From Geotalea uraniireducens Rf4 (GTDB taxonomy: Bacteria > Desulfobacterota > Desulfuromonadia > Geobacterales > Geobacteraceae): a stretch of 32,000 nucleotides of DNA. The stretch covers positions 4,410,001 to 4,442,000 of the forward strand of contig NC_009483.1 of assembly GCF_000016745.1 (NCBI RefSeq), read 5' to 3'. The notes below the pieces were generated by a model. The model was not told where the DNA came from and searched no databases. It was given only the letters and a program-made list of their open reading frames with translations. The position numbers and the translations under genes were made by a program. This document shows, piece after piece, positions 1-32,000 of the stretch; positions within the stretch are counted from its first letter, which is position 1; each line of letters begins with the position of its first letter.

Positions 1-268
1 GGTGGAGCATGACCACGATGTCCGCGCCCAGGTCGAGGGCCGTTTTGTAGCAGGTCTTCTGGTTGCCGCCGTATCCCTTGTTCTCCTCATGAACGATGGT
101 CCGAATCCCGAGACGCCGGGCCACCTAGGCCGTGTCGTCCCGACTGGCGTCATCAACCAGTATCACGTCATCGACAAACTCGAAGGGGATCTCCTTATAA
201 GTAATTTCAAGTGTTTTTGCCGCGTTATAGGCCGGCAAAACAACTGCTATCCTCTTGTTGTTCAGCAT
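1..268 (-). pseudogene. Family 2 glycosyltransferase, N-terminal part, interrupted by an in-frame TAG; the 3' part runs off the window
   Basis: ATG at 268-266 (MLNNKRIAVVLPAYN...) with a GGGGAA SD-like motif just upstream. GT-A signature 'VVLPAYNAAKTL...VILVDDASRDDTA' is followed by TAG at 127-125. My own translation shows the same frame stays open to the window edge as '[41 protein letters not shown]', so one GT2 domain is split by a single stop. Confidence 0.6.
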
Positions 269-995
269 CGTTTCCCCAACATATGTGTTGCATTTCCGAA
301 CTGTATCCGCCATCTCCGGCATAGACGATGAGGGGCGGCAGTACCGATAAATCCCCCCTCCGCCCCTTGACCAACTCTACGAGAAACATTCCCGCCCCAG
401 AGATGTCGTTGCCGTGCACCATACGAAGCCGCAACGGGGCGAGCTTCAGCAGAGCTGCCTCGGCAAAAAGCTCCACCAATCGGGACGGATGATAGATGAA
501 GCAGATCCTCCCCCCCGGTTTGACCAGGTATTTCGCCGCCGTCAGGAAATCGGTGAGGCATGCGGTAGATTCGTGCCGTGCCTTGTCCCGTCCGGCCCTG
601 GGGCTCACCCGACCGGTACCGGCTCTGCGGTAGGGGGGATTCGAAACGACCAGGTCAAAGGATGATACGGGAAACACCCCCTTCAAGGAGGTGATATCCG
701 CGGCCAGAATGGAAATCCTGTCGCCGAGGCCGTTGATACTGACGTTGCGCAAGGCCAAATCCGCCAGCAATGCCTGGAATTCCACCCCGGTAACGGTGAC
801 ATCCTCCGCCTCCCTGGCCAGGATCAGGGGGATGATGCCGCAGCCGCTCCCGAGGTCAATGGCCCGTTCGCCGGTCCTGATGGCGGCAAAGTCGCACAAA
901 AGAAGCGGGTCGAGGGAGAATCGGTAGCCGTCCCGCGGCTGGCCAATGCTCAGCCGGTGTCTGCGCAACTCGTCGACGGTTTCTTCACCTTTCAC
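225..995 (-). CDS. Class I SAM-dependent N6-adenine methyltransferase, tRNA1(Val) m6A37 TrmN6/YfiC-like
   Basis: 'GYRFSLDPLLL' N-terminus, SAM motif 'IDLGSGCGIIPLILA', catalytic 'VVSNPPYRRAG' (NPPY). GTG start at 995-993 lies inside the heptamer array, with AAAGG 6 nt upstream. GTGA overlap with the upstream stop. Confidence 0.85.
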   Translation of the reverse strand: MKGEETVDELRRHRLSIGQPRDGYRFSLDPLLLCDFAAIRTGERAIDLGSGCGIIPLILAREAEDVTVTGVEFQALLADLALRNVSINGLGDRISILAADITSLKGVFPVSSFDLVVSNPPYRRAGTGRVSPRAGRDKARHESTACLTDFLTAAKYLVKPGGRICFIYHPSRLVELFAEAALLKLAPLRLRMVHGNDISGAGMFLVELVKGRRGDLSVLPPLIVYAGDGGYSSEMQHICWGNDAEQQEDSSCFAGL

Positions 996-1009
996 CTTTC
1001 ACCTTTCAC
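984..1009. repeat. Heptanucleotide tandem array (TTCACCT)x3.7; GTGAAAG on the coding strand
   Basis: Read directly: units at 984-990, 991-997 and 998-1004, partial unit 1005-1009. The array contains the TGA stop of the YfhO-like gene (994-992) and the SD and GTG start of the methyltransferase (995-993). Confidence 0.95.
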
Positions 1010-3421
1010 GCGCTTTCGCCACAGGTAGAGTTCCCTCCCCACCACCATGGCAAAAAATGCAAACGACGCCAGGGTCAGGTACTTGCCGACCTTGAACGGC
1101 AGCGGGTCAAAACGCATCTCCACCGCGTGGCTACCCGCTGTCAGATATATCCCCCGCAGAACGTGGTCCACCGGATAAATATCGGCGTCCTTGCCGTCTA
1201 CGGTAGCCCGCCACCCCTTGTAAAACTTCTCACCCACAACGAGGATGGCATTCTGCGCCGGATTTGCCGTGAAACTGATTTTGTCTCCCTCGTAATGGGT
1301 GACCGCGACGCCACCAACCGCCACTGGCGGCTGCATGTTCGGGGCCGGCATCGGGATGGGCGCCGGCGATTCCACGAGTGCAATGGCGCGGGGGTCAAAG
1401 GAGGGGTTCTGCAAAATGGCCAGGCCCTGCTGACGATCACTTACGGGAAGCACCGACGGCACAAGCCAGGCCTTCGGCAGGACCCGTCTGTTTTCCACAA
1501 CAACCTCGGAACCATCGGGCGACGTGAACACCGGCACGTACTTGTCACCAAGCTGCGCCTTTTCCTGCTGGTACTGGTTCGCATCGTAGACGAGGTATTT
1601 GACGTTGAGCATATCGGGCAGTGCGGAATTGAAGCTGAAGATGTCGAGGATCTCCTGCCACCGCCTTTGCTGCACCGGCATGGAGGTGAACATGACCGGA
1701 ATGCCGTTGGTGGCATACTGGTTAGGGTCGGCGCTGAGCGGGAGGACCCGGTATTCCTTCGGCTGGCGCGAAAGATACTCGATGACCGGCGTTTTTATCC
1801 CCTTTGACTTCTGCGGCACATCGACAAGAAACATGAACTTGGCGTTGACCCTCCCCACATCTGCCAGATAGAGGAACAGAAGAAGAAAGGGAAGCGCCTT
1901 CAGCATGCGCCGGCTCCTGGCGGAAACAACGAATACGGCGGCGTAAACAGCGGCCACGACAGCTGCAATGCCGGTCTCGGAGACGATATTGTTCCACCGC
2001 TGGGCAATGAGCTGCGGTCCCTGCTCGTAGCGGGTCGGCTGGGAAAGCATATCGTAGAATGAACCGATCCAGCGCTCCTTGCCAGCCAGCTCGATGCCGA
2101 CGAGCAGAAGGAGAAGGAGGGGAAGGGCAACGAGGGACAGGAGGTAGTACCTGAATTTCCTGTCAGCACGGCACTCCTTGTCCAGCAGTATGTCCACCCC
2201 CCGCGCGGCCAGGACACCGAGGCCGAAAACAGGGATGAACATCATCATCTTCGGCACCCGGAAACGGTTGATGCCGGGGAAATAATCGAAGAGAAACTGG
2301 TAGAAGATGCTGTATTTCCCCATGGAAAAAGTTATTCCCCCCGCCACCGCCAGGAGACCCAGCCAGGTGTACCTGTCGCGGCGGAAGATGAGCGGCAGCG
2401 GGAGCAGGAGCCAGGGGAGGAGCCCCATGTAGTCGGCGGTCTGGGTGAAGTGCATCCTCCCCCAGTAGTAGGAGGCGATGTTGCTCGGGTTCTCCCCACC
2501 TTCCTGTCGCGACAGGCCGAAAAAGCCGGGGATAACGAAGGTTGCCAGCTCCTCCGGCGGCAGGGACCAGGACATGGCCTCATCTATCTGCAAACCGCCT
2601 TTCCCCTGGTTCGCCCCGCTCTGCGCCCCCCGGTTCGTTTCCACCGACCAGCTGGCGAGGGGGAGGAGAGAGATGGCGACGGTTGTAAGGAAGAAACAGA
2701 GGGTGGCGAGGTTGAGCAGAAGCAATCGGCCTATGCCTTTGCCGCTCCTTTCACGTTCGGCAAAGATGATGCCGAGCGAGCGGAGGATGCCGTAAATGCC
2801 GATTGCGAGGCAGGTGTAGAATGCGATCTGCCAGTGATAGTTGAAAAACTGGAAGGCGAGGGTGAAAGCGGTTGCCAGGAAGAAAAAGAGGCGCCGCCCC
2901 TGGAACCCCTTCTCCAGAAAATAGAAGGCCAGCGGCGCATAGGAAATGGTGGCTATTTTCAGCACATGGCCGGCATTGATCAGCGAGGCGTTTTCCGTGG
3001 CGCAGGCAAAGATGAGCCCACCGAGAAAGGCGGCGGCCCTGCCGGCGCCGATGGCCCGGCAGTAGAGGAAAGTGCCCACGGCACCGAAAAAGAGATGGAA
3101 GACGATGAACCATGCCACGTTGGCAGGGGAAGGAATCAGCCAGTATATGAGCCGGTGGTAAAAGAGGAACTGCATGGATGCCCCACCACCCTCTGTCGTA
3201 TCGCCGCTGTTAAAGAAAATGGACCAGCCGGCGCTTGACAGGTCAATGCGGAATATGTCAAAAAACCGGATTGAATGGAGGTCCTTTACCGCCCAGTAAT
3301 GTTCATTGAGGATGTCAGGGGCGCGGATGATCTTGTCGGTGAAGAGGATGTGTGAAAAAGCTCCGATCAATACCGCAAGCAAGAGCGCCAGCGCCAGTAA
3401 ATCCTTCCTGCGTTCTGTCAT
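992..3421 (-). CDS. Large polytopic membrane protein, YfhO-like (putative GT-C glycosyltransferase)
   Basis: Long ORF. I place the start at ATG 3421-3419 (MTERRKDLLALALLLAVLIG...), because the 27 upstream codons of the track ORF run through two GC-rich intergenic hairpins. It has many hydrophobic helices followed by a soluble C-terminal region. The family call is from memory of YfhO-type architecture, not a search. Confidence 0.6.
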   Translation of the reverse strand: MTERRKDLLALALLLAVLIGAFSHILFTDKIIRAPDILNEHYWAVKDLHSIRFFDIFRIDLSSAGWSIFFNSGDTTEGGGASMQFLFYHRLIYWLIPSPANVAWFIVFHLFFGAVGTFLYCRAIGAGRAAAFLGGLIFACATENASLINAGHVLKIATISYAPLAFYFLEKGFQGRRLFFFLATAFTLAFQFFNYHWQIAFYTCLAIGIYGILRSLGIIFAERERSGKGIGRLLLLNLATLCFFLTTVAISLLPLASWSVETNRGAQSGANQGKGGLQIDEAMSWSLPPEELATFVIPGFFGLSRQEGGENPSNIASYYWGRMHFTQTADYMGLLPWLLLPLPLIFRRDRYTWLGLLAVAGGITFSMGKYSIFYQFLFDYFPGINRFRVPKMMMFIPVFGLGVLAARGVDILLDKECRADRKFRYYLLSLVALPLLLLLLVGIELAGKERWIGSFYDMLSQPTRYEQGPQLIAQRWNNIVSETGIAAVVAAVYAAVFVVSARSRRMLKALPFLLLFLYLADVGRVNAKFMFLVDVPQKSKGIKTPVIEYLSRQPKEYRVLPLSADPNQYATNGIPVMFTSMPVQQRRWQEILDIFSFNSALPDMLNVKYLVYDANQYQQEKAQLGDKYVPVFTSPDGSEVVVENRRVLPKAWLVPSVLPVSDRQQGLAILQNPSFDPRAIALVESPAPIPMPAPNMQPPVAVGGVAVTHYEGDKISFTANPAQNAILVVGEKFYKGWRATVDGKDADIYPVDHVLRGIYLTAGSHAVEMRFDPLPFKVGKYLTLASFAFFAMVVGRELYLWRKRVKGER

Positions 3422-3442
3422 TTTTATTACTCCGTTGTATAA

Positions 3443-3491
3443 GGGCAACCCTGTGTGGTTGCCCTGATTGGGCGGCCACATGGGGCCGCCC
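3443..3491. repeat. Twin GC-rich perfect hairpins (REP-like), in the 70-nt gap directly after a stop codon
   Basis: GGGCAACC-ctgtgt-GGTTGCCC (3443-3464) and GGGCGGCC-acatgg-GGCCGCCC (3470-3491). Both have 8-bp perfect stems and 6-nt loops. Neither strand has a U/T tract afterwards. Confidence 0.8.
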
Positions 3492-4607
3492 CTACTCTTC
3501 ACTCTTCACTGCCTTATAAATGTCCAGCGTCTCTCTGGCGGCCGCCTCCCAGGAAAAGGACTTCGCCCGGCGACGTCCCTGCTCCCGCATGGCCGTCGCC
3601 GTTTCTTCATTTTCTAGCACTCTGAGAAGCGCCGCGGCAACCTCCTCCACGGCCATGGGAGGGACGGCAATCCCCGCATCGCCCACCACCTCCGGCAGGG
3701 ATGTGGTGTTGGACGTTATCACAGGCACGCCGCACGCCATGGCTTCCAAGGGCGGCAGGCCGAACCCTTCGAAGAGCGACAGGTAGACGAAAACCCGTGC
3801 GCCGTCGTAAATAAAGGGGAGTTCCCCGTCGGGGACAAAACCGGTGAATACCACCTCGCCGTCGAGATTGAGCTCCCTGATCCGGCTGAACAGCCTGTCG
3901 TAAAGCCACCCCTTGCGACCGACGATGACGAGTTTCCCCGCAAATGCCCCCTTGCCTTTCAGCAGGCTGAACGCCTCGATGAGGGTGTCCAGGTTCTTTC
4001 GCGGCTGGATGGTCCCCACATAGAGGATGTAATCAGCCGGCAGCCCGTATTTCCCCCTGACGGCCGCGCCGGCAGCGGCATCACGGGACTCGATCATGGC
4101 AGGATCGAAACCGAGCATGATCGCCCTGATCTTTTCCGGCGCCACCCGGAAATCGGCCATGATCTCCTGCCTGGCGTGTTCCGAATCGGTGATGATGAAA
4201 GCGCTCCTCCTGGCGGCGATGGGTATCTGCAGCCGCCAGTAGATCCGCGCAGCCAGCTTCTCCGTTTCCGGGTGCTTGATGGGGATCAGGTCGTGCAGGG
4301 TGACCACCACCGGGCATGGTGCGAAATAGGGGATCGCGCTCTTCGGACAGTGGAGGATGTCCACCCGCTCCCTCTTGCAGGCAAGGGGGAGCAGCACATG
4401 CTCGCGCCAGAGCCGGGTGAGCGGGTTTTTGCCCGGCAGGACCATTTCCCGTGCCGCGGGGAATCTGCCCAAATGAACGGGATCGTTGTAGAAAACAATA
4501 TACTCGTTTTCGCGGTCAATGCGGAGCAGCGCTTCAAGCAGCCCCAATACATACGTCCGCGGCCCCCCTTGGGTGGAAATGGTTGAAGCATCAATGGCGA
4601 TACGCAC
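3492..4607 (-). CDS. GT4-family (GT-B) glycosyltransferase
   Basis: '[20 protein letters not shown]' EX7E-type motif. N-terminus '[11 protein letters not shown]...'. I choose GTG at 4607-4605, which has AGGAAA 6-7 nt upstream. The track ORF start at 4703 would overlap the upstream gene by 86 nt. Confidence 0.85.
3495..3510. repeat. Short heptanucleotide array (CTCTTCA)x2.3; AGTGAAG on the coding strand
   Basis: Units at 3495-3501 and 3502-3508, plus 'ct'. Encodes the last codons (...VKSEE) immediately before the TAG at 3494-3492. Confidence 0.7.
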
Positions 4608-4617
4608 AGTTTGTTTC

Positions 4618-5706
4618 CTATCCAGTAAGGGTTTTAGCCGTAAAGTCGCAGCCGGGATCAATAATCTCGACCTTCTGTCCCAACGGCCGCCACTGCTCCG
4701 CATCGTTCAGATCGTTCCAGAACACGGTGGTTTCTGTGCCCGACAACGCGGCGATATGGGCGGCCAAAGAATCGAGGGTGTAGACGTGCCGGGCCCTCTG
4801 GAAAAAAACCAGCAGTTGCAAAATGGTGAATGCCCCCGTCAGGTCCGACAGGCCCTCACCGGCCGCCGCTGCAATCTCCGCAAAGAGGCGCCCCTCTTCC
4901 TTGCTGCCGGTTATGGCCACCCGGCTGCGATCATCCACATTGCGGACCACCCGGGCCCAGAAATTTCCGTCCAGGAGCTTTCTCTTGTCGCCGCTGCCTG
5001 GATGGATGGCAACAAAATCCGTAAGGCCAAATCTTTCAAGGACTGCCTCTACAAACGCATAGTCCTCTTTGCCCGGATAAAGTTCGTAGCGGAGGCACTT
5101 CAATGGCGCCCCCACCCCCACCATGCCTGCAACCTCCAGGTAGTGCGCCACCTCATGCACACCTTCGCGCCAATCGGCAACGGCATCGATAAGCGGGCCG
5201 AAGCCACCGGTGCGGTGACCGGCGATGAAGCGGCAATTGCCGAGCCTCGCCAGCAGGACCAGGTCTCCTCCGGCGTCGCGGAAATTGAGACAGAGGTCGT
5301 ATCTTTCCCGACGAAGCGTTTTCAGCGTGCTAACCAGCGTTTTAAAAAAATCGGCGAGTTTCCGAAAAAACGAGAGGCTCCCCCGGTTATAGGCGGGATG
5401 GTTGAGAACGATCCTCTTTCTTATGAAGGGATTGTTTTCAAGCACCGGCAACGCCCACGCACCGCAGACGATGTCGATGTCCGCATCTTTATACCTGTTT
5501 TTTATCAGTGGCACAACCGATGTCAGCATCAGCATGTCGCCCAGGTGGTCCGGCTTGATCAGCAGTATCTTTGCAACCCGGTCCGGCAAAGGCCTCCCCT
5601 TGCCGCAGATATGCCCCAGCAGACGATCGATGAGCGCAAGGGCAATGATCACCCACCTGTTTTTAAAGCGGTACCCCCGCCGCAATGTCGTCTTCCGGCT
5701 CACCAT
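4618..5706 (-). CDS. GT9-family glycosyltransferase (heptosyltransferase-like)
   Basis: 'KILLIKPDHLGDMLMLTSVVPLI' matches the GT9 N-terminal LGD motif. ATG at 5706, 4 nt after the upstream stop. Confidence 0.8.
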   Translation of the reverse strand: MVSRKTTLRRGYRFKNRWVIIALALIDRLLGHICGKGRPLPDRVAKILLIKPDHLGDMLMLTSVVPLIKNRYKDADIDIVCGAWALPVLENNPFIRKRIVLNHPAYNRGSLSFFRKLADFFKTLVSTLKTLRRERYDLCLNFRDAGGDLVLLARLGNCRFIAGHRTGGFGPLIDAVADWREGVHEVAHYLEVAGMVGVGAPLKCLRYELYPGKEDYAFVEAVLERFGLTDFVAIHPGSGDKRKLLDGNFWARVVRNVDDRSRVAITGSKEEGRLFAEIAAAAGEGLSDLTGAFTILQLLVFFQRARHVYTLDSLAAHIAALSGTETTVFWNDLNDAEQWRPLGQKVEIIDPGCDFTAKTLTG

Positions 5707-5710
5707 ATGG

Positions 5711-6853
5711 TCACAATCCGCCGGCTGTCGCTCTCAGGAACGCCAGGGTCTCGGCTGCACACCTCTCCCAGGAAAAAAGCGACGCCTGGCGAAGGCCTGC
5801 CGAGCTCATCCGCTGCCGTAAATCCGCATCGCCACTCACCAGTTCAAGCGCCTTCCGGATCTCTGCCACGCTCAGCGGGTCCGCCAGGAGCGCCGCATCC
5901 CCCGCCACTTCCGGCAGCGAAGACACCTTGGAGGTGATCACCGGGCAACCGCAGGCCATGGCCTCGACAACGGGAAAGCCGAACCCTTCGTAGAGGGTGG
6001 GAAAGACAAAAGCCTGCGCCGCGCCGTATAGGAGCGGCAGGTCCGCATCGGGAACATAGCCGGGAATCACCACCCTCTCCTGAAGGCCGAATTCCCTCAC
6101 CCAGCCATGGAGGGTGGCGTCGGTCAGGGCGCGCTTTCCCGCCAGTACGATCCTGAGATCGCTGTCGATCCCGGCCAGCGCCTCCAGGACCCGCCGCAGG
6201 TTCTTGCGCCATTCCGAATCCCCCACATAGAGGAGAAAGCACCCTTCGATGCCGTAGCGGGCAAGGACCTCCAGCCGCCGTTCCCCATCCCCCGCATTGT
6301 CGGGGTTGAACAATGCATGGTCGATCCCCGGATGGATAACGGCAATCTTTTCCGGCGCGACCCCCAGGAGGCTGACCAGGTCTCGCTTTGTCGCCTCCGA
6401 AATGGCGATCAGCCCCTGGCTGTAACGCAGTTTCTTGAAATTGGTCCGCCAGCCGATCTTCACCGAAAGCGGCTGAGCAGCCATCGCCTCGGGAAATACG
6501 AACGGAATCAGGTCGTAGACCATGGAAACAACCCTGAGATTACCCGTTGGCACGAGGTAGCTGTTGAAATCGGTGGCGAAGAAAAGTTCCGCCCCGCTCT
6601 TTTTTACCAGTTCCGGCAGAAGGAACTGGTCGGCGATCCAGTTGAAACGGTTGGGGCGCTCCAGCCGCCGGGTCTCCAGCCGCCGTTCATGCCGGAAGAG
6701 GGGGGGAAACGCCTTCCCTTTCAGGGTAATGAGGGTGACGTCGTCCTCCACCGCCAGGCGCCCCATCTGTCGCAGCAGGTTATGGAGTAGAACTCCGACC
6801 CCCCTGGTCCGGTGGGCGTTCTGCAGGGGCCTGACGTCAATGCAGATTTTCAT
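5711..6853 (-). CDS. GT4-family glycosyltransferase
   Basis: 'EGFGFPVVEAMACGCPVITS'. Start chosen at ATG 6853-6851 (MKICIDVRPL...), 9 nt downstream of GAGGAA. The track start at 6889 is less likely. Confidence 0.85.
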   Translation of the reverse strand: MKICIDVRPLQNAHRTRGVGVLLHNLLRQMGRLAVEDDVTLITLKGKAFPPLFRHERRLETRRLERPNRFNWIADQFLLPELVKKSGAELFFATDFNSYLVPTGNLRVVSMVYDLIPFVFPEAMAAQPLSVKIGWRTNFKKLRYSQGLIAISEATKRDLVSLLGVAPEKIAVIHPGIDHALFNPDNAGDGERRLEVLARYGIEGCFLLYVGDSEWRKNLRRVLEALAGIDSDLRIVLAGKRALTDATLHGWVREFGLQERVVIPGYVPDADLPLLYGAAQAFVFPTLYEGFGFPVVEAMACGCPVITSKVSSLPEVAGDAALLADPLSVAEIRKALELVSGDADLRQRMSSAGLRQASLFSWERCAAETLAFLRATAGGL

Positions 6854-6895
6854 GGGCATACGTTCCTCAACAGAATCGACAGATACCATAGCACA

Positions 6896-7852
6896 CTAGC
6901 CATTGCGCCGCGTCCTGTCCACAAACCGGCGGCGAAAGATGGAGTAGAGCATACGCAGGTAGCGGATGGCCAGAAATAGCAGCACCGGCCGGCAGGGGCA
7001 ATAGTCGCGGTAGAGCTTGTAATTGGCCCGGAAATAAAAGGGGGAGCGGTAACTGGTCAGCATCTCTCTTACCCGCTCCCTGTTAAGCGCCTCGGTCCCG
7101 CTTGACACCGCAGTCCTGTTGTACACAACGCTTTTAGGCTCCGTAAGGAGGCGATAGCCGCGCCGCCGCGCCCTTAGTGAGAACTCCGCGTCCCCCTGGT
7201 ACTGGGGGCAGTTCTCCCGGTCGAAAAAACCGATCTCGGCGAACGCCGCCGCCGGAATCAGGGTGGAACTGCCGTGCAGCCAGTCGCAATCGCTGGTCCG
7301 GTCGAAATCAATCAGGTCGCGGCGGTTGTTGCGGTCCCTTATCTCCCCCACGTACCAGTTTATGACGCCGCCGAAGGAAAAGATGAAGTTCCGGTCCGAG
7401 TAGTCGTACATCTTCGAGGTAACGAGGCTTTTGGGGTGGCTCCGGGCGGTCTCCACCAGAGGCTCGATGAAGTCCGGCTCCACCACGTTGTCGTTATTTA
7501 TGGCCAGGATAAAGTCACCGCCCCGCCGCAAGGCCTCCCGGACACCGAGATTCGTGGCCCCCGACCACCAGAGGTTGCCGTCGCCCCTAACGATAGACAC
7601 TTGGGGAAAGCAGGCGGCGATGGCCTCCCTGGAGCCGTCGGTCGAGCCGTCATCTACGACGATGACCTCCAGATTCGGATACGTTGCGCACGCCATCGAT
7701 TCCAGAAAGGTAAGGGTTTCGTCCTTGCCGTTGTGGATCGGTACTACCGCTGCGACCTTGGGGAACCGAGGTTCGAGGAACGAGGTCCGAGGAACGAGGT
7801 ATTCACGCCGACACCAAACCCTTTGCCAGGTAGTCCTTGAACCCATCACCAT
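6896..7852 (-). CDS. GT2-family glycosyltransferase
   Basis: 'AAVVPIHNGKDETLTFLES...LEVIVVDDGSTDGS' GT-A motif. The only in-frame starts are ATG 7852, GTG 7849 and ATG 7846. ATG 7852 has AAGGA 6 nt upstream, supplied by the last ATAAAGG unit. The N-terminal ~30 residues are partly encoded by CCTCGNN heptamers. Confidence 0.8.
   Translation of the reverse strand: MVMGSRTTWQRVWCRREYLVPRTSFLEPRFPKVAAVVPIHNGKDETLTFLESMACATYPNLEVIVVDDGSTDGSREAIAACFPQVSIVRGDGNLWWSGATNLGVREALRRGGDFILAINNDNVVEPDFIEPLVETARSHPKSLVTSKMYDYSDRNFIFSFGGVINWYVGEIRDRNNRRDLIDFDRTSDCDWLHGSSTLIPAAAFAEIGFFDRENCPQYQGDAEFSLRARRRGYRLLTEPKSVVYNRTAVSSGTEALNRERVREMLTSYRSPFYFRANYKLYRDYCPCRPVLLFLAIRYLRMLYSIFRRRFVDRTRRNG
7767..7801. repeat. 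Degenerate heptanucleotide array (CGAGGNN)x5 inside the 5' end of the GT2 gene
   Basis: cgaggtt, cgaggaa, cgaggtc, cgaggaa, cgaggta read directly. 'cgaggaacgagg' occurs twice (7774-7785 and 7788-7799) and is the exact reverse complement of 7902-7913. Confidence 0.9.
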
Positions 7853-7859
7853 TCCGCGT

Positions 7860-7922
7860 CCTTTATCCTTTATCCTTTATCCTTTATCCTTTATCCTTTA
7901 TCCTCGTTCCTCGTGCCTTTAT
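7860..7922. repeat. Heptanucleotide tandem array (CCTTTAT)x6 + CCTCGTT + CCTCGTG + CCTTTAT; ATAAAGG on the coding strand
   Basis: Six perfect units at 7860-7901, then three more heptads to 7922. Contains the TAA stop of gmd (7893-7891) and the SD for the downstream GT2. Confidence 0.97.
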
Positions 7923-8886
7923 AGAGCTCCATCTCGCTCTCCACCATCTCGCGGATGATCTCACCCAAGGATTTTGTCCTGGCCCAGTGCAAACGGGTGC
8001 TGATTTTTGCCGGATTGCCGCACAGCTGCACCTGTTCCGCCGGGCGGAAGAACTTCGGGTCCACCTTGACATACCTTTCGTAGTCAAGGCCGAGACATGA
8101 AAAAGCCGTCGCCACAAACTCCCGCACGCTGTGGGTTTCGCCGCTGGCAACAACAAAGTCCTCCGGCGCATCAGCCTGGAGCATCAGCCACATGGCATTC
8201 ACATAGTCAGGTGCATAGCCCCAGTCCCGGTATGCGTCCAGGTTGCCGAGGGTCAAGGTATCCTGGAGCCCAAGTTTGATCCGCACTGCCGACGAGACGA
8301 TTTTCCGCGTCACGAACTCGTAGCCGCGGCGAGGAGACTCATGATTGTAAAGGATGCCGGTGCAGGCGAACATGCCGTACTGGCTCCGGTAGTTCTTCAC
8401 CAGGTGATAGCCGGACACCTTGGAGATGCCGTAGATGGAACGGGGATTGAACGGTGTCGCCTCGTCCTGCGGCGCATTGGTCACATTGCCGAACATCTCG
8501 CTAGTGCCCGCGAAGTAGAAACGGCAACCGGGCGCGAATTCCTTGATAGAAGCGAGGAGATAGTGGGTGCTGTTGACGTTGTTGTTCAATATGGAGATCT
8601 CATCCTCGAAGGAATAGCTGACGAAGCTGGAGGCGGCCAGGTGGTAACACTCATCGGGAATGACGTCCTTCACCGTCTTAATGATAGAGAGGACGTTGTC
8701 CAGGGAAGCAACGTGGAGGTGGATCCTGTCCGCAAGATGGCCAATGTTCTTCAGCTTGTGGGCGGTATCCTCGATGGCTGTCCGCCGGACGATGCCGTGG
8801 ACTTCATAGCCTTTCGCCAGGAGCAGTTCCGCCAGGTATGAGCCGTCCTGACCGGCCAAGCCGGTAATGAGCGCTTTTTTCTTCAT
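7891..8886 (-). CDS. gmd: GDP-mannose 4,6-dehydratase (short form), copy 1
   Basis: 'MKKKALITGLAGQDGSYLAELLL', 'GILYNHESPRRGYEFVTRKI', 'RDWGYAPDYVNAMWLMLQ', 'FFRPAE' are canonical Gmd motifs. The last ~9 codons are encoded by the heptamer array. Confidence 0.92.
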   Translation of the reverse strand: MKKKALITGLAGQDGSYLAELLLAKGYEVHGIVRRTAIEDTAHKLKNIGHLADRIHLHVASLDNVLSIIKTVKDVIPDECYHLAASSFVSYSFEDEISILNNNVNSTHYLLASIKEFAPGCRFYFAGTSEMFGNVTNAPQDEATPFNPRSIYGISKVSGYHLVKNYRSQYGMFACTGILYNHESPRRGYEFVTRKIVSSAVRIKLGLQDTLTLGNLDAYRDWGYAPDYVNAMWLMLQADAPEDFVVASGETHSVREFVATAFSCLGLDYERYVKVDPKFFRPAEQVQLCGNPAKISTRLHWARTKSLGEIIREMVESEMELYKGTRNEDKG

Positions 8887-8913
8887 GAAGTACCTTTCTA
8901 TGATAGCTGCAGA

Positions 8914-9786
8914 TCAGTCCTGCTTCCGGGCCACCAGCCAAATGGTGTCATAGAAGTTTTTCCCCGTCAGCTTCCATAAAACCCGCATCAGGCGATAATA
9001 TGCTGCATGCAGTAATCCTGCGGGGCCATGCTTGACGTAATAGGGATCCAGATCATTTTCCACCACGGCAAACCCGTTACGCTGAACCAGATCTGCGACA
9101 ACAGCAGGAGTAAAGTGAGAGAGATGAATCTCGGCGAGGGATCCGTCCAGCACTATCTTGGGGATGCCCAGAAGTCCATGGTATTTTATCTGCCTAAGAC
9201 CAAGCCGGTTCAGGGCATGGCGTACCCTGCGCCGTAATGACTCAAGTTCGTTTGGTACGGCGATGAGCAGCATACCGTTATCCCTCAGCAGTGCATGACA
9301 TTTCCTGACTACGTCTACCGGGTTATGAACATGTTCCAGCACGTGGAATAAGGTGACGGTGTCAAACCGCCGGTCGCCGAAATCTATGCTTTCCAGCGAA
9401 TCTCCGACAATTTCCACCCCGTACTTATCCTTCGCGATCTGGACAGCAGTAGTCGAGACCTCAGTGCCGCATACTTCCGTAAAATGAGAGCGTGCCATGG
9501 CAAGAAACTGCCCTATACCAGCACCAATATCAAGCAGTGATCCTGCAGCACCACGTCGCAGGAGTTTTTTCAGGCGACGGCGCCAGAGCCTTTGCCGATC
9601 TGCTTCCGAGTTCAGCCAGTCGTCGTACTTTGCCGGTCTGGAATAATATTCAGCAATCTCCCTGGATGTGGGACGCGGGTTATCAAAGACATAGCCGCAA
9701 GCCGGGCAACGAGTAATGTTACAGATAGCATCAATCGTGATCAGACGATCATTACTGCAGAGCAGGCAGCGCGTAAGAGTTTCCAA
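8914..9786 (-). CDS. Class I SAM-dependent methyltransferase with N-terminal CxxC...CxxC zinc-ribbon
   Basis: 'CLLCSN...CPACGY' followed by SAM motif 'LLDIGAGIGQFLA' and 'FDTVTLFHVLEHV'. TTG start at 9786 with AAGGA 6 nt upstream. Confidence 0.8.
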   Translation of the reverse strand: METLTRCLLCSNDRLITIDAICNITRCPACGYVFDNPRPTSREIAEYYSRPAKYDDWLNSEADRQRLWRRRLKKLLRRGAAGSLLDIGAGIGQFLAMARSHFTEVCGTEVSTTAVQIAKDKYGVEIVGDSLESIDFGDRRFDTVTLFHVLEHVHNPVDVVRKCHALLRDNGMLLIAVPNELESLRRRVRHALNRLGLRQIKYHGLLGIPKIVLDGSLAEIHLSHFTPAVVADLVQRNGFAVVENDLDPYYVKHGPAGLLHAAYYRLMRVLWKLTGKNFYDTIWLVARKQD

Positions 9787-9969
9787 TATATATCCTTATT
9801 TTAATATCTGAAATTGGCATCTGGCCAAACCGGTCAAGGGCAAATCTTTCATCCGTTGAAGTAAAGGCATGCCCCTCCTCTTTCGTCCCATGAGTCTATG
9901 GCGTAGACAGACCAGGACCGCAAGCAGAAATGTCGGAATAACAAGGCTTATTGCCACACTCCATTTTTT

Positions 9970-11214
9970 CTATACGTCATCGATTATCTCTTGATATAAA
10001 TCCGCATACCTTTTCGCGACCCCATCCATAGCAAACTCTTTTTCCACCTTTTCCCGCGACATGCGACACAACCGTTCTCTCCGGGTATCATCGGCAAGGA
10101 CCCAGTCGATACCACGGGCAAAGTCGTTGGTGTCAAAGGAATGGGCAAGGTAGCCGGTTTGTTCATGGACAACAATATCGAGCAGTCCGGTGGAGGCAAA
10201 CGCCACGACGGGAGTTCCGCACGCCATTGCCTCTGACGCAGTCTGGCCAAAACTCTCCTGCATCGACGGAACGCACATGACATCTGCTGCGGCGTAAGCC
10301 AGAGTCAGGCTTATATCGTCATGCAGTTTACCCAGGCAATGAACCGGCAACGGTATATCCGATAAATCGGCAGGCTGTGAAGCACCAAAAACCAGCAATT
10401 CCGCTTTCTCCGACCAACCGTCTGCAACAACCTGCAAAGCTGACTTAAGGTGGTGGAAACCTTTATTGTGGTCACCAACTATTGTTGCACCGAACAAGAT
10501 CAATTTTTTATCCTGCGGCAACCCCAGGAGTTCGCGGGCAACCCCTTTATTCACTTGTTTGTAACGACTCAAGTCCAATCCATTGGGGATTACTTCGACG
10601 CGTGCTTCCCGGAACAGGGAGCTTGCCTTGACACAATCGCCCATCCAATGACTTGGCGCAACTATGGTCAAGTTCAACCCCTGCCAGGATTTCGCTTTTA
10701 GATTCCATTCCCAGCGCGTTAAATCGTAGTCTCTTTTAGAGCCAAGTTGTGGACAGGCGCCGCAAGAGTTGCAATAGCGCATACACTTACCCGGGAGGTT
10801 ACATCCGCCTGTAAAAGCCCATGAATCGTGCATCGTCCACACTAAAGGCCGGTTAAATTTTCGTAGCGCCGTTACGGGCACAAATCCACAGCAGATCCAA
10901 TGCAGATGCACCAGATCAGGAGCGATCCCCTCAATGGAGCCATGAATATTGCTGGGCGCCCAGGATACCCCCCACGAACTCTGCTGACGGTTGGGGTAAA
11001 ACTTCAAGGGCAAGAGATCAAGGTAGGTGCACAGCTTGTTGATCGCTATTCCAGGTAATCCCTGTGAACCTGTTACGGTCGAATCCTGGCTCGTTTTGTA
11101 CTGGACAAGCATCCGCGAATTGACATCTATACTTTGCAACCCTTTATGCAGACGATACGCGGCACGTCCAGCGCCTCCTTCAATATCGTAAGTGCTGATG
11201 TGGGCAATGCGCAT
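9970..11214 (-). CDS. GT4-family glycosyltransferase
   Basis: 'MRIAHISTYDIEGGAGRAAYRLHKGL' N-terminus and 'ESFGQTASEAMACGTPVVAF' EX7E motif. Confidence 0.85.
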   Translation of the reverse strand: MRIAHISTYDIEGGAGRAAYRLHKGLQSIDVNSRMLVQYKTSQDSTVTGSQGLPGIAINKLCTYLDLLPLKFYPNRQQSSWGVSWAPSNIHGSIEGIAPDLVHLHWICCGFVPVTALRKFNRPLVWTMHDSWAFTGGCNLPGKCMRYCNSCGACPQLGSKRDYDLTRWEWNLKAKSWQGLNLTIVAPSHWMGDCVKASSLFREARVEVIPNGLDLSRYKQVNKGVARELLGLPQDKKLILFGATIVGDHNKGFHHLKSALQVVADGWSEKAELLVFGASQPADLSDIPLPVHCLGKLHDDISLTLAYAAADVMCVPSMQESFGQTASEAMACGTPVVAFASTGLLDIVVHEQTGYLAHSFDTNDFARGIDWVLADDTRRERLCRMSREKVEKEFAMDGVAKRYADLYQEIIDDV

Positions 11215-11225
11215 AGACTTTTATC

Positions 11226-12401
11226 CTACACTAAAGATAGCTTTAAAAGCAATGAACAGGAGTCTTTCAATCGCTCTTTTGAGTGATTTCTCATATAACC
11301 TTCGTAATCCGGCCCAATGCTCTCGTCATCCGCCATACCTGTGGCAAGCTGGCGAATTGCCCTAATGCAGGCATCGACATCATCTTGCTTGATCACTTTC
11401 CCCAGCCTGAATTTTCGGACCCTTTCTGCCATGCAAAAACCATCACTGACTATAATGGCTTTTTTAAAACTAGCCGCTTTTGTCAGCAAATTACTGCTGT
11501 GATAAAACTTTTGATATGCGGCAAAGACAATATCGCTTGCGCAAACCAGCGCGTTAAAAGAAGGCTCATCAGGAATAAATCCTAAATGGAAAAAACAATT
11601 AGATGGACAGGAGGCAATGAAGTTTTCGATATGGTCCAATTCTTTCCTTGTGAAGGTATACTTGTAAAAAACCCCGGCAAAGACAAAAAACAATCCCTCG
11701 TCCACAAGTTTTTTTGCAACTTCAACTAACATCAGCGTTCCTTTTCGCTTGTCAATACATCCGAAAAGGCCAACGATCTTCCTGCCTCTAGCTCTCTCCT
11801 TTATTTGTCCCACGACAGGATAATTCATATCTGGAGCCGATAAATCTGCAAAATCAGGAAAGGAGATTACTGGCTTGGCGAGTTCCCTTTCGAGTGTCTC
11901 TTTGACGCCCTCGTCAAGTAAGGCAACTGATTTGCAGCCGGAACTAAATAATGGAGCGTCACGCACTGGGGTCGGTACCCGCAAGCGCTCCGGAGCAAAA
12001 TAAAGACCAGACCAGACATATGGGAAAACAGCGTCCACAATCCAAGGTTTAAGATGTTTGGCAAAGTACCCATCTAGATAAGTAAAAAACACCAAGTCAG
12101 GCAAAATACCGGTATTTGCCGCTGCCTTCTTTATTGCCAAGGCAGCAGCCTTCCACTGTCTTGTAGTTTTGACCACCCCGGGAAGGAAAGGCTGACATAT
12201 CGGCTCCGTATACTCATATGGGCAAAAGCGCCCAGCCATTTCCCCACAATTCTCTGTTATCCAGTCACCAACTTCAACGGGATTCGGACAGAAGACAACA
12301 ACGTTATAGCCCAATTCCAGTATTGTTTCAGTAAGCAACTTAACGTATGTCGGGTGATGTCCGGTCCAGACTCCGTCAATCAATGCGATGATTTTAGTCA
12401 T
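11226..12401 (-). CDS. Divergent GT-B-fold-like protein (putative glycosyltransferase), function unknown
   Basis: Start placed at ATG 12401 (MTKIIALIDG...), preceded by AGGAG. Two Rossmann-like halves ('KIVGLFGCIDKRKG...FVFAGV', 'SSNLLTKAASFKKAIIVSD') but no clear EX7E motif. Confidence 0.5.
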   Translation of the reverse strand: MTKIIALIDGVWTGHHPTYVKLLTETILELGYNVVVFCPNPVEVGDWITENCGEMAGRFCPYEYTEPICQPFLPGVVKTTRQWKAAALAIKKAAANTGILPDLVFFTYLDGYFAKHLKPWIVDAVFPYVWSGLYFAPERLRVPTPVRDAPLFSSGCKSVALLDEGVKETLERELAKPVISFPDFADLSAPDMNYPVVGQIKERARGRKIVGLFGCIDKRKGTLMLVEVAKKLVDEGLFFVFAGVFYKYTFTRKELDHIENFIASCPSNCFFHLGFIPDEPSFNALVCASDIVFAAYQKFYHSSNLLTKAASFKKAIIVSDGFCMAERVRKFRLGKVIKQDDVDACIRAIRQLATGMADDESIGPDYEGYMRNHSKERLKDSCSLLLKLSLV

Positions 12402-12433
12402 GAAACTCCTGGCGGACCCTTTCCGAACCGGAT

Positions 12434-12586
12434 TCAAAACCAATGTTCAGGAATGAGAATTTCGGCTTGATTCAGCGTCTCAAACAGTGCTTCATTCGCC
12501 ACTATCCTCTTACCAAAGCGAGATTTGTGCCGAAACGGATTGGCTTCATACGGGTAGCATTGAATGCCGCAAGATGGCAGCAGAGA
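12434..12586 (-). pseudogene. Decayed C-terminal fragment of an rve (DDE integrase-core) transposase
   Basis: My translation of the minus strand gives '...YEANPFRHKSRFGKRIVANEALFETLNQAEILIPEHWF*'. The stretch 'EALFETLNQAEILI' resembles the conserved '...E(I/L)F.TL.EA..LIE.WR..YN' tail of IS3-type transposases. It is truncated and has no start codon. Confidence 0.4.
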
Positions 12587-12646
12587 TCATAGGTATAGTT
12601 TAGGTTAGGTTAGCCCCCAAGATCTCCACTTAAAGATAAACTTGGT

Positions 12647-13609
12647 TTATATCAGTTTAAACCATCGCCTCGTGGATCGTCTCTTAGGCTTAATAAATTT
12701 ATAAAATAATACCCACACTATATCTAATAAACTTATAGATACAGCTTTTTTTGTATAATTACTTAGCCAGAGAGATGGCAATAGAAATTTTCGCCCTTCA
12801 TAGTACTCACGTCTCCACTCAAAAGCATAAACTTTACCTGTTGTATTGACATTCAAGTACTGTTCTGCAAACCAGATTCTGGCCTGCCTATAGCATCTAT
12901 TAATATAATTCGATTTGTCACTTATGGTAATAGATCCTTCATGCTTTCTAAAGAAAGAAAGCGGTTTAGAAACAAATGCTATTTGCGCGTATTCTTTAGC
13001 AACGAGCAAATATATTAAAAGATCTGGACCTGCACCATGCTCATAAAAATTTTTGATTGTTGGAGATGGTATTTCTTCCACTAGATTTTTTCTCAGGTCA
13101 TCAGTCCTGAAAATGGCACATCCTGGAGAATATGGAACATTACCTGCAAACAATGACTCCTGGATAAAGTATGAAGAAGGCAATTTCCCCGTCTTCTCTG
13201 CTAATCCATACTGCTCTTGCCCTGTCCAAGGTTCTGTACCCATTATCGCTAGAGTAAAAACAAAACCTACTTCTTCATCACATAAAAAAGGAAGCGTTTT
13301 TTCTAAAAAAAGGGGATCAATAAGGTCATCTGAAAAAAGGATCTTACCAAAACAACCTCTTGCTTCATCAATGCAACGCTGCCAATTTCGGACAGGGCCG
13401 ATGTTGGTTTCATTACGAAAGATTCGAATGCGCGAGTCCTGTCGGGCGAACGTTTTACATACTTCCCAAGTCTTGTCTGTACTGGCATTGTCAACCACAA
13501 TGACTTCAATATCAGTTATGGTTTGTTCAATTGCAGACTGGATGCAAGGCCCAATAAAGGACTCTCTATTATAAACTGGTATCAGTATGCTAACTCTTGG
13601 GATAATCAT
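12647..13609 (-). CDS. GT2-family glycosyltransferase (AT-rich, probably foreign)
   Basis: 'VSILIPVYNRESFIGPCIQSAIEQT...IEVIVVDNASTDKT'. Hand-counted lines give 28-38% G+C. Confidence 0.88.
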   Translation of the reverse strand: MIIPRVSILIPVYNRESFIGPCIQSAIEQTITDIEVIVVDNASTDKTWEVCKTFARQDSRIRIFRNETNIGPVRNWQRCIDEARGCFGKILFSDDLIDPLFLEKTLPFLCDEEVGFVFTLAIMGTEPWTGQEQYGLAEKTGKLPSSYFIQESLFAGNVPYSPGCAIFRTDDLRKNLVEEIPSPTIKNFYEHGAGPDLLIYLLVAKEYAQIAFVSKPLSFFRKHEGSITISDKSNYINRCYRQARIWFAEQYLNVNTTGKVYAFEWRREYYEGRKFLLPSLWLSNYTKKAVSISLLDIVWVLFYKFIKPKRRSTRRWFKLI

Positions 13610-13689
13610 TTCAATAACAACAGTCCTTTTCTGCAGATGACGGAGTTAATATTTTTGCTGCAAGTGAAGTTTGTCTTATTATTAGTTCC

Positions 13690-15027
13690 TTATTCCACGG
13701 CACTCAAGGCTACCCTTTTTCTACGCAGAACACACCAAGGAAGTACCCAGGCTGCCGTCAGCGAGAACGAGGCGATAAGGGCATAAACTATTCCTGCCAC
13801 TCCGAACCTGGGAGCTAGGGATACCTGGAGGAGTACAGTAATGACCGCCTGGGCCGGGATATAGATGACAAAGGGACGCAGGTAGCTCATGCTCTGCAGA
13901 ACCATGGCAAAGGTATCGCTCCAGATGCGTATTACGTTATAGCCACCCATAATGACAATAAACAGTACCGGAACCATAACCGCCTTACCCGGCGCAAGGA
14001 GGTGAATCAACTCTGGCATAAAGAAAGCAAGCAGCAGGGTCGCTCCTGAAAGGAGCAGCACTCCCATGACAATATATTGCTTCACGTAGCCCATCACCAC
14101 ATGCCAGTCATTCCGGGCCACCGCTTCAGCACAAACCGGCCATACAGCAATCAGAAGGGCTGTGTAAATAAAATAAATCAGTCCGAATATTTTAGATGTC
14201 AGGTTGTAGACGACAATTTCATTGGCCGGTAAAAAACGCGCCATCACCAAATAGTCCACCTGGAGCACCCCTGCCGCCATGATAGCGGAAAGCCAGAATT
14301 TAAGCCCCCGTTTCATCAATGGCCACAATATCTCCCGCTTGACAGAACTGCTCCGCTGCAGACTTCCTGTAAACTGCAGCAGGAATGCCACAGCAGGAAG
14401 CATCCCTGCGGGCCCAAATGCGGCGACAAGGCTCCAATACAACTTGTGTTCAAGTGGGCTCCGCGCCACAAAAACAATCGCAGCAAAACTGATAAGAGAC
14501 GCTACAGCCGGCACTACGTTTGCCAAATATCCTTTTTGCTCGGCGTACCATATCCGATAGGCAATCCCGCCGAAACAGGTCGCTATCGATATCACTCCTG
14601 TGATGAAAAAATGTCGTGCCTTTTCAGCATCGTTTAGGAACGGAAACCCCTTTAAGATGAGCGGCGCCAAGAAGGGACTGGCGAAGAACAGGAATAAAAT
14701 GCTTAGTAACATGAGAAAGATGGCGATGACCCCCGCCATCGCAATGAAATCCTCGTAGGGTTGCTTCCCTGCCCGCCGTTCGGAAATATGGTTCTGCAGG
14801 CTCGTGCCAACCCCCATGTCTGCCAAGAGGTACCATCCCTGTAAGCCCCCCAACACTGCATAGAGGGCATACTGTTCCGTACCAAGACCTTGAATCAATA
14901 TACGAATACTAAACAGCCCCACCACCGCCGTTACCAGACGGCTGATCCATGCACTAGCCGCAACCAGCAGATGGGAAGGTATGCGGTTCAAGATTCCCGG
15001 TTTAGCATTGACGGTCAAAGATGTCAC
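13690..15027 (-). CDS. wzx: Wzx-type oligosaccharide flippase (MOP superfamily)
   Basis: Polytopic throughout. The N-terminus '[30 protein letters not shown]' is typical of polysaccharide-biosynthesis/Wzx proteins. GTG start at 15027 overlaps the tyv stop; TTG at 15018 is an alternative. Confidence 0.8.
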
Positions 15028-16039
15028 CTACCCACTCTACCATCCGCCCGACCCCTTCGCGGGCGCTCACCTGCGGCTCCCATCCGAGCATGCGCTTCGC
15101 CTTCGCTATATCCGCGACAAAGAGCCGCTGATCGCTCTCCCGCGGCGGCAGCTTCCTGTAATCGAGCTTGACGCCAGTCAATTCTTCAAGAAGGGCGAAC
15201 AATTCAAGCAGAGAGAGGCTGTTGTGAATCCCGCCACCGATATTGAATGCTTGCCCCTTTGAGATATCGATGCGCTCCAACACAGAGAAGTAGAGACGGG
15301 CCATGTCGTCGGCATGGAGCACGTCGCGCACCTGTTTGCCATTGCCGGAAATGGTGAACGGCTCCTTGAGCACGCCGTTTTTGCTTTCCACGGCCTTCTG
15401 GCAGAACCAGCCGATCCATCCCTGGTCGTATGTTGCAAACTGCCTGCCGCCGTACATGGATGAGTGGCGGAAAACCGCTGTTTTCAGCCCGAAGATCCTG
15501 GCGTAGTCAAGCATATACTGATCAGCGGCACCCTTGGAACAGCCGTAGGGTGAATGGAAATCCAGCTGGGTGGTTTCGTCAAAGCCGACGGGCCTTTCAA
15601 TGCACTCGTAGCGCGTTTCCGTTTCCCGGTAGGAGTACTGCTCCAGATCGCCGTAGACCTTGTTGGTGGACGAATAGATGACGGCCGCCTGTGGGTTAAA
15701 CTGACGGACTGCTTCCAGAAGGTTGTGCGTCCCCAGCACATTCACCTCAAAATCCATGCGCGGATTGGCGATGGATGTGGTCATGGCAACCTGACCGGCC
15801 AGGTGGAAAATGGCATCGGGTCTGAACTCCTGCACCAGCCTGCTCACGTCGTTCTGGTTACGGATGTCGCCATGGACAAATCGGAACGTTCCCCGGCTTT
15901 TCAGCCAGCGGAGGTTCTCCAGGGAACCATCCCGATACAGACTGTCAAACACTGCCAGGTCATAACCACCACTTGTCAAAGCATGGGCTGCCAGGTTGCT
16001 GCCAAGAAACCCGCAGCCACCGGTAATTAATAGCTTCAT
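15002..16039 (-). CDS. rfbE: CDP-paratose 2-epimerase (CDP-tyvelose 2-epimerase) family SDR
   Basis: '[17 protein letters not shown]', '[12 protein letters not shown]', '[14 protein letters not shown]', '[26 protein letters not shown]', '[27 protein letters not shown]' closely match my memory of Salmonella RfbE/Tyv. ATG at 16039, ATGA overlap with the prt stop. Confidence 0.85.
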
Positions 16040-16935
16040 CAATGCGTTCCTTTCGCGCCCCGACGGGACACCTCTTCTTCGATGGTTTTCCTGAGACCGT
16101 CGGCCAGGCCGACCTTGCACGACCAGCCGAGCGCCACGAGACTGCTGATATCCGCGTGAGACTCCATGACCTCATTGTCCCGATAGGGAAGCGCCCCAAA
16201 ATTCAAATGAGTATTGGAACCAGTGAGACGGTGGACGGTCTCCACCAGCTCGCGTAAGCCAATAGCCTCGCCCGACCCTAAATCGTATTCCTGGAATGCC
16301 TGCCCACTGCCGGAATTATTTTTCAGCAACAGCAGATACGCAGCAACCACGTCATCGATATGGATAAAATCACGCCTCTGCGCGCCGGCAGTAAGGGGTA
16401 ATTCAGGCGCGTTATCCAAACAGCTATCGATGACATGGGTGAGGAACTTGGATGCATCGTCCCCTGCTCCATAAAAATGCTCCAGCTCAATATTCACGAA
16501 GCGTATCCGCCCTTGACCGGCAAATAACCGCCCCCAATCCGCAAACTGTTTTTTCGCCAGGGAATACGGATTCAGAAACCTGTCAAGACTGGTGTCCGTA
16601 TTGAAAAAGGTATCCGTGGCAAAAGATGCGGCCGTTTCCAGAAGCCGTAACGGGAATGCAGCATTGGCCTCAAAAATCTCACTAACGCTTTCGCCGCTGC
16701 GGCCATAACATGTTGCGGTATGGATAACAGAATCGATTTTGCTCTGTTCTTCAAACGGTTCTTCCAAGCTGCAGAGGTCCAGGTCGTAGGAGGTGAGTCG
16801 GGGCAAGATGTCGGCAACGCGTCCGGTGTCGGAGAAGCTCCGCTTCAATATAATCACCTGATGACCCTCGTTAAGAAGGGCCTTTACAAGATGGCTTCCA
16901 AGAAAACCTGTCGCACCGGTAACAAGGATTTTCAT
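16039..16935 (-). CDS. rfbS: CDP-paratose / CDP-abequose synthase family SDR (CDP-4-keto-3,6-dideoxyhexose reductase)
   Basis: '[16 protein letters not shown]', 'NPYSLAKK', '[15 protein letters not shown]', '[15 protein letters not shown]' fit the RfbS/RfbJ pattern. The position between ddhC and tyv supports the call. Confidence 0.75.
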
Positions 16936-18281
16936 CTCTTACAAAACCCTCGCAGCGTTGCAATCATGAACTCCACCATCTCCCCGGTCATACCCGGATA
17001 AACCCCGATCCAGAAGGTGTCGTGCATTATTCTGTCGGTATTCTCCAGGTTACCGACGACCCGATACCCTTTCCCTTCTTCCCGCATCTCATCGAAACAG
17101 GGGTGCTTAATCAGGTTGCCGGCAAAGAGCATCCGGGTCTGGATGCCTTTGGACTCCAGGTGGCTGACGATCTCATCCCTGGTGAAACCGGCGTCTTCGC
17201 GCACGGTGAGCAGGAAGCCGAACCAACTCGGGTCAGAATCCGGCGTCGGCTCCGGGAGAATGAACCTGTCGGCAAGCTTTGCCAAACCTTCCCGCAACAG
17301 CCGCCAGTTCTTCTTCCGCGCTTCGATGAAGCCGGGTAGCTTCTCCAGTTGAGCGACTCCGATGGCCGCCTGCATGTCGGTCACCTTCAGGTTGTAGCCA
17401 AAGTGGGAATAAACGTATTTATGGTCGTAGCCGTAGGGGAGCTCGCCGAACTTTTGGGTGAAGCGGTTGCCGCAGGTGTTATCGCGGCCCGACGGGCACC
17501 AGCAGTCGCGACCCCAGTCGCGGAATGACTCCACCAGTCGCTTGAGGGTGGTGTCGTCGGTATAGACCGCCCCCCCCTCCCCCATGGTCATATGGTGGGG
17601 GGGATAAAAACTGGAGGTGCCCAGATGGCCGATGGTGCCGGTATAACGCCATTCGCCGTTGTGGAGATAGCGCGAGCCGAGCGCATCGCAGTTGTCCTCG
17701 ATCAGCCAGAGATTGTGCCGGTCACAAAAAGCCTTGACCGCCTTGAGATCGAAGGGATTACCCAGGGTATGGGCCAGCATCACCGCTTTGGTGCGGTCGG
17801 AAAGGGCAGCCTCCAGTTGGGTGCTGTCCGCATTGTAGGTGGGAAACTGCACATCAATAAAGACCGGCACTGCACCGTACTGGATAACCGGCGCAACGGT
17901 GGTGGGAAAGCCGGCAGCCACGGTAATCACCTCGTCTCCCCGTTTTATCCGTCGCGCCCCCAGCTTCGGCGAAGTAAGCGCCATGAATGCCAGCAGGTTG
18001 GCGGAGGAACCGGAATTGGTCAGTGAGCAGTGCTGAACGCCAAGGAATTCGGCGAATTCCTTTTCGAATTTCTCCGCGTATCTGCCGGTGGTAAGCCAAA
18101 AATCGAGGGAGGAATCAATCAGACTGGCAATTTCCCTTTCATCAAAAACCCGGCCGGCATAGGGTATGCGATTTCCCGGGATGAACGGCTTATCGCCTTT
18201 ATGCCTGAACTCATAATACCTGAGTGCAGCCTGAATAGCCTGCTCCCGCAACTCTTTTTCCTGTTTTTTGGCGTCGTCCAC
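16932..18281 (-). CDS. rfbH: CDP-6-deoxy-L-threo-D-glycero-4-hexulose-3-dehydrase (E1), DegT/DnrJ/EryC1 fold
   Basis: 'GRVFDEREI', '[10 protein letters not shown]', '[11 protein letters not shown]', '[16 protein letters not shown]' are RfbH/DdhC hallmarks. GTG start at 18281 with AGAGGT upstream. ATGA overlap with prt. Confidence 0.9.
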
Positions 18282-18325
18282 ACTATACCTCTAACTTAAC
18301 CCTTAAATATCAACATTATTAACGG

Positions 18326-19411
18326 CTATACCGTCAGGTATTCCTCCATCTGCTTGAGACAGGCCTCCCGCAGGTCCCGTTTTTCCCGATAGGCCTCCGT
18401 CCACTCAACGATGCTGTCCAGCGACCGCTCAAGGCCCCATCGCTGCCGCCACCCCAGTTCAGCCCTTGCCTTGGAGCAGTCGAGCTTCAGGAAGTGGGCC
18501 TCGTGGGGATGGTCGCCCATGTCCAGCTCATATGCTGCGCCTTCACCCCACCGGGCGCAGAGCCTCTCCACAATCCACTCAACAGGCCTGGCGTCTTCGT
18601 CATGGGGGCCGAAGTTCCACCCGGAAGCAAAAGCAGGACCTTCCTCATAGAGCCGCTGCGCCAGGAGCAGGTAGCCGGAAAGGGGTTCAAGGACATGCTG
18701 CCAGGGGCGGATGGCGTGCGGATTCCTGATCAGAATCTTTTCGCCACTCAACAGCGACTTGACGCAGTCTGGAATGAGCCGGTCAACTGCCCAGTCGCCG
18801 CCGCCGATGACATTGCCGGCCCGGGCAGTTGCCACGGCTGCGCCGTGGCGTTGAGTGGCTGAACTGTTGAGTTGTTGATTGACAAAATACGACGAGCGAT
18901 AGGCGGCTGTCACCAACTCCGAACACCCCTTGCTGTTGGAGTAGGGGTCATACCCCCCCATCGGCTCGTTTTCCCGGTACCCCCAGATCCATTCACGGTT
19001 TTCGTAGCACTTGTCGGTGGTCACGTTGACCACCGCCTTTACGCGGGGGCAGCTGCGCACCGCTTCCAGCAGGTGAACGGTCCCCATGACGTTGACGGCG
19101 TAGGTCTCCACCGGGATTTTGTACGAGTCCCGCACAAGAGGTTGGGCCGCCATGTGGATGACGATATCGGGAGAGGCCTTGACCATCTCCGACTTCAGCC
19201 GGTCACCGTCCCGCACATCGGCAATGGTCGAGGCAACAAGATCGTTGATGCCGCACAACTCAAACAGGCTCGGCTCCGTCGGCGGCGCCAGCGCATAGCC
19301 AGTCACCTCTGCCCCGAGGGAATGGAGCCACAAAGAAAGCCACGAACCCTTGAAACCTGTATGGCCGGTGAGGAAGATTTTTTTGCCTTTCCAGAACTCC
19401 ATATCATTCAT
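18326..19411 (-). CDS. rfbG: CDP-glucose 4,6-dehydratase
   Basis: 'FWKGKKIFLTGHTGFKGSWLSLWL', 'DPYSNSKGCSELV'. Start placed at ATG 19411 (MNDMEFW...). The track's longer N-terminus runs through the intergenic heptamer relic. Confidence 0.9.
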   Translation of the reverse strand: MNDMEFWKGKKIFLTGHTGFKGSWLSLWLHSLGAEVTGYALAPPTEPSLFELCGINDLVASTIADVRDGDRLKSEMVKASPDIVIHMAAQPLVRDSYKIPVETYAVNVMGTVHLLEAVRSCPRVKAVVNVTTDKCYENREWIWGYRENEPMGGYDPYSNSKGCSELVTAAYRSSYFVNQQLNSSATQRHGAAVATARAGNVIGGGDWAVDRLIPDCVKSLLSGEKILIRNPHAIRPWQHVLEPLSGYLLLAQRLYEEGPAFASGWNFGPHDEDARPVEWIVERLCARWGEGAAYELDMGDHPHEAHFLKLDCSKARAELGWRQRWGLERSLDSIVEWTEAYREKRDLREACLKQMEEYLTV

Positions 19412-19454
19412 ACATTTTCCGTTTTTGCCATTGAAGATATAAGGCCTTTCACCA

Positions 19455-19482
19455 CCGACCGCCGACTGCCGCCCCCCGACCG
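19455..19482. repeat. Degenerate 4-unit relic of the CCGACCG heptamer family
   Basis: ccgaccg, ccgactg, ccgcccc, ccgaccg. Starts 6 nt downstream of the ddhA stop (19491-19489). Same orientation as the right arm of the 24220-24372 array. Confidence 0.6.
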
Positions 19483-19488
19483 TCTTCT

Positions 19489-20259
19489 CTACCAGATTTT
19501 CCACGGCGCTCGGCCGCTGGTCCAAAGCTCCTCCAGGTGCATCTTGTCCCGTAGCGTATCCATCGGCTGCCAGAACCCCGAGTGCTTATAGGCCGCCAGC
19601 TGGCTGTCGCGCGACAATCCCTCGAGCGGTTCCTTTTCGAAGACCGTTGCGTCTCCCGCAATACGATCGAGCACCTGCGGCTCAAGGACAAAGAAACCGC
19701 CGTTGATCCATGAGCCGTCACCAGCCGGCTTTTCCTGGAATGCCGTCACATTGTTCGCGCCGTCAATGCTCAAGGCGCCGAAGCGGCCGGACGGCTGGGT
19801 GGAGGTAACGGTCGCCAGCTTGCCGTGGCGTTTGTGAAAATCAATCAGCTTGGAAATATCAACGTCCGCAACCCCATCGCCGTAGGTCAGCATGAAGGTT
19901 TCATCTGCCACATAGGGGGCAATGCGTTTTACCCTGCCGCCGGTCATCGACTCCATGCCGGTATCCACGAGGGTCACCCGCCACGGTTCGGCCTTTTTCT
20001 GGTGGACCTCCATGGAATTAGTGCGCATATCGAAGGTAACGTCGCTCATGTGGAGAAAATAGTTGGAAAAGTACTCTTTGATCACGTACCCCTTGAAGCC
20101 CAGGCAGATGACGAAGTCGTTGAAACCGTAGTGGGAGTAGATCTTCATTATATGCCAGAGGATCGGCTTGCCGCCTATCTCCACCATCGGCTTCGGCCTT
20201 ATTACCGTCTCTTCGCTGAGTCTGGTTCCCAGACCGCCTGCCAGAATGACTACTTTCAT
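19489..20259 (-). CDS. rfbF: Glucose-1-phosphate cytidylyltransferase
   Basis: 'MKVVILAGGLGTRLSEETVIRPKPMVEIGGKPILWHIMK'. ATG at 20259 with GGAG 9 nt upstream. Confidence 0.92.
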   Translation of the reverse strand: MKVVILAGGLGTRLSEETVIRPKPMVEIGGKPILWHIMKIYSHYGFNDFVICLGFKGYVIKEYFSNYFLHMSDVTFDMRTNSMEVHQKKAEPWRVTLVDTGMESMTGGRVKRIAPYVADETFMLTYGDGVADVDISKLIDFHKRHGKLATVTSTQPSGRFGALSIDGANNVTAFQEKPAGDGSWINGGFFVLEPQVLDRIAGDATVFEKEPLEGLSRDSQLAAYKHSGFWQPMDTLRDKMHLEELWTSGRAPWKIW

Positions 20260-20316
20260 GGTACGCGCTCCTCTTTTTCGTCTGCATAGTATCGGACACT
20301 TCTCCGCTGCCCACAA

Positions 20317-20931
20317 TCACTTATTCTTAGGCCCGTCGGCATGGTATATCATCCCGGGATCGACCCCCAGCCGCAGCAACTCCTGCCGCAACGCAGCCCC
20401 CCTTTTCAACGAGGTAACGACAATCCGGTGATTGCCGGACAGAAGCCCCATCGCCAAGGTGGCCACCGGCCTGTCGAAAAAGGTGCCGCCGGCTGCATCA
20501 TCATCCATGACCGCCACGAGCTCAAGCCCCGTCTCCCCAAGGGAGAGGTAGGCGATCTCCGCCACCTCATCCACCCCGCAGAAGGCGACCTTTCTTATGC
20601 CTTGGGCGTGCAGCGAGCGGAACAGGACGAGGTAGTCCTGACGGGCGATGGTATAGAGACTGGAAAAATATCCAAGGTGCTGGTAGGCGAGACGGCTTTT
20701 TTCCGCGATCCCCTGGGGGGTCAGGAGGTAGGCGTAACGGTTTCTGGGAAAGTTTTTGACCCTGACGAACCCCTTGCCGACCAGGTTCTTCAGGTAGGAA
20801 TTGACGAGACCCAAGGCAATGCCGAGCCTTCGGGACAGTTCCCGCTGGGAAATGGGTTCTTCCGTCGATATTTCCGCCATGAGCAGCAAGGCGCGGTAAC
20901 TGTCCAGGGATTTTTCATCGATATCGTTCAC
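20317..20931 (-). CDS. Winged-helix (MarR/EPS-associated type) transcriptional regulator fused to a Rossmann-like C-terminal domain
   Basis: 'ISQRELSRRLGIALGLVNSYLKNLVGKGFVRVKNFPRNRYAYLLTPQGIAEKSRL' fits the EPS-locus MarR pattern as I recall it. The C-terminal 'RKVAFCGVDEVAEIAYL...LELVAVMDDD...HRIVVTS' looks like a CoA-binding/Rossmann-type module. GTG start at 20931, no SD. Confidence 0.7.
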   Translation of the reverse strand: MNDIDEKSLDSYRALLLMAEISTEEPISQRELSRRLGIALGLVNSYLKNLVGKGFVRVKNFPRNRYAYLLTPQGIAEKSRLAYQHLGYFSSLYTIARQDYLVLFRSLHAQGIRKVAFCGVDEVAEIAYLSLGETGLELVAVMDDDAAGGTFFDRPVATLAMGLLSGNHRIVVTSLKRGAALRQELLRLGVDPGMIYHADGPKNK

Positions 20932-20944
20932 AAAATGAACGATA
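20922..20944. promoter_or_regulatory. Perfect 9-bp inverted repeat TATCGTTCA-N5-TGAACGATA over the regulator's start codon (candidate operator)
   Basis: Read directly: 20922-20930 and 20936-20944 are exact reverse complements. The GTG start (20931-20929) spans the boundary between the left arm and the 5-nt loop. Confidence 0.45.
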
Positions 20945-20967
20945 CATCAACCTGGAAAGATTAGCAA
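20939..20967 (-). promoter_or_regulatory. Candidate sigma70-type promoter TTGCTA-N17-TATCGT for the regulator/ddh operon
   Basis: On the minus strand, -35 TTGCTA (20967-20962), a 17-nt spacer, then -10 TATCGT (20944-20939). The -10 overlaps one palindrome arm. A start site here would give a nearly leaderless GTG. Confidence 0.3.
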
Positions 20968-20975
20968 TAAAAAAT

Positions 20976-21060
20976 CTGGGAACTGGGAACTGGGAACTGG
21001 GAACTGGGAAGTCCATTACCGATCCCCGATCCCGGATCCCAGTTCACCGGTTTTCTTCAG
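20976..21060. repeat. Composite element copy 1: (CTGGGAA)x5 + conserved 31-nt G/C-run core with (CCGATCC-like)x3
   Basis: Five perfect units at 20976-21010. Core 'taccgatccccgatcccggatcccagttcac' is at 21017-21047. The TAA stop of the DUF2304 gene (21018-21016) lies between array and core. On the coding strand the array is followed by ATTTTTTATT. Confidence 0.95.
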
Positions 21061-21396
21061 TTTCTCGAACTCGTGACGCATGAGCGCATTATCCTGCACA
21101 AGGTCCTTCAGCTGGTCGGAGAGCCGGGAAATCTTGATGGAAAACTGCACCGCCAGCAGGATGAGGAAGATGATGGAGCCGAAGAAGAGCGTCGAAGTGG
21201 GGAGTTCGGCGCCGACAAGGTGGGTAAGGGCCACCAGCCAGTCGTACTTGATGACCAGGATGAACATGGTGAAGCTGGTGACGAGCCAGAGCACCGAATA
21301 CTCCTCCCGCAGCCGTTTTTTGCGCACCATTTCGATGGTGAATACGAACACGAGAAGACTGACAACGAGGGCGAATATCTGCTGCTTTATCGGCAT
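21016..21396 (-). CDS. DUF2304-type small integral membrane protein
   Basis: 'VRKKRLREEYSVLWLVTSF...' followed by hydrophobic helices and an amphipathic tail. The classic pairing directly downstream of a GT2 gene supports the call (3-nt gap). Confidence 0.75.
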   Translation of the reverse strand: MPIKQQIFALVVSLLVFVFTIEMVRKKRLREEYSVLWLVTSFTMFILVIKYDWLVALTHLVGAELPTSTLFFGSIIFLILLAVQFSIKISRLSDQLKDLVQDNALMRHEFEKLKKTGELGSGIGDR

Positions 21397-21399
21397 TTC

Positions 21400-22113
21400 C
21401 TACCTCCGATACAATTGACGGTTCCTGAGCAGGGTAACGACTATGGAAAGACACATCTTGAACATGTAATAAAGCGGTTTGAAACCGCTGTGCATGGTCT
21501 TCCCCGCAGCATTGGCAAACATGCGCACCGGAATTTCCCTGATCCTGAATCCGGCCAGGTTCAGGGTTATCAGCATATCCGCATCGGGATAATCGCAGGG
21601 AAAGACGTCGGTGGTGAAAAACCGCATGACGTCGCGGTTAAAGGCCTGGTAGCCGGAAGTGGGGTCGGATATGGTCCGGCCGATCAGGGAGGAGACCAGT
21701 TTGCGAAAGAAGAGTATCCCCAGCCGGCGGGAAAAGGATGGACGGTAGCTTTCCACCCCCAGAAAACGCGAACCGACGACAAAATCCGTGTCTCCGGCTA
21801 CAACCGGCCTCATCAGCTCGGGGATGAATGCCGGGTCATGCTGGCCGTCGCCGTCGATCTGCACCAGGAAGTCGTAACCCTTGGCGTAAGCGAACTTGTA
21901 AGCGGTCTGGATCGTCACGCCATATCCCATGTTGAACGAGTGTGAAACGACGATGGCTCCTGCCGCCGCGGCTTCCCGGGCAGTGCTGTCTTTGGAGCCG
22001 TCATTCACCACCAGGATATCGAAATCGGGGACAACGCGCCGCACGTTTTCGATGACACGGGCAATCACCCCCCCCTCGTTGTAGGCAGGTATCACGACAA
22101 TGGTTTTGGACAT
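21400..22113 (-). CDS. GT2 polyprenyl-phosphate glycosyltransferase (GtrB/DPM1/ArnC-like)
   Basis: 'IVVIPAYNEGGVIARVIENV...ILVVNDGSKDST', 'LVQIDGDGQHDP' (DxD). Short soluble-plus-C-terminal-tail format typical of lipid-carrier sugar synthases. Confidence 0.8.
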   Translation of the reverse strand: MSKTIVVIPAYNEGGVIARVIENVRRVVPDFDILVVNDGSKDSTAREAAAAGAIVVSHSFNMGYGVTIQTAYKFAYAKGYDFLVQIDGDGQHDPAFIPELMRPVVAGDTDFVVGSRFLGVESYRPSFSRRLGILFFRKLVSSLIGRTISDPTSGYQAFNRDVMRFFTTDVFPCDYPDADMLITLNLAGFRIREIPVRMFANAAGKTMHSGFKPLYYMFKMCLSIVVTLLRNRQLYRR

Positions 22114-22127
22114 TCAGAAACCTTTTT

Positions 22128-24116
22128 TCAATCCGGGAACTGGGAACTGGGAACTGGGTTTTTACCGATCCCCGACCCCAGATCCCCGTTCACTGACTTC
22201 AGCAGCTTTGCGGCAAACTCCGGATTCAGCGACTTAAGGATTACATATTGGTCGGTGGCCTTCTGCGTCTCCTTGCTCGCCGCATAGGCCAAGCCCAGAT
22301 TATAGTGGGCCTCGCTCAGGCGTGGATTCATGGCAATGGATTTTTCATAATTATCTATGGAGTCAGCAAGCTGTCCCATGGAATCATAGGCCAATCCAAG
22401 GTTGTTATAGCCGAGGGCAAACCATTCGTTCTGGTATGCGGCGTTCATGCCCATGCTCGCATCAAACAACTCATAGGTCGGGCTGTAACGGCCGGCATAG
22501 GTCCCGAGCTGGCCAAGCGCTATGCCGATATTGTTCCACGCATCGGGATGCCCCGGAGAAATGCCTATGGAGCGGATCAACGCAGGTATCGCCTTTTTCG
22601 GCTGATGCTTCTTCAAATAGGCATAGGCCAGGTTGTTCCACGGCCGCGACTTGTCGGGGGACTTTGCCGCCACATCCTGCCAGAGGGTCGTCTCGTCCTG
22701 CCAGACCATGTTGCGCCTGAAGGTTGCCGTTGCAAGGGAGACGGCGACCAGCAGCAGGGCGATGAATGCTATTCCGGCAATCTGTGGCCTCCGCACAGCC
22801 AATCGGTCCACCGCCAGCACCACGGCCGTTGACAGCGCCATGAAAAATCCGATCGACGGCAGGTAGACCCTGTGCTCGAAGATAACGTCAACGATCGGGA
22901 TGACGCTCGACTCAACCGCCAGGGCGATGAAAAACCAGAAAATGCCGAAGGCTGTGAGGCGGTAAACGGCGGTCGGCGGTCGGTGGTCGGTGGTCGATGG
23001 TTGATGGTAAAAGGCGGTCGGAGGTCGGTGGTCGGTGGTCGATGGTGAACTATCCAACGTAGAACGTAGAACGTAGAACGTAGAACGATAAACAAAATAA
23101 ATCCCCACGCCGAAGATCGCCAGCAGCAGCAGGAAAGAGAGGAACACAGGGGCATTGAAAAAGGAGTGGGCCACCGGAAAGTCATGGTCAAGGTTCTGCC
23201 CTACCGGGAAAAACAGCAGCCTGAGATAGGTGACGATCACCCGGAACTGGGTGAAGAGATAGTCAAGCCGTGGCATCTCCGTCTGGACCATGGTTGCCGC
23301 CTCCAGCCTCCCCAGGAGCTGTCCCGCCCCGGAGGAGCCGAGCATGCTCAAAGGGATGATGGCCAGGGTGAGGAGAAATGCACCGATGAACATGACCCGC
23401 TTGGCGATGCTCCCCCTGAAAAACATGAACTCGTAAAGAATCACCGTGAACGGCAGGGTAAAGGCGATCTCCTTGGTTTTCATGGCAAGGACCGCCGTTA
23501 AGAGCGACAGGAGATAGCAGGCTGCGGCAAACAGCTTTCCCCGCCGGCCGCCCCCCCCCTGCTCCAACCGCGCCATGATGTAGAGGACGAGGGAACCAAT
23601 GTAGAACATGGCTGCAAGTGAAGTGAAGCGCTGGACAATGTAGGTTACCGCCTGGGTCTGGAGCGGATGGGCAACGAAGAGGAGCGCCGCAAACAGCGCA
23701 ATCGGTCCGCTGAAGCGCCCCCTCTCCCCCTCTTCCGCCGGAGCGAGCAACGGGGTCCTGAAAGTGAGGGTCACCAGGGTATAGACAAGGAGGGCGGTCG
23801 CAAGATGGATCGCCAGATTGACCAGATGATAGCCGAAGACATCGAGACCGTTCAGCCGGTAATTGACGGCAAAGGTGAAGTCCCCCACCGCCCGGCTCCC
23901 CTTGACGGCGAAGGGGTCGGCGAACGGATCCACGTTTCTCACGACCGGGTTGCCGAGGATGTTGGCAATATCGTCGAAGTTGAAGGTGGCGGTGAAGGTG
24001 TTGGAGTAGGCCAGAAGCCCAAGGGAGATAACGAGGAGAAGATGAAGCACGGTCGCAAACCGCGTCCGCCGGTAAACAAAGTCACTGAATCTGCTTGTCA
24101 TGGATAGAGAGTTCAC
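22128..24116 (-). CDS. PMT/TMTC-like GT-C membrane glycosyltransferase with C-terminal TPR domain
   Basis: 'FNFDDIANILGNPVV' acidic loop after the first helix and 'EHRVYLPSIGF' match PMT_2/TMTC-type enzymes. C-terminal TPR-like repeats include 'WNNLAYAYLKKHQPKKAIPALIRSI', 'AWNNIGIALGQLG', 'YNNLGLAYDSMGQLADSIDNYEKSIAMNP' and 'AHYNLGLAYAAS'. GTG start at 24116 has AGGA about 7 nt upstream. Confidence 0.75.
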   Translation of the reverse strand: MNSLSMTSRFSDFVYRRTRFATVLHLLLVISLGLLAYSNTFTATFNFDDIANILGNPVVRNVDPFADPFAVKGSRAVGDFTFAVNYRLNGLDVFGYHLVNLAIHLATALLVYTLVTLTFRTPLLAPAEEGERGRFSGPIALFAALLFVAHPLQTQAVTYIVQRFTSLAAMFYIGSLVLYIMARLEQGGGGRRGKLFAAACYLLSLLTAVLAMKTKEIAFTLPFTVILYEFMFFRGSIAKRVMFIGAFLLTLAIIPLSMLGSSGAGQLLGRLEAATMVQTEMPRLDYLFTQFRVIVTYLRLLFFPVGQNLDHDFPVAHSFFNAPVFLSFLLLLAIFGVGIYFVYRSTFYVLRSTLDSSPSTTDHRPPTAFYHQPSTTDHRPPTAVYRLTAFGIFWFFIALAVESSVIPIVDVIFEHRVYLPSIGFFMALSTAVVLAVDRLAVRRPQIAGIAFIALLLVAVSLATATFRRNMVWQDETTLWQDVAAKSPDKSRPWNNLAYAYLKKHQPKKAIPALIRSIGISPGHPDAWNNIGIALGQLGTYAGRYSPTYELFDASMGMNAAYQNEWFALGYNNLGLAYDSMGQLADSIDNYEKSIAMNPRLSEAHYNLGLAYAASKETQKATDQYVILKSLNPEFAAKLLKSVNGDLGSGIGKNPVPSSQFPD
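22134..22202. repeat. Composite element copy 2: (CTGGGAA)x3.6 + conserved 31-nt core
   Basis: Units at 22134-22158. Core 'taccgatccccgaccccagatccccgttcac' at 22163-22193 matches copy 1 at 28 of 31 positions by hand alignment. The flanking 'cttcag' is also shared. Here the GT-C/TPR ORF reads through the whole element. Confidence 0.9.
22968..23089. repeat. Intragenic heptanucleotide arrays: two blocks of GGCGGTC/GGTGGTC/GATGGTN units, then (GAACGTA)x4-5
   Basis: Block 1 at 22968-23009 (6 units), 'aaa', block 2 at 23013-23047 (5 units), 'aactatc', then caacgta + gaacgta x3 + gaacgat (23055-23089). Encodes '...STFYVLRSTLDSSPSTTDHRPPTAFYHQPSTTDHRPPTAVY...'. Confidence 0.95.
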
Positions 24117-24219
24117 CCGGAAATCCTGTCAGAATTGAAGGTAATGATCATTTGAAAATAGCAAAAAACTATTTTTGCCACGAATAACACGAAAAGCATC
24201 TAATGTATAGGCCCTTTTT

Positions 24220-24372
24220 GGCGGTCGGCGGTCGGCGGTCGGCGGTCGGAAGTCAACCCATAGGACTACAGTCGGCGGTCGGCGGTCGGAAGTCAACCCA
24301 TCGACCATCGACCATCGACCATCGACCATCGACCACCGACCACCGACCACCGACCACCGACCGCCGACCGCC
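24220..24372. repeat. 153-nt composite heptamer palindrome: (GGCGGTC)x4 ... (GGCGGTC)x2 ... (TCGACCA)x5 (CCGACCA)x3 (CCGACCG)x2
   Basis: Units mapped by hand. 'ggcggtcggcggtcggaagtcaaccca' is directly repeated (24234-24260 and 24274-24300). 24357-24372 is the exact reverse complement of 'ggcggtcggcggtcgg', which occurs in several registers in the left arm. Starts 2 nt after the GT2 stop. Confidence 0.97.
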
Positions 24373-24374
24373 TC

Positions 24375-25388
24375 TCATCTATCCAGCAATTCCTTGAAAG
24401 ACATCCGGTATCGCTGCAACAGGCGGGCCATCTCCCTGCCTGAGATTCTCCTCTTTTCCATCACCAGCGCCCGTTTTTTCAGCATGGCCGGCGCACCGCA
24501 CAGTGCGTCCCTGGTCCCTTTGGCGATCGCCTTGAGCAGGGCATTGCGGGAGCCGCTTGCAAGGAATTCCCCACCGGAGCCGCTGGCGAAAATGACCGCC
24601 CGCGCCTGCTCCAGGTAGCGGACCAGGGTGAAAAACGGAACCAGCAGCAGCATAGCGAGGGGAAAGCACTTCAACGCCACCCAGTAATGGTTACGTTCCA
24701 CCAGATAGAGCTTGAACGGCGAAAAGACCCCGCCGGTCCTGGAATACTTGTGATAGACCACCGCCTGCGTGGCGAGGAGCGCTTGCCACCCCGCCAGCCT
24801 GCACCTTAGCCCCAGGTCGGTATCCTCGGCATAGGCGAAAAAATCGTCGTCGAAGAAACCGGTCTCGTCCAGCATTGTCCGCCGGTAGAGGGCAACGCAG
24901 GCGCTGGGGAAGAGGATCTCCTCAACCTCTGCCATATTCATGGTTGAATAGCGCTTGAGGCGGAACCTCCCGCGGGACATGCCGTCGCGGCAGACGCCAT
25001 GGCCGAGGGAATCGATCCGGTCCGGCTCGTCAAATGAACAGATCCGGCTCCCCACCATCCCCACCCGCGGGTCGCTGTCCGCCACGGCAACAATGGTTGC
25101 CAGCCAGTTTTCATCAGCCCTGGTATCGTTGTTGAGGGCAACGATATACTCGCCCGAGGCATGGGTAAGGCCGACGTTGTTGCCGGTGGCAAAGCCGGTG
25201 TTTTCCTTGAGCTCGACGAGCTTCACCCAGGGGTAGCGCTCACGGAGAAACCCTACAGACCCGTCGGAAGAGCCGTTATCGACGATGATCACCTCGAAGT
25301 CCTGGAAGCTCTGGGCCGACAGGCTGTCCAGGCAGACAGCCAGGTGCTCCAGGCCGTTCCAGTTGACGATTATTATGGAGACTCTCAT
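24375..25388 (-). CDS. GT2-family glycosyltransferase (rhamnosyltransferase-like)
   Basis: 'VSIIIVNWNGLEHLAVCLDSL...FEVIIVDNGSSDGS...NTGFATGNNVG'. ATGA overlap with the upstream gene. Confidence 0.88.
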   Translation of the reverse strand: MRVSIIIVNWNGLEHLAVCLDSLSAQSFQDFEVIIVDNGSSDGSVGFLRERYPWVKLVELKENTGFATGNNVGLTHASGEYIVALNNDTRADENWLATIVAVADSDPRVGMVGSRICSFDEPDRIDSLGHGVCRDGMSRGRFRLKRYSTMNMAEVEEILFPSACVALYRRTMLDETGFFDDDFFAYAEDTDLGLRCRLAGWQALLATQAVVYHKYSRTGGVFSPFKLYLVERNHYWVALKCFPLAMLLLVPFFTLVRYLEQARAVIFASGSGGEFLASGSRNALLKAIAKGTRDALCGAPAMLKKRALVMEKRRISGREMARLLQRYRMSFKELLDR

Positions 25389-26548
25389 TCTTGACGCCCT
25401 GCCGACGTGTAAGCCCTTTCCAGGCGGTCGATCACCGCATCCAGACTGTAGTTCTCTTGAACAAAGGCGCGGCCATTCCTTGCCAGTCGCAACCCCAGAC
25501 CCTGGTCGGTCAGCAACAGAATTACCCCCTCAGCAAAAGTAGTCGGATCGTCGGCCACGAGGAGGTCACGTCCCGGAACCGCGTTGATCCCCTCATTGCC
25601 GTAAGTAGTTGTGACAACTGGCGTGCCTGCTGCCAAGGCATCAAGGATTTTGACGATTATGCCCCCTCCTGTCAGAATCGGCGCGACAAATACCTCCGCT
25701 TCCTTGTAGCACATGTCTATGTCATCCACAAAACCGGGCACCTCCACCAATGGGTCGTGCTCCGCAAGGGCCGTCAATTCTTCGGGGGGACCGTATCCGG
25801 CGATGATGAACCGTGCGTCAGGGATATGCCGCCTGACCAGCGGCAGGACCTCGCGATAGAAGTAGAGCGCCGCATCCACATTGAGCCGGCGATACTTGTA
25901 AGATGCGAGAAAAAGGATAGTATGGGGACGGCGGGGATACTCCTTCTCCGTGATGTCCATACCGGCAGGATGGGGAACAACCGTCACTCTCAACCCGGGT
26001 TGCATGGCAAGCAGATATTCCCGGTCGTTTTCGGAACGGGTGAAAATCGTGTGGCATTTTTTCATGATCCAGCGTTCAGCGTATTTGACCAATAGATAGA
26101 GGAGCAGGCCGGTAACCTTTCCAGCCCCCTTTGCCTGCCCCATCCCCCGCTCAACCGGCTTGGTCATCACATCATGGGCATCGAGAAACAGAGGCGTTTT
26201 GCCTCCCCTGATCAGGAGCGCGGCTGGGACCCATTCCACTTGGACCAGATCAAATGCCCCGTCCTCCACCAGCCGATTGGCATAACGACTGAATCCCAGG
26301 TAATTGAAAAGCAGCTTCACATTATGCGCCATGTTACGTTTCGCAACTGACGGATAGAAATAAGGATAGATTCCCCTGCAGTATGGTCTGAGTTCGTCAA
26401 GTGAGTCCCGTTCCCCCTCCTCGAGCCTGGTGGCCAGGTAAACCTCGTGGCGCAGCGAGAGATGCCTGATTATTTCGTACACATAACGTCCCCCGGCATG
26501 ATACGCCTTCTCCTGGGGGAGAAACAGGCTGACAATCAAAATCTTCAC
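25385..26548 (-). CDS. GT4-family glycosyltransferase
   Basis: GT-B C-terminal half ('FVAPILTGGGIIVKILDALAAGTPVVTT'). Start ambiguous: GTG 26548 (GTGA overlap with the upstream stop, VKILIVSLF...) or TTG 26569. Confidence 0.8.
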   Translation of the reverse strand: MKILIVSLFLPQEKAYHAGGRYVYEIIRHLSLRHEVYLATRLEEGERDSLDELRPYCRGIYPYFYPSVAKRNMAHNVKLLFNYLGFSRYANRLVEDGAFDLVQVEWVPAALLIRGGKTPLFLDAHDVMTKPVERGMGQAKGAGKVTGLLLYLLVKYAERWIMKKCHTIFTRSENDREYLLAMQPGLRVTVVPHPAGMDITEKEYPRRPHTILFLASYKYRRLNVDAALYFYREVLPLVRRHIPDARFIIAGYGPPEELTALAEHDPLVEVPGFVDDIDMCYKEAEVFVAPILTGGGIIVKILDALAAGTPVVTTTYGNEGINAVPGRDLLVADDPTTFAEGVILLLTDQGLGLRLARNGRAFVQENYSLDAVIDRLERAYTSAGRQE

Positions 26549-27576
26549 AGTTGGTGATTTCCTTTGCAATCGTCAAGCAACGCGAGATGAGAATGAAACA
26601 GTGCCATGATTCTGTCCGCAGTGATGGTGGAATTGTCAGCATCCGGGCGATAACTGCAGTAATCACCGGCAAGGGAAATAAGTTTCAGGCCAGTACCGAA
26701 GGTGCCGATCTCAGCCGCCGAAGTGGGCGCATAGAAGCTAAGATTTTTTGCCCCCTGCGCTATAGCCAGATGGAGCGCCAGACTATCGCTGGTGATAATG
26801 TAATCACAGCATTTGATTAAAGCAGCGAACTCAAGGAGCGAGTTGGAGCTTCCCGTGTCCATGAGCCGTTCAGACTTCACTGACTGACGGATCAAACGGT
26901 GCCGCTCTTCCTCTTCCGGGCCGCCGAAAAGATAGACCTTGGTTTTCTTCCCATTTACCTGCTGTGCCAGCAGCCTTTCTATCAATTTCACCGTCTCTGC
27001 AACGGGTAGTTGTTTTGATATCCATCGCTTACCTGCACCACTGTTGATGCCGATATTGCAGGATGAACGCGGGAACAGCCTCGCTGACCGCTCTTCGATA
27101 TCAGATGCATTGAAAAATTCCGCAGTCTCAATGGGAATGCCGAGCATATCGGCAAAAATCTCGTTGTGCTCCCGGCAATTTTCTCTCTTCAGGGCGTCTG
27201 CCCGTTCCTTGCCAAAACGTGAGATCAATCCCATATCGAACCACTCGGCTCCCTTATCGGTATAAACGGGTCGTCCTTCACACAGACTTGCGCCGATCAG
27301 CTGTGCATAACGTAGCCTCTGAAGCAGCCTCAGGATCTCCACCTCCTCATCCAGGGAAATGACGAGGTCAAAAGAAAGCGAGGTGGCGACTCCCTCCAGC
27401 TCAGCGGGAGTGATGATCCGGGAGATATGGGGATTGTAGCGCAGCAGGTCTACCGAAGAAGGGGCTGTCAGCCAGTAGATAACCGCTTTACCGTATTTGC
27501 GGCGCAGTCCGGGAAGGATGTATGATGTCCTTATGACATCACCGAGCGCGCCGAGCTTGACAATCAGAATGTTCAT
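26545..27576 (-). CDS. GT9-family glycosyltransferase (heptosyltransferase-like)
   Basis: 'MNILIVKLGALGDVIRTSYILPGL' GT9 N-terminal motif; 'ITSDSLALHLAIAQG' C-terminal motif. Confidence 0.82.
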   Translation of the reverse strand: MNILIVKLGALGDVIRTSYILPGLRRKYGKAVIYWLTAPSSVDLLRYNPHISRIITPAELEGVATSLSFDLVISLDEEVEILRLLQRLRYAQLIGASLCEGRPVYTDKGAEWFDMGLISRFGKERADALKRENCREHNEIFADMLGIPIETAEFFNASDIEERSARLFPRSSCNIGINSGAGKRWISKQLPVAETVKLIERLLAQQVNGKKTKVYLFGGPEEEERHRLIRQSVKSERLMDTGSSNSLLEFAALIKCCDYIITSDSLALHLAIAQGAKNLSFYAPTSAAEIGTFGTGLKLISLAGDYCSYRPDADNSTITADRIMALFHSHLALLDDCKGNHQL

Positions 27577-27595
27577 ATCTCATCCGAAAGTATTT

Positions 27596-28489
27596 TCATA
27601 GCCACTCGTACTCTTTGGCGATAAATTTCTTAAGATACACGGTTCTGGCTTTCTGCAGCACCGCCCTGCCAAAAAGCACGGCAATGATTTTTTGCAGCCA
27701 GAACAAGGTGAGGGTCTTGTAGTAGCTAAGCAAGAAGCCGGCGTGAAACCGGCTGACGGTCGGGAAATATGTGGCATTGATTTTCCTGCCTTCAGCCAAT
27801 GACTCCGTATAATTCATGCTCGTCAACCCGGTATCCCGGTAATTAACCAGGAACTCATCCAAGTGGACATACGCGACACCGTTATGTATCGAACGGAGCA
27901 GGAATTCATAATCGGCAGCAAACCTGTAGTTGAGGCTGTAGCTGCCGATCTGACGATAAATTTCCTTCGCCACGAACATGGCCTGATGGCACAGGGGCAT
28001 GCCAAGCCAGTAACGCATATGGGGATATGATTTGTATTTAAGGTGCAGGTCTTCCTGCAGCACATAATTATTGGTATAAAGTATGGAGGGAGAACCAGCA
28101 GCGCCATAACTATCGGCCACTCGTTGCAACGCGTTCAGCTCATAATAGTCATCCGCGTTCAACAACCCGATCAAGTCACCCCGGGCCAGGTCAATCCCTT
28201 TGTTCATGGCCTCATAAATGCCGTTATCCGCCTCACTGCGCCAGTAATCGATCCGAGCATCGTATTTTTTTATGATATCCAGCGTTCCATCGCTGGAGCC
28301 GCCATCGATGATCAGGTATTCGACGTTGCCGTAACTCTGGGTGAGGACGCTGAGGATGGTTTGTTCCAGGTATCTTTCGCCGTTAAGGACAGCGGTCACG
28401 ACCGTTATCAGCGGTTTATCGCCGCCGGAATCCTTGAAACAGCCTCTCGTCCTCAAGCCCCCTTCCATGGTTTGCATATTCACCATCAC
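27596..28489 (-). CDS. GT2-family glycosyltransferase
   Basis: 'ITVVTAVLNGERYLEQTILSVLTQSY...EYLIIDGGSSDGT...LLNADDYY'. Possible starts are GTG 28489, ATG 28486 and ATG 28477. Overlaps the upstream stop. Confidence 0.85.
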   Translation of the reverse strand: MMVNMQTMEGGLRTRGCFKDSGGDKPLITVVTAVLNGERYLEQTILSVLTQSYGNVEYLIIDGGSSDGTLDIIKKYDARIDYWRSEADNGIYEAMNKGIDLARGDLIGLLNADDYYELNALQRVADSYGAAGSPSILYTNNYVLQEDLHLKYKSYPHMRYWLGMPLCHQAMFVAKEIYRQIGSYSLNYRFAADYEFLLRSIHNGVAYVHLDEFLVNYRDTGLTSMNYTESLAEGRKINATYFPTVSRFHAGFLLSYYKTLTLFWLQKIIAVLFGRAVLQKARTVYLKKFIAKEYEWL

Positions 28490-29646
28490 CTGGCACCACC
28501 CGCAGCCTTCTGATAAACCTCCAGGGTCTTACGCGCCGTATTTTCCCAGTCAAACAGTTTCACCCTCTGCAACCCCTTAACCCTCAACTGCTCTCTGGCT
28601 CCTTCGTCATTCCAGACCATCCAGAGCTTGTCGGCCATATCCTCCGGAGAAAGGGGATCGAACTGAATCCCGGCATCACCAGCCACCTCGGGAACGGATG
28701 TCGCCGTGGAGCATACTAGCGGACAACCGCAGGCCATGGCCTCCACCAGCGGAATGCCGAACCCCTCGAAGAGCGAAGGGAAAACCATCAGCCGGGCAAG
28801 GTTGTAAAGGTACGGGAGTTCATCGGAAGGTAGATAGCCCAAGACCTTCACCGTAGCATCAAGACCGAGCCTGCCGACCTCCCCCTGGATTTCGCCGTGC
28901 GCCTGTTTGGCAATGCCGGTAAGGACGAGCTGGCCGTCAAAGCCGCGCCTCTCCTGCAAAATCTTCCAGGCCGCCAGGAGTGTCTTGTGATTCTTATGGG
29001 GCCAGCTCGCCGCCGGATAATAGGCAAACGGCCTTTCCAGGCCGTAGCGGAGCTTCAGCTCCGCCAGCCCCACGGCATCGTCAATTACCCGGAATTCGGC
29101 GCCGCAACCGGGATAAATCACGTCAATTTTCCCTGCATCAATCCCGTATTTTTCCACAAGACAGTCCTTAACATGCCGGGAAATGGCGATGATCCTGGTC
29201 GCCTTTTCAGCAGAAGGGCGGGATATCTGTTTACGGATGGCCAATTCGAGTTTTGAGAAAAACTGCGGGAAATATTCCTGCTGCATGTCAAGAAAGGTCA
29301 ACACTGAGGGTATCTGGGACCACTGGGGGTTCAGGACAGTGAACGGATGATGAATGACATCGAGCTTTAGCCCTTTCAGTCGCAGGTTTACCAGATCCAG
29401 ATGGATCATCTTTTTCAGCATGCCACGGATGAGCCAGTTGAGCGAGGGTTTGTCGTAATTGCAGAGCGTAACCCTGAACGAGTCGTTGGAGAGGGGGAAC
29501 TCGCGGACCTTGCGTGCATCGCACAACAGGGCATAGCTGTTTTCCCTGTCCACCCGCTGCAGATGGTGAACGAGATTCCTGAAATATGTCTCCTGCCCCC
29601 CCATCTCGCCGGGAGAAAAATTCAGGGCGCTGATCCCTATATGCAT
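28486..29646 (-). CDS. GT4-family glycosyltransferase
   Basis: 'EGFGIPLVEAMACGCPLVCS'; N-terminus 'MHIGISALNFSPG'. Confidence 0.88.
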   Translation of the reverse strand: MHIGISALNFSPGEMGGQETYFRNLVHHLQRVDRENSYALLCDARKVREFPLSNDSFRVTLCNYDKPSLNWLIRGMLKKMIHLDLVNLRLKGLKLDVIHHPFTVLNPQWSQIPSVLTFLDMQQEYFPQFFSKLELAIRKQISRPSAEKATRIIAISRHVKDCLVEKYGIDAGKIDVIYPGCGAEFRVIDDAVGLAELKLRYGLERPFAYYPAASWPHKNHKTLLAAWKILQERRGFDGQLVLTGIAKQAHGEIQGEVGRLGLDATVKVLGYLPSDELPYLYNLARLMVFPSLFEGFGIPLVEAMACGCPLVCSTATSVPEVAGDAGIQFDPLSPEDMADKLWMVWNDEGAREQLRVKGLQRVKLFDWENTARKTLEVYQKAAGGAR

Positions 29647-29765
29647 GGTGTTTCAATTCCCGGTGTGGCGTTCATTATCAAAACCGTCTTTATCTCTCTT
29701 TTAAAGCAGAGCCATTATTGCGTTTATCAGCGTCCAATAGAAGTTTTAATTCCGAAAGGGTCAAG

Positions 29766-30926
29766 TCAACCTGCCGTGATTGTTCGGAAAACATCAAGCG
29801 TCTCACGGGCGCATTTTTCCCAGGTAAACAATTTTGCCCGTTCACGGCCTCTCTCAATGCAGGTTCTTCTCAACGCCTCGTCGCCAAGGAGACGGGCAAT
29901 GCCCGCCGCAATGTCCTCAACCGAGTGGGGATAGACCAGCAGCGCGGAGTCACCGGCAACCTCCGGCAGACACGACGCATTCGATGACACCACCGGTACA
30001 CCACAGGCCATGGCCTCCAGGAGCGGCAAGCCGAATCCTTCATAGAAACTGGGGAACACGAACAAGTCCGCCAGGTTATAGATGACCGGCAGATCCGTTT
30101 CGTCCACATAGCCGGTAAAATGGACCTTTTCCCCAAGACCAAGGGTGCGGATGAGTTCTTTCAGACCTTCGTTTTTCCAGCCGGAACCACCGGCAATCAC
30201 CAGCGTATGACTGAAATCCGGACGAGCGCAGAGTTGCGCATAGGCCCGCATCAACCCATCGAGATTCTTGCGTGGCTGCACAGTGCCAACAAAGAGGATA
30301 AACCGGGAAGGCAGCCTGTAGCGGTCCCGCACTGTTGCCTGCAGGTCGGGATCAGGTAGCGGTTTGAATCCTTCATCCACACCAAGATAAATGACCCGGA
30401 CCTTCTCTTCGGGGACATCAAGAAACCGCATGATATCCTTTTTGGTATTTTCAGAATCAGCAATAAGGAGATGGGCCTTTTTGGCCGCTTGCGGCAGCTC
30501 GTTCTTCAAATAGCCGATGTTTACCTCATCCACCGCATCCGGGAAATATTCATGGGCCATGTCATGGATGGTAAGCACGGTTTTGGCCGAGCCGGTAAAA
30601 ACACCGCGGAAATTTGTCCCGAAAAAGATATCCGCATTGGCAATTTTGATCGATTTGCCAGTAACCTTTGCCTGCAAAAACAGCAGGAAGCGACAAACCG
30701 TGATAAAAGGAAATGGTGCCTTGAAGACTGTAAAGAATCTATTGTCGTCAGACAATTCATTGTCCAGCTTGATAGTGTTGTAAAACGGCGACCCACAGAG
30801 CGCATCAGTCAAATAATACTCATTTTCAGGGGCCATTTTTAAAAATTGCGTAAGCAAATGGTGGGTATAATAGCCAATTCCGGTTTTTTCAATCATTACC
30901 GGGATAGCGTCGACAACAATTTTCAT
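29766..30926 (-). CDS. GT4-family glycosyltransferase
   Basis: '[20 protein letters not shown]'. ATGA overlap with the gmd copy 2 stop. Confidence 0.88.
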   Translation of the reverse strand: MKIVVDAIPVMIEKTGIGYYTHHLLTQFLKMAPENEYYLTDALCGSPFYNTIKLDNELSDDNRFFTVFKAPFPFITVCRFLLFLQAKVTGKSIKIANADIFFGTNFRGVFTGSAKTVLTIHDMAHEYFPDAVDEVNIGYLKNELPQAAKKAHLLIADSENTKKDIMRFLDVPEEKVRVIYLGVDEGFKPLPDPDLQATVRDRYRLPSRFILFVGTVQPRKNLDGLMRAYAQLCARPDFSHTLVIAGGSGWKNEGLKELIRTLGLGEKVHFTGYVDETDLPVIYNLADLFVFPSFYEGFGLPLLEAMACGVPVVSSNASCLPEVAGDSALLVYPHSVEDIAAGIARLLGDEALRRTCIERGRERAKLFTWEKCARETLDVFRTITAG

Positions 30927-31879
30927 GACTGCAACTCACTGTCCATCATCATCTGCACCACATCTTTCATTGCATACTTTGCCCGCCAGTCAAGTTCCTT
31001 GAAAGCCTTGGCAGGGTTCCCTTTGCCAACGGCAATGTCGGTCGGTCTTAGCAGAGACGGATCGGTAACCACATGCTCGCGCCAATCCAGCCCCACACAC
31101 CTGAAGGTCTCGGCCACAAACTCTTCCAGGGAATGGGTCTCGCCCGTGGCGATGACGAAGTCATCCGGCGTCTCCTTTTGCAGCATGCGCCACATGGCAT
31201 CCACATACTCCGGTGCCCATCCCCAGTCGCGGCAGATAGAGATGTTGCCCAGGTTGAGTTTTTCACCTCTTCCCGCTGCAATCCGGCAGGCAGCCGACAC
31301 GATCTTTCTGGTGACGAACCGTTCGGGTCGCAGGGGGGACTCGTGATTGAACAGAATCCCCGAGCAGGCGAACAGGCCGTACGCCTCGCGGTAATTGGCC
31401 ACTTCCCAGAAGGCGGTTGCCTTGGCCACCGCATAGGGGCTGCGGGGGCGGAACGGTGTTGTTTCATCGGCGGCAGCGCCGCCGGTATCGCCGAAAGATT
31501 CACTGGAACCGGCATTGTAAAACCTGATCGGGGTGTTCAGGAACCGGATCGCCTCCAGGATGTTGAGGGTCCCGACGCTGATGCTCTCCAGCGTCTCCAC
31601 CGGCTGGTCAAAGGAGAGCCCGACCGAACTCTGACCGGCCAGGTTGTACAGCTCATCGGGCTTAATCCTGACCAAGGTCTGCAGGACGCTGCGGAAGTCA
31701 TTGAGCGCCATGGATTCGACGTTTACCTGGGAACGTATCCCCAGTTTTTCCAGGTTGTAAAAGGTGGACATCTGCGCATCGCGCGCAGTGCCGTAGACTT
31801 CGTAGCCTTTACTCACCAAAAGTTGGGCGAGGTATGCGCCGTCTTGGCCGGATACGCCACAGATCAGGGCTTTTTTCAT
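30923..31879 (-). CDS. gmd: GDP-mannose 4,6-dehydratase (short form), copy 2
   Basis: Start placed at ATG 31879 (MKKALICGVSGQDGAYLAQLL). 'GILFNHESPLRPERFVTRKI', 'RDWGWAPEYVDAMWRMLQ'. An AT-rich non-coding leader lies upstream. Confidence 0.92.
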   Translation of the reverse strand: MKKALICGVSGQDGAYLAQLLVSKGYEVYGTARDAQMSTFYNLEKLGIRSQVNVESMALNDFRSVLQTLVRIKPDELYNLAGQSSVGLSFDQPVETLESISVGTLNILEAIRFLNTPIRFYNAGSSESFGDTGGAAADETTPFRPRSPYAVAKATAFWEVANYREAYGLFACSGILFNHESPLRPERFVTRKIVSAACRIAAGRGEKLNLGNISICRDWGWAPEYVDAMWRMLQKETPDDFVIATGETHSLEEFVAETFRCVGLDWREHVVTDPSLLRPTDIAVGKGNPAKAFKELDWRAKYAMKDVVQMMMDSELQS

Positions 31880-32000
31880 TATTCCATTTCCCTTCCTAAC
31901 AACATTAGCTAAACAGTTCTTGCTGTCACAAAGAATCAATCAATAGTGTATTTATTTTTTTACCTATCGATTCCCAGGTATAATTATCGGACACTTTTTC

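Follow-up and report, generated by a model that had tools for sequence, protein, structure and literature searches.

The heptanucleotide arrays in this stretch of Geotalea (Geobacter) uraniireducens DNA are best explained as long simple-sequence repeats of the STRR/GGGNATC class, which are driven by slippage and persist at the 3' ends of genes, with inverted pairs of arrays forming RNA hairpins. A probability of roughly 65% is attached to this reading. The class is not new, being known from cyanobacteria, Xanthomonas and Geobacter. What is added here is the occupation of fixed junctions in five related loci (L124, L125, L126, L127 and L208), the purine/pyrimidine hairpins, a break in synteny inside an array and a link to PF05635 genes.

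Arrays and their genomic setting

The window, which is the whole 32,000-nt stretch analysed, contains period-7 arrays at all eight loci named in a preliminary description of the DNA. Tandem Repeats Finder (TRF) returned 25 rows for the window, 16 with a period of 7 and three further rows with periods of 14 and 21, against 0.67 period-7 rows per shuffle in thirty dinucleotide-preserving shuffles of the window. The period-7 tracts cover 505 bases in total. All genes of the window, and hence the features described below, are on the minus strand. The original gene calls are backed by Pfam matches to YfhO, GT4, GT2, GT9, GDP-mannose dehydratase, DegT, NTP transferase, MarR, DUF2304 and a TPR membrane protein; as had been remarked, no integrase is found among these matches, nor is a recombinase.

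The arrays are found at the 3' ends of co-directional genes, in the spacers between them and in one tolerant loop of a membrane protein. The proposed association of seven loci with minus-strand stop codons was confirmed, four stops falling inside arrays (992-994, 3492-3494, 7891-7893 and 21016-21018) and three lying 5-6 nt away (19489-19491, 22128-22130 and 24375-24377). The eighth locus (22967-23087) is indeed intragenic, the ORF of the TPR protein staying open throughout. ORFs extend into the arrays as far as the first stop in frame, which accounts for the stops inside arrays and for the differences in protein tails between strains. The remaining junctions, described earlier as tight overlaps or short gaps, are not all tight; five array-free spacers (29647-29765, 18282-18325, 13610-13689, 12444-12646 and 9787-9969) measure 44-203 nt. 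They are of ordinary AT-rich sequence, and three of the five lie in a low-GC island at 9-14.5 kb, which was probably acquired recently and in which TRF found no period-7 arrays.

More than 12 distinct heptamer units occur in the 32 kb. Neighbouring units that differ by one base form gradients within arrays, the expected product of point mutation and slipped-strand spreading.

Three of the stop-associated arrays are direct and unpaired. The array at 984-1009, (GTGAAAG)x3.7 in the mRNA sense (TTCACCT x3.7 on the forward strand), covers the YfhO-like stop together with the next ORF's first GTG and has a unit similar to the Shine-Dalgarno sequence (AAGGTG). Comparable (AAAGGTG)n arrays lie just 5' of, or across, GT2 starts in L125, L126 and L208. 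The short array at 3494-3510, (AGTGAAG)x2.4, touches the GT4 stop; a GC-rich hairpin at about 3466-3490, located 3' of it in the mRNA sense, is not built from heptamers. Finally, a degenerate array of the GGTCGGC family with 72% matches (19451-19482) begins 6 nt past the NTP-transferase stop.

Paired arrays and predicted hairpins

Palindromes built from 7-mers, which the preliminary description had reported for several arrays, were found at four loci (24220-24369, 22135-22188, 20976-21047 and 7762-7911) but not at 984, 3494, 19451 or 22967-23087, where a local complementary partner and a significant fold are lacking. At each of the four paired loci a purine-rich array is followed in the mRNA sense by a complementary pyrimidine-rich array, giving imperfect hairpins of up to -120 kcal/mol. 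The four unpaired arrays may represent half-sites or neutral by-products.

Hairpin A (24220-24369, from three TRF arrays and folding) begins 6 nt past the GT2 stop. Its 5' arm is a gradient of (GGCGGTC)x2, (GGTGGTC)x4 and (GATGGTC)x4.7, and it has two 3' arms, (GACCGCC)x2 and x4, each preceded by GTTGACTTCC. The sense strand folds at -120.3 kcal/mol (z -9.75) and the antisense strand at -102.2 kcal/mol. The 5' arm of A is also complementary to the intragenic tract B (22967-23087, three TRF arrays), which lies 1.2 kb downstream and consists of (CGTTCTA)x4.6 and then roughly 11 GACCRCC units. The duplex between the two is predicted at -137.6 kcal/mol, compared with -61.3 +/- 6.1 for shuffles. 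Tract B encodes a loop of the TPR/GT-C-like membrane protein that is hypervariable in all 12 homologues.

Hairpin C (22135-22188) is formed from TRF arrays 22135-22158 and 22165-22188, with a 5' arm of (GGGGATC)x3.4 and a 3' arm of (CCCAGTT)x3.4. The arms lie within the final 20 codons for the TPR protein and encode the tail GDLGSGIGKNPVPSSQFPD. A 79-nt region folds at -31.6 kcal/mol in sense (z -3.3) and -28.0 in antisense, and its 68-nt core at -29.4 and -25.4, respectively.

Hairpin D (20966-21047; TRF arrays 20976-21010 and 21019-21040, with folding) has a 5' arm of (GGGATCN)x3 at 21047-21019, the DUF2304 stop in its loop, and a 3' arm of (TTCCCAG)x5 at 21010-20976 followed by AUUUUUUAUU. 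Judged from its sequence, D, which closes the TPR-GT2-DUF2304 block, resembles a terminator, and the U-rich tail ATTTT.TATTGCTAATCTTT on its 3' side is conserved in L124-L127. A consensus terminator scanner did not flag D, and terminator-like sites in the window are not above chance. Here the antisense strand folds better (-43.7 kcal/mol, z -4.7) than the sense strand (-35.7 kcal/mol, z -2.8).

At the fourth paired locus (7762-7911) the purine-rich 5' arm, CGAGGAA CGAGGAT (AAGGATA)x6.6 at 7859-7911, spans the GDP-mannose dehydratase stop; its unit family is that of the arrays bracketing the PF05635 gene in L126. The pyrimidine-rich 3' arm (ACCTCGT/TCCTCGG, 7762-7800) is complementary to the CGAGGAA units and lies 58 nt downstream in the mRNA sense, where the next GT2 gene begins. 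The arm-arm duplex reaches -31.4 kcal/mol against -18.8 +/- 3.7 for shuffles, of which 1 in 100 is equally good, and the entire region folds no better than shuffles.

Across positions A, C and D in five genomes, sense folding exceeds antisense folding in 11 of 12 array hairpins. This advantage could stem from the G-richness of the sense strand, because A has the same z-score on either strand.

The hairpins would act on the transcript at cistron borders. Candidate functions are termination (D, with its U-tract), RNase III-type processing or protection of 3' ends, and of the three roles put forward originally the one in best agreement with the evidence is that of an RNA structure or processing signal. 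A stem of tandem units should still be paired after the slip of a whole unit, which would explain the persistence of such stems. The complementary arms could, however, have arisen mechanically by template switching and not by selection. The proposed action would resemble that of rRNA intervening-sequence stems and of REP elements. REP/BIME elements of enterobacteria are imperfect palindromes at gene 3' ends in operons, which stabilize upstream mRNA or attenuate transcription; the analogy is one of function only, as REPs have a conserved sequence in common and do not form tandem arrays.

Conserved junctions with changing units

Junctions A-D bear arrays of differing units in the window and the five related loci, except that L125 and L126 lack them at A and L127 lacks them at D, so that they are dispensable at D in L127. 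Comparison of these sequences indicates that the junctions are fixed, with a fast turnover of unit sequence and copy number. Unit counts, which had been singled out for comparison between strains, are not invariant: array A has 11 units in the window and 2.3 in a relative with 97% flank identity. Similarly, the counterpart of an 83-nt array in L126 measures 11 nt in L125, which is 94% identical. The arms remain complementary when units change, being GGYGGTC/GACCGCC in hairpin A of the window and GGCAGTC/GACTGCC in its L124 orthologue, and GGGGATC/CCCAGTT in the window and L126 as against AGTGAGA/TCACGAT in L124 and L125.

The strongest competing explanation, considered possible although clearly less probable, is that arrays are functionless by-products of genomes prone to 7-nt slippage and settle wherever they are tolerated, in spacers, tails or loops. 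The very large diversity of units, their rapid gain, loss and turnover, the junctions without arrays and the array-free low-GC island are all in its favour. As summarized in PMC4679880, Mrazek (2007) found 7-nt units to be the most abundant of 5-11 nt repeats in many prokaryotes and put forward polymerase slippage as the cause. Against it, the same four junctions hold arrays from 97% down to about 60-78% identity, and complementarity survives complete replacement of the units. The polarity relative to transcription is consistent, with the purine-rich arm first, and arrays begin within about 10 nt of stop codons and are not scattered through spacers.

A contingency mechanism, in which the slip of one unit shifts frame or spacing and switches surface-glycan genes on or off, is considered unlikely. 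The unit length of 7 is not divisible by 3, copy number varies between close strains, and arrays with pure 4-6-copy runs are kept at the tract B site, inside the GT-C/TPR gene, in homologues down to 59% identity. There is also a precedent in E. coli NeuO, a glycan-modifying enzyme that is phase-variable through a heptanucleotide repeat. However, frameshift or contingency logic is relevant to a single locus of the eight; the other seven lie at or after stop codons, and a slip there alters only a dispensable C-terminal tail or spacer sequence. The 12 aligned homologues of the TPR protein are all in frame, and the sole truncated allele found (P0241, 356 aa) reflects a rearrangement and not a frameshift. 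The repeats are not specific to glycan loci, since a scan with (CTGGGAA)x3 yielded at least 120 stretches in genomes of many phyla. Repeats in these stretches most often have a period of 7, with many unit types per 8 kb. Repeat-associated genes of Xanthomonas and Nostoc span all functional classes, and phase variation was considered unlikely by the authors (PMC4692102).

An equally doubtful proposal is that the arrays are recombination sites at cassette borders, mediating exchange, insertion or inversion of modules as integron attC sites do. Both are imperfect palindromes at borders, and there is some evidence for arrays as breakpoints. Synteny between the window and L208 (97% identical) stops exactly at array B, with unrelated trpA and MCP genes beyond, and a 558-nt array-PF05635-array unit in L126 corresponds to a plain 94-nt junction in L125. 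Within any one genome, arrays C and D share their units and enclose GT2-DUF2304. The array types at C and D resemble those of L126, the flanks those of L124. Long inverted repeats are formed by A and B in the window (1.2 kb apart) and by B and C in L127 (0.77 kb apart). On the other hand, the window lacks an integrase, the conserved core/inverse core and the extrahelical-base architecture of attC, more than 12 different units taking the place of a core, and most arrays sit at junctions within conserved synteny. Furthermore, the variable border upstream of the TPR gene is array-free in L125 and L126, and ordinary homologous or illegitimate recombination suffices for breakpoints at repeats without a dedicated system.

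Relationship to known repeats

The preliminary description suggested that the arrays may be an undescribed repeat system, which is incorrect in view of PMC4679880 (as a summary of Mrazek, 2007), PMC2700814 and PMC4692102. The window arrays fit the class of Mrazek, a general statistical survey that, as summarized, is without hairpin architecture or orthologous comparison. In the annotation of G. metallireducens there are 49 (GGACCGG)x4 sites and 15 (MTYCTGA)x5 sites (Aklujkar, 2009; PMC2700814). These Gmet_H4## and class-3 elements, recorded as multicopy sequences, come from the same bacterial family and have four or five heptanucleotides in tandem at dozens of positions between and within genes, but differ in their units and in being viewed as regulator sites with one conserved element per family. 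From that work and the Beggiatoaceae papers comes the idea of binding sites for a global regulator or RNA-binding protein (IHF/HU-type, CsrA, S1, Csp). It is improbable here, despite the frequency of GGA or AGG in purine-rich units and the location of arrays at translation junctions. Unit turnover in the window and its relatives argues against sequence-specific recognition; more than 12 unrelated units in 32 kb, and orthologous sites with wholly replaced units, are incompatible with a single such partner, which would instead have to recognize periodicity or structure.

A close match is offered by the GGGNATC repeats, 7-nt tandems between co-directional genes, at most 50 bp from a stop codon or overlapping it, on the coding strand, often in inverted pairs and at junctions conserved across species while length and sequence vary (Rehm, 2015; PMC4692102). 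The window arrays share all these properties, and the GGGGATC unit itself occurs in C and D. They differ from the Xanthomonas and Nostoc repeats in their host, a Desulfuromonadota bacterium, in having mostly units that are not of the G-tract type, and in partner arms that pair through G-U wobble (CCCAGTT) and are not the same unit inverted. The G-quadruplexes proposed for those repeats (PMC4692102) are the least probable reading, since, although the 5' arms of C and D (GGGGATC/GGGATCC) are exactly the published unit type and D of L126 has more than ten G-tracts, C and D of the window each have three G3+ tracts and one GG where four tracts are needed, their G-rich arms are already paired, and most units (GTGAAAG, AGGATAA, CGTTCTA, GGTGGTC, AGTGAAG) are without G-tracts, so that quadruplex formation cannot be general.

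The earlier comparison with STRR was apt, CCCAGTT being one base away from the STRR1 unit CCCCAGT. STRR are heptamer tandem arrays scattered in the non-coding DNA of heterocystous cyanobacteria. Nostoc and Anabaena loci in the scan show a GGGGATT ... CCCCAGT hairpin layout, as in the window; here, however, the host is, as recognized at the outset, non-cyanobacterial, and unit types are far more numerous.

In Coxiella, the 23S intervening sequence carries strain-variable heptameric repeats (GACAGAT x2-3) that precede the ORF and lie where the intervening sequence begins, at the 5' RNase III cut site (PMC4990558). Such S23p/PF05635 sequences form a long stem with the ORF in the loop, and the PF05635 gene of L126 likewise lies between inverted arrays. 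The window hairpins differ in carrying no ORF and in lying in mRNA spacers and not in rRNA, and their cleavage by RNase III is hypothetical. Unexpectedly, in 39 of 80 metagenomic loci the PF05635 (23S-rRNA-intervening-sequence protein) gene lies between heptamer arrays in inverted orientation; around the PF05635 genes of the 80 loci, architecture, polarity and closeness to stop codons are as for the window arrays.

Heptanucleotide arrays in the glycan cluster

The arrays are spread over a minus-strand glycan cluster, for which the ORF map and the Pfam assignments agree with the preliminary description. The cluster encodes YfhO-like, GT4, GT2 and GT9 proteins, two members of the GDP-mannose-dehydratase family, a DegT aminotransferase, a nucleotidyl transferase, a MarR-type regulator, a DUF2304 protein and a 662-aa TPR membrane protein. 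Tandem Repeats Finder recovers each of the eight period-7 loci noted before, at 984-1009, 3494-3510, 7762-7911 (the gmd|GT2 locus), from 19451, 20966-21047 (D), 22135-22188 (C), 22967-23087 (tract B) and 24220-24369 (A). Period 7 accounts for 16 of the 25 rows returned for the window, with periods of 14 or 21 contributing three more, whereas 30 dinucleotide-preserving shuffles of the window gave 0.67 period-7 rows each. As in heptanucleotide LSSR or STRR-like repeats, the 7-nt units stand head to tail and the arrays are longer and more numerous than chance. More than 12 units are used across the eight loci in 32 kb, and a similar multi-unit dispersal is observed in five related loci (L124-L127 and L208). 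Two hints point to a possible enrichment in glycan loci. The density of 0.25 array loci per kb is far above that of the 64 published sites in the 4 Mb of G. metallireducens (PMC2700814), and in L208 all five array loci fall in the glycan part of 11 kb, the 10 kb with other genes having none. Short period-8 repeats are also present, at 7157-7172, 18850-18878 and 23718-23733 (3 rows against 0.43 expected).

The proximity to stop codons is confirmed, seven of the eight loci spanning a stop or sitting no more than 6 nt from one. Four of these minus-strand stops lie within an array (992-994, 3492-3494, 7891-7893 and 21016-18) and three lie 5-6 nt off an array (19489-91, 22128-30 and 24375-77). The ORFs continue into the arrays up to the first in-frame stop, and it is therefore that the arrays ‘sit on’ stop codons. 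The eighth locus, tract B, is intragenic as described, and the reading frame of the TPR ORF is open throughout it. The statement that all remaining junctions are tight was overstated, as there are five array-free spacers of 44-203 nt, which are ordinary AT-rich spacers. The region around 9000-14500 is a low-GC island (42-52%, as against 56-60% elsewhere) containing GT4, GT2, methyltransferase and MatE-like genes; heptamer arrays are absent from the three long spacers in it, and it is probably a more recent acquisition.

Two observations concern gene starts. Arrays of (AAAGGTG/GGTGAAA)n either overlap the start of the downstream gene or closely precede it in the window (984-1009), L125 (5972-5993), L126 (608-629) and L208 (6339-6413, 10.7 copies), and every unit provides a Shine-Dalgarno-like AAGGTG and a GTG codon. 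The short array at 3494-3510 is followed immediately downstream by a GC-rich hairpin (3466-3490; GGGGCGGCC-CCATGT-GGCCGCCC in the mRNA sense). This hairpin lies within what is nominally the 5' end of the YfhO-like ORF, a gene whose real start is probably further downstream.

It was at first suggested that the arrays may be an undescribed system, but the class has already been published (Mrazek 2007, as summarized in PMC4679880; PMC2700814; PMC4692102). According to the summary in MacGregor 2015 (PMC4679880), Mrazek 2007 reports that in most genomes, across phyla, heptanucleotide repeats are the most abundant among long simple repeats whose units measure 5-11 nt, and proposes polymerase slippage as their cause. 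G. metallireducens contains 49 (GGACCGG)x4 elements, both intragenic and intergenic, and 15 (MTYCTGA)x5 sites, annotated as putative regulatory elements (PMC2700814). The GGGNATC-type heptamers of Xanthomonas and Nostoc are intergenic and found mainly between co-directional ORFs, at a mean distance of 28 nt to the upstream and 160 nt to the downstream ORF. They form 70-75 convergent (inverted) pairs per genome, and at gene junctions shared by two species they vary extensively in length and sequence (Rehm 2015, PMC4692102). For this repeat class the bias towards stop codons is already in the literature.

The window arrays resemble the GGGNATC repeats in having co-directional genes, G-rich arms on the coding strand, arrays at stops (7/8 loci) and junctions that are shared with related genomes and variable in length and sequence; C and D use GGGGATC, exactly the unit type of Rehm 2015. 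They differ in that no GGGNATC unit with at least four G-tracts (quadruplex-competent) is present: only C and D have GGGNATC units, each with three G3+ tracts and a GG, and the other loci have no G-tracts. STRR in the strict sense have a cyanobacterial host, whereas the host here, Geotalea uraniireducens, is a Geobacter relative. The window arrays are STRR-like heptanucleotide repeats, a known and functionally unexplained class, so that their rediscovery is of modest value in itself.

Changing units and paired arms at fixed positions

What the comparisons add to this old question is the turnover of units with arms still complementary, a fixed polarity relative to transcription, the start of arrays at the stop codon and breakpoints inside arrays. 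The five related loci were fetched via homologues of the TPR protein, and over the segment encoding its N-terminus their nucleotide identity to the window is 97.5% (L208), 93% (L124), 91% (L125), 85% (L126) and 66% (L127, G. toluenoxydans). Arrays recur at four positions, though not every genome has each: A, between the GT2 stop and the TPR start; B, in a loop within the TPR protein; C, at the TPR 3' end; and D, at the DUF2304 3' end. Position A consists of GGYGGTC ... GACCGCC in the window and GGCAGTC ... GACTGCC in L124, and no arrays are found there in L125, L126 or L127. At position B the units are CGTTCTA and ACCRCCG in the window, CGTTCTA and ACAACTC in L124, CGAGGAA and TTCCTCG in L125 and L126, and GTTCGAA and TCACCAA in L127. 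Positions C and D share GGGGATC and CCCAGTT between the window and L126, and AGTGAGA and TCACGAT-type units between L124 and L125; L127 has GGTGATT and GAACTTC at C and no arrays at D.

Unit counts, which the preliminary description proposed to compare between strains, are not invariant between relatives, and copy number changes fast. At approximately 97% flank identity the 5' arm of A has 2.3 units in L208 as against 11 in the window, and the 3' arms have 1+2 as against 2+4. Similarly, an array of 83 nt in L126 corresponds to 11 nt at the same place in L125, which is 94% identical. Array A is a gradient, (GGCGGTC)2 (GGTGGTC)4 (GATGGTC)4.7, the footprint expected of point mutation followed by slipped-strand spreading. 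All 12 homologues in the protein alignment have a hypervariable insert of low complexity at tract B, and the C-terminal tails of the TPR proteins are array-encoded and strain-variable. The repeats are hypermutable by slippage, and persist at the 3' ends of genes and at tolerant coding positions.

Read in the mRNA sense, four loci (A, C, D and gmd|GT2) share one layout, with a purine-rich array first, then a spacer, then a pyrimidine-rich array complementary to the first. It is for these four loci that the earlier claim of inverted sets holds; for the others it does not, as no local partner and no significant fold were found at 984, 3494, 19451 or tract B. Flanking inverted repeats form a long stem in A, C and D, which fold significantly: A with -120.3 kcal/mol in the sense (z -9.75) and -102.2 kcal/mol in the antisense strand, C with -31.6 (z -3.3) and -28.0 kcal/mol, and D with -35.7 (z -2.8) and -43.7 kcal/mol (z -4.7). 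The arms of the gmd|GT2 locus (7859-7911, purine-rich, and 7762-7800, pyrimidine-rich) give a duplex of -31.4 kcal/mol, compared with -18.8 ± 3.7 in shuffles. The four loci are long imperfect hairpins in the mRNA sense, one of them terminator-like. Between genomes the complementarity of the arms is retained despite entirely different units, and this retained pairing is compensatory change at the level of the whole array. Of 12 array hairpins at positions A, C and D, 11 fold more stably in the sense than in the antisense strand, an advantage that is suggestive at most, given the G-richness of the sense strand and the equal z-scores of the two strands at A. On the same grounds G-U wobble was rejected as proof of RNA-level selection.

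Locus D forms an imperfect stem of approximately 25 pairs with an 11-nt loop, followed by AUUUUUUAUU; the consensus terminator scanner makes no call here. Its tail, ATTTT.TATTGCTAATCTTT, is conserved in relatives, and by this D resembles a terminator for the TPR-GT2-DUF2304 block. No U-run follows the stem at A or C. Consensus terminator and promoter scans of the window gave counts at or below chance, with none at arrays, and an Rfam scan of the window gave no match at the gathering score. In the best-supported account, hairpins of this kind would act on the transcript at cistron borders, by termination, RNase III-type processing or 3'-end protection. Stems built from tandem units would persist, since slips of whole units leave them paired.

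Alternative explanations and breakpoints

A purely neutral origin of the arrays is a serious alternative to such a role in the transcript. It leaves unexplained, however, the conserved polarity, the compensating arms and the start at stop codons. Phase variation, in which the arrays would act as contingency loci, is plausible only for tract B, where alone a repeat is placed in the body of an ORF (22967-23087); the other loci are in tails or spacers. Even here no out-of-frame allele was found, 12/12 homologues being in frame. The sole truncated relative, P0241 encoded in L208, was considered as a frameshifted ‘off’ allele of the TPR gene and rejected, as it is a rearrangement.

The third of the roles proposed earlier, as attC-like sites of cassette recombination, draws on the coincidence of arrays with some breakpoints. 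The identity between L208 and the window stops exactly at the start of B (window 23097; L208 11020-11110). The TPR ORF of L208 is cut to 356 aa within a local heptamer hairpin, after which come a convergent trpA and unrelated genes, among them one for an MCP and one for a cytochrome. As this truncation falls exactly at tract B, a rearrangement breakpoint lies inside an array. The window arrays at C and D match L126 (96% in the segment compared at C), whereas L124 is only 64-74% identical over the C and D segments, although the flanks are closest to L124 (93-95%). Taken together, the break at B and the L126-like arrays within L124-like flanks identify arrays as breakpoints or short conversion patches. 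The array types at C and D (22061-22160 and 21016-21060) thus depart from the flank phylogeny, and the encoded protein tails match L126. A mosaic pattern is also seen in L126, the identity of which to the window changes from approximately 80% upstream of C to approximately 90% downstream. At the variable border upstream of the TPR gene, no arrays are present in L125 or L126. Against attC-like sites, no tyrosine-recombinase integrase is encoded nearby, none of the 28 ORFs of the window containing a recombinase domain, in agreement with the earlier remark that no integrase is visible. Nor is there a conserved core or inverse core at the palindrome ends, the more than 12 unrelated units sharing no common end motif.

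Arrays also form strong pairs over longer distances. For the 5' arm of A with B (window 24298-24369 and 22967-23046, 1.2 kb apart) the energy is -137.6 kcal/mol, with shuffles at -61.3 ± 6.1, and for B with C in L127 (11034-11123 and 11890-12037, 0.77 kb apart) it is -126.1, with shuffles at -43.4 ± 6.7. Each of these pairs encloses half of the TPR gene, and they could pair in RNA or serve as inverted repeats for DNA inversion. G-quadruplex formation cannot apply to most units, the loci other than C and D being without G-tracts. Sequence-specific protein binding is contradicted by the turnover of units.

PF05635 genes between inverted arrays

A scan for (CTGGGAA)x3 in one genome per species matched at least 120 stretches, and those listed include Acidobacteriota, Dehalococcoidia, Nostoc/Anabaena/Phormidium, Bacteroidales, Gemmatimonadota, Chlorobiaceae and others. 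In the 8-kb stretches around the listed matches period 7 is by far the commonest (422 rows), with many units per locus. Bare (TTCCCAG)x3 cores of these loci lie near stop codons in 17% of cases compared with approximately 7% at random placement, an enrichment that is weak because the cores are embedded in longer composite arrays. The (TTCCCAG)n arrays of these cross-phylum stretches (L004-L123) stand within gradients of the one-base variants TTCTCAG, TTGCCAG, TTTCCAG, TCCCCAG and CTCCCAG, which mostly retain CAG. The TAACTGA repeat of Beggiatoaceae reads TTATCAG on the other strand and fits this CAG-keeping pattern.

In L126 a gene for a 117-aa ‘four helix bundle’ protein of PF05635/TIGR02436, the Avd-like 23S-rRNA intervening-sequence protein S23p, is situated exactly between two arrays (1472-2022). 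These arrays, 109 nt and purine-rich on one side and 83 nt and complementary on the other, form a duplex of -102.6 kcal/mol against -36.3 ± 5.3 for shuffles, and their units belong to the same family as those of the window locus at 7762-7911. In L125 the orthologous junction consists of an ordinary spacer of 94 nt. The cross-phylum loci listed, L004-L123, contained three PF05635 genes, and each of these is likewise bracketed by inverted heptamer arrays (L028 1027-1525, L077 65-578 and L106 5131-5600).

The association was also observed in an unbiased sample of 80 metagenomic loci (L128-L207), picked solely for encoding a PF05635 protein. Period-7 arrays lie within 150 nt of the gene on both sides in 39/80, on one side in 22/80 and on neither in 19/80. 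They cover 17.7% of the 150-nt flanks as against 1.24% at more than 200 nt, a 14-fold difference. In the sense of the PF05635 gene the upstream arrays have a mean purine content of 0.66 and the downstream arrays are pyrimidine-rich (mean 0.38), and the flank duplexes average -74.0 kcal/mol compared with -57.7 for shuffles. In 31 of the 41 usable loci the stop of an ORF on the same strand, at least 100 codons long, falls inside the 5' array or no more than 60 nt upstream of it, and in 19 of those 31 no more than 10 nt separate this stop from the beginning of the array. The association of PF05635 with heptamer arrays is a direct observation from these loci, and a functional link is a tentative proposal. 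No report of it was found in the searchable literature.

A comparable arrangement is described in the 23S intervening sequence (IVS) of Coxiella, where (GACAGAT)x2-3, strain-variable and upstream of the S23p ORF, marks the start of the IVS and the site of the RNase III 5' cut (PMC4990558). Loci A, C and D are similar to PF05635-carrying IVS in their long stem from inverted repeats. They differ in that the loop is without a PF05635 ORF, which L126, L028, L077 and L106 do have. No tblastn match to PF05635 was obtained in the window, and none of the best 120 of more than 7,900 homologues is named G. uraniireducens. The 58-nt spacer between 7859-7911 and 7762-7800 was rejected as a remnant of a PF05635 gene, having only 9-nt matches in the wrong order.

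We tentatively suggest, at a probability of roughly 0.3, that the hairpins of heptamer arrays may constitute a family of RNA elements, spread across phyla and resembling intervening sequences, which forms one system with the PF05635 protein. Such an element would consist of a purine-rich array, a loop and a complementary pyrimidine-rich array directly after a stop codon. The loop would be short, as in the window, or carry the gene for the PF05635/TIGR02436 (S23p, Avd-like) four-helix bundle, and this protein might recognise, process or propagate the array stems. The window loci would then be ORF-less versions, standing to the others as MITEs to transposons. Heptamer repeats have been unexplained since 1990 and PF05635 is a very abundant orphan protein. 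The inverted arrays on either side of PF05635 genes join these two orphans, and among the results of this follow-up they are the most interesting.

The arrays also have a practical effect, as they break short-read assemblies and give variable protein tails in annotations. Three Logan short-read contigs of the same strain (L001-L003) show 100% identity to the window and stop within arrays, at 7875, 20981 and 23085, as is expected where a perfect array exceeds the assembler word length. Most PF05635 homologues in the protein database are on very short contigs of 500-2000 nt, consistent with flanking repeats breaking the assemblies.

Follow-up and report, generated by a model that had tools for sequence, protein, structure and literature searches.

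Heptanucleotide repeats are the most abundant class of long SSRs (LSSRs) and have been attributed to polymerase slippage by Mrazek 2007, as that study is cited in PMC4679880 and PMC4692102. The GGGNATC repeats of Xanthomonas and Nostoc are about 90% intergenic and lie closest to the stop codon of the upstream ORF (Rehm et al. 2015, PMC4692102). Most heptamer repeats are found no more than about 28 nt from the stop of the upstream ORF; some form inverted pairs, and their length and sequence differ among close relatives (PMC4692102). The TAACTGA repeats of marine Beggiatoaceae have stop codons in the unit itself and are often found a few nt before a start codon (MacGregor 2015, PMC4679880). Thus, forward TAACTGA arrays stop all three reading frames and can overlap an ORF only at its extreme end (PMC4679880). 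In Beggiatoa this one unit dominates genome-wide, with 169 sets, most of them without a separate Shine-Dalgarno (SD) sequence, and CsrA, S1 and Csp have been proposed to bind the repeats (PMC4679880). In G. metallireducens, runs of four to five tandem heptamers are found both inside genes and in the spaces between them (Aklujkar et al. 2009, PMC2700814). The class 3 sites of this species (MTYCTGA x5) occur as opposite-strand pairs of varying spacing, such as the one between proB and proA, and the paired repeats were proposed to be sites for a regulator or for IHF/HU, or to specify a regulatory RNA (PMC2700814).

This study was concerned with the junction between a gmd-like gene and a GT2-family glycosyltransferase gene in a 32-kb window, which is the whole stretch of DNA that was analysed. 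The junction belongs to the known class of heptanucleotide LSSRs with paired inverted arrays. Its ATAAAGG and CCTCGNN arrays each hold at least three head-to-tail copies of a 7-nt unit, the threshold for an LSSR, and the other characteristics of the class, over-representation, copy-number polymorphism and a position at the upstream ORF's stop, were also found. The junction is probably a compound, hypermutable heptanucleotide LSSR that slipped-strand mispairing produced and continues to remodel.

Layout of the gmd-GT2 junction

The upstream gene is a gmd-like SDR dehydratase ORF of 331 aa at 7891..8886 on the minus strand, which is the strand of all the junction features described here. The ORF was identified by Pfam GDP_Man_Dehyd (E = 2.5e-112), and it scored 355 bits with TIGR01472, under the 415-bit cut-off. 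Its C-terminus is ...ELYKGTRNEDKG*, and reading the minus strand confirmed the original prediction that gmd ends inside the ATAAAGG array, with its TAA stop at 7893-7891. The coding-strand order is one ATAAAGG unit (7922-7916), CACGAGG-AACGAGG (7915-7902) and (ATAAAGG)6 (7901-7860), and the heptamer units supply the last eight codons and the stop of the ORF. The first ATAAAGG unit (7916..7922) falls on the codons for Y-K-G in gmd (TAT AAA GGC), and the array may have grown from it. At these codons the relatives have TAT AAG GGA (L002) or TAC AAC AAG TGA (L139, a syntenic Geobacter MAG). The two NNCGAGG heptamers that follow (7902..7915) lie inside the gmd ORF and constitute the upstream arm of an inverted repeat. 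The (ATAAAGG)6 array itself (7860..7901) is perfect; TRF reported it at 7859-7904 with period 7, 6.6 copies and 100% match. It holds the gmd stop and a TAA in each of the other two frames. The expectation that TAA is reached in every frame was borne out by three-frame translation, and it follows from plain arithmetic for any TAA-containing heptamer. With such a heptamer, three units are enough to stop every frame, and gmd therefore never runs on for more than a few codons.

The downstream gene is a GT2-family glycosyltransferase ORF of 318 aa (6896..7852), and independent gene calls on Logan contigs gave the identical 318-aa protein. Its Pfam domain begins at residue 36, so about 33 aa at its N-terminus constitute a lineage-specific extension. 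ATG-GTG-ATG (7844..7852) are the only in-frame GT2 start codons in the window strain. The homologue of the start codon used by relatives (GTG/ATG AAT A...) is present as GTGAATA at 7800..7806 and is out of frame in the window, where its distance to CCCAAG is 43 nt, versus 45 nt in L002. The last of six AAGGA motifs (7859..7863) is the likely SD for ATG 7852, with a 6-nt spacer, and at -11..-7 of the GT2 start it is among the better SD matches within the cluster. The six motifs and the 6-nt spacing of the last one, the proposed SD, had been predicted correctly; a conserved SD role is not supported. In L002-5 and L007 the GT2 uses a different start codon from that of the window, and the distance between it and the ATAAAGG array is 37 to about 110 nt. 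The downstream arm consists of five CCTCGNN heptamers, the complement of NNCGAGG (7765..7799; TRF period 7/14), which include a 14-nt near-perfect duplication detected by TRF and are translated within the GT2 N-terminal extension. As predicted, the 12-mer CGAGGAACGAGG (7913-7902) is exactly complementary to CCTCGTTCCTCG, which occurs twice in this arm (7799-7788 and 7785-7774).

Heptamer arrays in the window and among relatives

Thirteen exact period-7 arrays were found in the window versus 0.05 expected, and tolerant scoring gave 11 versus 0.1 expected. No arrays were found in the window at periods 6 or 8-12, and tolerant scoring identified no period-7 array in syntenic L139 (20.9 kb) or in L001. 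All along this glycan gene cluster, gene junctions are the sites of heptamer arrays. Three junction arrays in the window have a purine-rich unit with a stop and an AAGG-like motif; GGA is absent from junction arrays in the cluster other than that of the gmd-GT2 junction (TGAAAGG, AGTGAAG). Arrays of GGGGATC are located at 21019-21040 and 22165-22188, and a composite heptamer element occurs twice, at 21016-21047 and 22162-22193 (91%). Only two loci in the window, the gmd-GT2 junction and 24220-24361, carry a perfect inverted repeat of 12 nt or longer within 150 nt, and both are pairs of heptamer arrays; the shuffle control gave a mean of 0.32 such matches per 32 kb. The second paired-array locus (24220-24372) is directly 3' of a gene's stop, and its fold (24205-24385) has z = -10.4. 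The junction had been read as one that terminates and restarts translation in any frame. Design for this purpose is not supported: the ATAAAGG array is one of many lineage-specific heptamer arrays, and it has no counterpart in syntenic L139. In other genomes, spread over many phyla, (ATAAAGG)n was found at least 120 times, and none of the 120 listed stretches came from Geobacteraceae. Among the matches listed, 49 of 122 arrays lay in the sense direction at gene 3' ends, only 13 of 122 had a sense start within 40 nt and only eight of 122 were at tight stop-start junctions.

The number of units differs among strains. Four contigs (L002-L005) with 0-1 substitutions over 1,537 nt contain 2, 4, 3 and 2 ATAAAGG units, respectively, and the window contains six. 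Tolerance of slippage, which had been proposed for the junction, is supported because relatives with 2, 3, 4 or 6 ATAAAGG units keep the gmd stop and the GT2 ORF intact. The CCTCGNN units number three in L002-5, two degenerate units in L001 and five in the window, and they are constant among the four L002-5 strains whose ATAAAGG array varies. In L007, ATAAAGG is interleaved with NNCGAGG units, there are 12 CCTCGNN units and the junction has an extra ~60-nt insert. The GT2 start codon changes by lineage in step with unit number; L139 contains neither array and its GT2 starts at MPKV. The spacing between NNCGAGG and CCTCGNN is 100-120 nt and changes with copy number and inserts. The 5' arm lies in the last gmd codons in the window and in L002-5, and is located 3' of the gmd stop in L007. 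Short-read contigs of the window's own strain end within the ATAAAGG array. A metagenome scan with the GT2 5' coding-region pattern returned unrelated chance matches only.

Two other interpretations of this variation were considered and rejected. The array is not a recombination seam in L002-5, as their sharp divergence step is 85-180 nt upstream inside gmd, at a point that differs by contig. Separately, in L001 the GT2 leader is attached to another upstream gene and homology begins at the repeat, which is the only such case. Compensatory evolution of the arms (GGAACG/CGTTCC versus GGAGCG/CGCTCC) was also rejected, because the apparent covariation failed a cross-lineage test. The upstream arms of L002 and L007 match the downstream arrays of other lineages as well as or better than their own.

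We infer that these arrays originated in situ by slippage, and that they persist because changes in length are nearly neutral at this position. The lineage appears to be strongly prone to 7-nt repeats, and slippage would have produced three arrays here: the NNCGAGG units, the perfect ATAAAGG array and the complementary CCTCGNN array about 100 nt downstream. From these repeats gmd has gained its 8-residue tail and a new stop. GT2 has lost its ancestral MPKV start and now uses an upstream start with a likely repeat-derived SD, and its N-terminal extension includes the translated CCTCGNN array. Whatever the length of the array, the last unit always restores the same sequence beside the GT2 start. 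The complementary arrays should pair as a hairpin in the polycistronic mRNA. In the models for the window, the ribosome-binding site lies within this hairpin but is not blocked by it, so any influence that the hairpin may have, such as on the stability or processing of the mRNA, would be secondary.

Several observations run against the slippage interpretation. The complementary arrangement is present in all three array-bearing lineages and again at 24220-24372. The helices that it gives in L007 and at 24205-24385 are highly significant, and pure neutral slippage alone leaves the nearby complementary array unexplained. Also, the purine-rich units with a stop and an AAGG-like motif could mean selection for function, beyond a tolerance filter.

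Predicted folding and alternative explanations

The fold of the whole 171-nt junction is unexceptional (z = -1.34): 26 of 200 shuffled sequences were equally or more stable. The MFE structure does include the 12-bp arm helix (-24.5 kcal/mol). RNA folding thus supported the predicted arm helix and did not support a whole-region energy beyond that of shuffles. The two alternative registers of the helix were also recovered, with P = 0.78 for the proximal and 0.21 for the distal one. All natural variants are predicted to pair their arms (window, P = 0.86; L002-4, 0.55-0.61; L007, 0.77), and the arm helix of L007 has z = -5.8. The ATAAAGG array is predicted to be unstructured within a ~100-nt loop. 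The SD and AUG are predicted to be in this hairpin loop and mostly unpaired (P about 0.5-0.65; about 0.64 for the last AAGGA). Copy number was rejected as a structural switch: in an in-silico series of n = 0 to 10, the fold was independent of n for n >= 1. A translational switch for GT2 had been suggested. The mostly unpaired SD and AUG, together with the absence of any effect of copy numbers 1 to 10 in the model, speak against it. No match to Rfam families was found at the junction at E <= 1, and no terminator was found on its coding (minus) strand, which has no U-tract there. The lone terminator-like match in 7500-8200 is on the plus strand inside gmd, and shuffles give as many. A promoter from the GATAAA units was rejected, as there is no sigma-70-like site in 7500-8200. 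The sequence facts in the original prediction are all correct and non-random; their interpretation was mostly an over-reading.

The same folding results bear on whether the arrays were kept for a functional RNA hairpin, in which a long-range helix controls the gmd-GT2 transcript as an RNase III or processing site, a stabiliser or a coupling device. In the coupling form, ribosomes finishing gmd would melt the 5' arm, and the position of this arm in the last gmd codons of the window and L002-5 is consistent with that. A functional hairpin is also favored by the pairing predicted in every natural variant, the L007 helix, the second paired-array locus directly after a gene's stop and the fact that the only two long perfect inverted repeats in the window are heptamer-array pairs. 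However, the coupling geometry is not conserved because the L007 5' arm lies beyond the gmd stop. In addition, the whole-region fold of the window is no better than shuffles, the SD and AUG are mostly unpaired in the loop, the arms show no lineage-specific covariation, the structure is missing in syntenic L139, and neither an Rfam family nor a terminator U-tract is present. We consider a functional hairpin unlikely. The loop could instead be a protein-binding platform, in which six single-stranded AAGGA motifs bind CsrA, S1 or Csp and repress or titrate GT2 translation, or in which a global regulator or IHF/HU-type protein binds the paired arrays as DNA. A CsrA dimer bridges roughly 10 nt or more, and the 7-nt spacing of the motifs is shorter than this. 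Multiple GGA motifs, one of which overlaps the SD, are present as expected of a CsrA target, and all six AAGGA are predicted to be unpaired. However, the GGA motifs are outside short hairpin loops and are not conserved: their count ranges from 2 to 6 among near-identical strains, the array is missing in L139 and the cluster's other junction arrays have no GGA. G. sulfurreducens has CsrA, with the in-silico motif VVAAGGAGRV, and csrA deletion there raises exopolysaccharide and glycosyltransferase transcripts (PMC11934962). The original prediction had also pointed to CsrA-type proteins, and similar proposals exist for the TAACTGA repeats (PMC4679880) and for the G. metallireducens paired repeats (PMC2700814). 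We assign a binding platform a very low probability.

A contingency locus is a different possibility, since the number of CCTCGNN units sets which GT2 start is in frame. Slippage in this array would switch the frame between ATG 7852 (n = 2, 5 or 8) and GTG 7806 (n = 0, 3 or 6), with GT2 otherwise off, so that a surface-glycan glycosyltransferase would be expressed phase-variably or with different N-termini. The array does form part of the 5' coding sequence of a glycosyltransferase that belongs to a glycan cluster, its units differ by lineage (2, 3, 5 or 12) with the start codon shifting accordingly, and the 14-nt near-perfect duplication is a plausible substrate for slippage. However, every observed allele is in frame (ON), with no OFF allele among relatives, and CCTCGNN is invariant in L002-5 although ATAAAGG varies. 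Slippage among the CCTCGNN units should be slow, given that they are imperfect. The array that is perfect and hypervariable is the one between the stop and the start, and for that reason its length has no effect on frame; it has no promoter effect either. A contingency locus is very unlikely. Least probable of all is a MITE-like insertion, in which the arm-to-arm segment would be a small mobile element that inserted between gmd and GT2 and has heptamer arrays as its terminal inverted repeats. The inverted termini around a ~140-bp segment, the L007 insert at the same place, the duplicated composite element (21016-21047 and 22162-22193) and the L001 leader, which is homologous from the repeat onward and joined to a different upstream gene, are consistent with this. 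However, the internal sequence is found only once in the window, we noticed no target-site duplication, the number of units per arm changes as in SSRs and unlike fixed TIRs, and the upstream arm and first unit overlap conserved gmd codons. A broader speculation, which we regard as quite improbable, is that paired complementary heptamer arrays in this Geobacter lineage are self-propagating hairpin elements that rewrite gene boundaries (stops, SDs, starts and tails). Their RNA helices and single-stranded AAGGA tracts would then provide tunable post-transcriptional control of surface-glycan genes by RNase III and/or CsrA, with copy number as a fast evolutionary dial.

Remodelling by slippage remains our preferred explanation. 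In many bacteria no class of long repeat is more abundant than heptanucleotide LSSRs, on which there has been almost no functional work. This junction provides a natural series of 0, 2, 3, 4 or 6 units, 0 to 12 complementary units and three start codons, and the series shows repeats remodelling gene ends without destroying the genes. It is also a warning for annotation, as all-frame stops, SD-like motifs and long hairpins can arise as by-products of repeat arithmetic. If the arrays are regulatory, they would be a new means of influencing how glycan and biofilm genes are expressed in Geobacter.

Comparison with known repeat systems

The junction resembles the contingency loci of Haemophilus, Neisseria and Campylobacter in having a hypermutable SSR beside or in a glycosyltransferase gene of a surface-glycan cluster. 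It differs from these loci in that the hypervariable array lies between stop and start, no OFF alleles were seen and the unit is 7 nt rather than 1-5 nt. In the window the ATAAAGG array stops all three frames and ends a few nt before a start, as the Beggiatoa TAACTGA repeats often do, but in the relatives it is farther from the start. Its unit, ATAAAGG, is not TAACTGA, the window has many unrelated units, and ATAAAGG itself supplies the SD-like AAGGA. The GGGNATC type is present in the window as the GGGGATC arrays; the A-rich (ATAAAGG) or NNCGAGG units of the junction, unlike GGGNATC repeats, would not form G-quadruplexes.

The G. metallireducens class 3 sites belong to the same family of bacteria and, like the NNCGAGG and CCTCGNN arrays of the junction, lie on opposite strands at variable distance. 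However, the G. metallireducens families are multicopy with a fixed sequence, and the units of the junction are locus-specific and polymorphic in copy number; ATAAAGG, NNCGAGG and CCTCGNN do not fit the MTYCTGA consensus and have no second copy in the window. The junction also differs from LSSRs and from the STRR heptamers of cyanobacteria in its host, a member of the Geobacteraceae, and in its three unit types with a complementary pair that reaches into both flanking ORFs. It is most like LSSRs and STRRs in its head-to-tail 7-nt units, which are over-represented and mostly at gene boundaries, and it also shares with them a lineage-specific abundance and a variable length, attributed to slippage in the work as cited above.

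The junction between the gmd-like and GT2 genes

The window holds a glycan-biosynthesis cluster whose genes all lie on one strand (GT1/GT2/GT4/GT9 glycosyltransferases, DegT, sugar dehydratases, a YfhO-like protein and methyltransferases), and the GT2 homologues assign it to Geobacteraceae. The ORF at 7891-8886 (- strand) matches Pfam GDP_Man_Dehyd (E = 2.5e-112) and is named "gmd-like" because its TIGR01472 score, 355 bits, is under the cut-off of 415 bits. Its C-terminus, ...ELYKGTRNEDKG*, is read through repeat units into the (ATAAAGG)6 array. In coding-strand (-) order, the junction consists of a first ATAAAGG unit (7922-7916), an upstream arm of two NNCGAGG units, CACGAGG-AACGAGG (7915-7902), and the (ATAAAGG)6 array (7901-7860; 6.6 perfect copies by TRF). 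The TAA stop of the gmd-like ORF (7893-7891) lies within the array, and three-frame translation met a TAA inside the array in every frame. The last AAGGA (7863-7859) is 6 nt upstream of ATG 7852, the start of the 318-aa GT2 ORF (6896-7852, - strand), and independent gene calls in other assemblies gave the same protein. The 12-mer CGAGGAACGAGG (7913-7902) is the perfect complement of CCTCGTTCCTCG, found at 7799-7788 and 7785-7774. The downstream arm comprises five CCTCGNN units complementary to NNCGAGG, and both arms are themselves heptamer arrays. The array, stops, AAGGA and 12-mer arms of the original prediction were all confirmed on the coding strand. Besides this junction, only 24220-24361 in the 32-kb window has a perfect inverted repeat of 12 nt or more within 150 nt (mean in shuffles, 0.32 hits). 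No promoter-like site, coding-strand terminator-like site or Rfam family match was found at the junction. The gmd codons Y-K-G fall on the first ATAAAGG unit, a position that would fit amplification of the local sequence in situ.

Heptamer arrays across the window

The window contains 13 exact period-7 tandem arrays versus 0.05 expected, and no exact tandem arrays of period 6 or 8-12. Arrays at gene junctions lie at 984-1009, 3494-3510, 7859-7922, 19448-19482, 20976-21040, 22135-22188 and 24220-24372. For example, (AGTGAAG)2.4 (3494-3510, - strand) marks the junction from GT4 to the YfhO-like gene, and (TGAAAGG)3.7 (984-1009, - strand) that from the YfhO-like gene to the methyltransferase. Each TGAAAGG unit holds a TGA stop, AAGG and GTG, and the used stop and start overlap as GTGA. 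The same junction in L139, a syntenic Geobacter sp. MAG (GCA_016177775.1) serving as outgroup, has 2-copy proto-repeats only (GGCGAGG CGCGAGG; GTGAGGG GTGAGGA).

The layout of an array followed by its complement is seen again at 24220-24372 (- strand), which begins right behind the stop of the GT2 gene 24375-25388 and reads (GGCGGTC)2(GGTGGTC)4(GATGGTC)5, then two blocks of complementary GACCGCC units. An AT-rich stretch lies between these paired arrays and the next gene. Within the 662-aa ORF 22128-24116, an in-frame block of about 130 nt (22961-23087, - strand), made of (CGTTCTA)4.6 and GACCRYC-type units, separates the N-terminal part from C-terminal TPR repeats. Complementarity between its GACCRYC-type units and the arrays at 24298-24372, 1.3 kb away, reaches 93% over 42 nt, and this unit family is also present at 19448-19482. 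A composite element, (GGGGATC)3-TAA-(CCCAGTT)n, occurs twice (20973-21047 and 22130-22193; 91% and 97% identity) and forms the 3' ends of two different genes, for a DUF2304 protein and a TPR protein. On the + strand its second array is (GGGAACT)n, a G3N4 quadruplex-type motif. GC content is 0.42-0.45 at 11000-14000 versus 0.55-0.60 in the rest of the cluster, which suggests a horizontally acquired part of the glycan locus.

Variation in relatives and the gene ends

Four near-identical relative contigs (L002-L005) carry the junction as ACCGAGG-AGCGAGG-(ATAAAGR)n ... GTG-AAT-AAC-...-(CCTCGNN)3, with a GT2 that is identical in all four and 90% identical to that of the window. The number of ATAAAGR units (n) is 2, 4, 3 and 2 despite 0-1 substitutions over the 1,537 nt past the array, which means that mutation of the array far outpaces that of single bases. 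Assemblies of the window's own strain from short reads end within the array. These four contigs are identical over the stretch that reaches from about 85 nt before the array to 1.5 kb past it; further upstream in gmd, to about 200 nt before the array, they diverge by up to about 10% with switch points that vary by contig, which indicates mosaic recombination of the gmd 3' part. A further lineage (L007; GT2 88% identical) has (ATAAAGG-AACGAGG)2(ATAAAGG-TTCGAGG)2-AACGAGG, an insert of about 60 nt and twelve CCTCGNN units. In the outgroup (GT2 76-77% identical) the gmd-GT2 gap is 28 nt, GT2 begins directly at MPKV, and none of the ATAAAGG-, NNCGAGG- or CCTCGNN-type arrays is present. Period-7 arrays number 0 in 20.9 kb of this MAG and 0 in 12.9 kb of L001, a relative contig. 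Since the arrays vary in close relatives and are absent from the outgroup, the heptamer expansion is lineage-specific and recent. The outgroup gap (L139:9970-10000) is a 14-nt direct duplication, TGAGACGGGACA twice, or four GASAYGK-like heptamers unrelated to the window units. At L001:5960-6010 the same GT2 and leader are preceded by a GT4 gene instead of gmd, and homology to the gmd-linked versions starts at GGGACC...ATAAAGGAT, a repeat remnant.

The Pfam GT2 domain starts at residue 36 of the window ORF. The N-terminal extension is missing from homologues beyond the closest clade, within which the ancestral ATG at MPKV was lost. The start is GTG-AAT-AAC in L001-L005, the homologous ATG-AAT-AGC in L007, and the upstream ATG 7852 in the window. 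With its five units, the window has 43 nt, not 45, from the homologous GTG (7806-7804) to CCCAAG, which puts this GTG out of frame. From ORF ends that read into repeats and from the shifted starts, the repeats appear to have supplied gmd with a short tail and stop, and GT2 with a new SD and start plus an N-terminal peptide encoded by repeat units.

Explanations and known heptamer systems

The explanation we favor, and consider reasonably probable, is that the junction would be a compound, hypermutable heptanucleotide SSR, tolerated because length changes would be neutral at this position, and that its repeats would have remodelled the ends of both gmd and GT2. The frame-independent stop that had been proposed to tolerate slippage is real; it is also arithmetic for any TAA-containing heptamer. 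All-frame stops are likewise the reason given why forward TAACTGA arrays fit only at ORF ends (MacGregor, PMC4679880). AAGGA is a plausible SD in the window strain (6-nt spacer, among the better SDs of the cluster), but this role is not conserved, since the start used in relatives is 37 to about 110 nt away from the array. A genome-contig scan gave at least 122 (ATAAAGG)n arrays in many phyla among the matches listed. Of these 122, 49 lie at or just past a sense-gene stop versus 16 antisense, only 13 are within 40 nt of a sense start, and only 8 are tight stop-start junctions. Arrays of about three or more units occurred in over 120 places among these matches (Bacteroidota, Acidobacteriota, Cyanobacteriota, Chloroflexota, Planctomycetota and others), several MAGs hold 3-5 such loci each, and other period-7 arrays in the 8-kb loci amount to 0.12 per kb.

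The main rival, retention of the complementary arrays for an RNA hairpin function (processing, stability or coupling), is possible but unlikely. In its favor, the predicted helices recur and are strong in L007 (z = -5.8 against shuffled sequences, 0/200 as good) and at 24220-24372 (-120.3 kcal/mol, z = -10.4, 0/200 equal). However, the 171-nt junction fold is no better than shuffles (z = -1.34), and the cross-lineage test gave no sign of compensatory arm evolution; the arms share one pool of NN variants. Of the proposed hairpin switch, pairing of the arms was predicted in the MFE structure and in the ensemble (P = 0.86), in two registers (0.78 and 0.21), but the loop contains both SD and AUG, with unpaired probabilities of about 0.64 and 0.49, and the fold was unchanged when n was varied from 1 to 10 in silico. 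Because heptamer arrays recur across the cluster and the predicted fold is indifferent to n, a purpose-designed junction or translational switch is not supported. Phase variation through the CCTCGNN array inside the GT2 ORF is improbable. Binding of CsrA, as originally suggested, or of another regulator to the array is quite improbable: CsrA is present in G. sulfurreducens, affects exopolysaccharide genes and has an SD-like in-silico motif (PMC11934962), but nothing ties it to the array, the number of GGA motifs is unstable, and GGA is missing from other junction arrays in the window. A MITE-like origin of the junction segment is highly improbable.

The compound SSR junction that we favor illustrates the heptamer class well. 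Heptanucleotide long SSRs are described as the commonest long-SSR class in many prokaryotes, with polymerase slippage held responsible (Mrazek 2007, as cited in PMC4679880 and PMC4692102). GGGNATC heptamers are about 90% intergenic, are nearest to the stop of the ORF upstream, sometimes form inverted pairs and differ between close relatives (Rehm et al., PMC4692102), and the GGGGATC arrays of the composite element (20973-21047, 22130-22193) are of this type. In G. metallireducens, the catalogued tandem heptanucleotide families include opposite-strand pairs between co-directional genes (Aklujkar et al., PMC2700814). The gmd-GT2 junction shares the class-defining features of heptanucleotide long SSRs but does not match the specific consensus of any named family; we place it in this known class as a new member.

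Follow-up and report, generated by a model that had tools for sequence, protein, structure and literature searches.

Introduction

Heptanucleotide repeats are over-represented in many bacterial genomes and are poorly understood. A survey of heptameric simple-sequence repeats was reportedly published by Mrazek et al. in PNAS in 2007. Such a 2007 survey, on over-represented repeats of this kind in bacteria, is listed as reference 33 of PMC4692102 and is summarised in PMC4679880. Calothrix PCC 7601 has three heptanucleotides in tandem repetition, as cited in PMC4692102 (its reference 39), which are known as cyanobacterial STRR sequences. Further G-rich heptamers, GGGAATC in Xanthomonas and GGGGA(C/T)T in Nostoc, were described by Rehm et al. 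2015 (PMC4692102). Also close to the sequences treated here are the Gmet_H4## elements of Geobacter metallireducens. According to the main text of Aklujkar et al. 2009 (PMC2700814), they consist of four GGGACCG/GGACCGG repeats and occur in 49 copies within and between genes; paired five-unit MTYCTGA sites are reported there for the same genome.

The window, by which the whole analysed stretch of 32,000 nt from Geotalea uraniireducens Rf4 is meant, is a Geobacteraceae surface-polysaccharide gene cluster that is dense with period-7 arrays at its gene junctions. Geotalea toluenoxydans came out as its closest named relative. A first-pass annotation of the sequence had pointed to a composite element at the 3' ends of two unrelated genes, one encoding a DUF2304 protein and the other a GT-C-like membrane protein with TPR repeats. 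Both copies are members of the heptanucleotide repeat families present at gene junctions in Geobacteraceae, and the locus offers a compact and well-controlled comparison.

Results

Structure of the two composites

The composite of approx. 70–85 nt was indeed present twice. The cores were 29/32 identical, and each adjoined a (CTGGGAA)n array (Table 1). Two gene 3' ends hence carry the repeated module, as had been proposed. A degenerate 32-nt core pattern with up to three mismatches was found at these two sites only in the window, compared to 0.00 sites expected from 100 shuffles. On the coding strand, the G-rich arm reads GTGAAC-TGGGATC-CGGGATC-GGGGATC-GGTAA in copy 1 and GTGAAC-GGGGATC-TGGGGTC-GGGGATC-GGTAA in copy 2. 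According to Tandem Repeats Finder (TRF), the core, too, is an array of period 7 (CCGATCC), with 3.1 and 3.4 units and a match of 93% and 76%, respectively. The (CTGGGAA) arrays matched their unit to 100%; their lengths had been given as 5 and 3.6 units, of which the first was confirmed (5.0) and the second was corrected to 3.4 (22135-22158).

The core had also been described as a degenerate inverted copy of the array, which is in agreement with a complementarity of the arms of 83% over 23 nt and 78% over 32 nt. In each composite, two heptanucleotide arrays in inverted orientation thus make up an imperfect hairpin; on the coding strand, GGGGATC-like units are followed by a short loop (CGGTAA...) that bears a stop codon and then by (TTCCCAG)n. 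The perfect pairing between AACUGGGA and UCCCAGUU claimed before is limited to copy 1 because copy 2 reads AACGGGGA. In copy 2, no U-tract was seen 3' of the hairpin by inspection of the sequence; GGAUUGAAAAAAGG follows and then the GT2 start codon, an ATG 14 nt past the stop of GT-C.

The hexamer cttcag, which had been assigned to the flanks of both copies, is present at 21055-21060 and 22197-22202. It was rejected as a part of the element. Its distance from the core is 7 nt in copy 1 and 3 nt in copy 2, it lies inside coding sequence continuing upstream of the element (KLK in DUF2304 versus LLK in GT-C), and it was not kept in the related loci L127 and L147 when the junctions were aligned. 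Thus, it is probably located outside the element.

Table 1. Coordinates of the composites, the neighbouring genes and further heptamer-array complexes in the window.
Feature	Position	Strand	Evidence
Copy 1, G-rich arm ("core")	21016..21047	-	Direct-repeat alignment; TRF period 7 (CCGATCC, 3.1 units); translation
Copy 1, C-rich arm; coding strand (TTCCCAG)5, + strand (CTGGGAA)5	20976..21010	-	TRF, inverted-repeat search, fold; pairs with G-rich arm
Copy 1, spacer TGGAC	21011-21015
U-tract AUUUUUUAUU, directly 3' of copy 1 hairpin	20966..20975	-	Sequence; follows last CCCAG
A-rich tract GAAGAAAACC, 5' of copy 1 hairpin	21049..21058	-	Minimum-energy fold
DUF2304 gene, 126 aa	21016..21396	-	Translation (ends ...GELGSGIGDR, stop), Pfam, homologue set
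GT2 glycosyltransferase gene, between copies 1 and 2	21400..22113	-	ORF, Pfam
Copy 2, G-rich arm	22162..22193	-	Direct-repeat alignment; TRF 3.4 units; translation
Copy 2, loop AAAAC with C-rich arm CCCAG(TTCCCAG)2TTCCCGGAT	22131..22161	-	Sequence, TRF, translation, fold
GT-C-like membrane protein, C-terminal TPR repeats, 662 aa	22128..24116	-	Translation (ends ...NGDLGSGIGKNPVPSSQFPD, stop), Pfam, orthologues
Heptamer arrays inside GT-C ORF, variable loop	22961..23087	-	TRF, repeat comparison, orthologue alignment
Second inverted heptamer-array complex, intergenic, upstream of GT-C	24218..24372	-	TRF, repeat comparison
Junction complex, (GAGGAAC/GAGGTCC) + (CCTCGTT) inverted arms, (TAAAGGA)6.6 alongside	7762..7911	-	TRF, sequence

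Protein tails

Both proteins are lengthened because the hairpin arms overlap the 3' ends of their ORFs. The G-rich arm of copy 1 codes for the final DUF2304 residues ELGSGIGDR and the TAA stop (21016-21018). The GT-C/TPR ORF reads through the G-rich arm of copy 2 as VNGDLGSGIGK and continues through the loop and the C-rich arm as NPVPSSQFPD up to a TGA at 22128-22130. Translation agreed with the two tails given in the first-pass annotation, including the in-frame TAA of DUF2304. The Pfam domain of DUF2304 stops at residue 108 and the array encodes the tail beyond it, while the last ∼17 residues of the GT-C/TPR protein are an extension that is absent from orthologues.

The peptide LGSGIG in both tails had been taken for a shared sequence supplied by the module. 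This reading was not upheld, since any heptamer array encodes one and the same repeat of seven residues, whichever of the three frames is read. Its presence in two unrelated proteins follows from the period of the array. LGSGIG starts 5 nt after GTGAAC in one copy and 12 nt after it in the other, i.e. one unit out of register. Conservation of the peptide as the cause was therefore rejected on the grounds of three-frame identity and the 7-nt register offset.

Among 120 homologues, DUF2304 tails were hypervariable after ...LRHEFE, and many of them resemble translated G-rich heptamers, e.g. RGPGTGDR and ERGTRNEERGTRKP. The DUF2304 tail is missing in L147 and L125. In L144, the GT-C tail is frame-shifted to ...SSRIEKRFLCPKP followed by a stop, and the array there is one unit shorter. 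Presence, absence and unit number of the element change the tails among close relatives, as the proposed effect on C-termini implies. Tails conserved in the absence of arrays had been named as evidence against the module; neither tail was conserved in the comparison of orthologues. The tails are accidental by-products of arrays overlapping ORF ends. As a practical warning, identical short peptides at the end of unrelated proteins can be a pure artefact of periodicity.

Folding and transcription termination

The RNA hairpins predicted for the coding strand had energies of -37.7 kcal/mol (copy 1) and -33.3 kcal/mol (copy 2). Their z-scores were modest with -1.4 and -2.1, respectively, because shuffled G/C-rich sequence folds well too. 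The antisense strand of copy 1 folded better with -47.9 kcal/mol (z = -4.3). Many alternative registers were predicted and the minimum-energy structure of copy 1 had an ensemble frequency of 0.004, which supports the register-variable hairpins suggested before. In this minimum-energy fold, the A-rich tract of copy 1 pairs with the U-tract; the same arrangement was observed in L147.

A simple consensus scan for terminators called five sites in the window, and neither copy was among them. The scan accepted loops of 3–8 nt and contiguous stems only, and the copies were missed because a bulged periodic stem with a long loop is outside these rules. None of the Rfam covariance models matched anywhere in the window at the gathering score. 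Judged from the predicted fold and its position, copy 1 is most likely the stem of an intrinsic (Rho-independent) terminator. It would terminate the GT-C/GT2/DUF2304 transcription unit just upstream of the promoter/operator region of the next gene, which encodes a MarR-like regulator. Copy 2, intercistronic between GT-C and GT2, is devoid of a U-tract and may be a neutral element or a modest element of mRNA structure.

The stop codon of copy 1 is located in the loop, and a terminating ribosome would therefore cover part of the 3' arm. This counts against a terminator role.

Turnover in related loci

Both junctions were followed over seven related loci, six of which cover the DUF2304 end. Both proved to be hot spots. 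The composite recurs in some loci with a different number of units; in others it is missing or heptamers of another flavour take its place. At the DUF2304 end, the arms consist of 3 G and 5 C units in the window, of ∼4 and 2 in L127 and of ∼12 and 5 in L144. L148 carries another flavour, in which ∼20 GGYGGAC units face units of CGACCGN. L147 contains a conventional hairpin, CCGTGA-N11-TCACGG, with a 6-bp stem (-20.8 kcal/mol), and no arrays were found at this end in L125. The T-rich tract was kept in all six loci. It is followed by ATTGCTAAT or, in L147, by GTTGCTAAT in five of them (L125, L127, L128, L144 and L147) and by ATTGCCAAT in L148. According to the predicted folds, L127, L144, L147 and L148 combine a hairpin with the T-rich tract, and no convincing hairpin was found at this site in L125 and L128.

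At the GT-C end, the composite of copy 2 was also detected in L147 with 3.4 units, as in the window, and in L144 with 2.4 units. Heptamers of three unrelated sets of flavours occur at this end in L151, L148 and L125, and L128 has no heptamer arrays there. The flavours swapped between relatives at the junctions include GGTGATT, CGAACTT, CATAGAA, CTTAGAA and GGYGGAC. Copy 2 is present in L147 and copy 1 is absent, which suggests that copy 2 may be the older one. The changes in array length are presumably due to slippage.

Hence, the arrays turn over faster than the surrounding genes. It appears that a pair of opposed arrays can take the place of an ordinary terminator stem, with ORF ends being extended or frame-shifted as a side effect. 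For practical work it should be considered that period-7 arrays break short-read assemblies and shift annotated stop codons. Contig breaks at arrays (L001, L122) were rejected as a sign of extra genomic copies; they were not counted because arrays longer than the assembler word length (assumed to be ∼31 nt) break contigs unaided.

Heptamer arrays in the window and in other genomes

Period 7 dominated the arrays of the window with 14 arrays (468 nt), compared to four of period 6 (71 nt) and one of period 9; period 8 was missing. The same dominance over neighbouring periods was observed in L125. In the TRF output for the window, 20 out of 25 rows had a period of 7, 14 or 21. Nine out of 15 arrays were located at most 40 nt from a stop codon; this zone makes up 7% of the window (P ∼5e-6). 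The composites are one case among the many period-7 junction arrays of the window and its relatives rather than an isolated novelty. The likely terminator role of copy 1 had been missed in the first-pass annotation.

Three further complexes are listed in Table 1. The intergenic complex upstream of GT-C consists of a gradient array GGCGGTC > GGTGGTC > GATGGTC, followed by two complementary CGACCGC arms. The variable loop inside the GT-C ORF holds two inverted copies of the gradient module 24298-24372 together with (CTACGTT)4.6; the inverted duplicate at 22967-23046 is 1.3 kb apart from the module. The junction complex at 7762-7911 supplies the tail ...GTRNEDKG (read by eye) of a GDP-mannose dehydratase-like gene (7891-8886). 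Heptamer flavours are shared between this complex and L151, a different locus of a different Geotalea genome.

When a collection of genomes was scanned with CCGATCCCCGANCCCNGATCCC, the matches listed were generic (CCCCGAT)n arrays. They originated from Acidobacteriota, Chloroflexota, Planctomycetota and cyanobacteria, including Fischerella and Westiellopsis. Among the matches listed, 21 out of 93 arrays had an inverted partner within 150 nt, compared to 1 out of 93 control flanks. As an array type, the "core" motif is widespread and often has an inverted partner. A protein search with the concatenated six-frame translations of both copies, which is insensitive for short low-complexity peptides, gave two weak matches, one of them a plain (NWELGTG)n array. 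Exact matches to proteins of the window were found on short Logan contigs only, and an exact look-up of the GT-C protein had no hit.

Origin of the two copies

The copies also share their non-periodic parts, namely, the GGTAA(AAAC) loop and the boundaries. In the alignment, copy 1 of L144 reads GGGGATCGGTAAAACC and copy 2 reads GGGGATCGGTAAAAACC. The composite was also searched for in JGI metagenomes and viral contigs. The metagenome scan yielded 15 loci. Two of these (L135 and L140, both at a birA-coaX junction) were real composites and the other 13 were chance matches in coding DNA; the viral contigs gave no match. The birA-coaX junction of L135 has GTTTTTACAGATCCCCGATCCCC, in which 21 of 23 bases, counted by eye, are identical to the loop and arm of copy 2. 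From the paralogous copies and this near-identical loop at an unrelated junction we infer copying. The module may have been copied between junctions by template switching or gene conversion, and slippage would then alter the unit number in the arms.

We favour the reading that the copies are paralogous, slippage-prone hairpins of inverted heptamers, of which copy 1 serves as a terminator stem and copy 2 is neutral or structural, and that the tails are by-products. A probability of roughly two in three is assigned to it.

The element had been called possibly once mobile. Copying is supported, but a signature of transposition was not found. A small non-autonomous mobile element, i.e. a MITE- or REP-like hairpin that moves between gene ends and whose periodicity is a feature of its arms, would account for the imperfect inverted repeat, for the loop and boundary bases shared by two copies 1.1 kb apart and for the presence of copy 2 without copy 1 in L147. 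The near-identical loop and arm at the birA-coaX junction, in opposite orientation and on another contig, and the local, inverted duplication of other array modules in the window would fit as well. However, neither copy is flanked by a target-site duplication (there is at most a 4-nt TGAA microhomology at copy 2), and no fixed termini were seen; the ends merge with sequence found at related junctions without the composite. The boundary bases (GTGA..., ...GATT) recur there, at the DUF2304 end as GTGAAC in L125 and GGATTTT in L147 and at the GT-C end as GTGAACGG in L151 and ATTGAA in L128. Moreover, the arms vary from 2 to 12 units as slippage would give, the window contains no transposase or RAYT gene, and real composites were as rare in the metagenome and viral scans as described above. 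A mobile hairpin is therefore improbable.

The arrays could also act as DNA or RNA signals that modulate the polysaccharide genes, either as G-quadruplexes of (GGGAACT)n on the template strand or as sites for a regulator or a cold-shock-type protein. The canonical G4 motif (at least four G3 tracts, loops of 1–7 nt) occurs three times in the window, both strands taken together, and two of the three are these arrays (20978-21001 and 22135-22158 on the + strand, which is the template strand). The near-identical GGGAATC repeats of Xanthomonas were studied as G-quadruplex-forming sequences, with inverted pairs noted (PMC4692102), tetramers of heptanucleotides in Geobacter were annotated as putative global regulatory elements in the main text of PMC2700814, and direct repeats of heptamers are bound by CspB, a point discussed in PMC4679880. 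In contrast, the wholesale replacement of flavours at the same junction between relatives speaks against a signal that is sequence-specific. In the mRNA, the G-rich arm has three G3 tracts only, and the C-arm of copy 2 in L144 is, with 2.4 units, too short for a G4. A signalling role is quite unlikely on this basis.

It is very unlikely that the arrays are contingency (phase-variation) loci at which selected gain or loss of units switches or remodels surface-polysaccharide enzymes, their C-termini included. Unit numbers do differ among close relatives and shift the frame at the GT-C end in L144, further heptamer arrays are located inside the variable loop of the GT-C ORF, and surface-polysaccharide genes are a class that pathogens control by simple-sequence repeats, as stated in the introductions of PMC4692102 and PMC4679880. 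But copies 1 and 2 change only residues beyond the conserved Pfam domains and would therefore not provide an on/off switch, and arrays are equally common at junctions where they touch no ORF, as in the complex upstream of GT-C. Finally, an independent origin of both copies by slippage from similar seeds at each site is hardly credible: GTGA/GTGAAC and GATT do occur at the junctions without the composite named above, and (CCCCGAT)n arrays arise in many phyla, but the near-identity of the cores, the 0.00 sites expected by chance and the same partner array, loop (GGTAA / GGTAAAA(A)CC) and unit order in both copies speak against it.

Discussion

If the copying of whole composites proves to be general, it would provide a transposase-free route for spreading structured repeats. 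One might go further and regard inverted heptamer-array hairpins as a distinct, self-propagating class of bacterial repeats. They would be copied as whole modules from junction to junction by template switching or gene conversion, without a transposase, would then grow, shrink and change flavour by slippage, and would thereby supply terminator stems, intercistronic structures and new C-termini again and again, but this is doubtful at present. The two paralogous copies, the loop in L135, the inverted duplicate of the gradient module, the flavours of L151 and the 21/93 inverted partners are pointers in this direction.

Compared to REP/BIME elements and MITEs, the composites are likewise short imperfect palindromes at gene ends that are present in more than one copy and vary in presence between relatives. 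They differ in that their arms are built of tandem units whose number varies; fixed ends, a target-site duplication or a linked transposase were not found.

Copy 1 resembles Rho-independent terminators in several respects. Its G+C-rich stem-loop is directly followed by a U-tract and preceded by an A-tract, it closes a co-directional group of genes before the promoter region of the next gene, and relatives have a T-rich tract at the site and mostly, by prediction, a hairpin with another stem sequence. On the other hand, the periodic stem of ∼25 pairs has a bulge every 7 nt and varies in register, and its 5' arm is coding with the stop codon in the loop. Copy 2 differs by the missing U-tract.

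The heptameric simple-sequence repeats and STRR sequences, as far as they are summarised in the sources cited above, share the period of 7, the mostly intergenic position, the many flavours per genome and the rapid change in length, for which polymerase slippage was proposed. They were reported as single arrays, whereas two opposed arrays form a hairpin over ORF ends here and the composite is duplicated. The Xanthomonas and Nostoc repeats (PMC4692102), heptamers rich in G, fit the G-quadruplex motif with loops of four bases. Those repeats lie between genes, their length differs among close strains, and examples of inverted pairs able to form stem-loops were noted. Yet they belong to other taxa and have other units, and a role at ORF 3' ends or in termination was not proposed there.

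Gmet_H4## comes from the same bacterial family. Its unit is nearly the same, GGGGACC in G. metallireducens versus GGGGATC here, and DUF2304 homologue tails of the RGPGTGDR type would be encoded exactly by the GGGGACC unit. Gmet_H4## was described as four tandem units and proposed as a regulatory element; a composite with a complementary second array, a stop codon in the loop, a terminator context and local paralogues are not mentioned in the main text of PMC2700814. With these differences, the composites of the window are a variant of the heptanucleotide repeat families already described in Geobacter.

Architecture and gene setting of the two composites

Two stretches singled out by a first-pass annotation of the sequence are present in the window at the 3' ends of the DUF2304 gene (copy 1) and the GT-C gene (copy 2), and the annotation's translations of both gene ends were the same when recomputed. 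Their G-rich cores are identical in 29 of 32 positions, and on the plus strand each is preceded by a perfect (CTGGGAA) array of 5.0 units in copy 1 and 3.4 units in copy 2. The annotation had half recognised the core as array-like; Tandem Repeats Finder (TRF) calls it a tandem array of period 7 in its own right. Read on the coding strand, three GGGGATC-like units form the G-rich arm of each composite; a short loop follows (GGTAA-TGGAC in copy 1, GGTAA-AAAC in copy 2), and then the C-rich arm (TTCCCAG)n. Complementarity between the arms is 78–83%, with predicted hairpin energies of -37.7 (copy 1) and -33.3 kcal/mol (copy 2). The core pattern had no further match in the window, none being expected by chance. 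The sequence 'cttcag', formerly counted as a component, is probably not part of the element.

The window as a whole represents a gene cluster for polysaccharide biosynthesis, encoding glycosyltransferases, sugar-nucleotide epimerases and dehydratases, and an aminotransferase. For the DUF2304 protein, 695 homologues were found at E ≤ 1e-10; among those with a name, that of Geotalea toluenoxydans is closest (89% identity), and others belong to Geobacter argillaceus and Geobacteraceae metagenome-assembled genomes. Exact matches to window proteins were confined to short Logan contigs of SRR9436595 and SRR9436596, which terminate within heptamer arrays. Two short-read contigs of SRR9436595 stop inside arrays of at least 32 nt (20976-21010, 23056-23087 and 7859-7904). 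Heptamer arrays fragment assemblies, and similar elements may be hidden in metagenome data by this fragmentation. A low-GC island within the cluster (GC 0.42-0.45 versus ~0.58 elsewhere) was probably acquired horizontally.

Features of the window
Feature	Position	Strand	Remark
ORF	225-995		start overlaps stop of ORF 992-3502
(GGTGAAA)3.7	984-1009	coding	spans this overlap; GTG and TGA in every unit
ORF	992-3502
Array complex	7762-7911		opposed GAGGAAC and CCTCGTT arms, (TAAAGGA)6.6
Low-GC island	11000-14000		glycosyltransferase genes, 445-aa protein
445-aa protein	13690-15027		no Pfam match
MarR-like regulator	20317-20931	minus
Palindrome	20923-20943		ATCGTTCA-N5-TGAACGAT, overlaps GTG start of MarR-like gene
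DUF2304	21016-21396	minus
Core, copy 1	21016-21047
GT2 glycosyltransferase	21400-22113	minus
GT-C-like membrane protein	22128-24116	minus	C-terminal TPR repeats
Core, copy 2	22162-22193
Heptamer arrays in GT-C ORF	22961-23087		PSTTDHRPPTA duplicated in this loop
Gradient module, two inverted copies	22967-23046		within GT-C ORF
Spacer	24117-24374		gradient GGCGGTC > GGTGGTC > GATGGTC, then two complementary CGACCGC arms
Gradient module, intergenic copy	24298-24372		inverted copies 1.3 kb off
Further GT2	24375-25388	minus

Array turnover at the two junctions

Both gene ends were compared with related loci. The T-rich tract at the DUF2304 end is kept in all loci compared at that end and is followed by ATTGCTAAT in most of them, by GTTGCTAAT in L147 and by ATTGCCAAT in L148. 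Further 3', a conserved palindrome lies across the start codon of the MarR-like gene; it takes the form TGTTCA-N4-5-TGAACA in L125, L127, L128, L144 and L147 and is probably the regulator's own operator. More distant GT-C homologues end ~8-10 residues past FAAxL.

Gene ends in the window and in related loci (percentages: DUF2304 protein identity, for L151 identity of the TPR region)
Locus	DUF2304 end	GT-C end
Window	3 G units, TAA, 5 C units, then ATTTTTTATTGCTAATC	composite and tail as in L147
L127 (93%)	window-like; G-arm GGGGAAC-AGGGATC-GGGGGTC-GGGGAAC, TGA stop, 2 C units
L144 (92%)	GGGGATCGGTAA, then more G units (~12 in total) and 5 C units	one C unit fewer; tail becomes ...SSRIEKRFLCPKP-stop, entering GT2 gene
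L147 (93%)	no arrays; conventional hairpin CCGTGA-N11-TCACGG (-20.8 kcal/mol), A-tract on one side, ATTTTCT on the other	composite and tail as in window
L148 (84%)	~20 GGCGGAC/GGTGGAC units facing CGACCGN units	(GGTGAAA) units, (CATAGAA)3
L125 (G. toluenoxydans)	no arrays	146-nt spacer: (GGTGATT) units, (GGTGAATAGTGATT)6, (CGAACTT)5
L128	degenerate G-rich stretch	no arrays; stop codon 8 nt ahead of GT2 ATG
L151 (90%)		GGCGGTC-like units, (GGATAAAGGAACGA)2, (CTTAGAA)3

Given this array turnover between flanking genes that are 84-93% identical, both junctions are hot spots at which heptamer arrays arise, switch flavour (unit sequence), vary in length and vanish. At these junctions, where a stop is annotated depends on array length. 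L144 (ORFs 3-587 and 572-1285) has one TTCCCAG unit fewer, and its GT-C ORF overlaps the GT2 gene by 16 nt.

Protein tails

In the 126-residue DUF2304 protein, the Pfam domain extends to residue 108. Across 120 homologues, the tails past ...LRHEFE are hypervariable in length and content, many of them resembling translated G-rich heptamers (RGPGTGDR, GPGAGDR, ERGTRNEERGTRKPRTSNLEPRTSL). The GT-C tail is a 16-17-residue extension relative to orthologues. The proposal that the element alters C-termini is borne out by L144, whose GT-C tail is shifted with the loss of one unit. The LGSGIG in the tails of both proteins had been taken for a peptide supplied by the module. However, a perfect heptamer array yields one and the same 7-residue repeat whichever frame is read (GDRGSGI for GGGGATC, FPVPSSQ for TTCCCAG) and LGSGIG starts 5 and 12 nt past GTGAAC, that is, one unit apart; the shared hexapeptide therefore follows from the 7-nt periodicity and does not speak for a conserved peptide module. 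The tails are most plausibly by-products of arrays overlapping ORF ends.

Likely role of each copy

Copy 1 comes after the final gene of a co-directional set, immediately upstream of the next gene's control region, and its A-tract, stem-loop and U-tract match the classical layout of Rho-independent terminators, with the stop codon in the hairpin loop. A predicted hairpin with U-tract is kept at this site in most relatives examined. The stem sequence is swapped, L147 having a conventional hairpin, the window, L127 and L144 sharing one array flavour and L148 using another. No clear hairpin was predicted at this site in L125 and L128, a consensus terminator scan did not call the copy 1 site, and the folding z-scores of the hairpins are modest. 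We infer that the opposed arrays of copy 1 would provide a Rho-independent terminator with its stem. After copy 2 come GGAUUGAAAAAAGG and the GT2 start, without a U-tract, and both its arms are translated through by the GT-C ORF; it is probably neutral, or else a minor mRNA structure. The observation of the first-pass annotation is confirmed and its interpretation partly supported: the module, hairpin and altered C-termini are upheld, whereas a probable role in termination and the heptamer context across the genome had been missed.

Origin and spread

The copies share non-periodic features in the alignment, namely the order of unit variants, the loop and the boundaries, which argues for their relation by copying. 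The loop reads GGGGATCGGTAAAAACC in copy 2 and GGGGATCGGTAAAACC in copy 1 of L144, and the window's copy 1 spacer (GGTAA-TGGAC) looks as though it arose by internal deletion from a long G-arm like that of L144 (...GGTAA|AACC...GGGGA|TGGCC...). Since L147 has copy 2 and a conventional terminator-type hairpin in place of copy 1, copy 2 would seem to be the older one.

The arm-gap-arm pattern was matched at 15 metagenome loci, of which two are genuine composites. Both lie at the birA-coaX junction of Geobacter-like contigs, opposite in orientation to transcription, so that at least three kinds of junction have been reached; one of them (L135, GTTTTTACAGATCCCCGATCCCC) agrees with the loop and arm of copy 2 in 21 of 23 bases, counted by eye. 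The element had been called possibly once mobile: copying is supported, mobility is unproven. The composite showed neither target-site duplications nor fixed ends, no transposase was found, and the boundary bases GTGA... and ...GATT are also present at related junctions without it. Microhomology-guided template switching or gene conversion fits this better than transposition, if not decisively.

Period-7 arrays across the window

The tandem repeats of the window are dominated by period 7, with 14 arrays (468 nt); period 9 is represented once and period 8 not at all. Periods of 7, 14 or 21 account for 20 of 25 TRF rows. Of 15 arrays, nine are no more than 40 nt from a stop codon; the zone so defined makes up 7% of the window. 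The 24117-24374 spacer and the 7762-7911 complex are built in the same way as the two composites. The 7762-7911 complex, read by eye, encodes the last residues of a dehydratase-like gene. The gradient module is a second instance of a whole array module copied locally, and the GT-C loop holding its inverted copies is variable and shorter in orthologues. In L125, the same loop carries a different 7-residue repeat (SPVTNHQ/SPITNH). The GT-C arrays are a possible phase-variation site of the membrane glycosyltransferase, because unit gains or losses other than in multiples of three would shift its frame. The GGTGAAA flavour of 984-1009 also makes up the L148 GT-C end. GGATAAA and GGAACGA occur together in L151 (1235-1275, GT-C end) and in the window at the dehydratase end; as these are different junctions, heptamer flavours are common to several loci and genomes.

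Comparison with known heptamer repeats

The tandem heptanucleotides of Calothrix PCC 7601 are known as STRR sequences. A scan of genome collections showed (CCCCGAT)n in many phyla, with 93 such arrays among the matches listed; they come from Acidobacteriota (Vicinamibacterales), heterocystous cyanobacteria, Chloroflexota, Planctomycetota and further groups. Of these 93 listed arrays, 21 were accompanied by an inverted G-rich partner no more than 150 nt away, versus 1 of 93 control flanks. Heptameric repeats are reportedly over-represented among bacterial simple-sequence repeats, for which polymerase slippage was proposed (2007 survey, as relayed in PMC4692102 and PMC4679880), and Calothrix PCC 7601, a cyanobacterium, is described as having three tandemly repeated heptanucleotides (cited in PMC4692102). 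The GGGAATC repeats of Xanthomonas and GGGGA(C/T)T repeats of Nostoc were studied as G-quadruplex-forming sequences, and inverted pairs were remarked on (PMC4692102). For Geobacter metallireducens, the catalogue in PMC2700814 includes paired five-unit heptamer sites on opposite strands. The composite falls within these already known heptamer repeats. What is new is the opposition of arrays of two flavours with a stop codon in the loop, their placement where a terminator stem would be expected, the apparent paralogous copying of the whole composite and its effect on two ORF ends, as documented here.

Follow-up and report, generated by a model that had tools for sequence, protein, structure and literature searches.

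A candidate extracytoplasmic glycosylation module with a TPR-tailed GT-C protein and heptamer repeats in a polysaccharide cluster of Geotalea uraniireducens

A polysaccharide cluster of Geotalea (Geobacter) uraniireducens contains three closely packed genes that were proposed, from the DNA alone, to form a periplasmic O-glycosylation system. This raises the question of what such a unit would modify, how its parts would work together, and whether the heptamer repeats in and around it can switch it. The window analysed here is a stretch of 32,000 nucleotides, in which ORF calling found three adjacent minus-strand ORFs with intergenic gaps of 14 and 3 nt, as the sequence-only reading had described. 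The first, a GT-C/TPR transferase gene at 22128..24116 (-), encodes 662 aa (657 aa from the NCBI start, an ATG at 24101), and its product is 100% identical to a G. uraniireducens 'tetratricopeptide repeat protein'. It is followed by a short GT2 gene at 21400..22113 (-; 237 aa) and by a gene for a small DUF2304 membrane protein at 21016..21396 (-; 126 aa), and for both the proposed family was recovered in Pfam (Glycos_transf_2, 1.4e-22, and PF10066, 1.5e-28, respectively). The reading that we favour, with moderate confidence, is that the trio is a multi-component extracytoplasmic glycosylation module of the Gtr/Gac kind, which would most probably act on the LPS or EPS glycan of the cluster and could be switched by repeat slippage.

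The GT2 and DUF2304 pair and its linkage to the transferase gene

The short GT2 protein carries the DxD motif that had been noticed before ('DGDGQHD', within 'QIDGDGQHD'). Its best NCBIfam match was PpgS (6.5e-29), followed by AglJ, dolichyl-P hexose transferase and ArnC, and in the PDB it matched ArnC (2.4e-11), PfDPMS (6.6e-10) and GtrB (4.8e-5). It has no C-terminal TM helices, and its 237 aa compare with 316 positions in the ArnC model. By sequence, these matches support a polyprenyl-phosphate sugar synthase of the short, TM-less GacI/PpgS form. Thus, of the 'GtrB-like polyprenyl-P sugar synthase' proposed earlier, the synthase type was upheld and the GtrB type was not. The PpgS equivalog itself, a polyprenyl-P-GalNAc synthase, was rejected as an assignment, since the score of 101 bits lies far under the cut-off of 370, so that it assigns no sugar specificity.

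DUF2304 is the family of GacJ and Rv3632, characterised partners that bind and activate a GT2 enzyme, and DUF2304-GT2 fusions have been noted in Geobacter (Rush et al., bioRxiv 10.1101/180810). Judged by sequence, the GT2 and DUF2304 genes are a pair of the known GacI/GacJ (PpgS/Rv3632) type, and since they are such a pair, the DUF2304 protein is predicted to be the activating partner of the GT2 rather than an orphan or a flippase. Its role had previously been called unknown, which the characterised family corrects, and nothing was found that points to the missing flippase that it had been suggested to be. The pairing recurs in other genomes: DUF2304 adjoins a GacI-like GT2 gene in all 16 loci that carry it, and in locus L005 a single ORF (9933-11018) spans DUF2304 and GT2, in the same slot beside the GT-C/TPR gene.

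Co-occurrence of the three families elsewhere, which the earlier proposal had anticipated, was found. The trio was present in all Geotalea orthologues examined, and it was syntenic in G. toluenoxydans, in relatives at 71-95% identity, and in G. argillaceus. Of the 79 genome loci of relatives, 9 had DUF2304 and a GacI-like GT2 as neighbours of the GT-C/TPR gene, Nitrospirota included and with the gene order permuted, where ~0.4% would be expected by chance for a single-copy gene in a 16-kb window. In ~70 of these 79 loci the family member was not beside such a pair. The immediate neighbours of the GT-C/TPR family were mixed (GT2 in 15 of 150, TPR in 10, and multihaem cytochromes in 7), and therefore gene context does not fix the acceptor.

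Fold and motifs of the GT-C/TPR protein

The full GT-C/TPR protein was modelled by AF2 with a pLDDT of 84.8 and a pTM of 0.86. Based on the predicted model and motifs, residues 1-477 (22686..24116, -) form a membrane GT-C domain with ~11 TM helices, followed by a C-terminal TPR domain, which is probably periplasmic, and a heptamer-encoded tail (22128..22685, -). The TPR domain had been recognised before, and Pfam indeed placed TPR_1 (7.6e-20) and related TPR families at residues 480-640, with TPR matches in the PDB as well. The tail GDLGSGIGKNPVPSSQFPD, encoded by heptamer arrays, is missing in P0002 and P0003. In Pfam, the full protein matched TPR families only, without a MIR domain, and the membrane domain had no match even at E<=10, the PMT, PMT_2 and DUF1736 models included; nor did a profile search give a PDB sequence match for this domain. 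The same three families were absent from all 120 homologues among the matches listed. The proposed check with PMT_2 and TMTC/DUF1736 profiles thus came out negative, and the GT-C assignment rests on structure prediction and motifs, not on Pfam.

When the membrane-domain model was compared with known structures using Foldseek, the top eight matches were all GT-C enzymes; fungal PMTs scored best, and ranks 1-6 were PMTs. The best match was CtPmt4 (9i5k; E 6.9e-4, TM 0.47), and further matches included Pmt1-Pmt2 (6p25), ScPmt4 (9e61), ArnT (5f15) and EmbA-EmbB (7bvf). The E-values of the GT-C matches were modest (6.9e-4 to 7e-2, with TM 0.33-0.47), and all remaining matches had a probability of at most 0.16. 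Across 63 homologues, D48, K215/E216 with T220, Q307/N308 with D312, E402, D410, and H415/R416 with Y418 were invariant, and D49, D310 and E414 were conserved in at least 90%. D48 and D49 are placed in the first periplasmic loop, where the 'FNFDD' motif that had been pointed out is present at residues 45-49. By eye, not by profile, the invariant columns match the TMTC motifs DD, KE(T/Q)xxT and ERxxY. The modelled fold and the motifs support a PMT/TMTC-like GT-C fold, in agreement with the original call, and the transferase is one of a very large, unstudied family of bacterial proteins similar to the animal TMTC enzymes. The opposing case, a match to O-antigen ligases or polymerases, did not arise and this assignment was rejected: there was no Wzy_C or ligase match in Pfam, and neither WaaL nor Wzy was among the Foldseek matches.

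Heptamer arrays and slippage

Heptamer arrays had been reported on both sides of the module and within it, and TRF located them at these places. Downstream lie a CTGGGAA x5 array (100%) at 20976-21010 and an array at 21019-21040. The region 20965..21060 (-), with inverted repeats I3 and I6, can fold into an RNA hairpin (-37.7 kcal/mol, z -2.84) followed by U6 (AUUUUUU), a terminator-like end of the trio that a simple terminator scan did not detect. Upstream, the interval between the module and the next GT2 gene contains a palindromic heptamer-array element (24215..24372; TRF array 24220-24369) with an inverted repeat of 35 nt that is 89% complementary and a predicted RNA fold at 24215-24360 (-) of -101.6 kcal/mol (z -9.98), and an AT-rich stretch lies between this element and the GT-C start. 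Inside the GT-C ORF, arrays at 22961..23087, composed of TTCTACG x4.6 and CCACCGA-type blocks on the coding strand, encode the TM8-TM9 cytoplasmic loop, and an array pair at the 3' end (22135-22158 and 22165-22188) can form an RNA hairpin (22125-22200 (-), -31.6 kcal/mol, z -3.06). The G9 (23551-23559) and G8 (22068-22075) tracts that had been listed with the repeats both exist, but runs of at least eight G are not above chance in the window (4 observed versus 4.19 expected).

Enrichment of heptamer arrays in genes of the GT-C/TPR family was unexpected: per 10 kb, GT-C ORFs contain 5.6 period-7 arrays and other CDS cores 0.35, a 16-fold difference. The arrays in GT-C genes fall in three cytoplasmic loops.

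Two alleles of an orthologue differ by exactly one heptamer unit, the intact one with (GTTCAAC)x5 and the split one with (GTTCAAC)x4, and their other 160 nt are identical. The change is located in the same loop as the window's arrays at 22961..23087, which are a likely slippage site. This one-unit slip allele indicates that heptamer repeats inside module genes can slip and break them, and it supports phase variation of the GT-C gene, giving direct support to the variability that the repeats had suggested. In addition, of two alleles with >90% identity, one has gained 9 units and kept the reading frame, and the array content at 22961..23087 differs from that of relatives with 90-96% identity. 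No slip allele was seen of the window's own GT-C gene, a frameshift at an array was found in 0 of ~100 genes in the genome loci, and in two other split alleles the breaks are not at arrays. The arrays in the cytoplasmic loops probably expose the GT-C gene to 7-nt slippage, so the modification could be turned off, and presumably on again, within populations.

The probable acceptor and comparison with known systems

According to their sequence matches, the surrounding genes build LPS or EPS. The cluster contains GT4, GT2 and GT9 genes, GDP-mannose dehydratases, and rfbF, rfbG and rfbH equivalogs that score above their cut-offs. A MarR-type gene resembling EPS-associated regulators (20317..20931, -; HTH_24 and MarR) matches NCBIfam MarR_EPS at 2.3e-19, with 69 bits against a cut-off of 88. 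Across Geobacterales this gene is conserved next to the trio, with 86-96% identical copies at the same position in three loci (L001, L005 and L085), and a Polysacc_synt gene comes next after the MarR gene in two others (L089 and L090). The upstream GT2 gene (24375..25388, -; 337 aa, Glycos_transf_2 2.5e-27), whose membership of the system is uncertain, has homologues adjoining the GT-C/TPR gene in L005, L018, L042, L054, L084 and L085. Since the trio lies among LPS or EPS genes, its acceptor is most probably the glycan that this cluster makes rather than a protein.

Drawing on the domain identities, fold, conserved motifs, linkage, gene fusion and the orthologue's slip allele, we propose that the short GT2 would use a nucleotide sugar to charge polyprenyl phosphate, possibly undecaprenyl phosphate, with a sugar at the cytoplasmic face, where the 3-TM DUF2304 protein would anchor the GT2 at the membrane and activate it, as in GacJ/GacI and Rv3632/PpgS. 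The lipid-linked sugar would be flipped by a protein from outside the trio. The trio contains no flippase gene, which counts against this scheme, as does the lack of a sequence match between the membrane domain and a curated GT-C family. A candidate flippase of the cluster is a 445-aa membrane protein encoded at 13690..15027 (-), 6 kb from the trio in the low-GC part of the cluster (MatE 4.6e-5, under the Pfam cut-off). At the periplasmic face, the 11-TM GT-C enzyme would pass the sugar to the acceptor by means of D48, D49 and the KE and HRxY motifs, and the TPR domain may select or hold the acceptor or a partner.

Alternatively, the GT-C/TPR protein could be the bacterial counterpart of TMTC and PMT enzymes and attach the lipid-linked sugar to proteins of the periplasm or cell surface, at Ser/Thr, with the TPR domain binding the polypeptide, which we consider possible but rather unlikely. 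Its best fold matches (CtPmt4, Pmt1-Pmt2 and ScPmt4) are protein O-mannosyltransferases, which argues for this alternative and against a glycan acceptor; however, ArnT and Emb, which act on lipid or glycan acceptors, are also among the top matches with similar scores. The 11 TM helices, the C-terminal TPR domain and the DD, KE..T and HRxY motifs fit the published TMTC description, and JGI names some family members 'protein O-mannosyl-transferase'. TPR domains often bind peptides, and in Geobacterales orthologues the TPR domain appears, by eye in alignment A1, more conserved than the membrane domain, but scaffolds for the export or modification of polysaccharides commonly contain TPR domains too. 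The many paralogues per genome and the tandem copies would be expected of acceptor-specific enzymes, yet the family neighbour survey found no candidate substrate protein conserved beside the GT-C/TPR gene, and the gene itself lies inside an LPS/EPS cluster, while two Nitrospirota relatives adjoin Wzm/Wzt genes.

It is improbable that the GT-C enzyme acts like ArnT and modifies lipid A or the core, instead of an O-antigen/EPS repeat unit or a protein. ArnT (5f15) is found among the fold matches, but behind the PMTs and poorly aligned (rmsd 20.5). The best PDB match of the GT2 is ArnC, which has the C-terminal TM helices that this shorter protein lacks, and the window has GT9 heptosyltransferase-like core genes but no arnA-, arnB- or arnD-type genes near the trio. 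To our knowledge, ArnT-type enzymes do not carry a TPR tail. Finally, we give very little credence to a meaningless adjacency, with the large protein as a non-catalytic TPR membrane scaffold and the GT2 and DUF2304 proteins serving another GT-C, such as the second GT-C-like gene of the window (YfhO-like, 992-3502). Most family members are indeed unlinked to the pair, and no curated family matched the membrane domain. However, at the positions of the GT-C catalytic motifs the 63 homologues share invariant acidic, basic and histidine residues, the linkage is found again in two phyla, with the gene order permuted and a fused pair as an in-place replacement, and the tightly spaced unit is bracketed by hairpins.

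As a glycosylation module, the trio resembles GacI-GacJ-GacL(-GacK) of the Streptococcus pyogenes group A carbohydrate and PpgS-Rv3632(-Rv3779) of Mycobacterium tuberculosis, which combine a short TM-less GT2, an adjacent DUF2304 protein and a GT-C; PpgS is also the best NCBIfam match of the GT2. In these systems, the GT2 makes polyprenyl-P-HexNAc, the DUF2304 protein binds and stimulates it, and the GT-C acts outside the membrane (Rush et al., bioRxiv 10.1101/180810). In contrast, the trio comes from a Gram-negative species of Geobacterales, and its GT-C, which resembles TMTC/PMT and ends in a TPR tail, is not of the GacL or Rv3779 family. The GT-C gene has slippage-prone heptamer arrays, the unit has no Wzx-like flippase, and the score far below the PpgS cut-off does not allow the sugar to be inferred. 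The Gtr (GtrA, GtrB, Gtr*) and GT136 pentofuranose systems, which act on polysaccharide and are encoded within or beside O-antigen loci, follow the logic proposed here: one enzyme charges polyprenyl-P with a sugar, a flippase turns the product over, and a GT-C specific for the acceptor works in the periplasm. However, GtrB works without a DUF2304 partner and has TM helices at its C terminus, the trio has no GtrA/SMR or MATE flippase gene next to it, and Gtr* enzymes are not known to carry TPR domains.

With TMTC1-4 (GT105) and PMT/POMT (GT39), the large protein shares the GT-C fold, PMTs being its best structural matches, and with TMTC also the ~11 TM helices and, after them, a TPR domain that is luminal or, as predicted here, periplasmic, as well as DD in the first loop and the KE..T and (E)HRxY motifs. 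It differs in having no PMT, PMT_2 or DUF1736 match and no MIR domain (a PMT feature), in a donor that would come from a GacI/GacJ-type pair instead of a Dol-P-Man synthase, and in its polysaccharide-cluster context. Like the SSR contingency loci that lie in Neisseria, Haemophilus and Campylobacter glycosyltransferase genes, a probable surface-glycan gene here carries tandem repeats whose unit length is not divisible by 3, and in natural populations a one-unit change has given a frameshifted allele, in an orthologue. In contrast to those loci, a single gene here holds several short arrays, each with 4-10 copies of a heptamer, the sequence of the repeated unit varies even among close relatives, and the bacteria concerned live free in sediment and groundwater.

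The GT-C/TPR protein and its family

The minus strand of the window carries three closely packed genes, separated by gaps of 14 and 3 nt: a GT-C/TPR gene (22128-24116) encoding 662 aa, in which Pfam recognizes TPR families only, a GT2 gene (21400-22113) encoding 237 aa (Pfam Glycos_transf_2, 1.4e-22), and a DUF2304 gene (21016-21396) encoding 126 aa (Pfam DUF2304, 1.5e-28). The FNFDD and DGDGQHD motifs reported in the sequence-only reading are both present. The largest of the three proteins matches an NCBI 'tetratricopeptide repeat protein' of Geotalea (Geobacter) uraniireducens at 100% identity, and G. daltonii FRC-32 has an orthologue (ACM19826.1). Its membrane domain (residues 1-477) gave no Pfam match at E ≤ 10; against PDB sequences, phmmer yielded nothing but TPR matches, and a 14-sequence profile of the membrane domain yielded none. 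AlphaFold modelled the full-length protein confidently, with a pLDDT of 84.8 and a pTM of 0.86, and Foldseek retrieved TPR proteins only with this model. Since these TPR proteins swamped the search, residues 1-477 were modelled separately, again with confidence (pLDDT 75.9, pTM 0.82). The domain model gave eight Foldseek matches with a probability of at least 0.96, all of them GT-C enzymes, and the remaining matches did not exceed 0.16. The best match was Chaetomium Pmt4 (E 6.9e-4, TM 0.47), and yeast Pmt1-Pmt2, yeast Pmt4, ArnT, and mycobacterial EmbA-EmbB were the other top matches. WaaL and Wzy were absent from the matches of this domain model.

In an alignment of 63 homologues, D48, H97/N100/H104, H150-P151, Q162-R163, K215-E216 with T220, Q307-N308 with D312, E402, D410, and H415-R416 with Y418 are invariant, and D49, D310, and E414 are at least 90% conserved. 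The motifs of human TMTC proteins, DD, KE(T/Q)xxT, and ERxxY, line up with conserved residues of this family, and the helix pattern of the model, about 11 transmembrane segments followed by a TPR domain, is a layout shared with TMTC. Fold and motifs together point to a GT-C enzyme of the PMT/TMTC type, as had been proposed, and with a cytoplasmic N-terminus the TPR domain would be periplasmic. Nitrospirota and Geobacterales have very many members of this family. With E ≤ 1e-3 as the limit, the domain profile matches 73,892 representatives of 50%-identity clusters, and with 1e-30 it matches 13,475. There is no Pfam model for the family, and we found no characterised member in the literature searched.

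The GT2 and DUF2304 genes and conservation of the trio

The top curated matches of the GT2 protein were PpgS (6.5e-29), AglJ, a haloarchaeal dolichyl-P hexose transferase, and ArnC, all polyprenyl- or dolichyl-phosphate sugar synthases, and the PDB matches were ArnC, Pyrococcus DPMS, and GtrB. The score against the PpgS model was 101 bits, at an equivalog cut-off of 370. That all matches belong to this one class agrees with the earlier assignment as a lipid-sugar synthase. The label 'GtrB-like' had to be dropped, however, because the 237-aa protein lacks the C-terminal membrane helices found in GtrB and ArnC, a lack that characterizes the GacI/PpgS type.

GacJ and Rv3632 are members of the DUF2304 family. 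GacJ co-purifies with GacI, drops the Km of GacI for undecaprenyl phosphate from 18.7 to 1.1 µM, and lifts its Vmax from 54 pmol to 18.5 nmol/min/mg; likewise, PpgS is stimulated by Rv3632, and DUF2304-GacI fusions exist in Geobacter species (Rush et al., bioRxiv 10.1101/180810). Directly after the orthologous GT-C/TPR gene of Geotalea sp. SG265 (locus L005), we found a single ORF (9933-11018) that combines an N-terminal DUF2304 domain with a GacI-like GT2. This fusion is only 32-40% identical to the separate GT2 and DUF2304 genes of the window, indicating that the pair has been replaced in place. The sequence-only reading had treated DUF2304 as a protein of unknown role that might be the missing flippase or a partner. 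In view of its kinship with GacJ and Rv3632, and of the L005 fusion, its role can no longer be called unknown, and there was no sign of a flippase role. Judged by these similarities, GT2 and DUF2304 most probably form a pair of an already known type (GacI/GacJ, PpgS/Rv3632).

The order GT-C/TPR, 237-aa GT2, DUF2304 is kept in G. toluenoxydans, G. argillaceus, and metagenomic relatives (71-95% identity), where a MarR-type gene follows the trio, save in L086-L088, the loci of the P0008 orthologue group. We also inspected 79 genome loci picked by protein motifs of the membrane domain. A DUF2304 gene occurs in nine of them (L005, L006, L007, L013, L017, L018, L041, L042, and L054), compared to a chance expectation of approximately 0.4% for a roughly single-copy gene in a 16-kb window. 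In all nine it adjoins a GacI-like GT2, and it is no more than about 1 kb away from the GT-C/TPR gene in all but L007, where it is next to another GT-C/TPR gene, a tandem copy some 6 kb from the one retrieved. In the examples from Nitrospirota the genes are arranged in a permuted order. The shared order in relatives and this linkage support the proposal that the trio is a functional unit. Family members are mostly without a linked GT2 or DUF2304, and one genome often has several of them, as paralogues or in tandem, which fits a single donor pathway feeding several acceptor-specific transferases. Homologues of the 337-aa GT2 encoded upstream of the trio (24375-25388, minus strand) adjoin GT-C/TPR genes in L005, L018, L042, L054, L084, and L085, covering Geobacterales and Nitrospirota, and this protein may be a fourth recurrent partner.

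Heptamer arrays and slippage

Heptanucleotide arrays in and between genes have already been noted for Geobacter metallireducens, and in many prokaryotes they rank first in frequency among long simple repeats. The arrays reported in the sequence-only reading are real and correctly placed; what is new is their distribution across this gene family. We counted arrays in 81 loci, chosen by protein motifs and not by repeats. The density of period-7 arrays was 5.6 per 10 kb in GT-C/TPR ORFs, compared to 0.35 in the cores of other coding sequences, 1.2 at the ends of coding sequences, and 2.3 in non-ORF DNA. Thus, period-7 arrays, and also those of period 8 and 14, are about 16 times denser in GT-C/TPR ORFs than in other coding DNA (in the window at 22961-23087, 23718-23733, and 23551-23559), and the control periods 6 and 9-13 showed no enrichment in these ORFs. 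When placed on the protein, 140 arrays fell almost only in residues 120-139, 180-209, and 340-389, all three predicted to be cytoplasmic loops (TM2-3, TM4-5, and TM8-9). The array units vary by lineage, and even among alleles 90-96% identical to that of the window. The G8 and G9 tracts are present but occur at chance frequency, and were therefore rejected as contingency sites. Other heptamer arrays are found at gene junctions elsewhere in the window (984-1009, 3494-3510, 7762-7911, and 19451-19482), where they often extend over stop and start regions and give ORFs short repeat-encoded tails, such as 'GSGIGDR' and 'GSGIGKNPVPSSQFPD' in the module.

The P0008 orthologue group is 71% identical to the window's protein and has the same trio. 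Its intact allele, present in several samples, encodes 625 aa and contains (GTTCAAC)x5, whereas in two other metagenome samples the array is (GTTCAAC)x4, with no other difference over the remaining 160 nt, so that the frame is shifted and the gene split (L088 3900-4060 versus L086 4004-4170 and L087 3731-3897). Two further alleles, which share more than 90% identity, differ in frame by 21 aa, equal to nine units, in the same loop. The x5 and x4 alleles and the nine-unit difference indicate that the arrays do slip, and phase variation, as suggested before, has direct support in this orthologue and is likely. The window's own allele is intact and no variant of it was seen. Screening the 81 loci for frameshifts at arrays turned up two frame changes, both of them outside arrays, and the breaks in the split alleles of G. 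toluenoxydans (P0270, P0272, and P0274) and in the P0292/P0295 pair are also not at arrays.

A relative 96% identical to the gene of the window is intact in a JGI sample, and in sample ERZ27247098 its two halves lie on separate long contigs, with the break exactly at the heptamer arrays (L084 5001-6110, L089 4001-4918, and L090 3667-5643). There the N-terminal half adjoins trpA and MCP genes, and a CorC/CNNM gene precedes the C-terminal half. Either a rearrangement took place at the arrays, or the repeats gave rise to a chimeric assembly, and the split was left out of the slippage evidence.

RNA folding showed that hairpins formed by array pairs bracket the trio on the mRNA strand (minus), one upstream (24215-24360, -101.6 kcal/mol, z -10), one at the end of the GT-C ORF (22125-22200, -31.6 kcal/mol, z -3.1), and one past DUF2304 (20965-21060, -37.7 kcal/mol, z -2.8). 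The last is followed by six U and looks like a terminator; a simple terminator scan did not pick up this long hairpin. No promoter emerged from a simple sigma-70 scan of the 24117-24215 spacer.

Acceptor and relation to known systems

The trio lies in a cluster with many GT4, GT2, and GT9 genes, two GDP-mannose dehydratases, a MarR_EPS-like regulator (20317-20931, minus strand), a YfhO-like membrane protein, and a weak MatE-like membrane protein. The rfbF, rfbG, and rfbH equivalogs score above their cut-offs and constitute a CDP-3,6-dideoxyhexose pathway. These three genes and SDR genes are situated past the MarR_EPS-like gene (15002-20316), whereas in L089 and L090, from relatives whose protein is 95% identical to that of the window, a Polysacc_synt (Wzx) flippase and a methyltransferase take this position (6829-8918). 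Hypervariable O-antigen or EPS loci typically show such swaps beside a conserved block. In addition, two Nitrospirota relatives adjoin Wzm/Wzt genes. The polysaccharide cluster, the hypervariable flank, and the Wzm/Wzt neighbours together favour a glycan as acceptor. A protein acceptor, for which the closest folds, protein O-mannosyltransferases, as well as the TPR tail and the paralogue expansion that recall TMTCs can be cited, is roughly half as probable. To look for the acceptor, Pfam families were tallied in 150 genes immediately adjoining family members; the list was mixed, with 15 GT2, 10 TPR proteins, seven multihaem cytochromes, and five DUF2304, and showed no dominant partner beyond GT2. 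It is rather unlikely that the family is the prokaryotic counterpart of eukaryotic TMTC, with acceptor-specific periplasmic protein O-glycosyltransferases fed by lipid-sugar synthases of the GacI/GacJ type and individually switched by heptamer slippage in cytoplasmic loops; if true, free-living Geobacter and Nitrospirota would have a phase-variable surface glycoproteome.

The multihaem cytochrome genes among these neighbours (Paired_CXXCH_1, Cytochrome_C7), for example L012 10044-10637, on a contig shared with L002, may simply reflect their abundance in these genomes. The YfhO-like protein of the window (836 aa, 992-3502, minus strand) matches the YfhO C-terminus weakly (7.6e-7, just under the cut-off) and may be a second GT-C-type user of lipid-linked sugar in the cluster. 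The GC content of 11000-14000 is low (42-45% versus approximately 58%); this stretch holds glycosyltransferase genes and the 445-aa protein with the weak MatE match (13690-15027, minus strand), and looks like a horizontally acquired repeat-unit/flippase segment.

The interest of the module lies in an uncharacterised TMTC-like family and in its family-specific heptamer arrays. The loop arrays and the one-unit split allele suggest that environmental non-pathogens vary their surface modification by repeat slippage, perhaps against phages or grazers, and the family could be a bacterial model for acceptor choice by TMTC-type enzymes. Extracytoplasmic glycosylation by a lipid-sugar synthase and a GT-C enzyme is well understood in a few pathogens, and the trio belongs with the known multi-component systems of this kind. 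The familiar logic is here wired to a TMTC-like, TPR-bearing GT-C of a large family outside Pfam, for which the conserved GacI/GacJ-type linkage offers a concrete and testable donor pathway.

Follow-up and report, generated by a model that had tools for sequence, protein, structure and literature searches.

The repeat segment inside the tetratricopeptide repeat (TPR) protein gene of Geotalea uraniireducens Rf4 is probably an in-frame copy of heptanucleotide repeat DNA native to the genome, tolerated in a permissive, disordered loop of the encoded membrane protein. The loop lies between two transmembrane helices (residues ~345-385) and is predicted to be cytoplasmic; that the insert is neutral, we infer. 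An earlier note on this DNA had named a "tolerated expansion" as its alternative, and this is the explanation favoured here, given that the segment is an insertion at a hot spot, that the frame is retained and that the loop is predicted to be disordered. For the window (the whole stretch of 32,000 nucleotides that was analysed), a story of a phase-variable glycosyltransferase or a self-glycosylated loop is thereby replaced by one of tolerated repeat DNA in a dispensable linker.

Under this explanation, arrays would spread within the genome by slippage and by recombination or conversion between arrays, and intragenic arrays would persist only at sites where additional residues are tolerated and the units read stop-free and in frame. 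The S/T/P-rich peptide of ~40 residues would then be an incidental product of the units (CCACCGA gives PPT, TTD or HRP) and would act as a neutral linker, neither switch nor substrate.

Repeat arrays in the gene and in the window

Tandem Repeats Finder calls both blocks of the segment (Table 1), so the heptamer arrays inside the 662-codon reading frame are real, as the note had described them. Its call for the left array is AACGTAG × 4.6 at 100% identity. The right array is called with a period of 45 nt × 1.9 (identity 95%, score 158) and as 7-nt units × 11 at 78%, reading GGCGGTC/GGTGGTC/GATGGTC on the plus strand. Both loop arrays consist of head-to-tail 7-nt units in at least three copies. 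Each block of the right array runs CCATC(G/A)A, CCACCGA, CC(G/T)CCGA, CCGCC + (T/G)TTTA; the two copies (22961-23001 and 23006-23046) are 95% identical and the 45-nt duplication leaves the frame intact. The longest perfect tract in the loop is 4.6 units (32 nt), the remainder being made up of mixed variant units. The span first proposed, 22968-23089, does hold the repeats, although its exact bounds do not stand, as the segment is slightly wider.

Table 1. Coordinates of the repeat arrays and genes discussed, numbered from the first letter of the window
Feature	Position	Strand	Description
Host gene, 662 codons	22128-24116	minus	11-helix membrane domain resembling GT-C enzymes + C-terminal TPR domain
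Repeat segment	22961-23087	minus	(TCTACGT)x4.6, short spacer, two 45-nt blocks of CCATCGA/CCACCGA/CCGCCGA
Left array	23056-23087	minus	Coding strand (TCTACGT)x4.6, perfect; peptide STFYVLRST
Spacer between arrays, non-repeat	23047-23055	minus	Within CGTTGGATAGTTCACCATC; common to L088
Right array	22961-23046	minus	Two 45-nt blocks; peptides SPSTTDHRPPTAFYHQ + PSTTDHRPPTAVY
Intergenic heptamer hairpin, same family	24220-24372	minus	Upstream of host gene; arms (GGYGGTC/GATGGTC)n + (GACCGCC)n
Second heptamer element	22130-22193	minus	(CCGATCC)n/(GGGAACT)n; translated as the last ~20 codons of the host gene, NGDLGSGIGKNPVPSSQFPD
Neighbouring GT2 gene	21400-22113	minus	Resembles polyprenyl-phosphate sugar synthases, PpgS-like
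DUF2304 small membrane protein gene	21016-21396	minus	Conserved synteny with host gene
(CTGGGAA)n/(CCGATCC)n copy	20973-21047	minus	3' end of DUF2304 gene; gives its last 7 codons
Short GGCGGTC-family array	19451-19482	minus	At gene junction; Tandem Repeats Finder and pattern search

The reading frame is open across the repeats, and its translation contains exactly the peptide that had been quoted for it; the overlapping alternative-frame ORF at 22769-23191 also exists. The lack of stop codons in three frames, which had been brought forward as an observation of its own, adds no evidence, because 7 mod 3 = 1 and any ORF that crosses at least three units necessarily translates the heptamer in each of its phases.

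Arrays of this kind are frequent in the window. With at most one mismatch allowed, the pattern GGYGGTCGGYGGTC has 18 matches, distributed over 4 sites, where shuffled sequences predict 0.06. The window has 14 period-7 arrays, of which 12 are intergenic or located at gene ends; the only two deep within a gene are the loop arrays. As seen in the window, the genome's period-7 arrays are mostly placed at gene junctions, often as hairpins with inverted arms. The intragenic arrays are 86-94% complementary over 35-49 nt to one arm (24298-24372) of the intergenic array, as had been noticed from the letters; the unit family that matches this hairpin array is the second one (CCATCGA/CCACCGA/CCGCCGA).

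Host protein, fold and topology

The host protein is 100% identical to a G. uraniireducens "tetratricopeptide repeat protein", and its Pfam matches are to TPR families only. A Pfam search with residues 1-474 at E-values up to 10 gave no match to PMT, PMT_2 or DUF1736, and a profile search of PDB sequences with the membrane domain gave no match to a solved GT-C enzyme; the name "protein O-mannosyl-transferase" is carried only by some JGI records of homologues. Foldseek with the full-length model returned TPR proteins only, and the N-domain was therefore modelled separately. The best matches to that model were ArnT 5ezm (E 9e-3), Pmt1-Pmt2 6p25_B, EmbB and PglB, with a probability of 0.84-1.0 and yet a TM-score of only 0.34-0.44. 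Furthermore, an acidic DD/DxD motif is present in the first outer loop, where F45, D48 and D49 are retained without exception across 18-22 homologues. The adjoining GT2 gene keeps this position in relatives too, and its best NCBIfam match, to PpgS, scores 101 bits and falls short of the cut-off of 370.

The repeat loop is predicted to be disordered, with pLDDT < 50 at residues 357-380 in two models. It probably faces the cytoplasm, because 11 helices are counted with an N-in/C-out orientation and the baseline loop is basic (YRSR, KRYR), in keeping with the positive-inside rule. What had been taken for the invasion of a conserved enzyme core is, on these models, an insertion into a disordered linker between helices.

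The loop as an insertion site

Homologous gene copies were taken from the best-scoring tblastn matches of two scans (the best 160 of ~1000 loci that the two matched). The conserved flanking helices are 120 nt apart in the host gene, whereas the spacing is 0-24 nt in 83 of 180 distinct copies (0 nt in 9, 1-24 nt in 74; mode 21 nt), which bears out the suggestion that the segment has been inserted, as judged against the baseline of the family. Expansions of at least 49 nt were found in 60 of the 180 copies, from Geobacterales, Nitrospirota and others, usually with period-7 arrays: 38 of these 60 loops carry arrays, or 43 at a laxer threshold. Among the nine closest loci, all nine have heptamer arrays in the homologous loop, with differing units. 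Orthologues with a non-repetitive loop of the same length, the case that would have spoken against an insertion of repeats, were not found; the orthologous loops are repetitive and have other lengths and units.

This comparison of sequences marks the homologous loop as a hot spot throughout the family, in which many relatives carry heptamer units of their own genome. The 7.2 kb of loop DNA contain 26 period-7 arrays with a Tandem Repeats Finder score of at least 44, against 48 in 639 kb elsewhere, a density ~48-fold higher. The 71 loop arrays comprise 51 distinct units, and 28 of 66 share their unit with a non-loop array of the same locus, compared with 5.3 ± 2.4 when random other loci are used. 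Two further loops on the same predicted side (homologous to residues ~119-135 and 183-195) also gather arrays, which are almost absent from the remainder of the protein; the family has 69 arrays upstream of the loop versus 7 in the part from helix 9 to the TPR domain. The wider pattern is one of genome-specific 7-nt arrays in the same three loops, on the predicted cytoplasmic side, in both Geobacterales and Nitrospirota. Non-heptamer palindromic elements fill these loops in some copies.

Loop lengths show peaks at 21, 63 and 84 nt (multiples of 21), a suggestive distribution that is confounded by sequence relatedness. A rule that the G-rich arm is always 5' in hairpin-type loops was considered and dropped, the count of 12 of 18 being unconvincing.

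Turnover between close relatives

A close relative, L088, came from a follow-up protein-based scan; an exact search of metagenome contigs with 23-nt flanks for strain-level alleles gave no match. The flanks of the L088 loop are 97.1% and 95.3% identical at the nucleotide level to those of the window, and the loop differs in both length (156 nt vs 120 nt) and sequence. In its left arm, (CGGTCGG)x4 stands in for (CGTTCTA)x4, unit for unit, and its intergenic and C-terminal arrays also differ from those of the window. The orthologue L001 (91%) has an identical left array in the same place, and L004 has a single right-array block. These aligned loci show that heptamer arrays turn over very fast, through block duplication, change of unit number and replacement of whole arms. 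Frame selection would filter every such change at the loop, which could help to measure the step sizes and copying modes of the arrays.

Whole-arm replacement at unchanged length is hard to attribute to slippage alone. One explanation is that arrays are actively copied into a few loop sites in at least two phyla, by a cassette-like replacement of arms that does not involve slippage and that uses the genome's own units. We regard this as unlikely, though worth stating: if true, the family would be a natural frame-constrained reporter of how heptanucleotide repeats originate and spread. In a weaker version, the arrays may serve a function at the RNA or DNA level inside operons.

Could the arrays act as nucleic-acid elements?

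A more specific proposal is that the arrays are retained as a functional nucleic-acid element, either a DNA or mRNA hairpin or the sites of a heptamer-recognising protein, acting on transcription, on the stability of the mRNA or on pausing of translation between transmembrane segments. The recurrence of arrays in the three loops named above, across two phyla, could reflect such a function. Moreover, 26 of 62 expanded loops fold far better than shuffles (z < -2, down to -8.5), and the intergenic relatives are very stable hairpins (-120.3 kcal/mol and z = -10.4 for the RNA fold of 24220-24372). However, the window's own intragenic array is unstructured as RNA (z = +0.9), and a significant hairpin is lacking in the majority of expanded loops. 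The 83 copies with baseline spacing show no expansion at all, and the units, of 51 kinds, are not conserved. A scan for promoters and terminators found nothing in the intragenic array, including no terminator-like site, and a search of Rfam gave it no match, the regional matches being sub-threshold, miRNA-like and confined to the intergenic hairpins. We therefore consider a nucleic-acid function rather improbable.

Reading frame and the question of a switch

The earlier note proposed that the gain or loss of a unit works as an on/off switch. Its computational premise holds, in that a change of one unit in either direction and in either array shifts the frame and brings stops at residues 357-446, with loss of the conserved ESS...FEHRVYLPS region and the TPR domain. 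Heptamer slippage would then switch or truncate the GT-like protein and make surface glycans phase-variable, as with neuO (AAGACTC, E. coli K1 prophage CUS-3), where 7-nt units likewise lie within the coding sequence of an enzyme that modifies surface glycans. In line with such a contingency locus, the host gene belongs to a glycan biosynthesis cluster, the typical setting of phase-variable genes, and array length varies among close relatives. The longest array (289 nt) belongs to a paralogue, L030, that is out of frame and may represent a genuine OFF state.

Despite these points, a switch is improbable. Of 180 distinct homologous copies, 178 preserve the frame, as do 40 of the 41 with clear period-7 arrays; this leaves 2 and 1 out of frame, respectively, among best-scoring loci, a sampling that may under-represent frameshifted copies. 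In neuO, a proven heptanucleotide switch, 65.6% of genomes are OFF (PMC13001214), and with its ON fraction of 34% the probability of finding 40 of 41 copies in frame would be ~8e-18; the homologous sequences are not independent of one another. Both out-of-frame copies come from "MFD" metagenome-assembled genomes, which we take to be long-read assemblies, and one has more frameshifts outside the loop. The repeat itself also lacks the long uninterrupted tract of a mutable locus, with perfect runs of at most 4.6 units compared to 3-53 repeats, commonest 20, in neuO (PMC13001214). The neuO protein is full-length only if the repeats lengthen the gene by a multiple of three, 3 units giving a 7-residue peptide repeat. 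Its gene carries a single long, pure tract at the 5' end and is OFF in about two thirds of genomes, whereas the arrays described here are short, mixed, placed in mid-gene and nearly all in frame. Finally, relatives differ by composite, frame-preserving changes (the 45-nt duplication, arm replacement) and not by single-unit steps. A 722-aa homologue (P0012) that had been considered as a frame variant was set aside: it diverges within the TPR region, independently of the loop, and its contig is probably chimeric or frameshifted.

Selection on the peptide itself, as an S/T/P-rich functional linker or as a substrate of glycosylation or phosphorylation, is very improbable. The 41-residue loop is 49% S+T+P and predicted to be disordered, but that composition is dictated by the units, and the loops of orthologues encode quite different peptides (RNEERGS/SSFLAP, TFNVQRS, TNHQSPI and others). 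In many members of the family the loop is just 3-10 residues long, and the predicted cytoplasmic position is opposite the periplasmic catalytic side of GT-C enzymes. The loop had also been suggested as a target of O-glycosylation, yet an acceptor of that kind would be periplasmic with a conserved S/T/P-rich composition, and this loop is predicted to be cytoplasmic with a composition that is not conserved.

Relation to known repeat systems

The tolerated-repeat explanation preferred here has precedent among known repeat systems. Heptanucleotide multicopy elements of the same bacterial order are known as Gmet_H4## from Geobacter metallireducens (GGGACCG x4; PMC2700814), with units that differ from those of the window and with a proposed regulatory role. 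An insertion site conserved within a single protein family, a constraint on the frame and turnover among orthologues are not described in that study (Aklujkar et al., 2009). Heptameric repeats of the SSR/STRR type have been reported from Xanthomonas and Nostoc (GGGAATC; PMC4692102) and from Beggiatoaceae (TAACTGA; PMC4679880). In these genomes, period-7 arrays are over-represented and prefer gaps between co-directional genes and positions near stop codons, sometimes in inverted pairs; their length and sequence differ widely among close relatives (PMC4692102, PMC4679880). The arrays of the window show the same placement pattern; however, repeats of this type are reported to be under-represented in coding regions, whereas here they are concentrated in the loop-coding segments of one membrane-protein family.

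REP/BIME-like elements are likewise genome-specific, hairpin-forming and intercistronic, and are occasionally translated at gene ends. Their arms form single palindromes, unlike the tandem 7-nt arrays seen here, and the window's intragenic copy, unlike hairpin elements, has lost (or never had) the complementary arm. The parallel to translation at gene ends is provided by the C-terminal tails at 22130-22193 and 21016-21040. The tail of the host protein is missing in the orthologues P0002 and L088, and the DUF2304 protein has 126 aa here versus 119 aa in most orthologues. Annotators should not take repeat-derived loops and C-terminal tails such as these for functional motifs.

Heptamer repeats inserted in frame in the host gene

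In Geotalea (Geobacter) uraniireducens the host gene, which encodes a TPR membrane protein resembling GT-C enzymes, has an insertion of the genome's heptamer repeats that is real, non-random and in frame; it lies in a loop between two membrane helices (see table). An earlier note had claimed such in-frame heptamers, and the translation matches exactly the peptide quoted there. Their proposed kinship with the intergenic array at 24220–24372 also held, the CCACCGA-type family being the complement of one arm of that array; a 14-nt pattern for the CCACCGA/GGCGGTC family matched 18 times in the window, at four sites, where shuffled sequences would lead one to expect 0.06. Openness of all three frames adds no evidence: since 7 mod 3 = 1, any ORF that crosses three heptamer units passes through the unit in all of its phases.

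Comparison with the family bore out the view of the segment as an insertion. In an alignment of 18 homologues it falls in a length-variable gap between the conserved helices ...GxGxYxxYRS and RLxAFGIFWFF. Using tblastn to place these flanks in the window and in 167 fetched loci (best-scoring matches), we obtained 189 phylogenetically related gene copies, of which 180 are distinct. The flanks are 0 nt apart in nine distinct copies (Bacteroidales, Omnitrophota and others), 1–24 nt in 74 (mode 21 nt), 25–48 nt in 37 and 49–289 nt in 60; in the window the spacing is 120 nt.

Every gene of the window is on the minus strand and part of a glycan-biosynthesis cluster that includes GT2 and GT4 genes. 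TRF detected 14 period-7 arrays in the 32 kb, 12 of which are intergenic or no more than about 50 nt from a gene end; the only two deep in a gene are the loop arrays, 839–1070 nt from either end. At the junctions, the arrays typically form hairpins with inverted arms. The window array belongs to the already described bacterial heptanucleotide repeats, families of which occur both between and within genes in G. metallireducens (PMC2700814). Heptamers are reported as the over-represented class of long SSRs in bacteria, favouring intergenic positions and the vicinity of stop codons, inverted in some cases and differing among close relatives (PMC4692102, PMC4679880); the arrays of the window are similar, being mostly at gene junctions and often inverted-arm.

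Features in the window and in homologous loci (L-numbers denote fetched loci)
Feature	Position	Strand	Description
Host ORF	22128–24116	minus	662 codons, open through arrays and spacer
Left array	23056–23087	minus	(TCTACGT)x4.6, perfect
Short spacer	between left array and 45-nt blocks	minus	inside host ORF
Right array	22961–23046	minus	two 45-nt blocks, each CCATC(G/A)A, CCACCGA, CCACCGA, CC(T/G)CCGA, CCGCC, (T/G)TTTA
Intergenic hairpin element	24205–24385		fold -120 kcal/mol, z = -10.4
Hairpin element	20971–21054		gene junction, inverted arms
Intercistronic hairpin element	7740–7930		(AAGGATA)x6.6 and GAGGAAC units in one arm, (CCTCGTT/CCTCGGA)n in the other
Composite (CCGATCC)n/(GGGAACT)n element	22130–22193; 20973–21047		last about 20 codons of TPR gene; last 7 codons of DUF2304 gene
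Loop, 91% orthologue			(TCTACGT)+(AACTCAC)
Loops, 87% and 81% orthologues			(GGAACGA/GGTTCGA)n, then inverted (TCCTCGT)n
Loop, one of nine closest loci			(TTCAACG)x5
Loop, G. toluenoxydans			(TTCGAGG)n+(TCACCAA)x4
Loops, two further of nine closest loci			CCACCGA-type units
Loop, Candidatus Sulfobium (Nitrospirota)			GGCAAGG.../CCTGTCA
Further-loop arrays, Nitrospirota paralogues	L013 3300–3420, 3560–3700; L104 520–700, 850–900; L030 3380–3440		
Longest loop array	L030 6566–6836		AGGACTG arm, then CTCAGTC arm; fold -143 kcal/mol
Palindromic C-run/G-run elements	loops of L033, L038, L111, L115, L044 (second copy); first loop of L013		

A recurrent site with rapid turnover

The loop is a family-wide hot spot for heptamer arrays, which occupied it in all nine of the closest loci with units that differed among loci. 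At a TRF score of at least 44, there were 26 period-7 arrays in 7.2 kb of loop DNA versus 48 in 639 kb elsewhere, a density about 48-fold higher. Among the 60 loops expanded to at least 49 nt, a period-7 array was present in 43 at a lax threshold and in 33 at a TRF score of at least 34. The 71 loop arrays comprised 51 distinct units. For 28 of 66 loop arrays the unit also occurred in a non-loop array of the same few-kb locus, compared with 5.3 ± 2.4 (maximum 13) in a random-locus control, which indicates that the loop is filled, in each genome, by that genome's own heptamer family. The literature searches made here turned up no description of arrays that recurrently occupy, across phyla, the same loops in a single protein family, of genome-specific units in such loops, or of the near-perfect maintenance of frame in these arrays.

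The closest relative, the metagenome contig L088, matches the window in the gene flanks at 97.1% (5′ side) and 95.3% (3′ side) nucleotide identity with no indels, and has a loop of 156 nt versus 120 nt. The spacer CGTTGGATAGTTCACCATC is common to both. All four left units read CGGTCGG in L088 and CGTTCTA in the window (3/7 positions changed per unit, at equal length), while the right arm of L088 consists of about 16 units of CCGACCA type; its two loop arms pair (z = -5.9). In the orthologue L004 a single block stands where the window has two 45-nt blocks, so the latter arose through frame-preserving duplication. Turnover is therefore rapid, via composite in-frame events that include the replacement of whole arms, and such replacement is not easily explained by slippage alone. 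The upstream intergenic array and C-terminal tail of L088 also differ from the window in unit number or kind: the upstream hairpin (L088 1160–1320; window 24220–24372) has far fewer units, and the 3′ end (L088 3460–3500; window 22128–22193) is of GGCGGTC type, not GGGAACT/CCGATCC.

Arrays also clustered in two more loops, homologous to residues about 119–135 and 183–195: the 166 kb of gene body upstream of the loop held 69, nearly all of them at these two positions, and the 112 kb of the last helices and TPR domain only seven. Alignments of L013, L104 and L030 confirmed in-frame insertions at all three places. Two AlphaFold models (pLDDT 79) have 11 membrane helices; the first outer loop contains the invariant FxFDD motif, a placement also seen in GT-C enzymes. 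The N-terminus of the protein is basic, and all three insertion-prone loops are predicted to be cytoplasmic. The baseline sequence of the studied loop is itself basic (YRSR, KRYR), in agreement with the positive-inside rule and this placement, and residues 357–380 have pLDDT below 50. The insertion site is a permissive linker, probably on the cytoplasmic side. On the simplest reading, such linkers would accept whichever hairpin or repeat DNA circulates in the genome, and periplasmic catalytic loops, helices and the TPR domain would not. In several Nitrospirota copies, palindromic C-run/G-run elements other than heptamers, translated 'PP..(K/R)GG', also lie in frame at these loops.

Tolerated insertion or function

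We consider it fairly probable that the heptamer insertion is tolerated and not functional. A role for the arrays at the nucleic-acid level appears unlikely, as the window's own intragenic array showed no RNA structure (z = +0.9).

Phase variation via heptamer slippage, the on/off switch suggested in the earlier note, is unlikely, even though its arithmetic is right: gain or loss of one unit in either array brings stops at residues 357–446, which removes the TPR domain together with the conserved ESS...FEHRVYLPS region. The comparative data speak against a switch, the frame being kept in 178 of 180 distinct copies and in 40 of the 41 with clear arrays. The established in-frame heptanucleotide switch neuO, of the E. 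coli K1 prophage CUS-3, has tracts of 3–53 units and is OFF in 42 of 64 complete genomes (65.6%; PMC13001214), compared with one of the 41 clear-array copies here. At a neuO-like ON rate of 34%, 40 of 41 in frame would have a probability of about 8e-18, the copies being from best-scoring, phylogenetically related loci. Both out-of-frame copies come from 'MFD' metagenome-assembled genomes (long-read assemblies, we presume), where each is a second paralogue. In one, several frameshifts lie elsewhere than in the loop. The other, in L030, contains the longest loop array, whose 289 nt are out of frame and include a stop; it is either an assembly error or a genuine inactivated/OFF paralogue.

Function as an S/T/P-rich target of the O-glycosylation type is not supported, since the 49% S+T+P of the window's loop arises because CCACCGA is read in three phases, the loops of orthologues encode quite different peptides, and its predicted location is cytoplasmic, on the side opposite to the periplasmic one where GT-C enzymes act.

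The insertion is, as a single locus, of moderate to low interest, to which the family-wide pattern adds somewhat.

Host protein and junction hairpins

Pfam identified only TPRs in the host protein, and an N-domain profile had no match among PDB sequences. Foldseek ranked ArnT, Pmt1-Pmt2, EmbB and PglB first for the N-domain model (probabilities 0.84–1.0), with TM-scores of only 0.34–0.44 and a best E-value of 9e-3. In orthologous loci the host gene is always followed by a 237-residue GT2 gene, whose best NCBIfam match is PpgS (below cut-off), and a DUF2304 gene. Three-component periplasmic glycosylation modules consist of a polyprenyl-phosphate sugar synthase, a small membrane protein and a GT-C transferase, which this set resembles. 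Membership of the GT-C group is likely. Orthologous glycan clusters also contain small genes with a 23S_rRNA_IVP/bAvd-like four-helix-bundle domain (L003 484–837; L005 7056–7436), near which no reverse transcriptase was seen.

Rfam matched nothing in this region but the intergenic heptamer hairpins (window 24221–24364 and 20977–21066), with plant/animal microRNA-precursor models at sub-threshold scores; this identity was rejected as a generic long-hairpin artefact. The element at 7740–7930 overlaps the 3′ end of ORF 7891–8886 and the apparent 5′ end of ORF 6896–7852. Translation extends into part of two junction hairpins and gives the C-terminal tails ...GSGIGDR in the DUF2304 gene and NGDLGSGIGKNPVPSSQFPD in the host gene; the composite element occurs at both gene ends. 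These tails differ in close relatives, and the DUF2304 protein has 126 aa in the window versus 119 aa in most orthologues.

Follow-up and report, generated by a model that had tools for sequence, protein, structure and literature searches.

Between two genes of a surface-polysaccharide locus of Geotalea uraniireducens Rf4 lies a palindrome built from graded heptamers, which raises the question of whether the element acts as a strand-specific RNA switch, as was proposed in an earlier note on this DNA, or is better understood as a repeat of another kind. Within the window, i.e. the whole 32-kb stretch of DNA that was analysed (all positions given here refer to it, and the sense strand is the minus strand), the element occupies positions 24220-24372, where the plus strand reads (GGCGGTC)4 GGAAGTCAACCCAT AGGACTACA GTC (GGCGGTC)2 GGAAGTCAACCCA (TCGACCA)5 (CCGACCA)3 (CCGACCG)2 CC, an inverted pair of heptanucleotide arrays that forms a stem-loop of 153 nt. 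The sequence is exactly as the note had described it, as are the gap of 2 nt between the hairpin and the TGA stop codon of the GT2 gene (24375-24377) and the final 16 nt, which are the exact reverse complement of GGCGGTCGGCGGTCGG, a motif available in four registers (starting at 24220, 24227, 24234 and 24274).

Read in the sense direction, the element begins with a graded, G/U-rich 5' arm of ca. 11 units (24298-24372), (GGCGGTC)2 (GGTGGTC)4 (GATGGTC)4 GATGG; the gradation had been correctly recognized, but the unit counts of 2, 3 and 5 given for it become 2, 4 and 4 plus a partial unit when the GGNGGTC register is followed. The arm leads into the first copy of the loop motif, GTTGACTTCC (24288-24297), at the turn of an inner hairpin, followed by an inner 3' arm, (GACCGCC)2 GAC (24271-24287), which aligns with the single 3' arm, (GACCGCC)2, of the smallest ortholog (L127), a spacer, TGTAGTCCTAT, with the second copy, GGGTTGACTTCC (24248-24270), and finally an outer 3' arm, (GACCGCC)4 (24220-24247), all on the minus strand. 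The spacer and second loop copy fall within a 40-nt tandem duplication, which a repeat search returned as two 31-nt copies (24231-24261 and 24271-24301) with 100% identity. In the predicted minimum-free-energy structures of the sense RNA, the outer 3' arm closes a 30-bp outer helix by pairing with nt 1-30 of the 5' arm. Tandem Repeats Finder reports 4.3, 2.7 and 10.3 copies in the element (scores 60-102; matches 96-100%), and its runs of at least three head-to-tail 7-nt copies, beyond chance expectation, are those of a heptanucleotide simple sequence repeat. An assembly artefact was rejected as the source of the array, since its first 30 nt recur in an independently made short-read assembly of the strain, in which the contig then breaks, and since the orthologs share its architecture.

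The proposed switch would depend on G-U wobble pairs selected for folding of the sense transcript, with a role in processing, attenuation or register shifting between the two genes. Folding of both strands does reveal the expected difference: the sense RNA (-120.3 kcal/mol, z -9.2) exceeds the antisense RNA (-103.5 kcal/mol, z -10.2) in stability by 17 kcal/mol, with 0 of 200 shuffles as good in either case, and the longest uninterrupted helix, with G-U pairs allowed, is 30 bp in the sense RNA versus 16 bp in the antisense RNA. The G-U extension of the sense stem was thus correctly foreseen, its length being 30 bp rather than the ca. 28 that had been estimated. Also in favour of a switch is the multitude of alternative registers, as illustrated by the four 16-nt registers and by the ensemble frequency of the minimum-free-energy structure of the sense RNA (0.0055). 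However, the strand gap cannot be assigned to the sequence variants, because a variant-free model in which all units are GGCGGTC shows a similar gap (-147.3 sense versus -131.2 antisense, a difference of -16.1 compared with -17.8 observed). When the variants are introduced stepwise, the C>T change, which creates wobble pairs in the sense RNA, widens the gap to -25.4, and the G>A change, which creates them in the antisense RNA, returns it to -17.8, so that each strand is favoured by one variant. Furthermore, the commonest variant of the L135 ortholog, GGCAGTC, is a G>A change with wobble pairing solely in the antisense RNA, and of the other two heptamer hairpins of the window, one folds more stably in the antisense orientation. 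On these models, the strand gap is a by-product of the G/U-rich versus C/A-rich composition of the two strands and of the unequal arm lengths, and the wobble asymmetry loses its value as evidence for a role of the sense RNA. Each Rf4 variant lowers the stability of the stem in both orientations, which speaks against stability being under strong selection, and no change matching the 5'-arm variants is seen in the 3' arms of the Rf4 element. The further suggestion that the asymmetry speaks against a DNA-level role is likewise not supported: folded as single-stranded DNA, the sense strand (-65.4, z -9.5; 0 of 200 shuffles as good) is as far from its shuffles as the RNA, which leaves room for an origin or role at the level of DNA.

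A more informative view of the element is provided by its orthologs in metagenomic relatives (L127, L130-134 and L135), which share 91-95% DNA identity with Rf4 in the genes on either side. In each of these, a hairpin anchored by GGCGGTC.../...GACCGCC is found 2 nt past the same TGA stop codon, with a total size of 47 nt in L127, 77 nt in L130-134, 153 nt in Rf4 and 172 nt in L135. The 5' arm comprises 2, 3, 11 and ca. 17 units in the same order, and the 3' arms 2, 1 + 2, 2 + 4 and 3 + 2 units, with an outer 3' arm of 2 units in L130-134 and of GACCGCC GCCCGCC in L135. The loop motif is GTTGACTGCC or GTTGACTTCC in L130-135, and L130-134 share the duplicated loop and 3'-arm layout of Rf4. Predicted stabilities are -36.0 kcal/mol (z -4.3) for L127, -43.3 (z -4.0) for L130-134, where the spacer is identical in five samples, and -116.1 (z -7.7) for L135. 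The orthologs differ from Rf4 mainly in whole-unit copy number and in carrying different blocks of transition variants, in line with the notion that the unit gradient reflects stepwise mutation and amplification, and such whole-unit length differences at one locus between related genomes are those of a variable-number tandem repeat. In the more distant but syntenic Geotalea sp. SG265, there is no hairpin at the site, where GGCTGCC-GAAAAG replaces GACCGCC-AAAAAG. No clear case of a compensatory base change in the stem was found among Rf4, L127, L130-134 and L135; the GGCAGTC/GACTGCC combination of L135 was not counted as covariation, as the sense minimum-free-energy fold pairs the 3' unit with GGCGGTC via G-U. 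The GACTGCC of L135 may derive from a loop-proximal GACTKCC unit. The presence of a stem-loop at the exact same position in four diverged lineages fits some role at the level of the hairpin, but the relatives are only 5-9% apart in DNA, and common descent could by itself account for its persistence.

The gene upstream of the element (24375-25388, minus strand) is an open reading frame for a family-2 glycosyltransferase (GT2; Pfam PF00535, E 2.5e-27), identical to the Rf4 protein ABQ27946.1/WP_011940595.1. The product of the downstream gene (22128-24101, minus strand), labelled GT-C/TPR in the note, is a membrane protein with multiple membrane passes and TPR repeats at its C-terminus; these repeats are its sole Pfam matches, the 480-residue membrane part, to which the GT-C label would apply, having none. 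It is 59% identical to its syntenic counterpart in Geotalea sp. SG265, and its identity to the L131 and L135 proteins is 93-95%. An exact-protein look-up returned no record of this protein, probably because its internal arrays split the gene in short-read assemblies. The next start codon lies 119 nt from the element, and directly 3' of the hairpin is a conserved sequence, AAAAAGGGCCTATACATTAGATGCTTTTCGTGTTATTCGTGG (24178-24219, minus strand), which is kept in L127 and L130-135 and partly in Geotalea sp. SG265 and which may have a regulatory or promoter role for the downstream gene. Part of it, TTCGTGTTATTCGTGG (24178-24193), is the scar of a deletion of 152-160 nt between direct repeats in Rf4, which removed a second G-rich array that the relatives carry ca. 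50 nt downstream of the hairpin. A sigma-70 promoter scan around the element gave nothing relevant, with no consensus match over 24178-24219 and no recognizable promoter spanning the element. Two candidate promoter elements read by eye were discarded on the grounds that their spacings do not fit, namely a -35 box at the TTGACT of the loop motif, for which the number of heptamers would determine the spacer, and a sigma-54 site at TGGCA...TTGCT.

Nine tandem arrays with a period of 7 occur in the window, which contains no arrays with periods of 4-6 or 8-12. At six of the nine loci a stop codon is no more than 5 nt away, compared with a mean of 0.58 for random placement, and six was not attained in any of 20,000 permutations. 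Within the 32 kb, the GGCGGTC family is represented by two arrays, the element itself and an array graded in the same way (GGCGGTC > GGTGGTC > GATGGT) at 22961-23046 on the plus strand, inverted relative to the 5' arm and made of two tandem 45-nt copies. This second array lies in frame within the downstream open reading frame, where it encodes two copies of PSTTDHRPPTA in a protein loop that is hypervariable among the relatives, and it forms a perfect 29-bp inverted repeat with the 5' arm (22968-22996 and 24344-24372, 1.35 kb apart). An invertible segment between the two is unlikely, the window being without a recombinase gene.

Hairpins of a second type are found elsewhere in the cluster. One, (GGGATCN)3 ... 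(CCCAGTT)3 (22135-22188, minus strand; -31.6 kcal/mol, z -2.6), makes up the final codons of the membrane/TPR gene and the region of its stop codon, in a C-terminal tail that is specific to Rf4 and missing from L131, L135 and L002. Its homologous copy, (GGGATCN)3 ... (TTCCCAG)5 followed by AUUUUUUAUU (20976-21040, minus strand; -36.7, z -3.1), is terminator-like, lies between a DUF2304 gene and a MarR-family gene and shares 77% identity with the first; relatives have different units at this site. Heptamer-array hairpins occupy the other two junctions of the operon in Rf4, L131 and L135 with differing unit sequences, although in some relatives they are weak (z -0.75 and -1.8). Heptamer arrays and inverted pairs also occur in the relatives L029 and L013, and inverted partners turn up near arrays more often (8 of 63) than in controls (0-1). 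Heptamer palindromes are further located directly upstream of a ribosome-binding site (L104), around a start codon (L013) and, by eye, apparently between divergent starts (L117), so that no single positional rule applies. The unit families encountered are GGCGGTC, AGTGAGA, GGGAACT/GGGATC, AAGGTGA and CGTTCTA. Among the first 80 loci, the GGCGGTCGGTGGTC junction was present only in a contig of the same strain (L080), and viral contigs gave no match to the graded junction.

Intercistronic palindromes lacking a U tract are familiar from the REP/BIME elements of enterobacteria, which can shield upstream mRNA from 3' exonucleases and thereby give rise to differential expression within operons. REP units, however, are ca. 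35-40 nt long and share one conserved consensus in hundreds of copies, whereas the Rf4 element consists of tandem 7-mers and differs in sequence from the other hairpins of the same operon. As a class of tandem 7-mers, the cyanobacterial STRR heptamers are comparable. Cyanobacteria, giant sulfur bacteria and Geobacter all have tandem heptamers on record, the oldest examples going back decades, for which neither a mechanism nor a demonstrated role is known. No Rfam 15 family matches the window at gathering thresholds, and the matches at E<1 are spurious plant miRNA-precursor hairpins (for example MIR1437, 55.5 bits versus 168 required), a generic artefact of long hairpins.

Among the closest known systems are the Gmet_H4 elements and 'class 3' sites of G. 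metallireducens, a member of the same bacterial family, in which tandem 7-nt units are found between as well as inside genes and sites are paired as here, on opposite strands and at variable spacing where stated, one such pair lying between the operon genes proB and proA (PMC2700814). Their function is unknown, and they have a fixed number of 4-5 units (PMC2700814), compared with 2 to ca. 17 in elements of the Rf4 type; their units (GGACCGG, MTYCTGA) differ from GGCGGTC, and unit-number change, evident among the Rf4-type orthologs, was not examined for G. metallireducens in that work (PMC2700814). The four tandem GGACCGG/GGGACCG units that define Gmet_H4 are absent from the element, and a search for GGACCGG with 2 mismatches gave two matches in the window, neither in the element, a result equalled by 9 of 100 shuffles. 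The TAACTGA repeats of the Beggiatoaceae likewise combine a genome-wide excess of tandem 7-mers with a small unit repertoire, and are mostly intergenic, at gene junctions or start codons and sometimes within open reading frames, their mechanism being unknown (PMC4679880). They are mostly direct repeats, with one inverted set in 170 (MacGregor, PMC4679880), whereas the Rf4 units, unlike those of TAACTGA and STRR, are GC-rich and arranged as complementary pairs. As summarized in the same source, a 2007 survey found that in most of its genomes no repeat category was more abundant than heptanucleotides, and put this down to polymerase slippage (PMC4679880).

With respect to function, a parallel is provided by hmw1A of H. 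influenzae, where the heptamer (ATCTTTC)n forms a long 5'-UTR hairpin that is cleaved by RNase III, and where repeat number tunes expression, with phase variation demonstrated (PMC12721329). The two have in common a 7-nt repeat arm, a long RNA hairpin, a non-coding location beside a gene for a surface structure, a variable unit number and a stem of RNase III length (PMC12721329), the predicted 30-bp sense helix exceeding the ca. 20 bp of near-continuous double-stranded RNA that the enzyme requires of its substrates. In hmw1A, however, only one arm is repetitive, whereas both arms of the Rf4 element are heptamer arrays, and the hmw1A hairpin lies in a 5' UTR past a mapped promoter with its cleavage demonstrated (PMC12721329), whereas that of Rf4 directly follows a stop codon and its fold is predicted.

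The element is therefore a fast-evolving member of a known bacterial class of heptamer tandem repeats, one that includes the Geobacteraceae, and it is not a strand-specific RNA switch. On balance, it is probably, by a modest measure, a slippage-prone intercistronic hairpin of conserved position which, when transcribed, would serve as a REP-like barrier or an RNase III site. Replication slippage would add or remove whole 7-nt units, local amplification of point-mutated units would give rise to the 'graded' blocks, and the 40-nt tandem duplication of loop and 3' arm would have created the second 3' arm. Since all genes of the cluster are co-directional, the element is presumably transcribed with the GT2 message, and the transcript would then fold, right behind the terminating ribosome, into a very stable hairpin with its 30-bp outer helix, where it would either block 3' exonucleases or be cleaved in its double strand, in the manner of REP and RNase III sites. 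In this way, the fate of the GT2 message could be uncoupled from that of the membrane/TPR gene, ahead of which lies a conserved sequence of its own, with arm length modulating the effect rather than acting as an on/off switch. Co-transcription, cleavage and stabilization are accordingly predictions for the Rf4 element.

The most serious competitor to this reading, although in our judgement an unlikely one, is that the element has no function, the arrays and their inverted copies having arisen by slippage or template switching in tolerated non-coding gaps and been kept by descent. The ca. 8-fold variation of the 5' arm among close relatives, with no conserved length, is what such an account would predict, as are variants that degrade pairing, arrays that invade coding loops and C-termini, the replacement of unit sequences at orthologous sites, the occurrence of similar arrays and palindromes in varied contexts on unrelated metagenome contigs, and a single-stranded DNA fold as distinct from its shuffles as the RNA fold. 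It sits less comfortably with the occurrence of the hairpin at precisely this site in each of the four lineages in the 91-95% range of flank DNA identity that were sampled, with the enrichment of inverted partners near arrays, and with the retention of hairpins at the other two junctions despite swapped arm sequences, a pattern expected from structural constraint. A contingency or rheostat locus, in which unit number at the hairpin and in the in-frame arrays tunes or switches the surface-polysaccharide genes after the fashion of phase-variable glycosyltransferases and hmw1A, appears distinctly improbable. The setting in a surface-polysaccharide locus, the fact that no array site has the same unit number throughout the close relatives, the precedent of hmw1A (PMC12721329) and the fact that a single-unit change inside an open reading frame shifts the frame, 7 not being a multiple of 3, would all suit such a locus; yet the 77-nt element is identical in five independent L130-type samples, with no sign of switching within populations, and the next start codon is 119 nt away with no recognizable promoter spanning the element. 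Three Rf4 read sets have flanks that are 100% identical, but their contigs stop at the arrays and thus say little on unit number within the strain.

The strand-specific switch itself retains little probability, for the reasons given above: its energetic strand gap is compositional, no Rfam family corresponds to it, and the second G-rich array, which in the relatives could compete for the C-rich arm, has been deleted in Rf4. Equally slight is the chance that the element is a Rho-independent terminator of the GT2 transcription unit. A GC-rich stem just past a stop codon, ahead of the conserved upstream region of the next gene, is suggestive, and both the smallest ortholog, followed by GUUCUAUU unlike the others, and the sister hairpin past DUF2304, followed by AUUUUUUAUU, come closer to this arrangement. 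However, the stems of Rf4, L130-134 and L135 are followed by AAAAAG, and a terminator scan finds nothing at the site; in Rf4 the GC-rich stem is not joined to a U-rich tract, the sense stem being followed by AAAAAGGG and the antisense stem by CUCUCAUC, which agrees with the earlier conclusion that this is not a canonical intrinsic terminator. Least probable of all are arrays that bind a protein at the DNA level, be it a nucleoid protein or global regulator of the IHF/HU type or the cluster's own regulator of the MarR family. The paired tandem repeats of G. metallireducens have been interpreted as sites for a global regulator (Aklujkar et al. 2009; PMC2700814), and the gene for a MarR/TrmB-like regulator lies 3.3 kb downstream of the element, but matches to the GGACCGG consensus are no better than chance, and both the sequence and the number of units vary freely between relatives and sites, which a sequence-specific binder could not tolerate.

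Whichever role the slippage-prone hairpin plays, it forms part of a natural series in which one position carries four hairpin sizes in genomes 5-9% apart in DNA, and in which two neighbouring junctions have retained a hairpin with the arm sequence swapped. These observations raise a more far-reaching possibility, to which we attach a low probability, that this lineage of the Geobacteraceae actively builds and rebuilds intercistronic stem-loops from a small repertoire of 7-nt units, with tunable expression in surface-polysaccharide operons as a result. Each operon junction would then keep its hairpin, with unit sequence and copy number being replaced on both arms together. If this were true, complementary heptamer arrays would have to be made by some dedicated or hairpin-templated process, possibly coupled to transcription and RNase III as in hmw1A (PMC12721329). 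Rf4 is cultivable, and it could be asked directly whether whole-unit slippage takes place on laboratory time-scales and whether stem length sets the relative expression of the neighbouring glycosyltransferase genes. On a practical level, heptamer arrays break short-read assemblies, and they put in-frame peptide repeats into real genes.

All genes in the window are oriented on the minus strand, which is accordingly the sense strand. The family-2 glycosyltransferase (GT2) gene (24375-25388, minus strand; Pfam PF00535), whose product is ABQ27946.1 / WP_011940595.1 of Geotalea (Geobacter) uraniireducens Rf4 at 100% identity, terminates in a TGA stop, and the 153-nt element (24220-24372) begins 2 nt later, its end being separated by 119 nt from the ATG (24101) of a gene encoding a membrane protein with C-terminal TPR repeats (22128-24101, minus strand). 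The plus-strand layout of the element in the earlier note, (GGCGGTC)4 GGAAGTCAACCCAT AGGACTACA GTC(GGCGGTC)2 GGAAGTCAACCCA (TCGACCA)5(CCGACCA)3(CCGACCG)2CC, matches the sequence, the proposed multiple pairing registers are borne out by four complementary registers for the terminal 16-mer, and a U tract is, as stated, not present. Read in the sense direction, the 5' arm (GGCGGTC)2(GGTGGTC)4(GATGGTC)4GATGG is followed by a loop motif (GTTGACTTCC), an inner 3' arm (GACCGCC)2GAC, a spacer (TGTAGTCCTATGG), a second copy of the loop motif (GTTGACTTCC) and an outer 3' arm (GACCGCC)4, such that loop and 3' arm form a 40-nt tandem duplication with 100% identical 31-nt copies. This palindrome of complementary heptamer arrays is real and highly non-random. 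Scans for a consensus promoter or terminator at the element were negative, and an Rfam search returned no matching family; a plant MIR1437 precursor at 24221-24364 (minus strand; E<1, 55.5 bits versus a gathering score of 168) was rejected as an artefact, as any long hairpin matches this model.

The predicted folds of the element reach -120.3 kcal/mol (z -9.2) for the sense RNA, -103.5 kcal/mol (z -10.2) for the antisense RNA and -65.4 (z -9.5) for the sense single-stranded DNA. It had been claimed that G-U wobble allows only the sense RNA to fold well, and an RNA-level role had been deduced from this. The asymmetry is real, with an uninterrupted helix of 30 bp in the sense and 16 bp in the antisense RNA, but the folds of both strands are extreme and the asymmetry carries no evidential weight for such a role. 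In a model element with all units reset to GGCGGTC, the sense-antisense gap is -16.1 kcal/mol, compared with -17.8 kcal/mol observed, and the modelling attributes the gap to the G/U-rich versus C/A-rich composition of the strands together with surplus 5' units that can self-pair by wobble. Furthermore, the gradient comprises two events of opposite effect, a C>T change that favours the sense strand (gap -25.4) and a G>A change that favours the antisense strand and returns the gap to -17.8, and both Rf4 variants destabilise both strands (-147 to -119 and -131 to -101), a matching change in the 3' arm being absent. The dominant variant in a close relative (metagenome contig L135), GGCAGTC, is itself a G>A change, so wobble would be available in the antisense RNA only, and of the window's two other hairpins, one has its more stable fold on the antisense strand. 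The strand asymmetry is explained by composition.

The species-representative genomes searched yielded distant relatives only; close relatives, whose flanking DNA is 91-95% identical, were found on metagenome contigs by protein search and contig look-ups. In all of them a hairpin starts 2 nt after the same GT2 stop and ends before AAAAAG(R)GCCTATACATTA, while its size differs, and therefore the stem-loop and its position are shared and the arm lengths are not. The element of L127 spans 47 nt (GGCGGTCGGCGG, 21 nt, (GACCGCC)2; fold with flanks -36.0, z -4.3), and that of L130-L134, identical in five samples, spans 77 nt (GGCGGTC GATGGTC GATGG A / GTTGACTGCC GACCGCC GAC TGTAGTCCTATGG / GTTGACTGCC (GACCGCC)2; -43.3, z -4.0). 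In L135 it reaches 172 nt (-116.1, z -7.7); the 5' arm has about 17 units, among them GGCAGTC and GGTGGTT blocks, and the 3' arms read (GACCGCC)2 GACTGCC GAC ... GACCGCC GCCCGCC. The corresponding element-only energies are -31.6, -37.2 and -115.4 kcal/mol, and -118.8 kcal/mol for Rf4. The orthologs differ mainly by whole heptamers and blocks of transition variants, which is the signature of slippage-type repeat evolution, and the series lends good support to the earlier suggestion that a single 7-mer was mutated and amplified stepwise. Sequence comparison thus shows that the hairpins of close relatives, which are smaller or expanded in other ways, are orthologs of the element, and that it is absent from the more distant Geotalea sp. 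SG265 (GT2 75% and downstream protein 59% identical), where the syntenic junction is a 92-nt spacer without a hairpin, with CTGGCTGCCGAAAAGCTATACATTA in the place of ...CCGACCGCCAAAAAGGGCCTATACATTA in Rf4.

Downstream of the element, Rf4 has lost 152-160 nt by a deletion between TTCGTGKTATTCGTGG direct repeats (scar 24178-24193, versus L130 7126-7301 and L135 7215-7382); the segment, kept in L127, L130-L134 and L135, comprises an AT-rich stretch and another array of G-rich heptamers (GGCGGTC GGCGGTT GATGGTC GGTGGTG). Short-read contigs of the Rf4 strain break at every array, one of them 30 nt into the element. Upstream of the conserved GT2 gene, the gene content of Rf4 (window 25389 onward) and L135 differs from that of L127 (1-2440) and L130-L131 (L130 1-6000), where other GT2 genes are found together with a gene for an AAA_14/DUF4143 ATPase, and cassette exchange has therefore taken place directly beside the hairpin locus.

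We infer that the element owes its origin to slippage, to mutated units being amplified locally and to the 40-nt duplication, and that, when transcribed, it would serve as a 3' barrier of the REP type and/or as a site for RNase III, separating the fates of the two cistrons, an effect that arm length would modulate. A precedent for cleavage is provided by the (ATCTTTC)n repeats of H. influenzae, which form a long 5'-UTR hairpin; RNase III cuts it, and both expression and repeat-number change depend on this (PMC12721329). Among the alternatives, a functionless by-product seems to us rather unlikely, though far from negligible, and a repeat-number rheostat or a hairpin-templated array-building process less likely still.

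The element is best assigned, as a new member, to the already known class of heptanucleotide repeats, within which the ortholog series makes it unusually informative. In G. metallireducens, 49 elements, each a tandem of four GGGACCG/GGACCGG heptamers, lie in genes as well as between them, and there are also paired tandem-repeat sites, on opposite strands where stated, among them eight pairs mostly of five tandem heptamers, with one pair between proB and proA; Aklujkar et al. proposed that such sites may be regulatory RNA elements or global-regulator sites (PMC2700814). Heptamer arrays are also reviewed by MacGregor for Beggiatoaceae, cyanobacteria and Bacteroidetes, and a 2007 survey, as summarised there, ranked heptanucleotides, in most genomes, as the most abundant type of repeat, for which contact of the polymerase with about 7 nt during slippage may be the reason (PMC4679880). 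A Nostoc preprint describes effects of heptamer arrays near promoters and start codons.

Within the window, a single long surface-polysaccharide cluster (GT1/GT4, GT2 and GT9 transferases, sugar dehydratases, an aminotransferase, a MatE-like transporter and a MarR-type regulator), a period scan counted nine tandem arrays at period 7, versus zero at periods 4-6 and 8-12, in concordance with Tandem Repeats Finder. The units vary by site (TTCACCT, ACTCTTC, TCCTTTA, CTGGGAA, CCGATCC, GGGAACT, AACGTAG, GGCGGTC), and a stop codon lies within 5 nt of six of the nine loci (random mean 0.58; six reached in 0 of 20,000 permutations). The element is one among many period-7 arrays that are concentrated at gene ends in Rf4. 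Purine-rich arrays resembling ribosome-binding sites occur at gene junctions (sense: (AGGTGAA)3.7 at 984-1009, (GAAGAGT)2.4 at 3494-3510 and (TAAAGGA)6.6 at 7859-7904); the last stops 7 nt upstream of an ATG at 7852, and these arrays resemble the TAACTGA arrays before start codons in Beggiatoaceae. The segment 11000-14000 (GC 42-45%, versus 55-60% elsewhere), spanning a GT1-like gene and a GT2 gene and reaching into the MatE-like transporter gene, is probably a horizontally acquired cassette.

Two further composite hairpins, (GGGATCN)3...(TTCCCAG)n, are found at gene 3' ends at 20976-21040 and 22135-22188 and are homologous (77% identity). The former, followed by AUUUUUUAUU and upstream of the MarR-family gene, looks like a terminator; the latter codes for the C-terminal end of the membrane/TPR protein, supplying its Rf4-specific tail DLGSGIGKNPVPSSQFPD. 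At both junctions, from the membrane/TPR gene to a further glycosyltransferase gene (GT2b) and from the DUF2304 gene to the MarR gene, inverted heptamer arrays are present in Rf4, L131 and L135 with differing units (GGGATCN/TTCCCAG in Rf4; AGTGAGA/CTCACKA, then AUUUAUAUUG, in the relatives), and fold support ranges from good (z -5.1, -3.1, -2.6, -2.3) to weak (z -1.8, -0.75).

The GGCGGTC > GGTGGTC > GATGGT gradient recurs in inverted orientation at 22961-23046, as two 45-nt copies in frame within the membrane/TPR gene that encode PSTTDHRPPTA twice and match the 5' arm of the element perfectly over 29 bp in inverted orientation; (AACGTAG)4.6 comes next, the arrays together occupying 22961-23087. 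Hypervariability in the protein (93-95% identical among relatives) is confined to the encoded loop, and Rf4, L131 and L135 carry differing heptamer-derived peptides there, every one in frame: L131 has a longer (PSTADRR)n run and an inverted pair of G- and C-arrays within the gene, and L135 has (ACTCACA)5 instead. The loop is a hot spot for heptamer arrays. Synteny of L130 (a 73.7-kb contig) with Rf4 ends at the internal arrays (8392-8478), with the gene called at only 356 aa and trpA and a chemoreceptor gene following on the opposite strand. This reflects a genuine rearrangement at the array or else a chimera created in assembly.

Because AAGGTGA arrays of up to about 27 copies recur at non-orthologous places in related genomes (window 984-1009, L029 7910-8099, L130 3700-3775, L131 10-79), the sequences suggest that these genomes draw on a small common set of heptamer families and not on units arising freely de novo; GGGAACT arrays likewise occur at non-orthologous sites in relatives (L130 2369 and 5708). 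A metagenome scan with the junction GGTGGTCGGTGGTCGATGGT recovered 43 unrelated contigs (GC 0.35-0.72), most with GGTCGNT-family arrays, several of which are graded, as in the long TGTCTCG > GGTCTCG > GGTCCGG > GGTCGGT > GGTCGAT gradient of L120, and several of which have inverted partner arrays (L104 9471-9637, L117 5896-6055, L095 1151-1334). An inverted partner within 300 nt accompanies 8 of 63 non-redundant arrays, compared with 0-1 in reverse-only or complement-only controls. In L104, one array runs right up to an AGGAGG ribosome-binding site.
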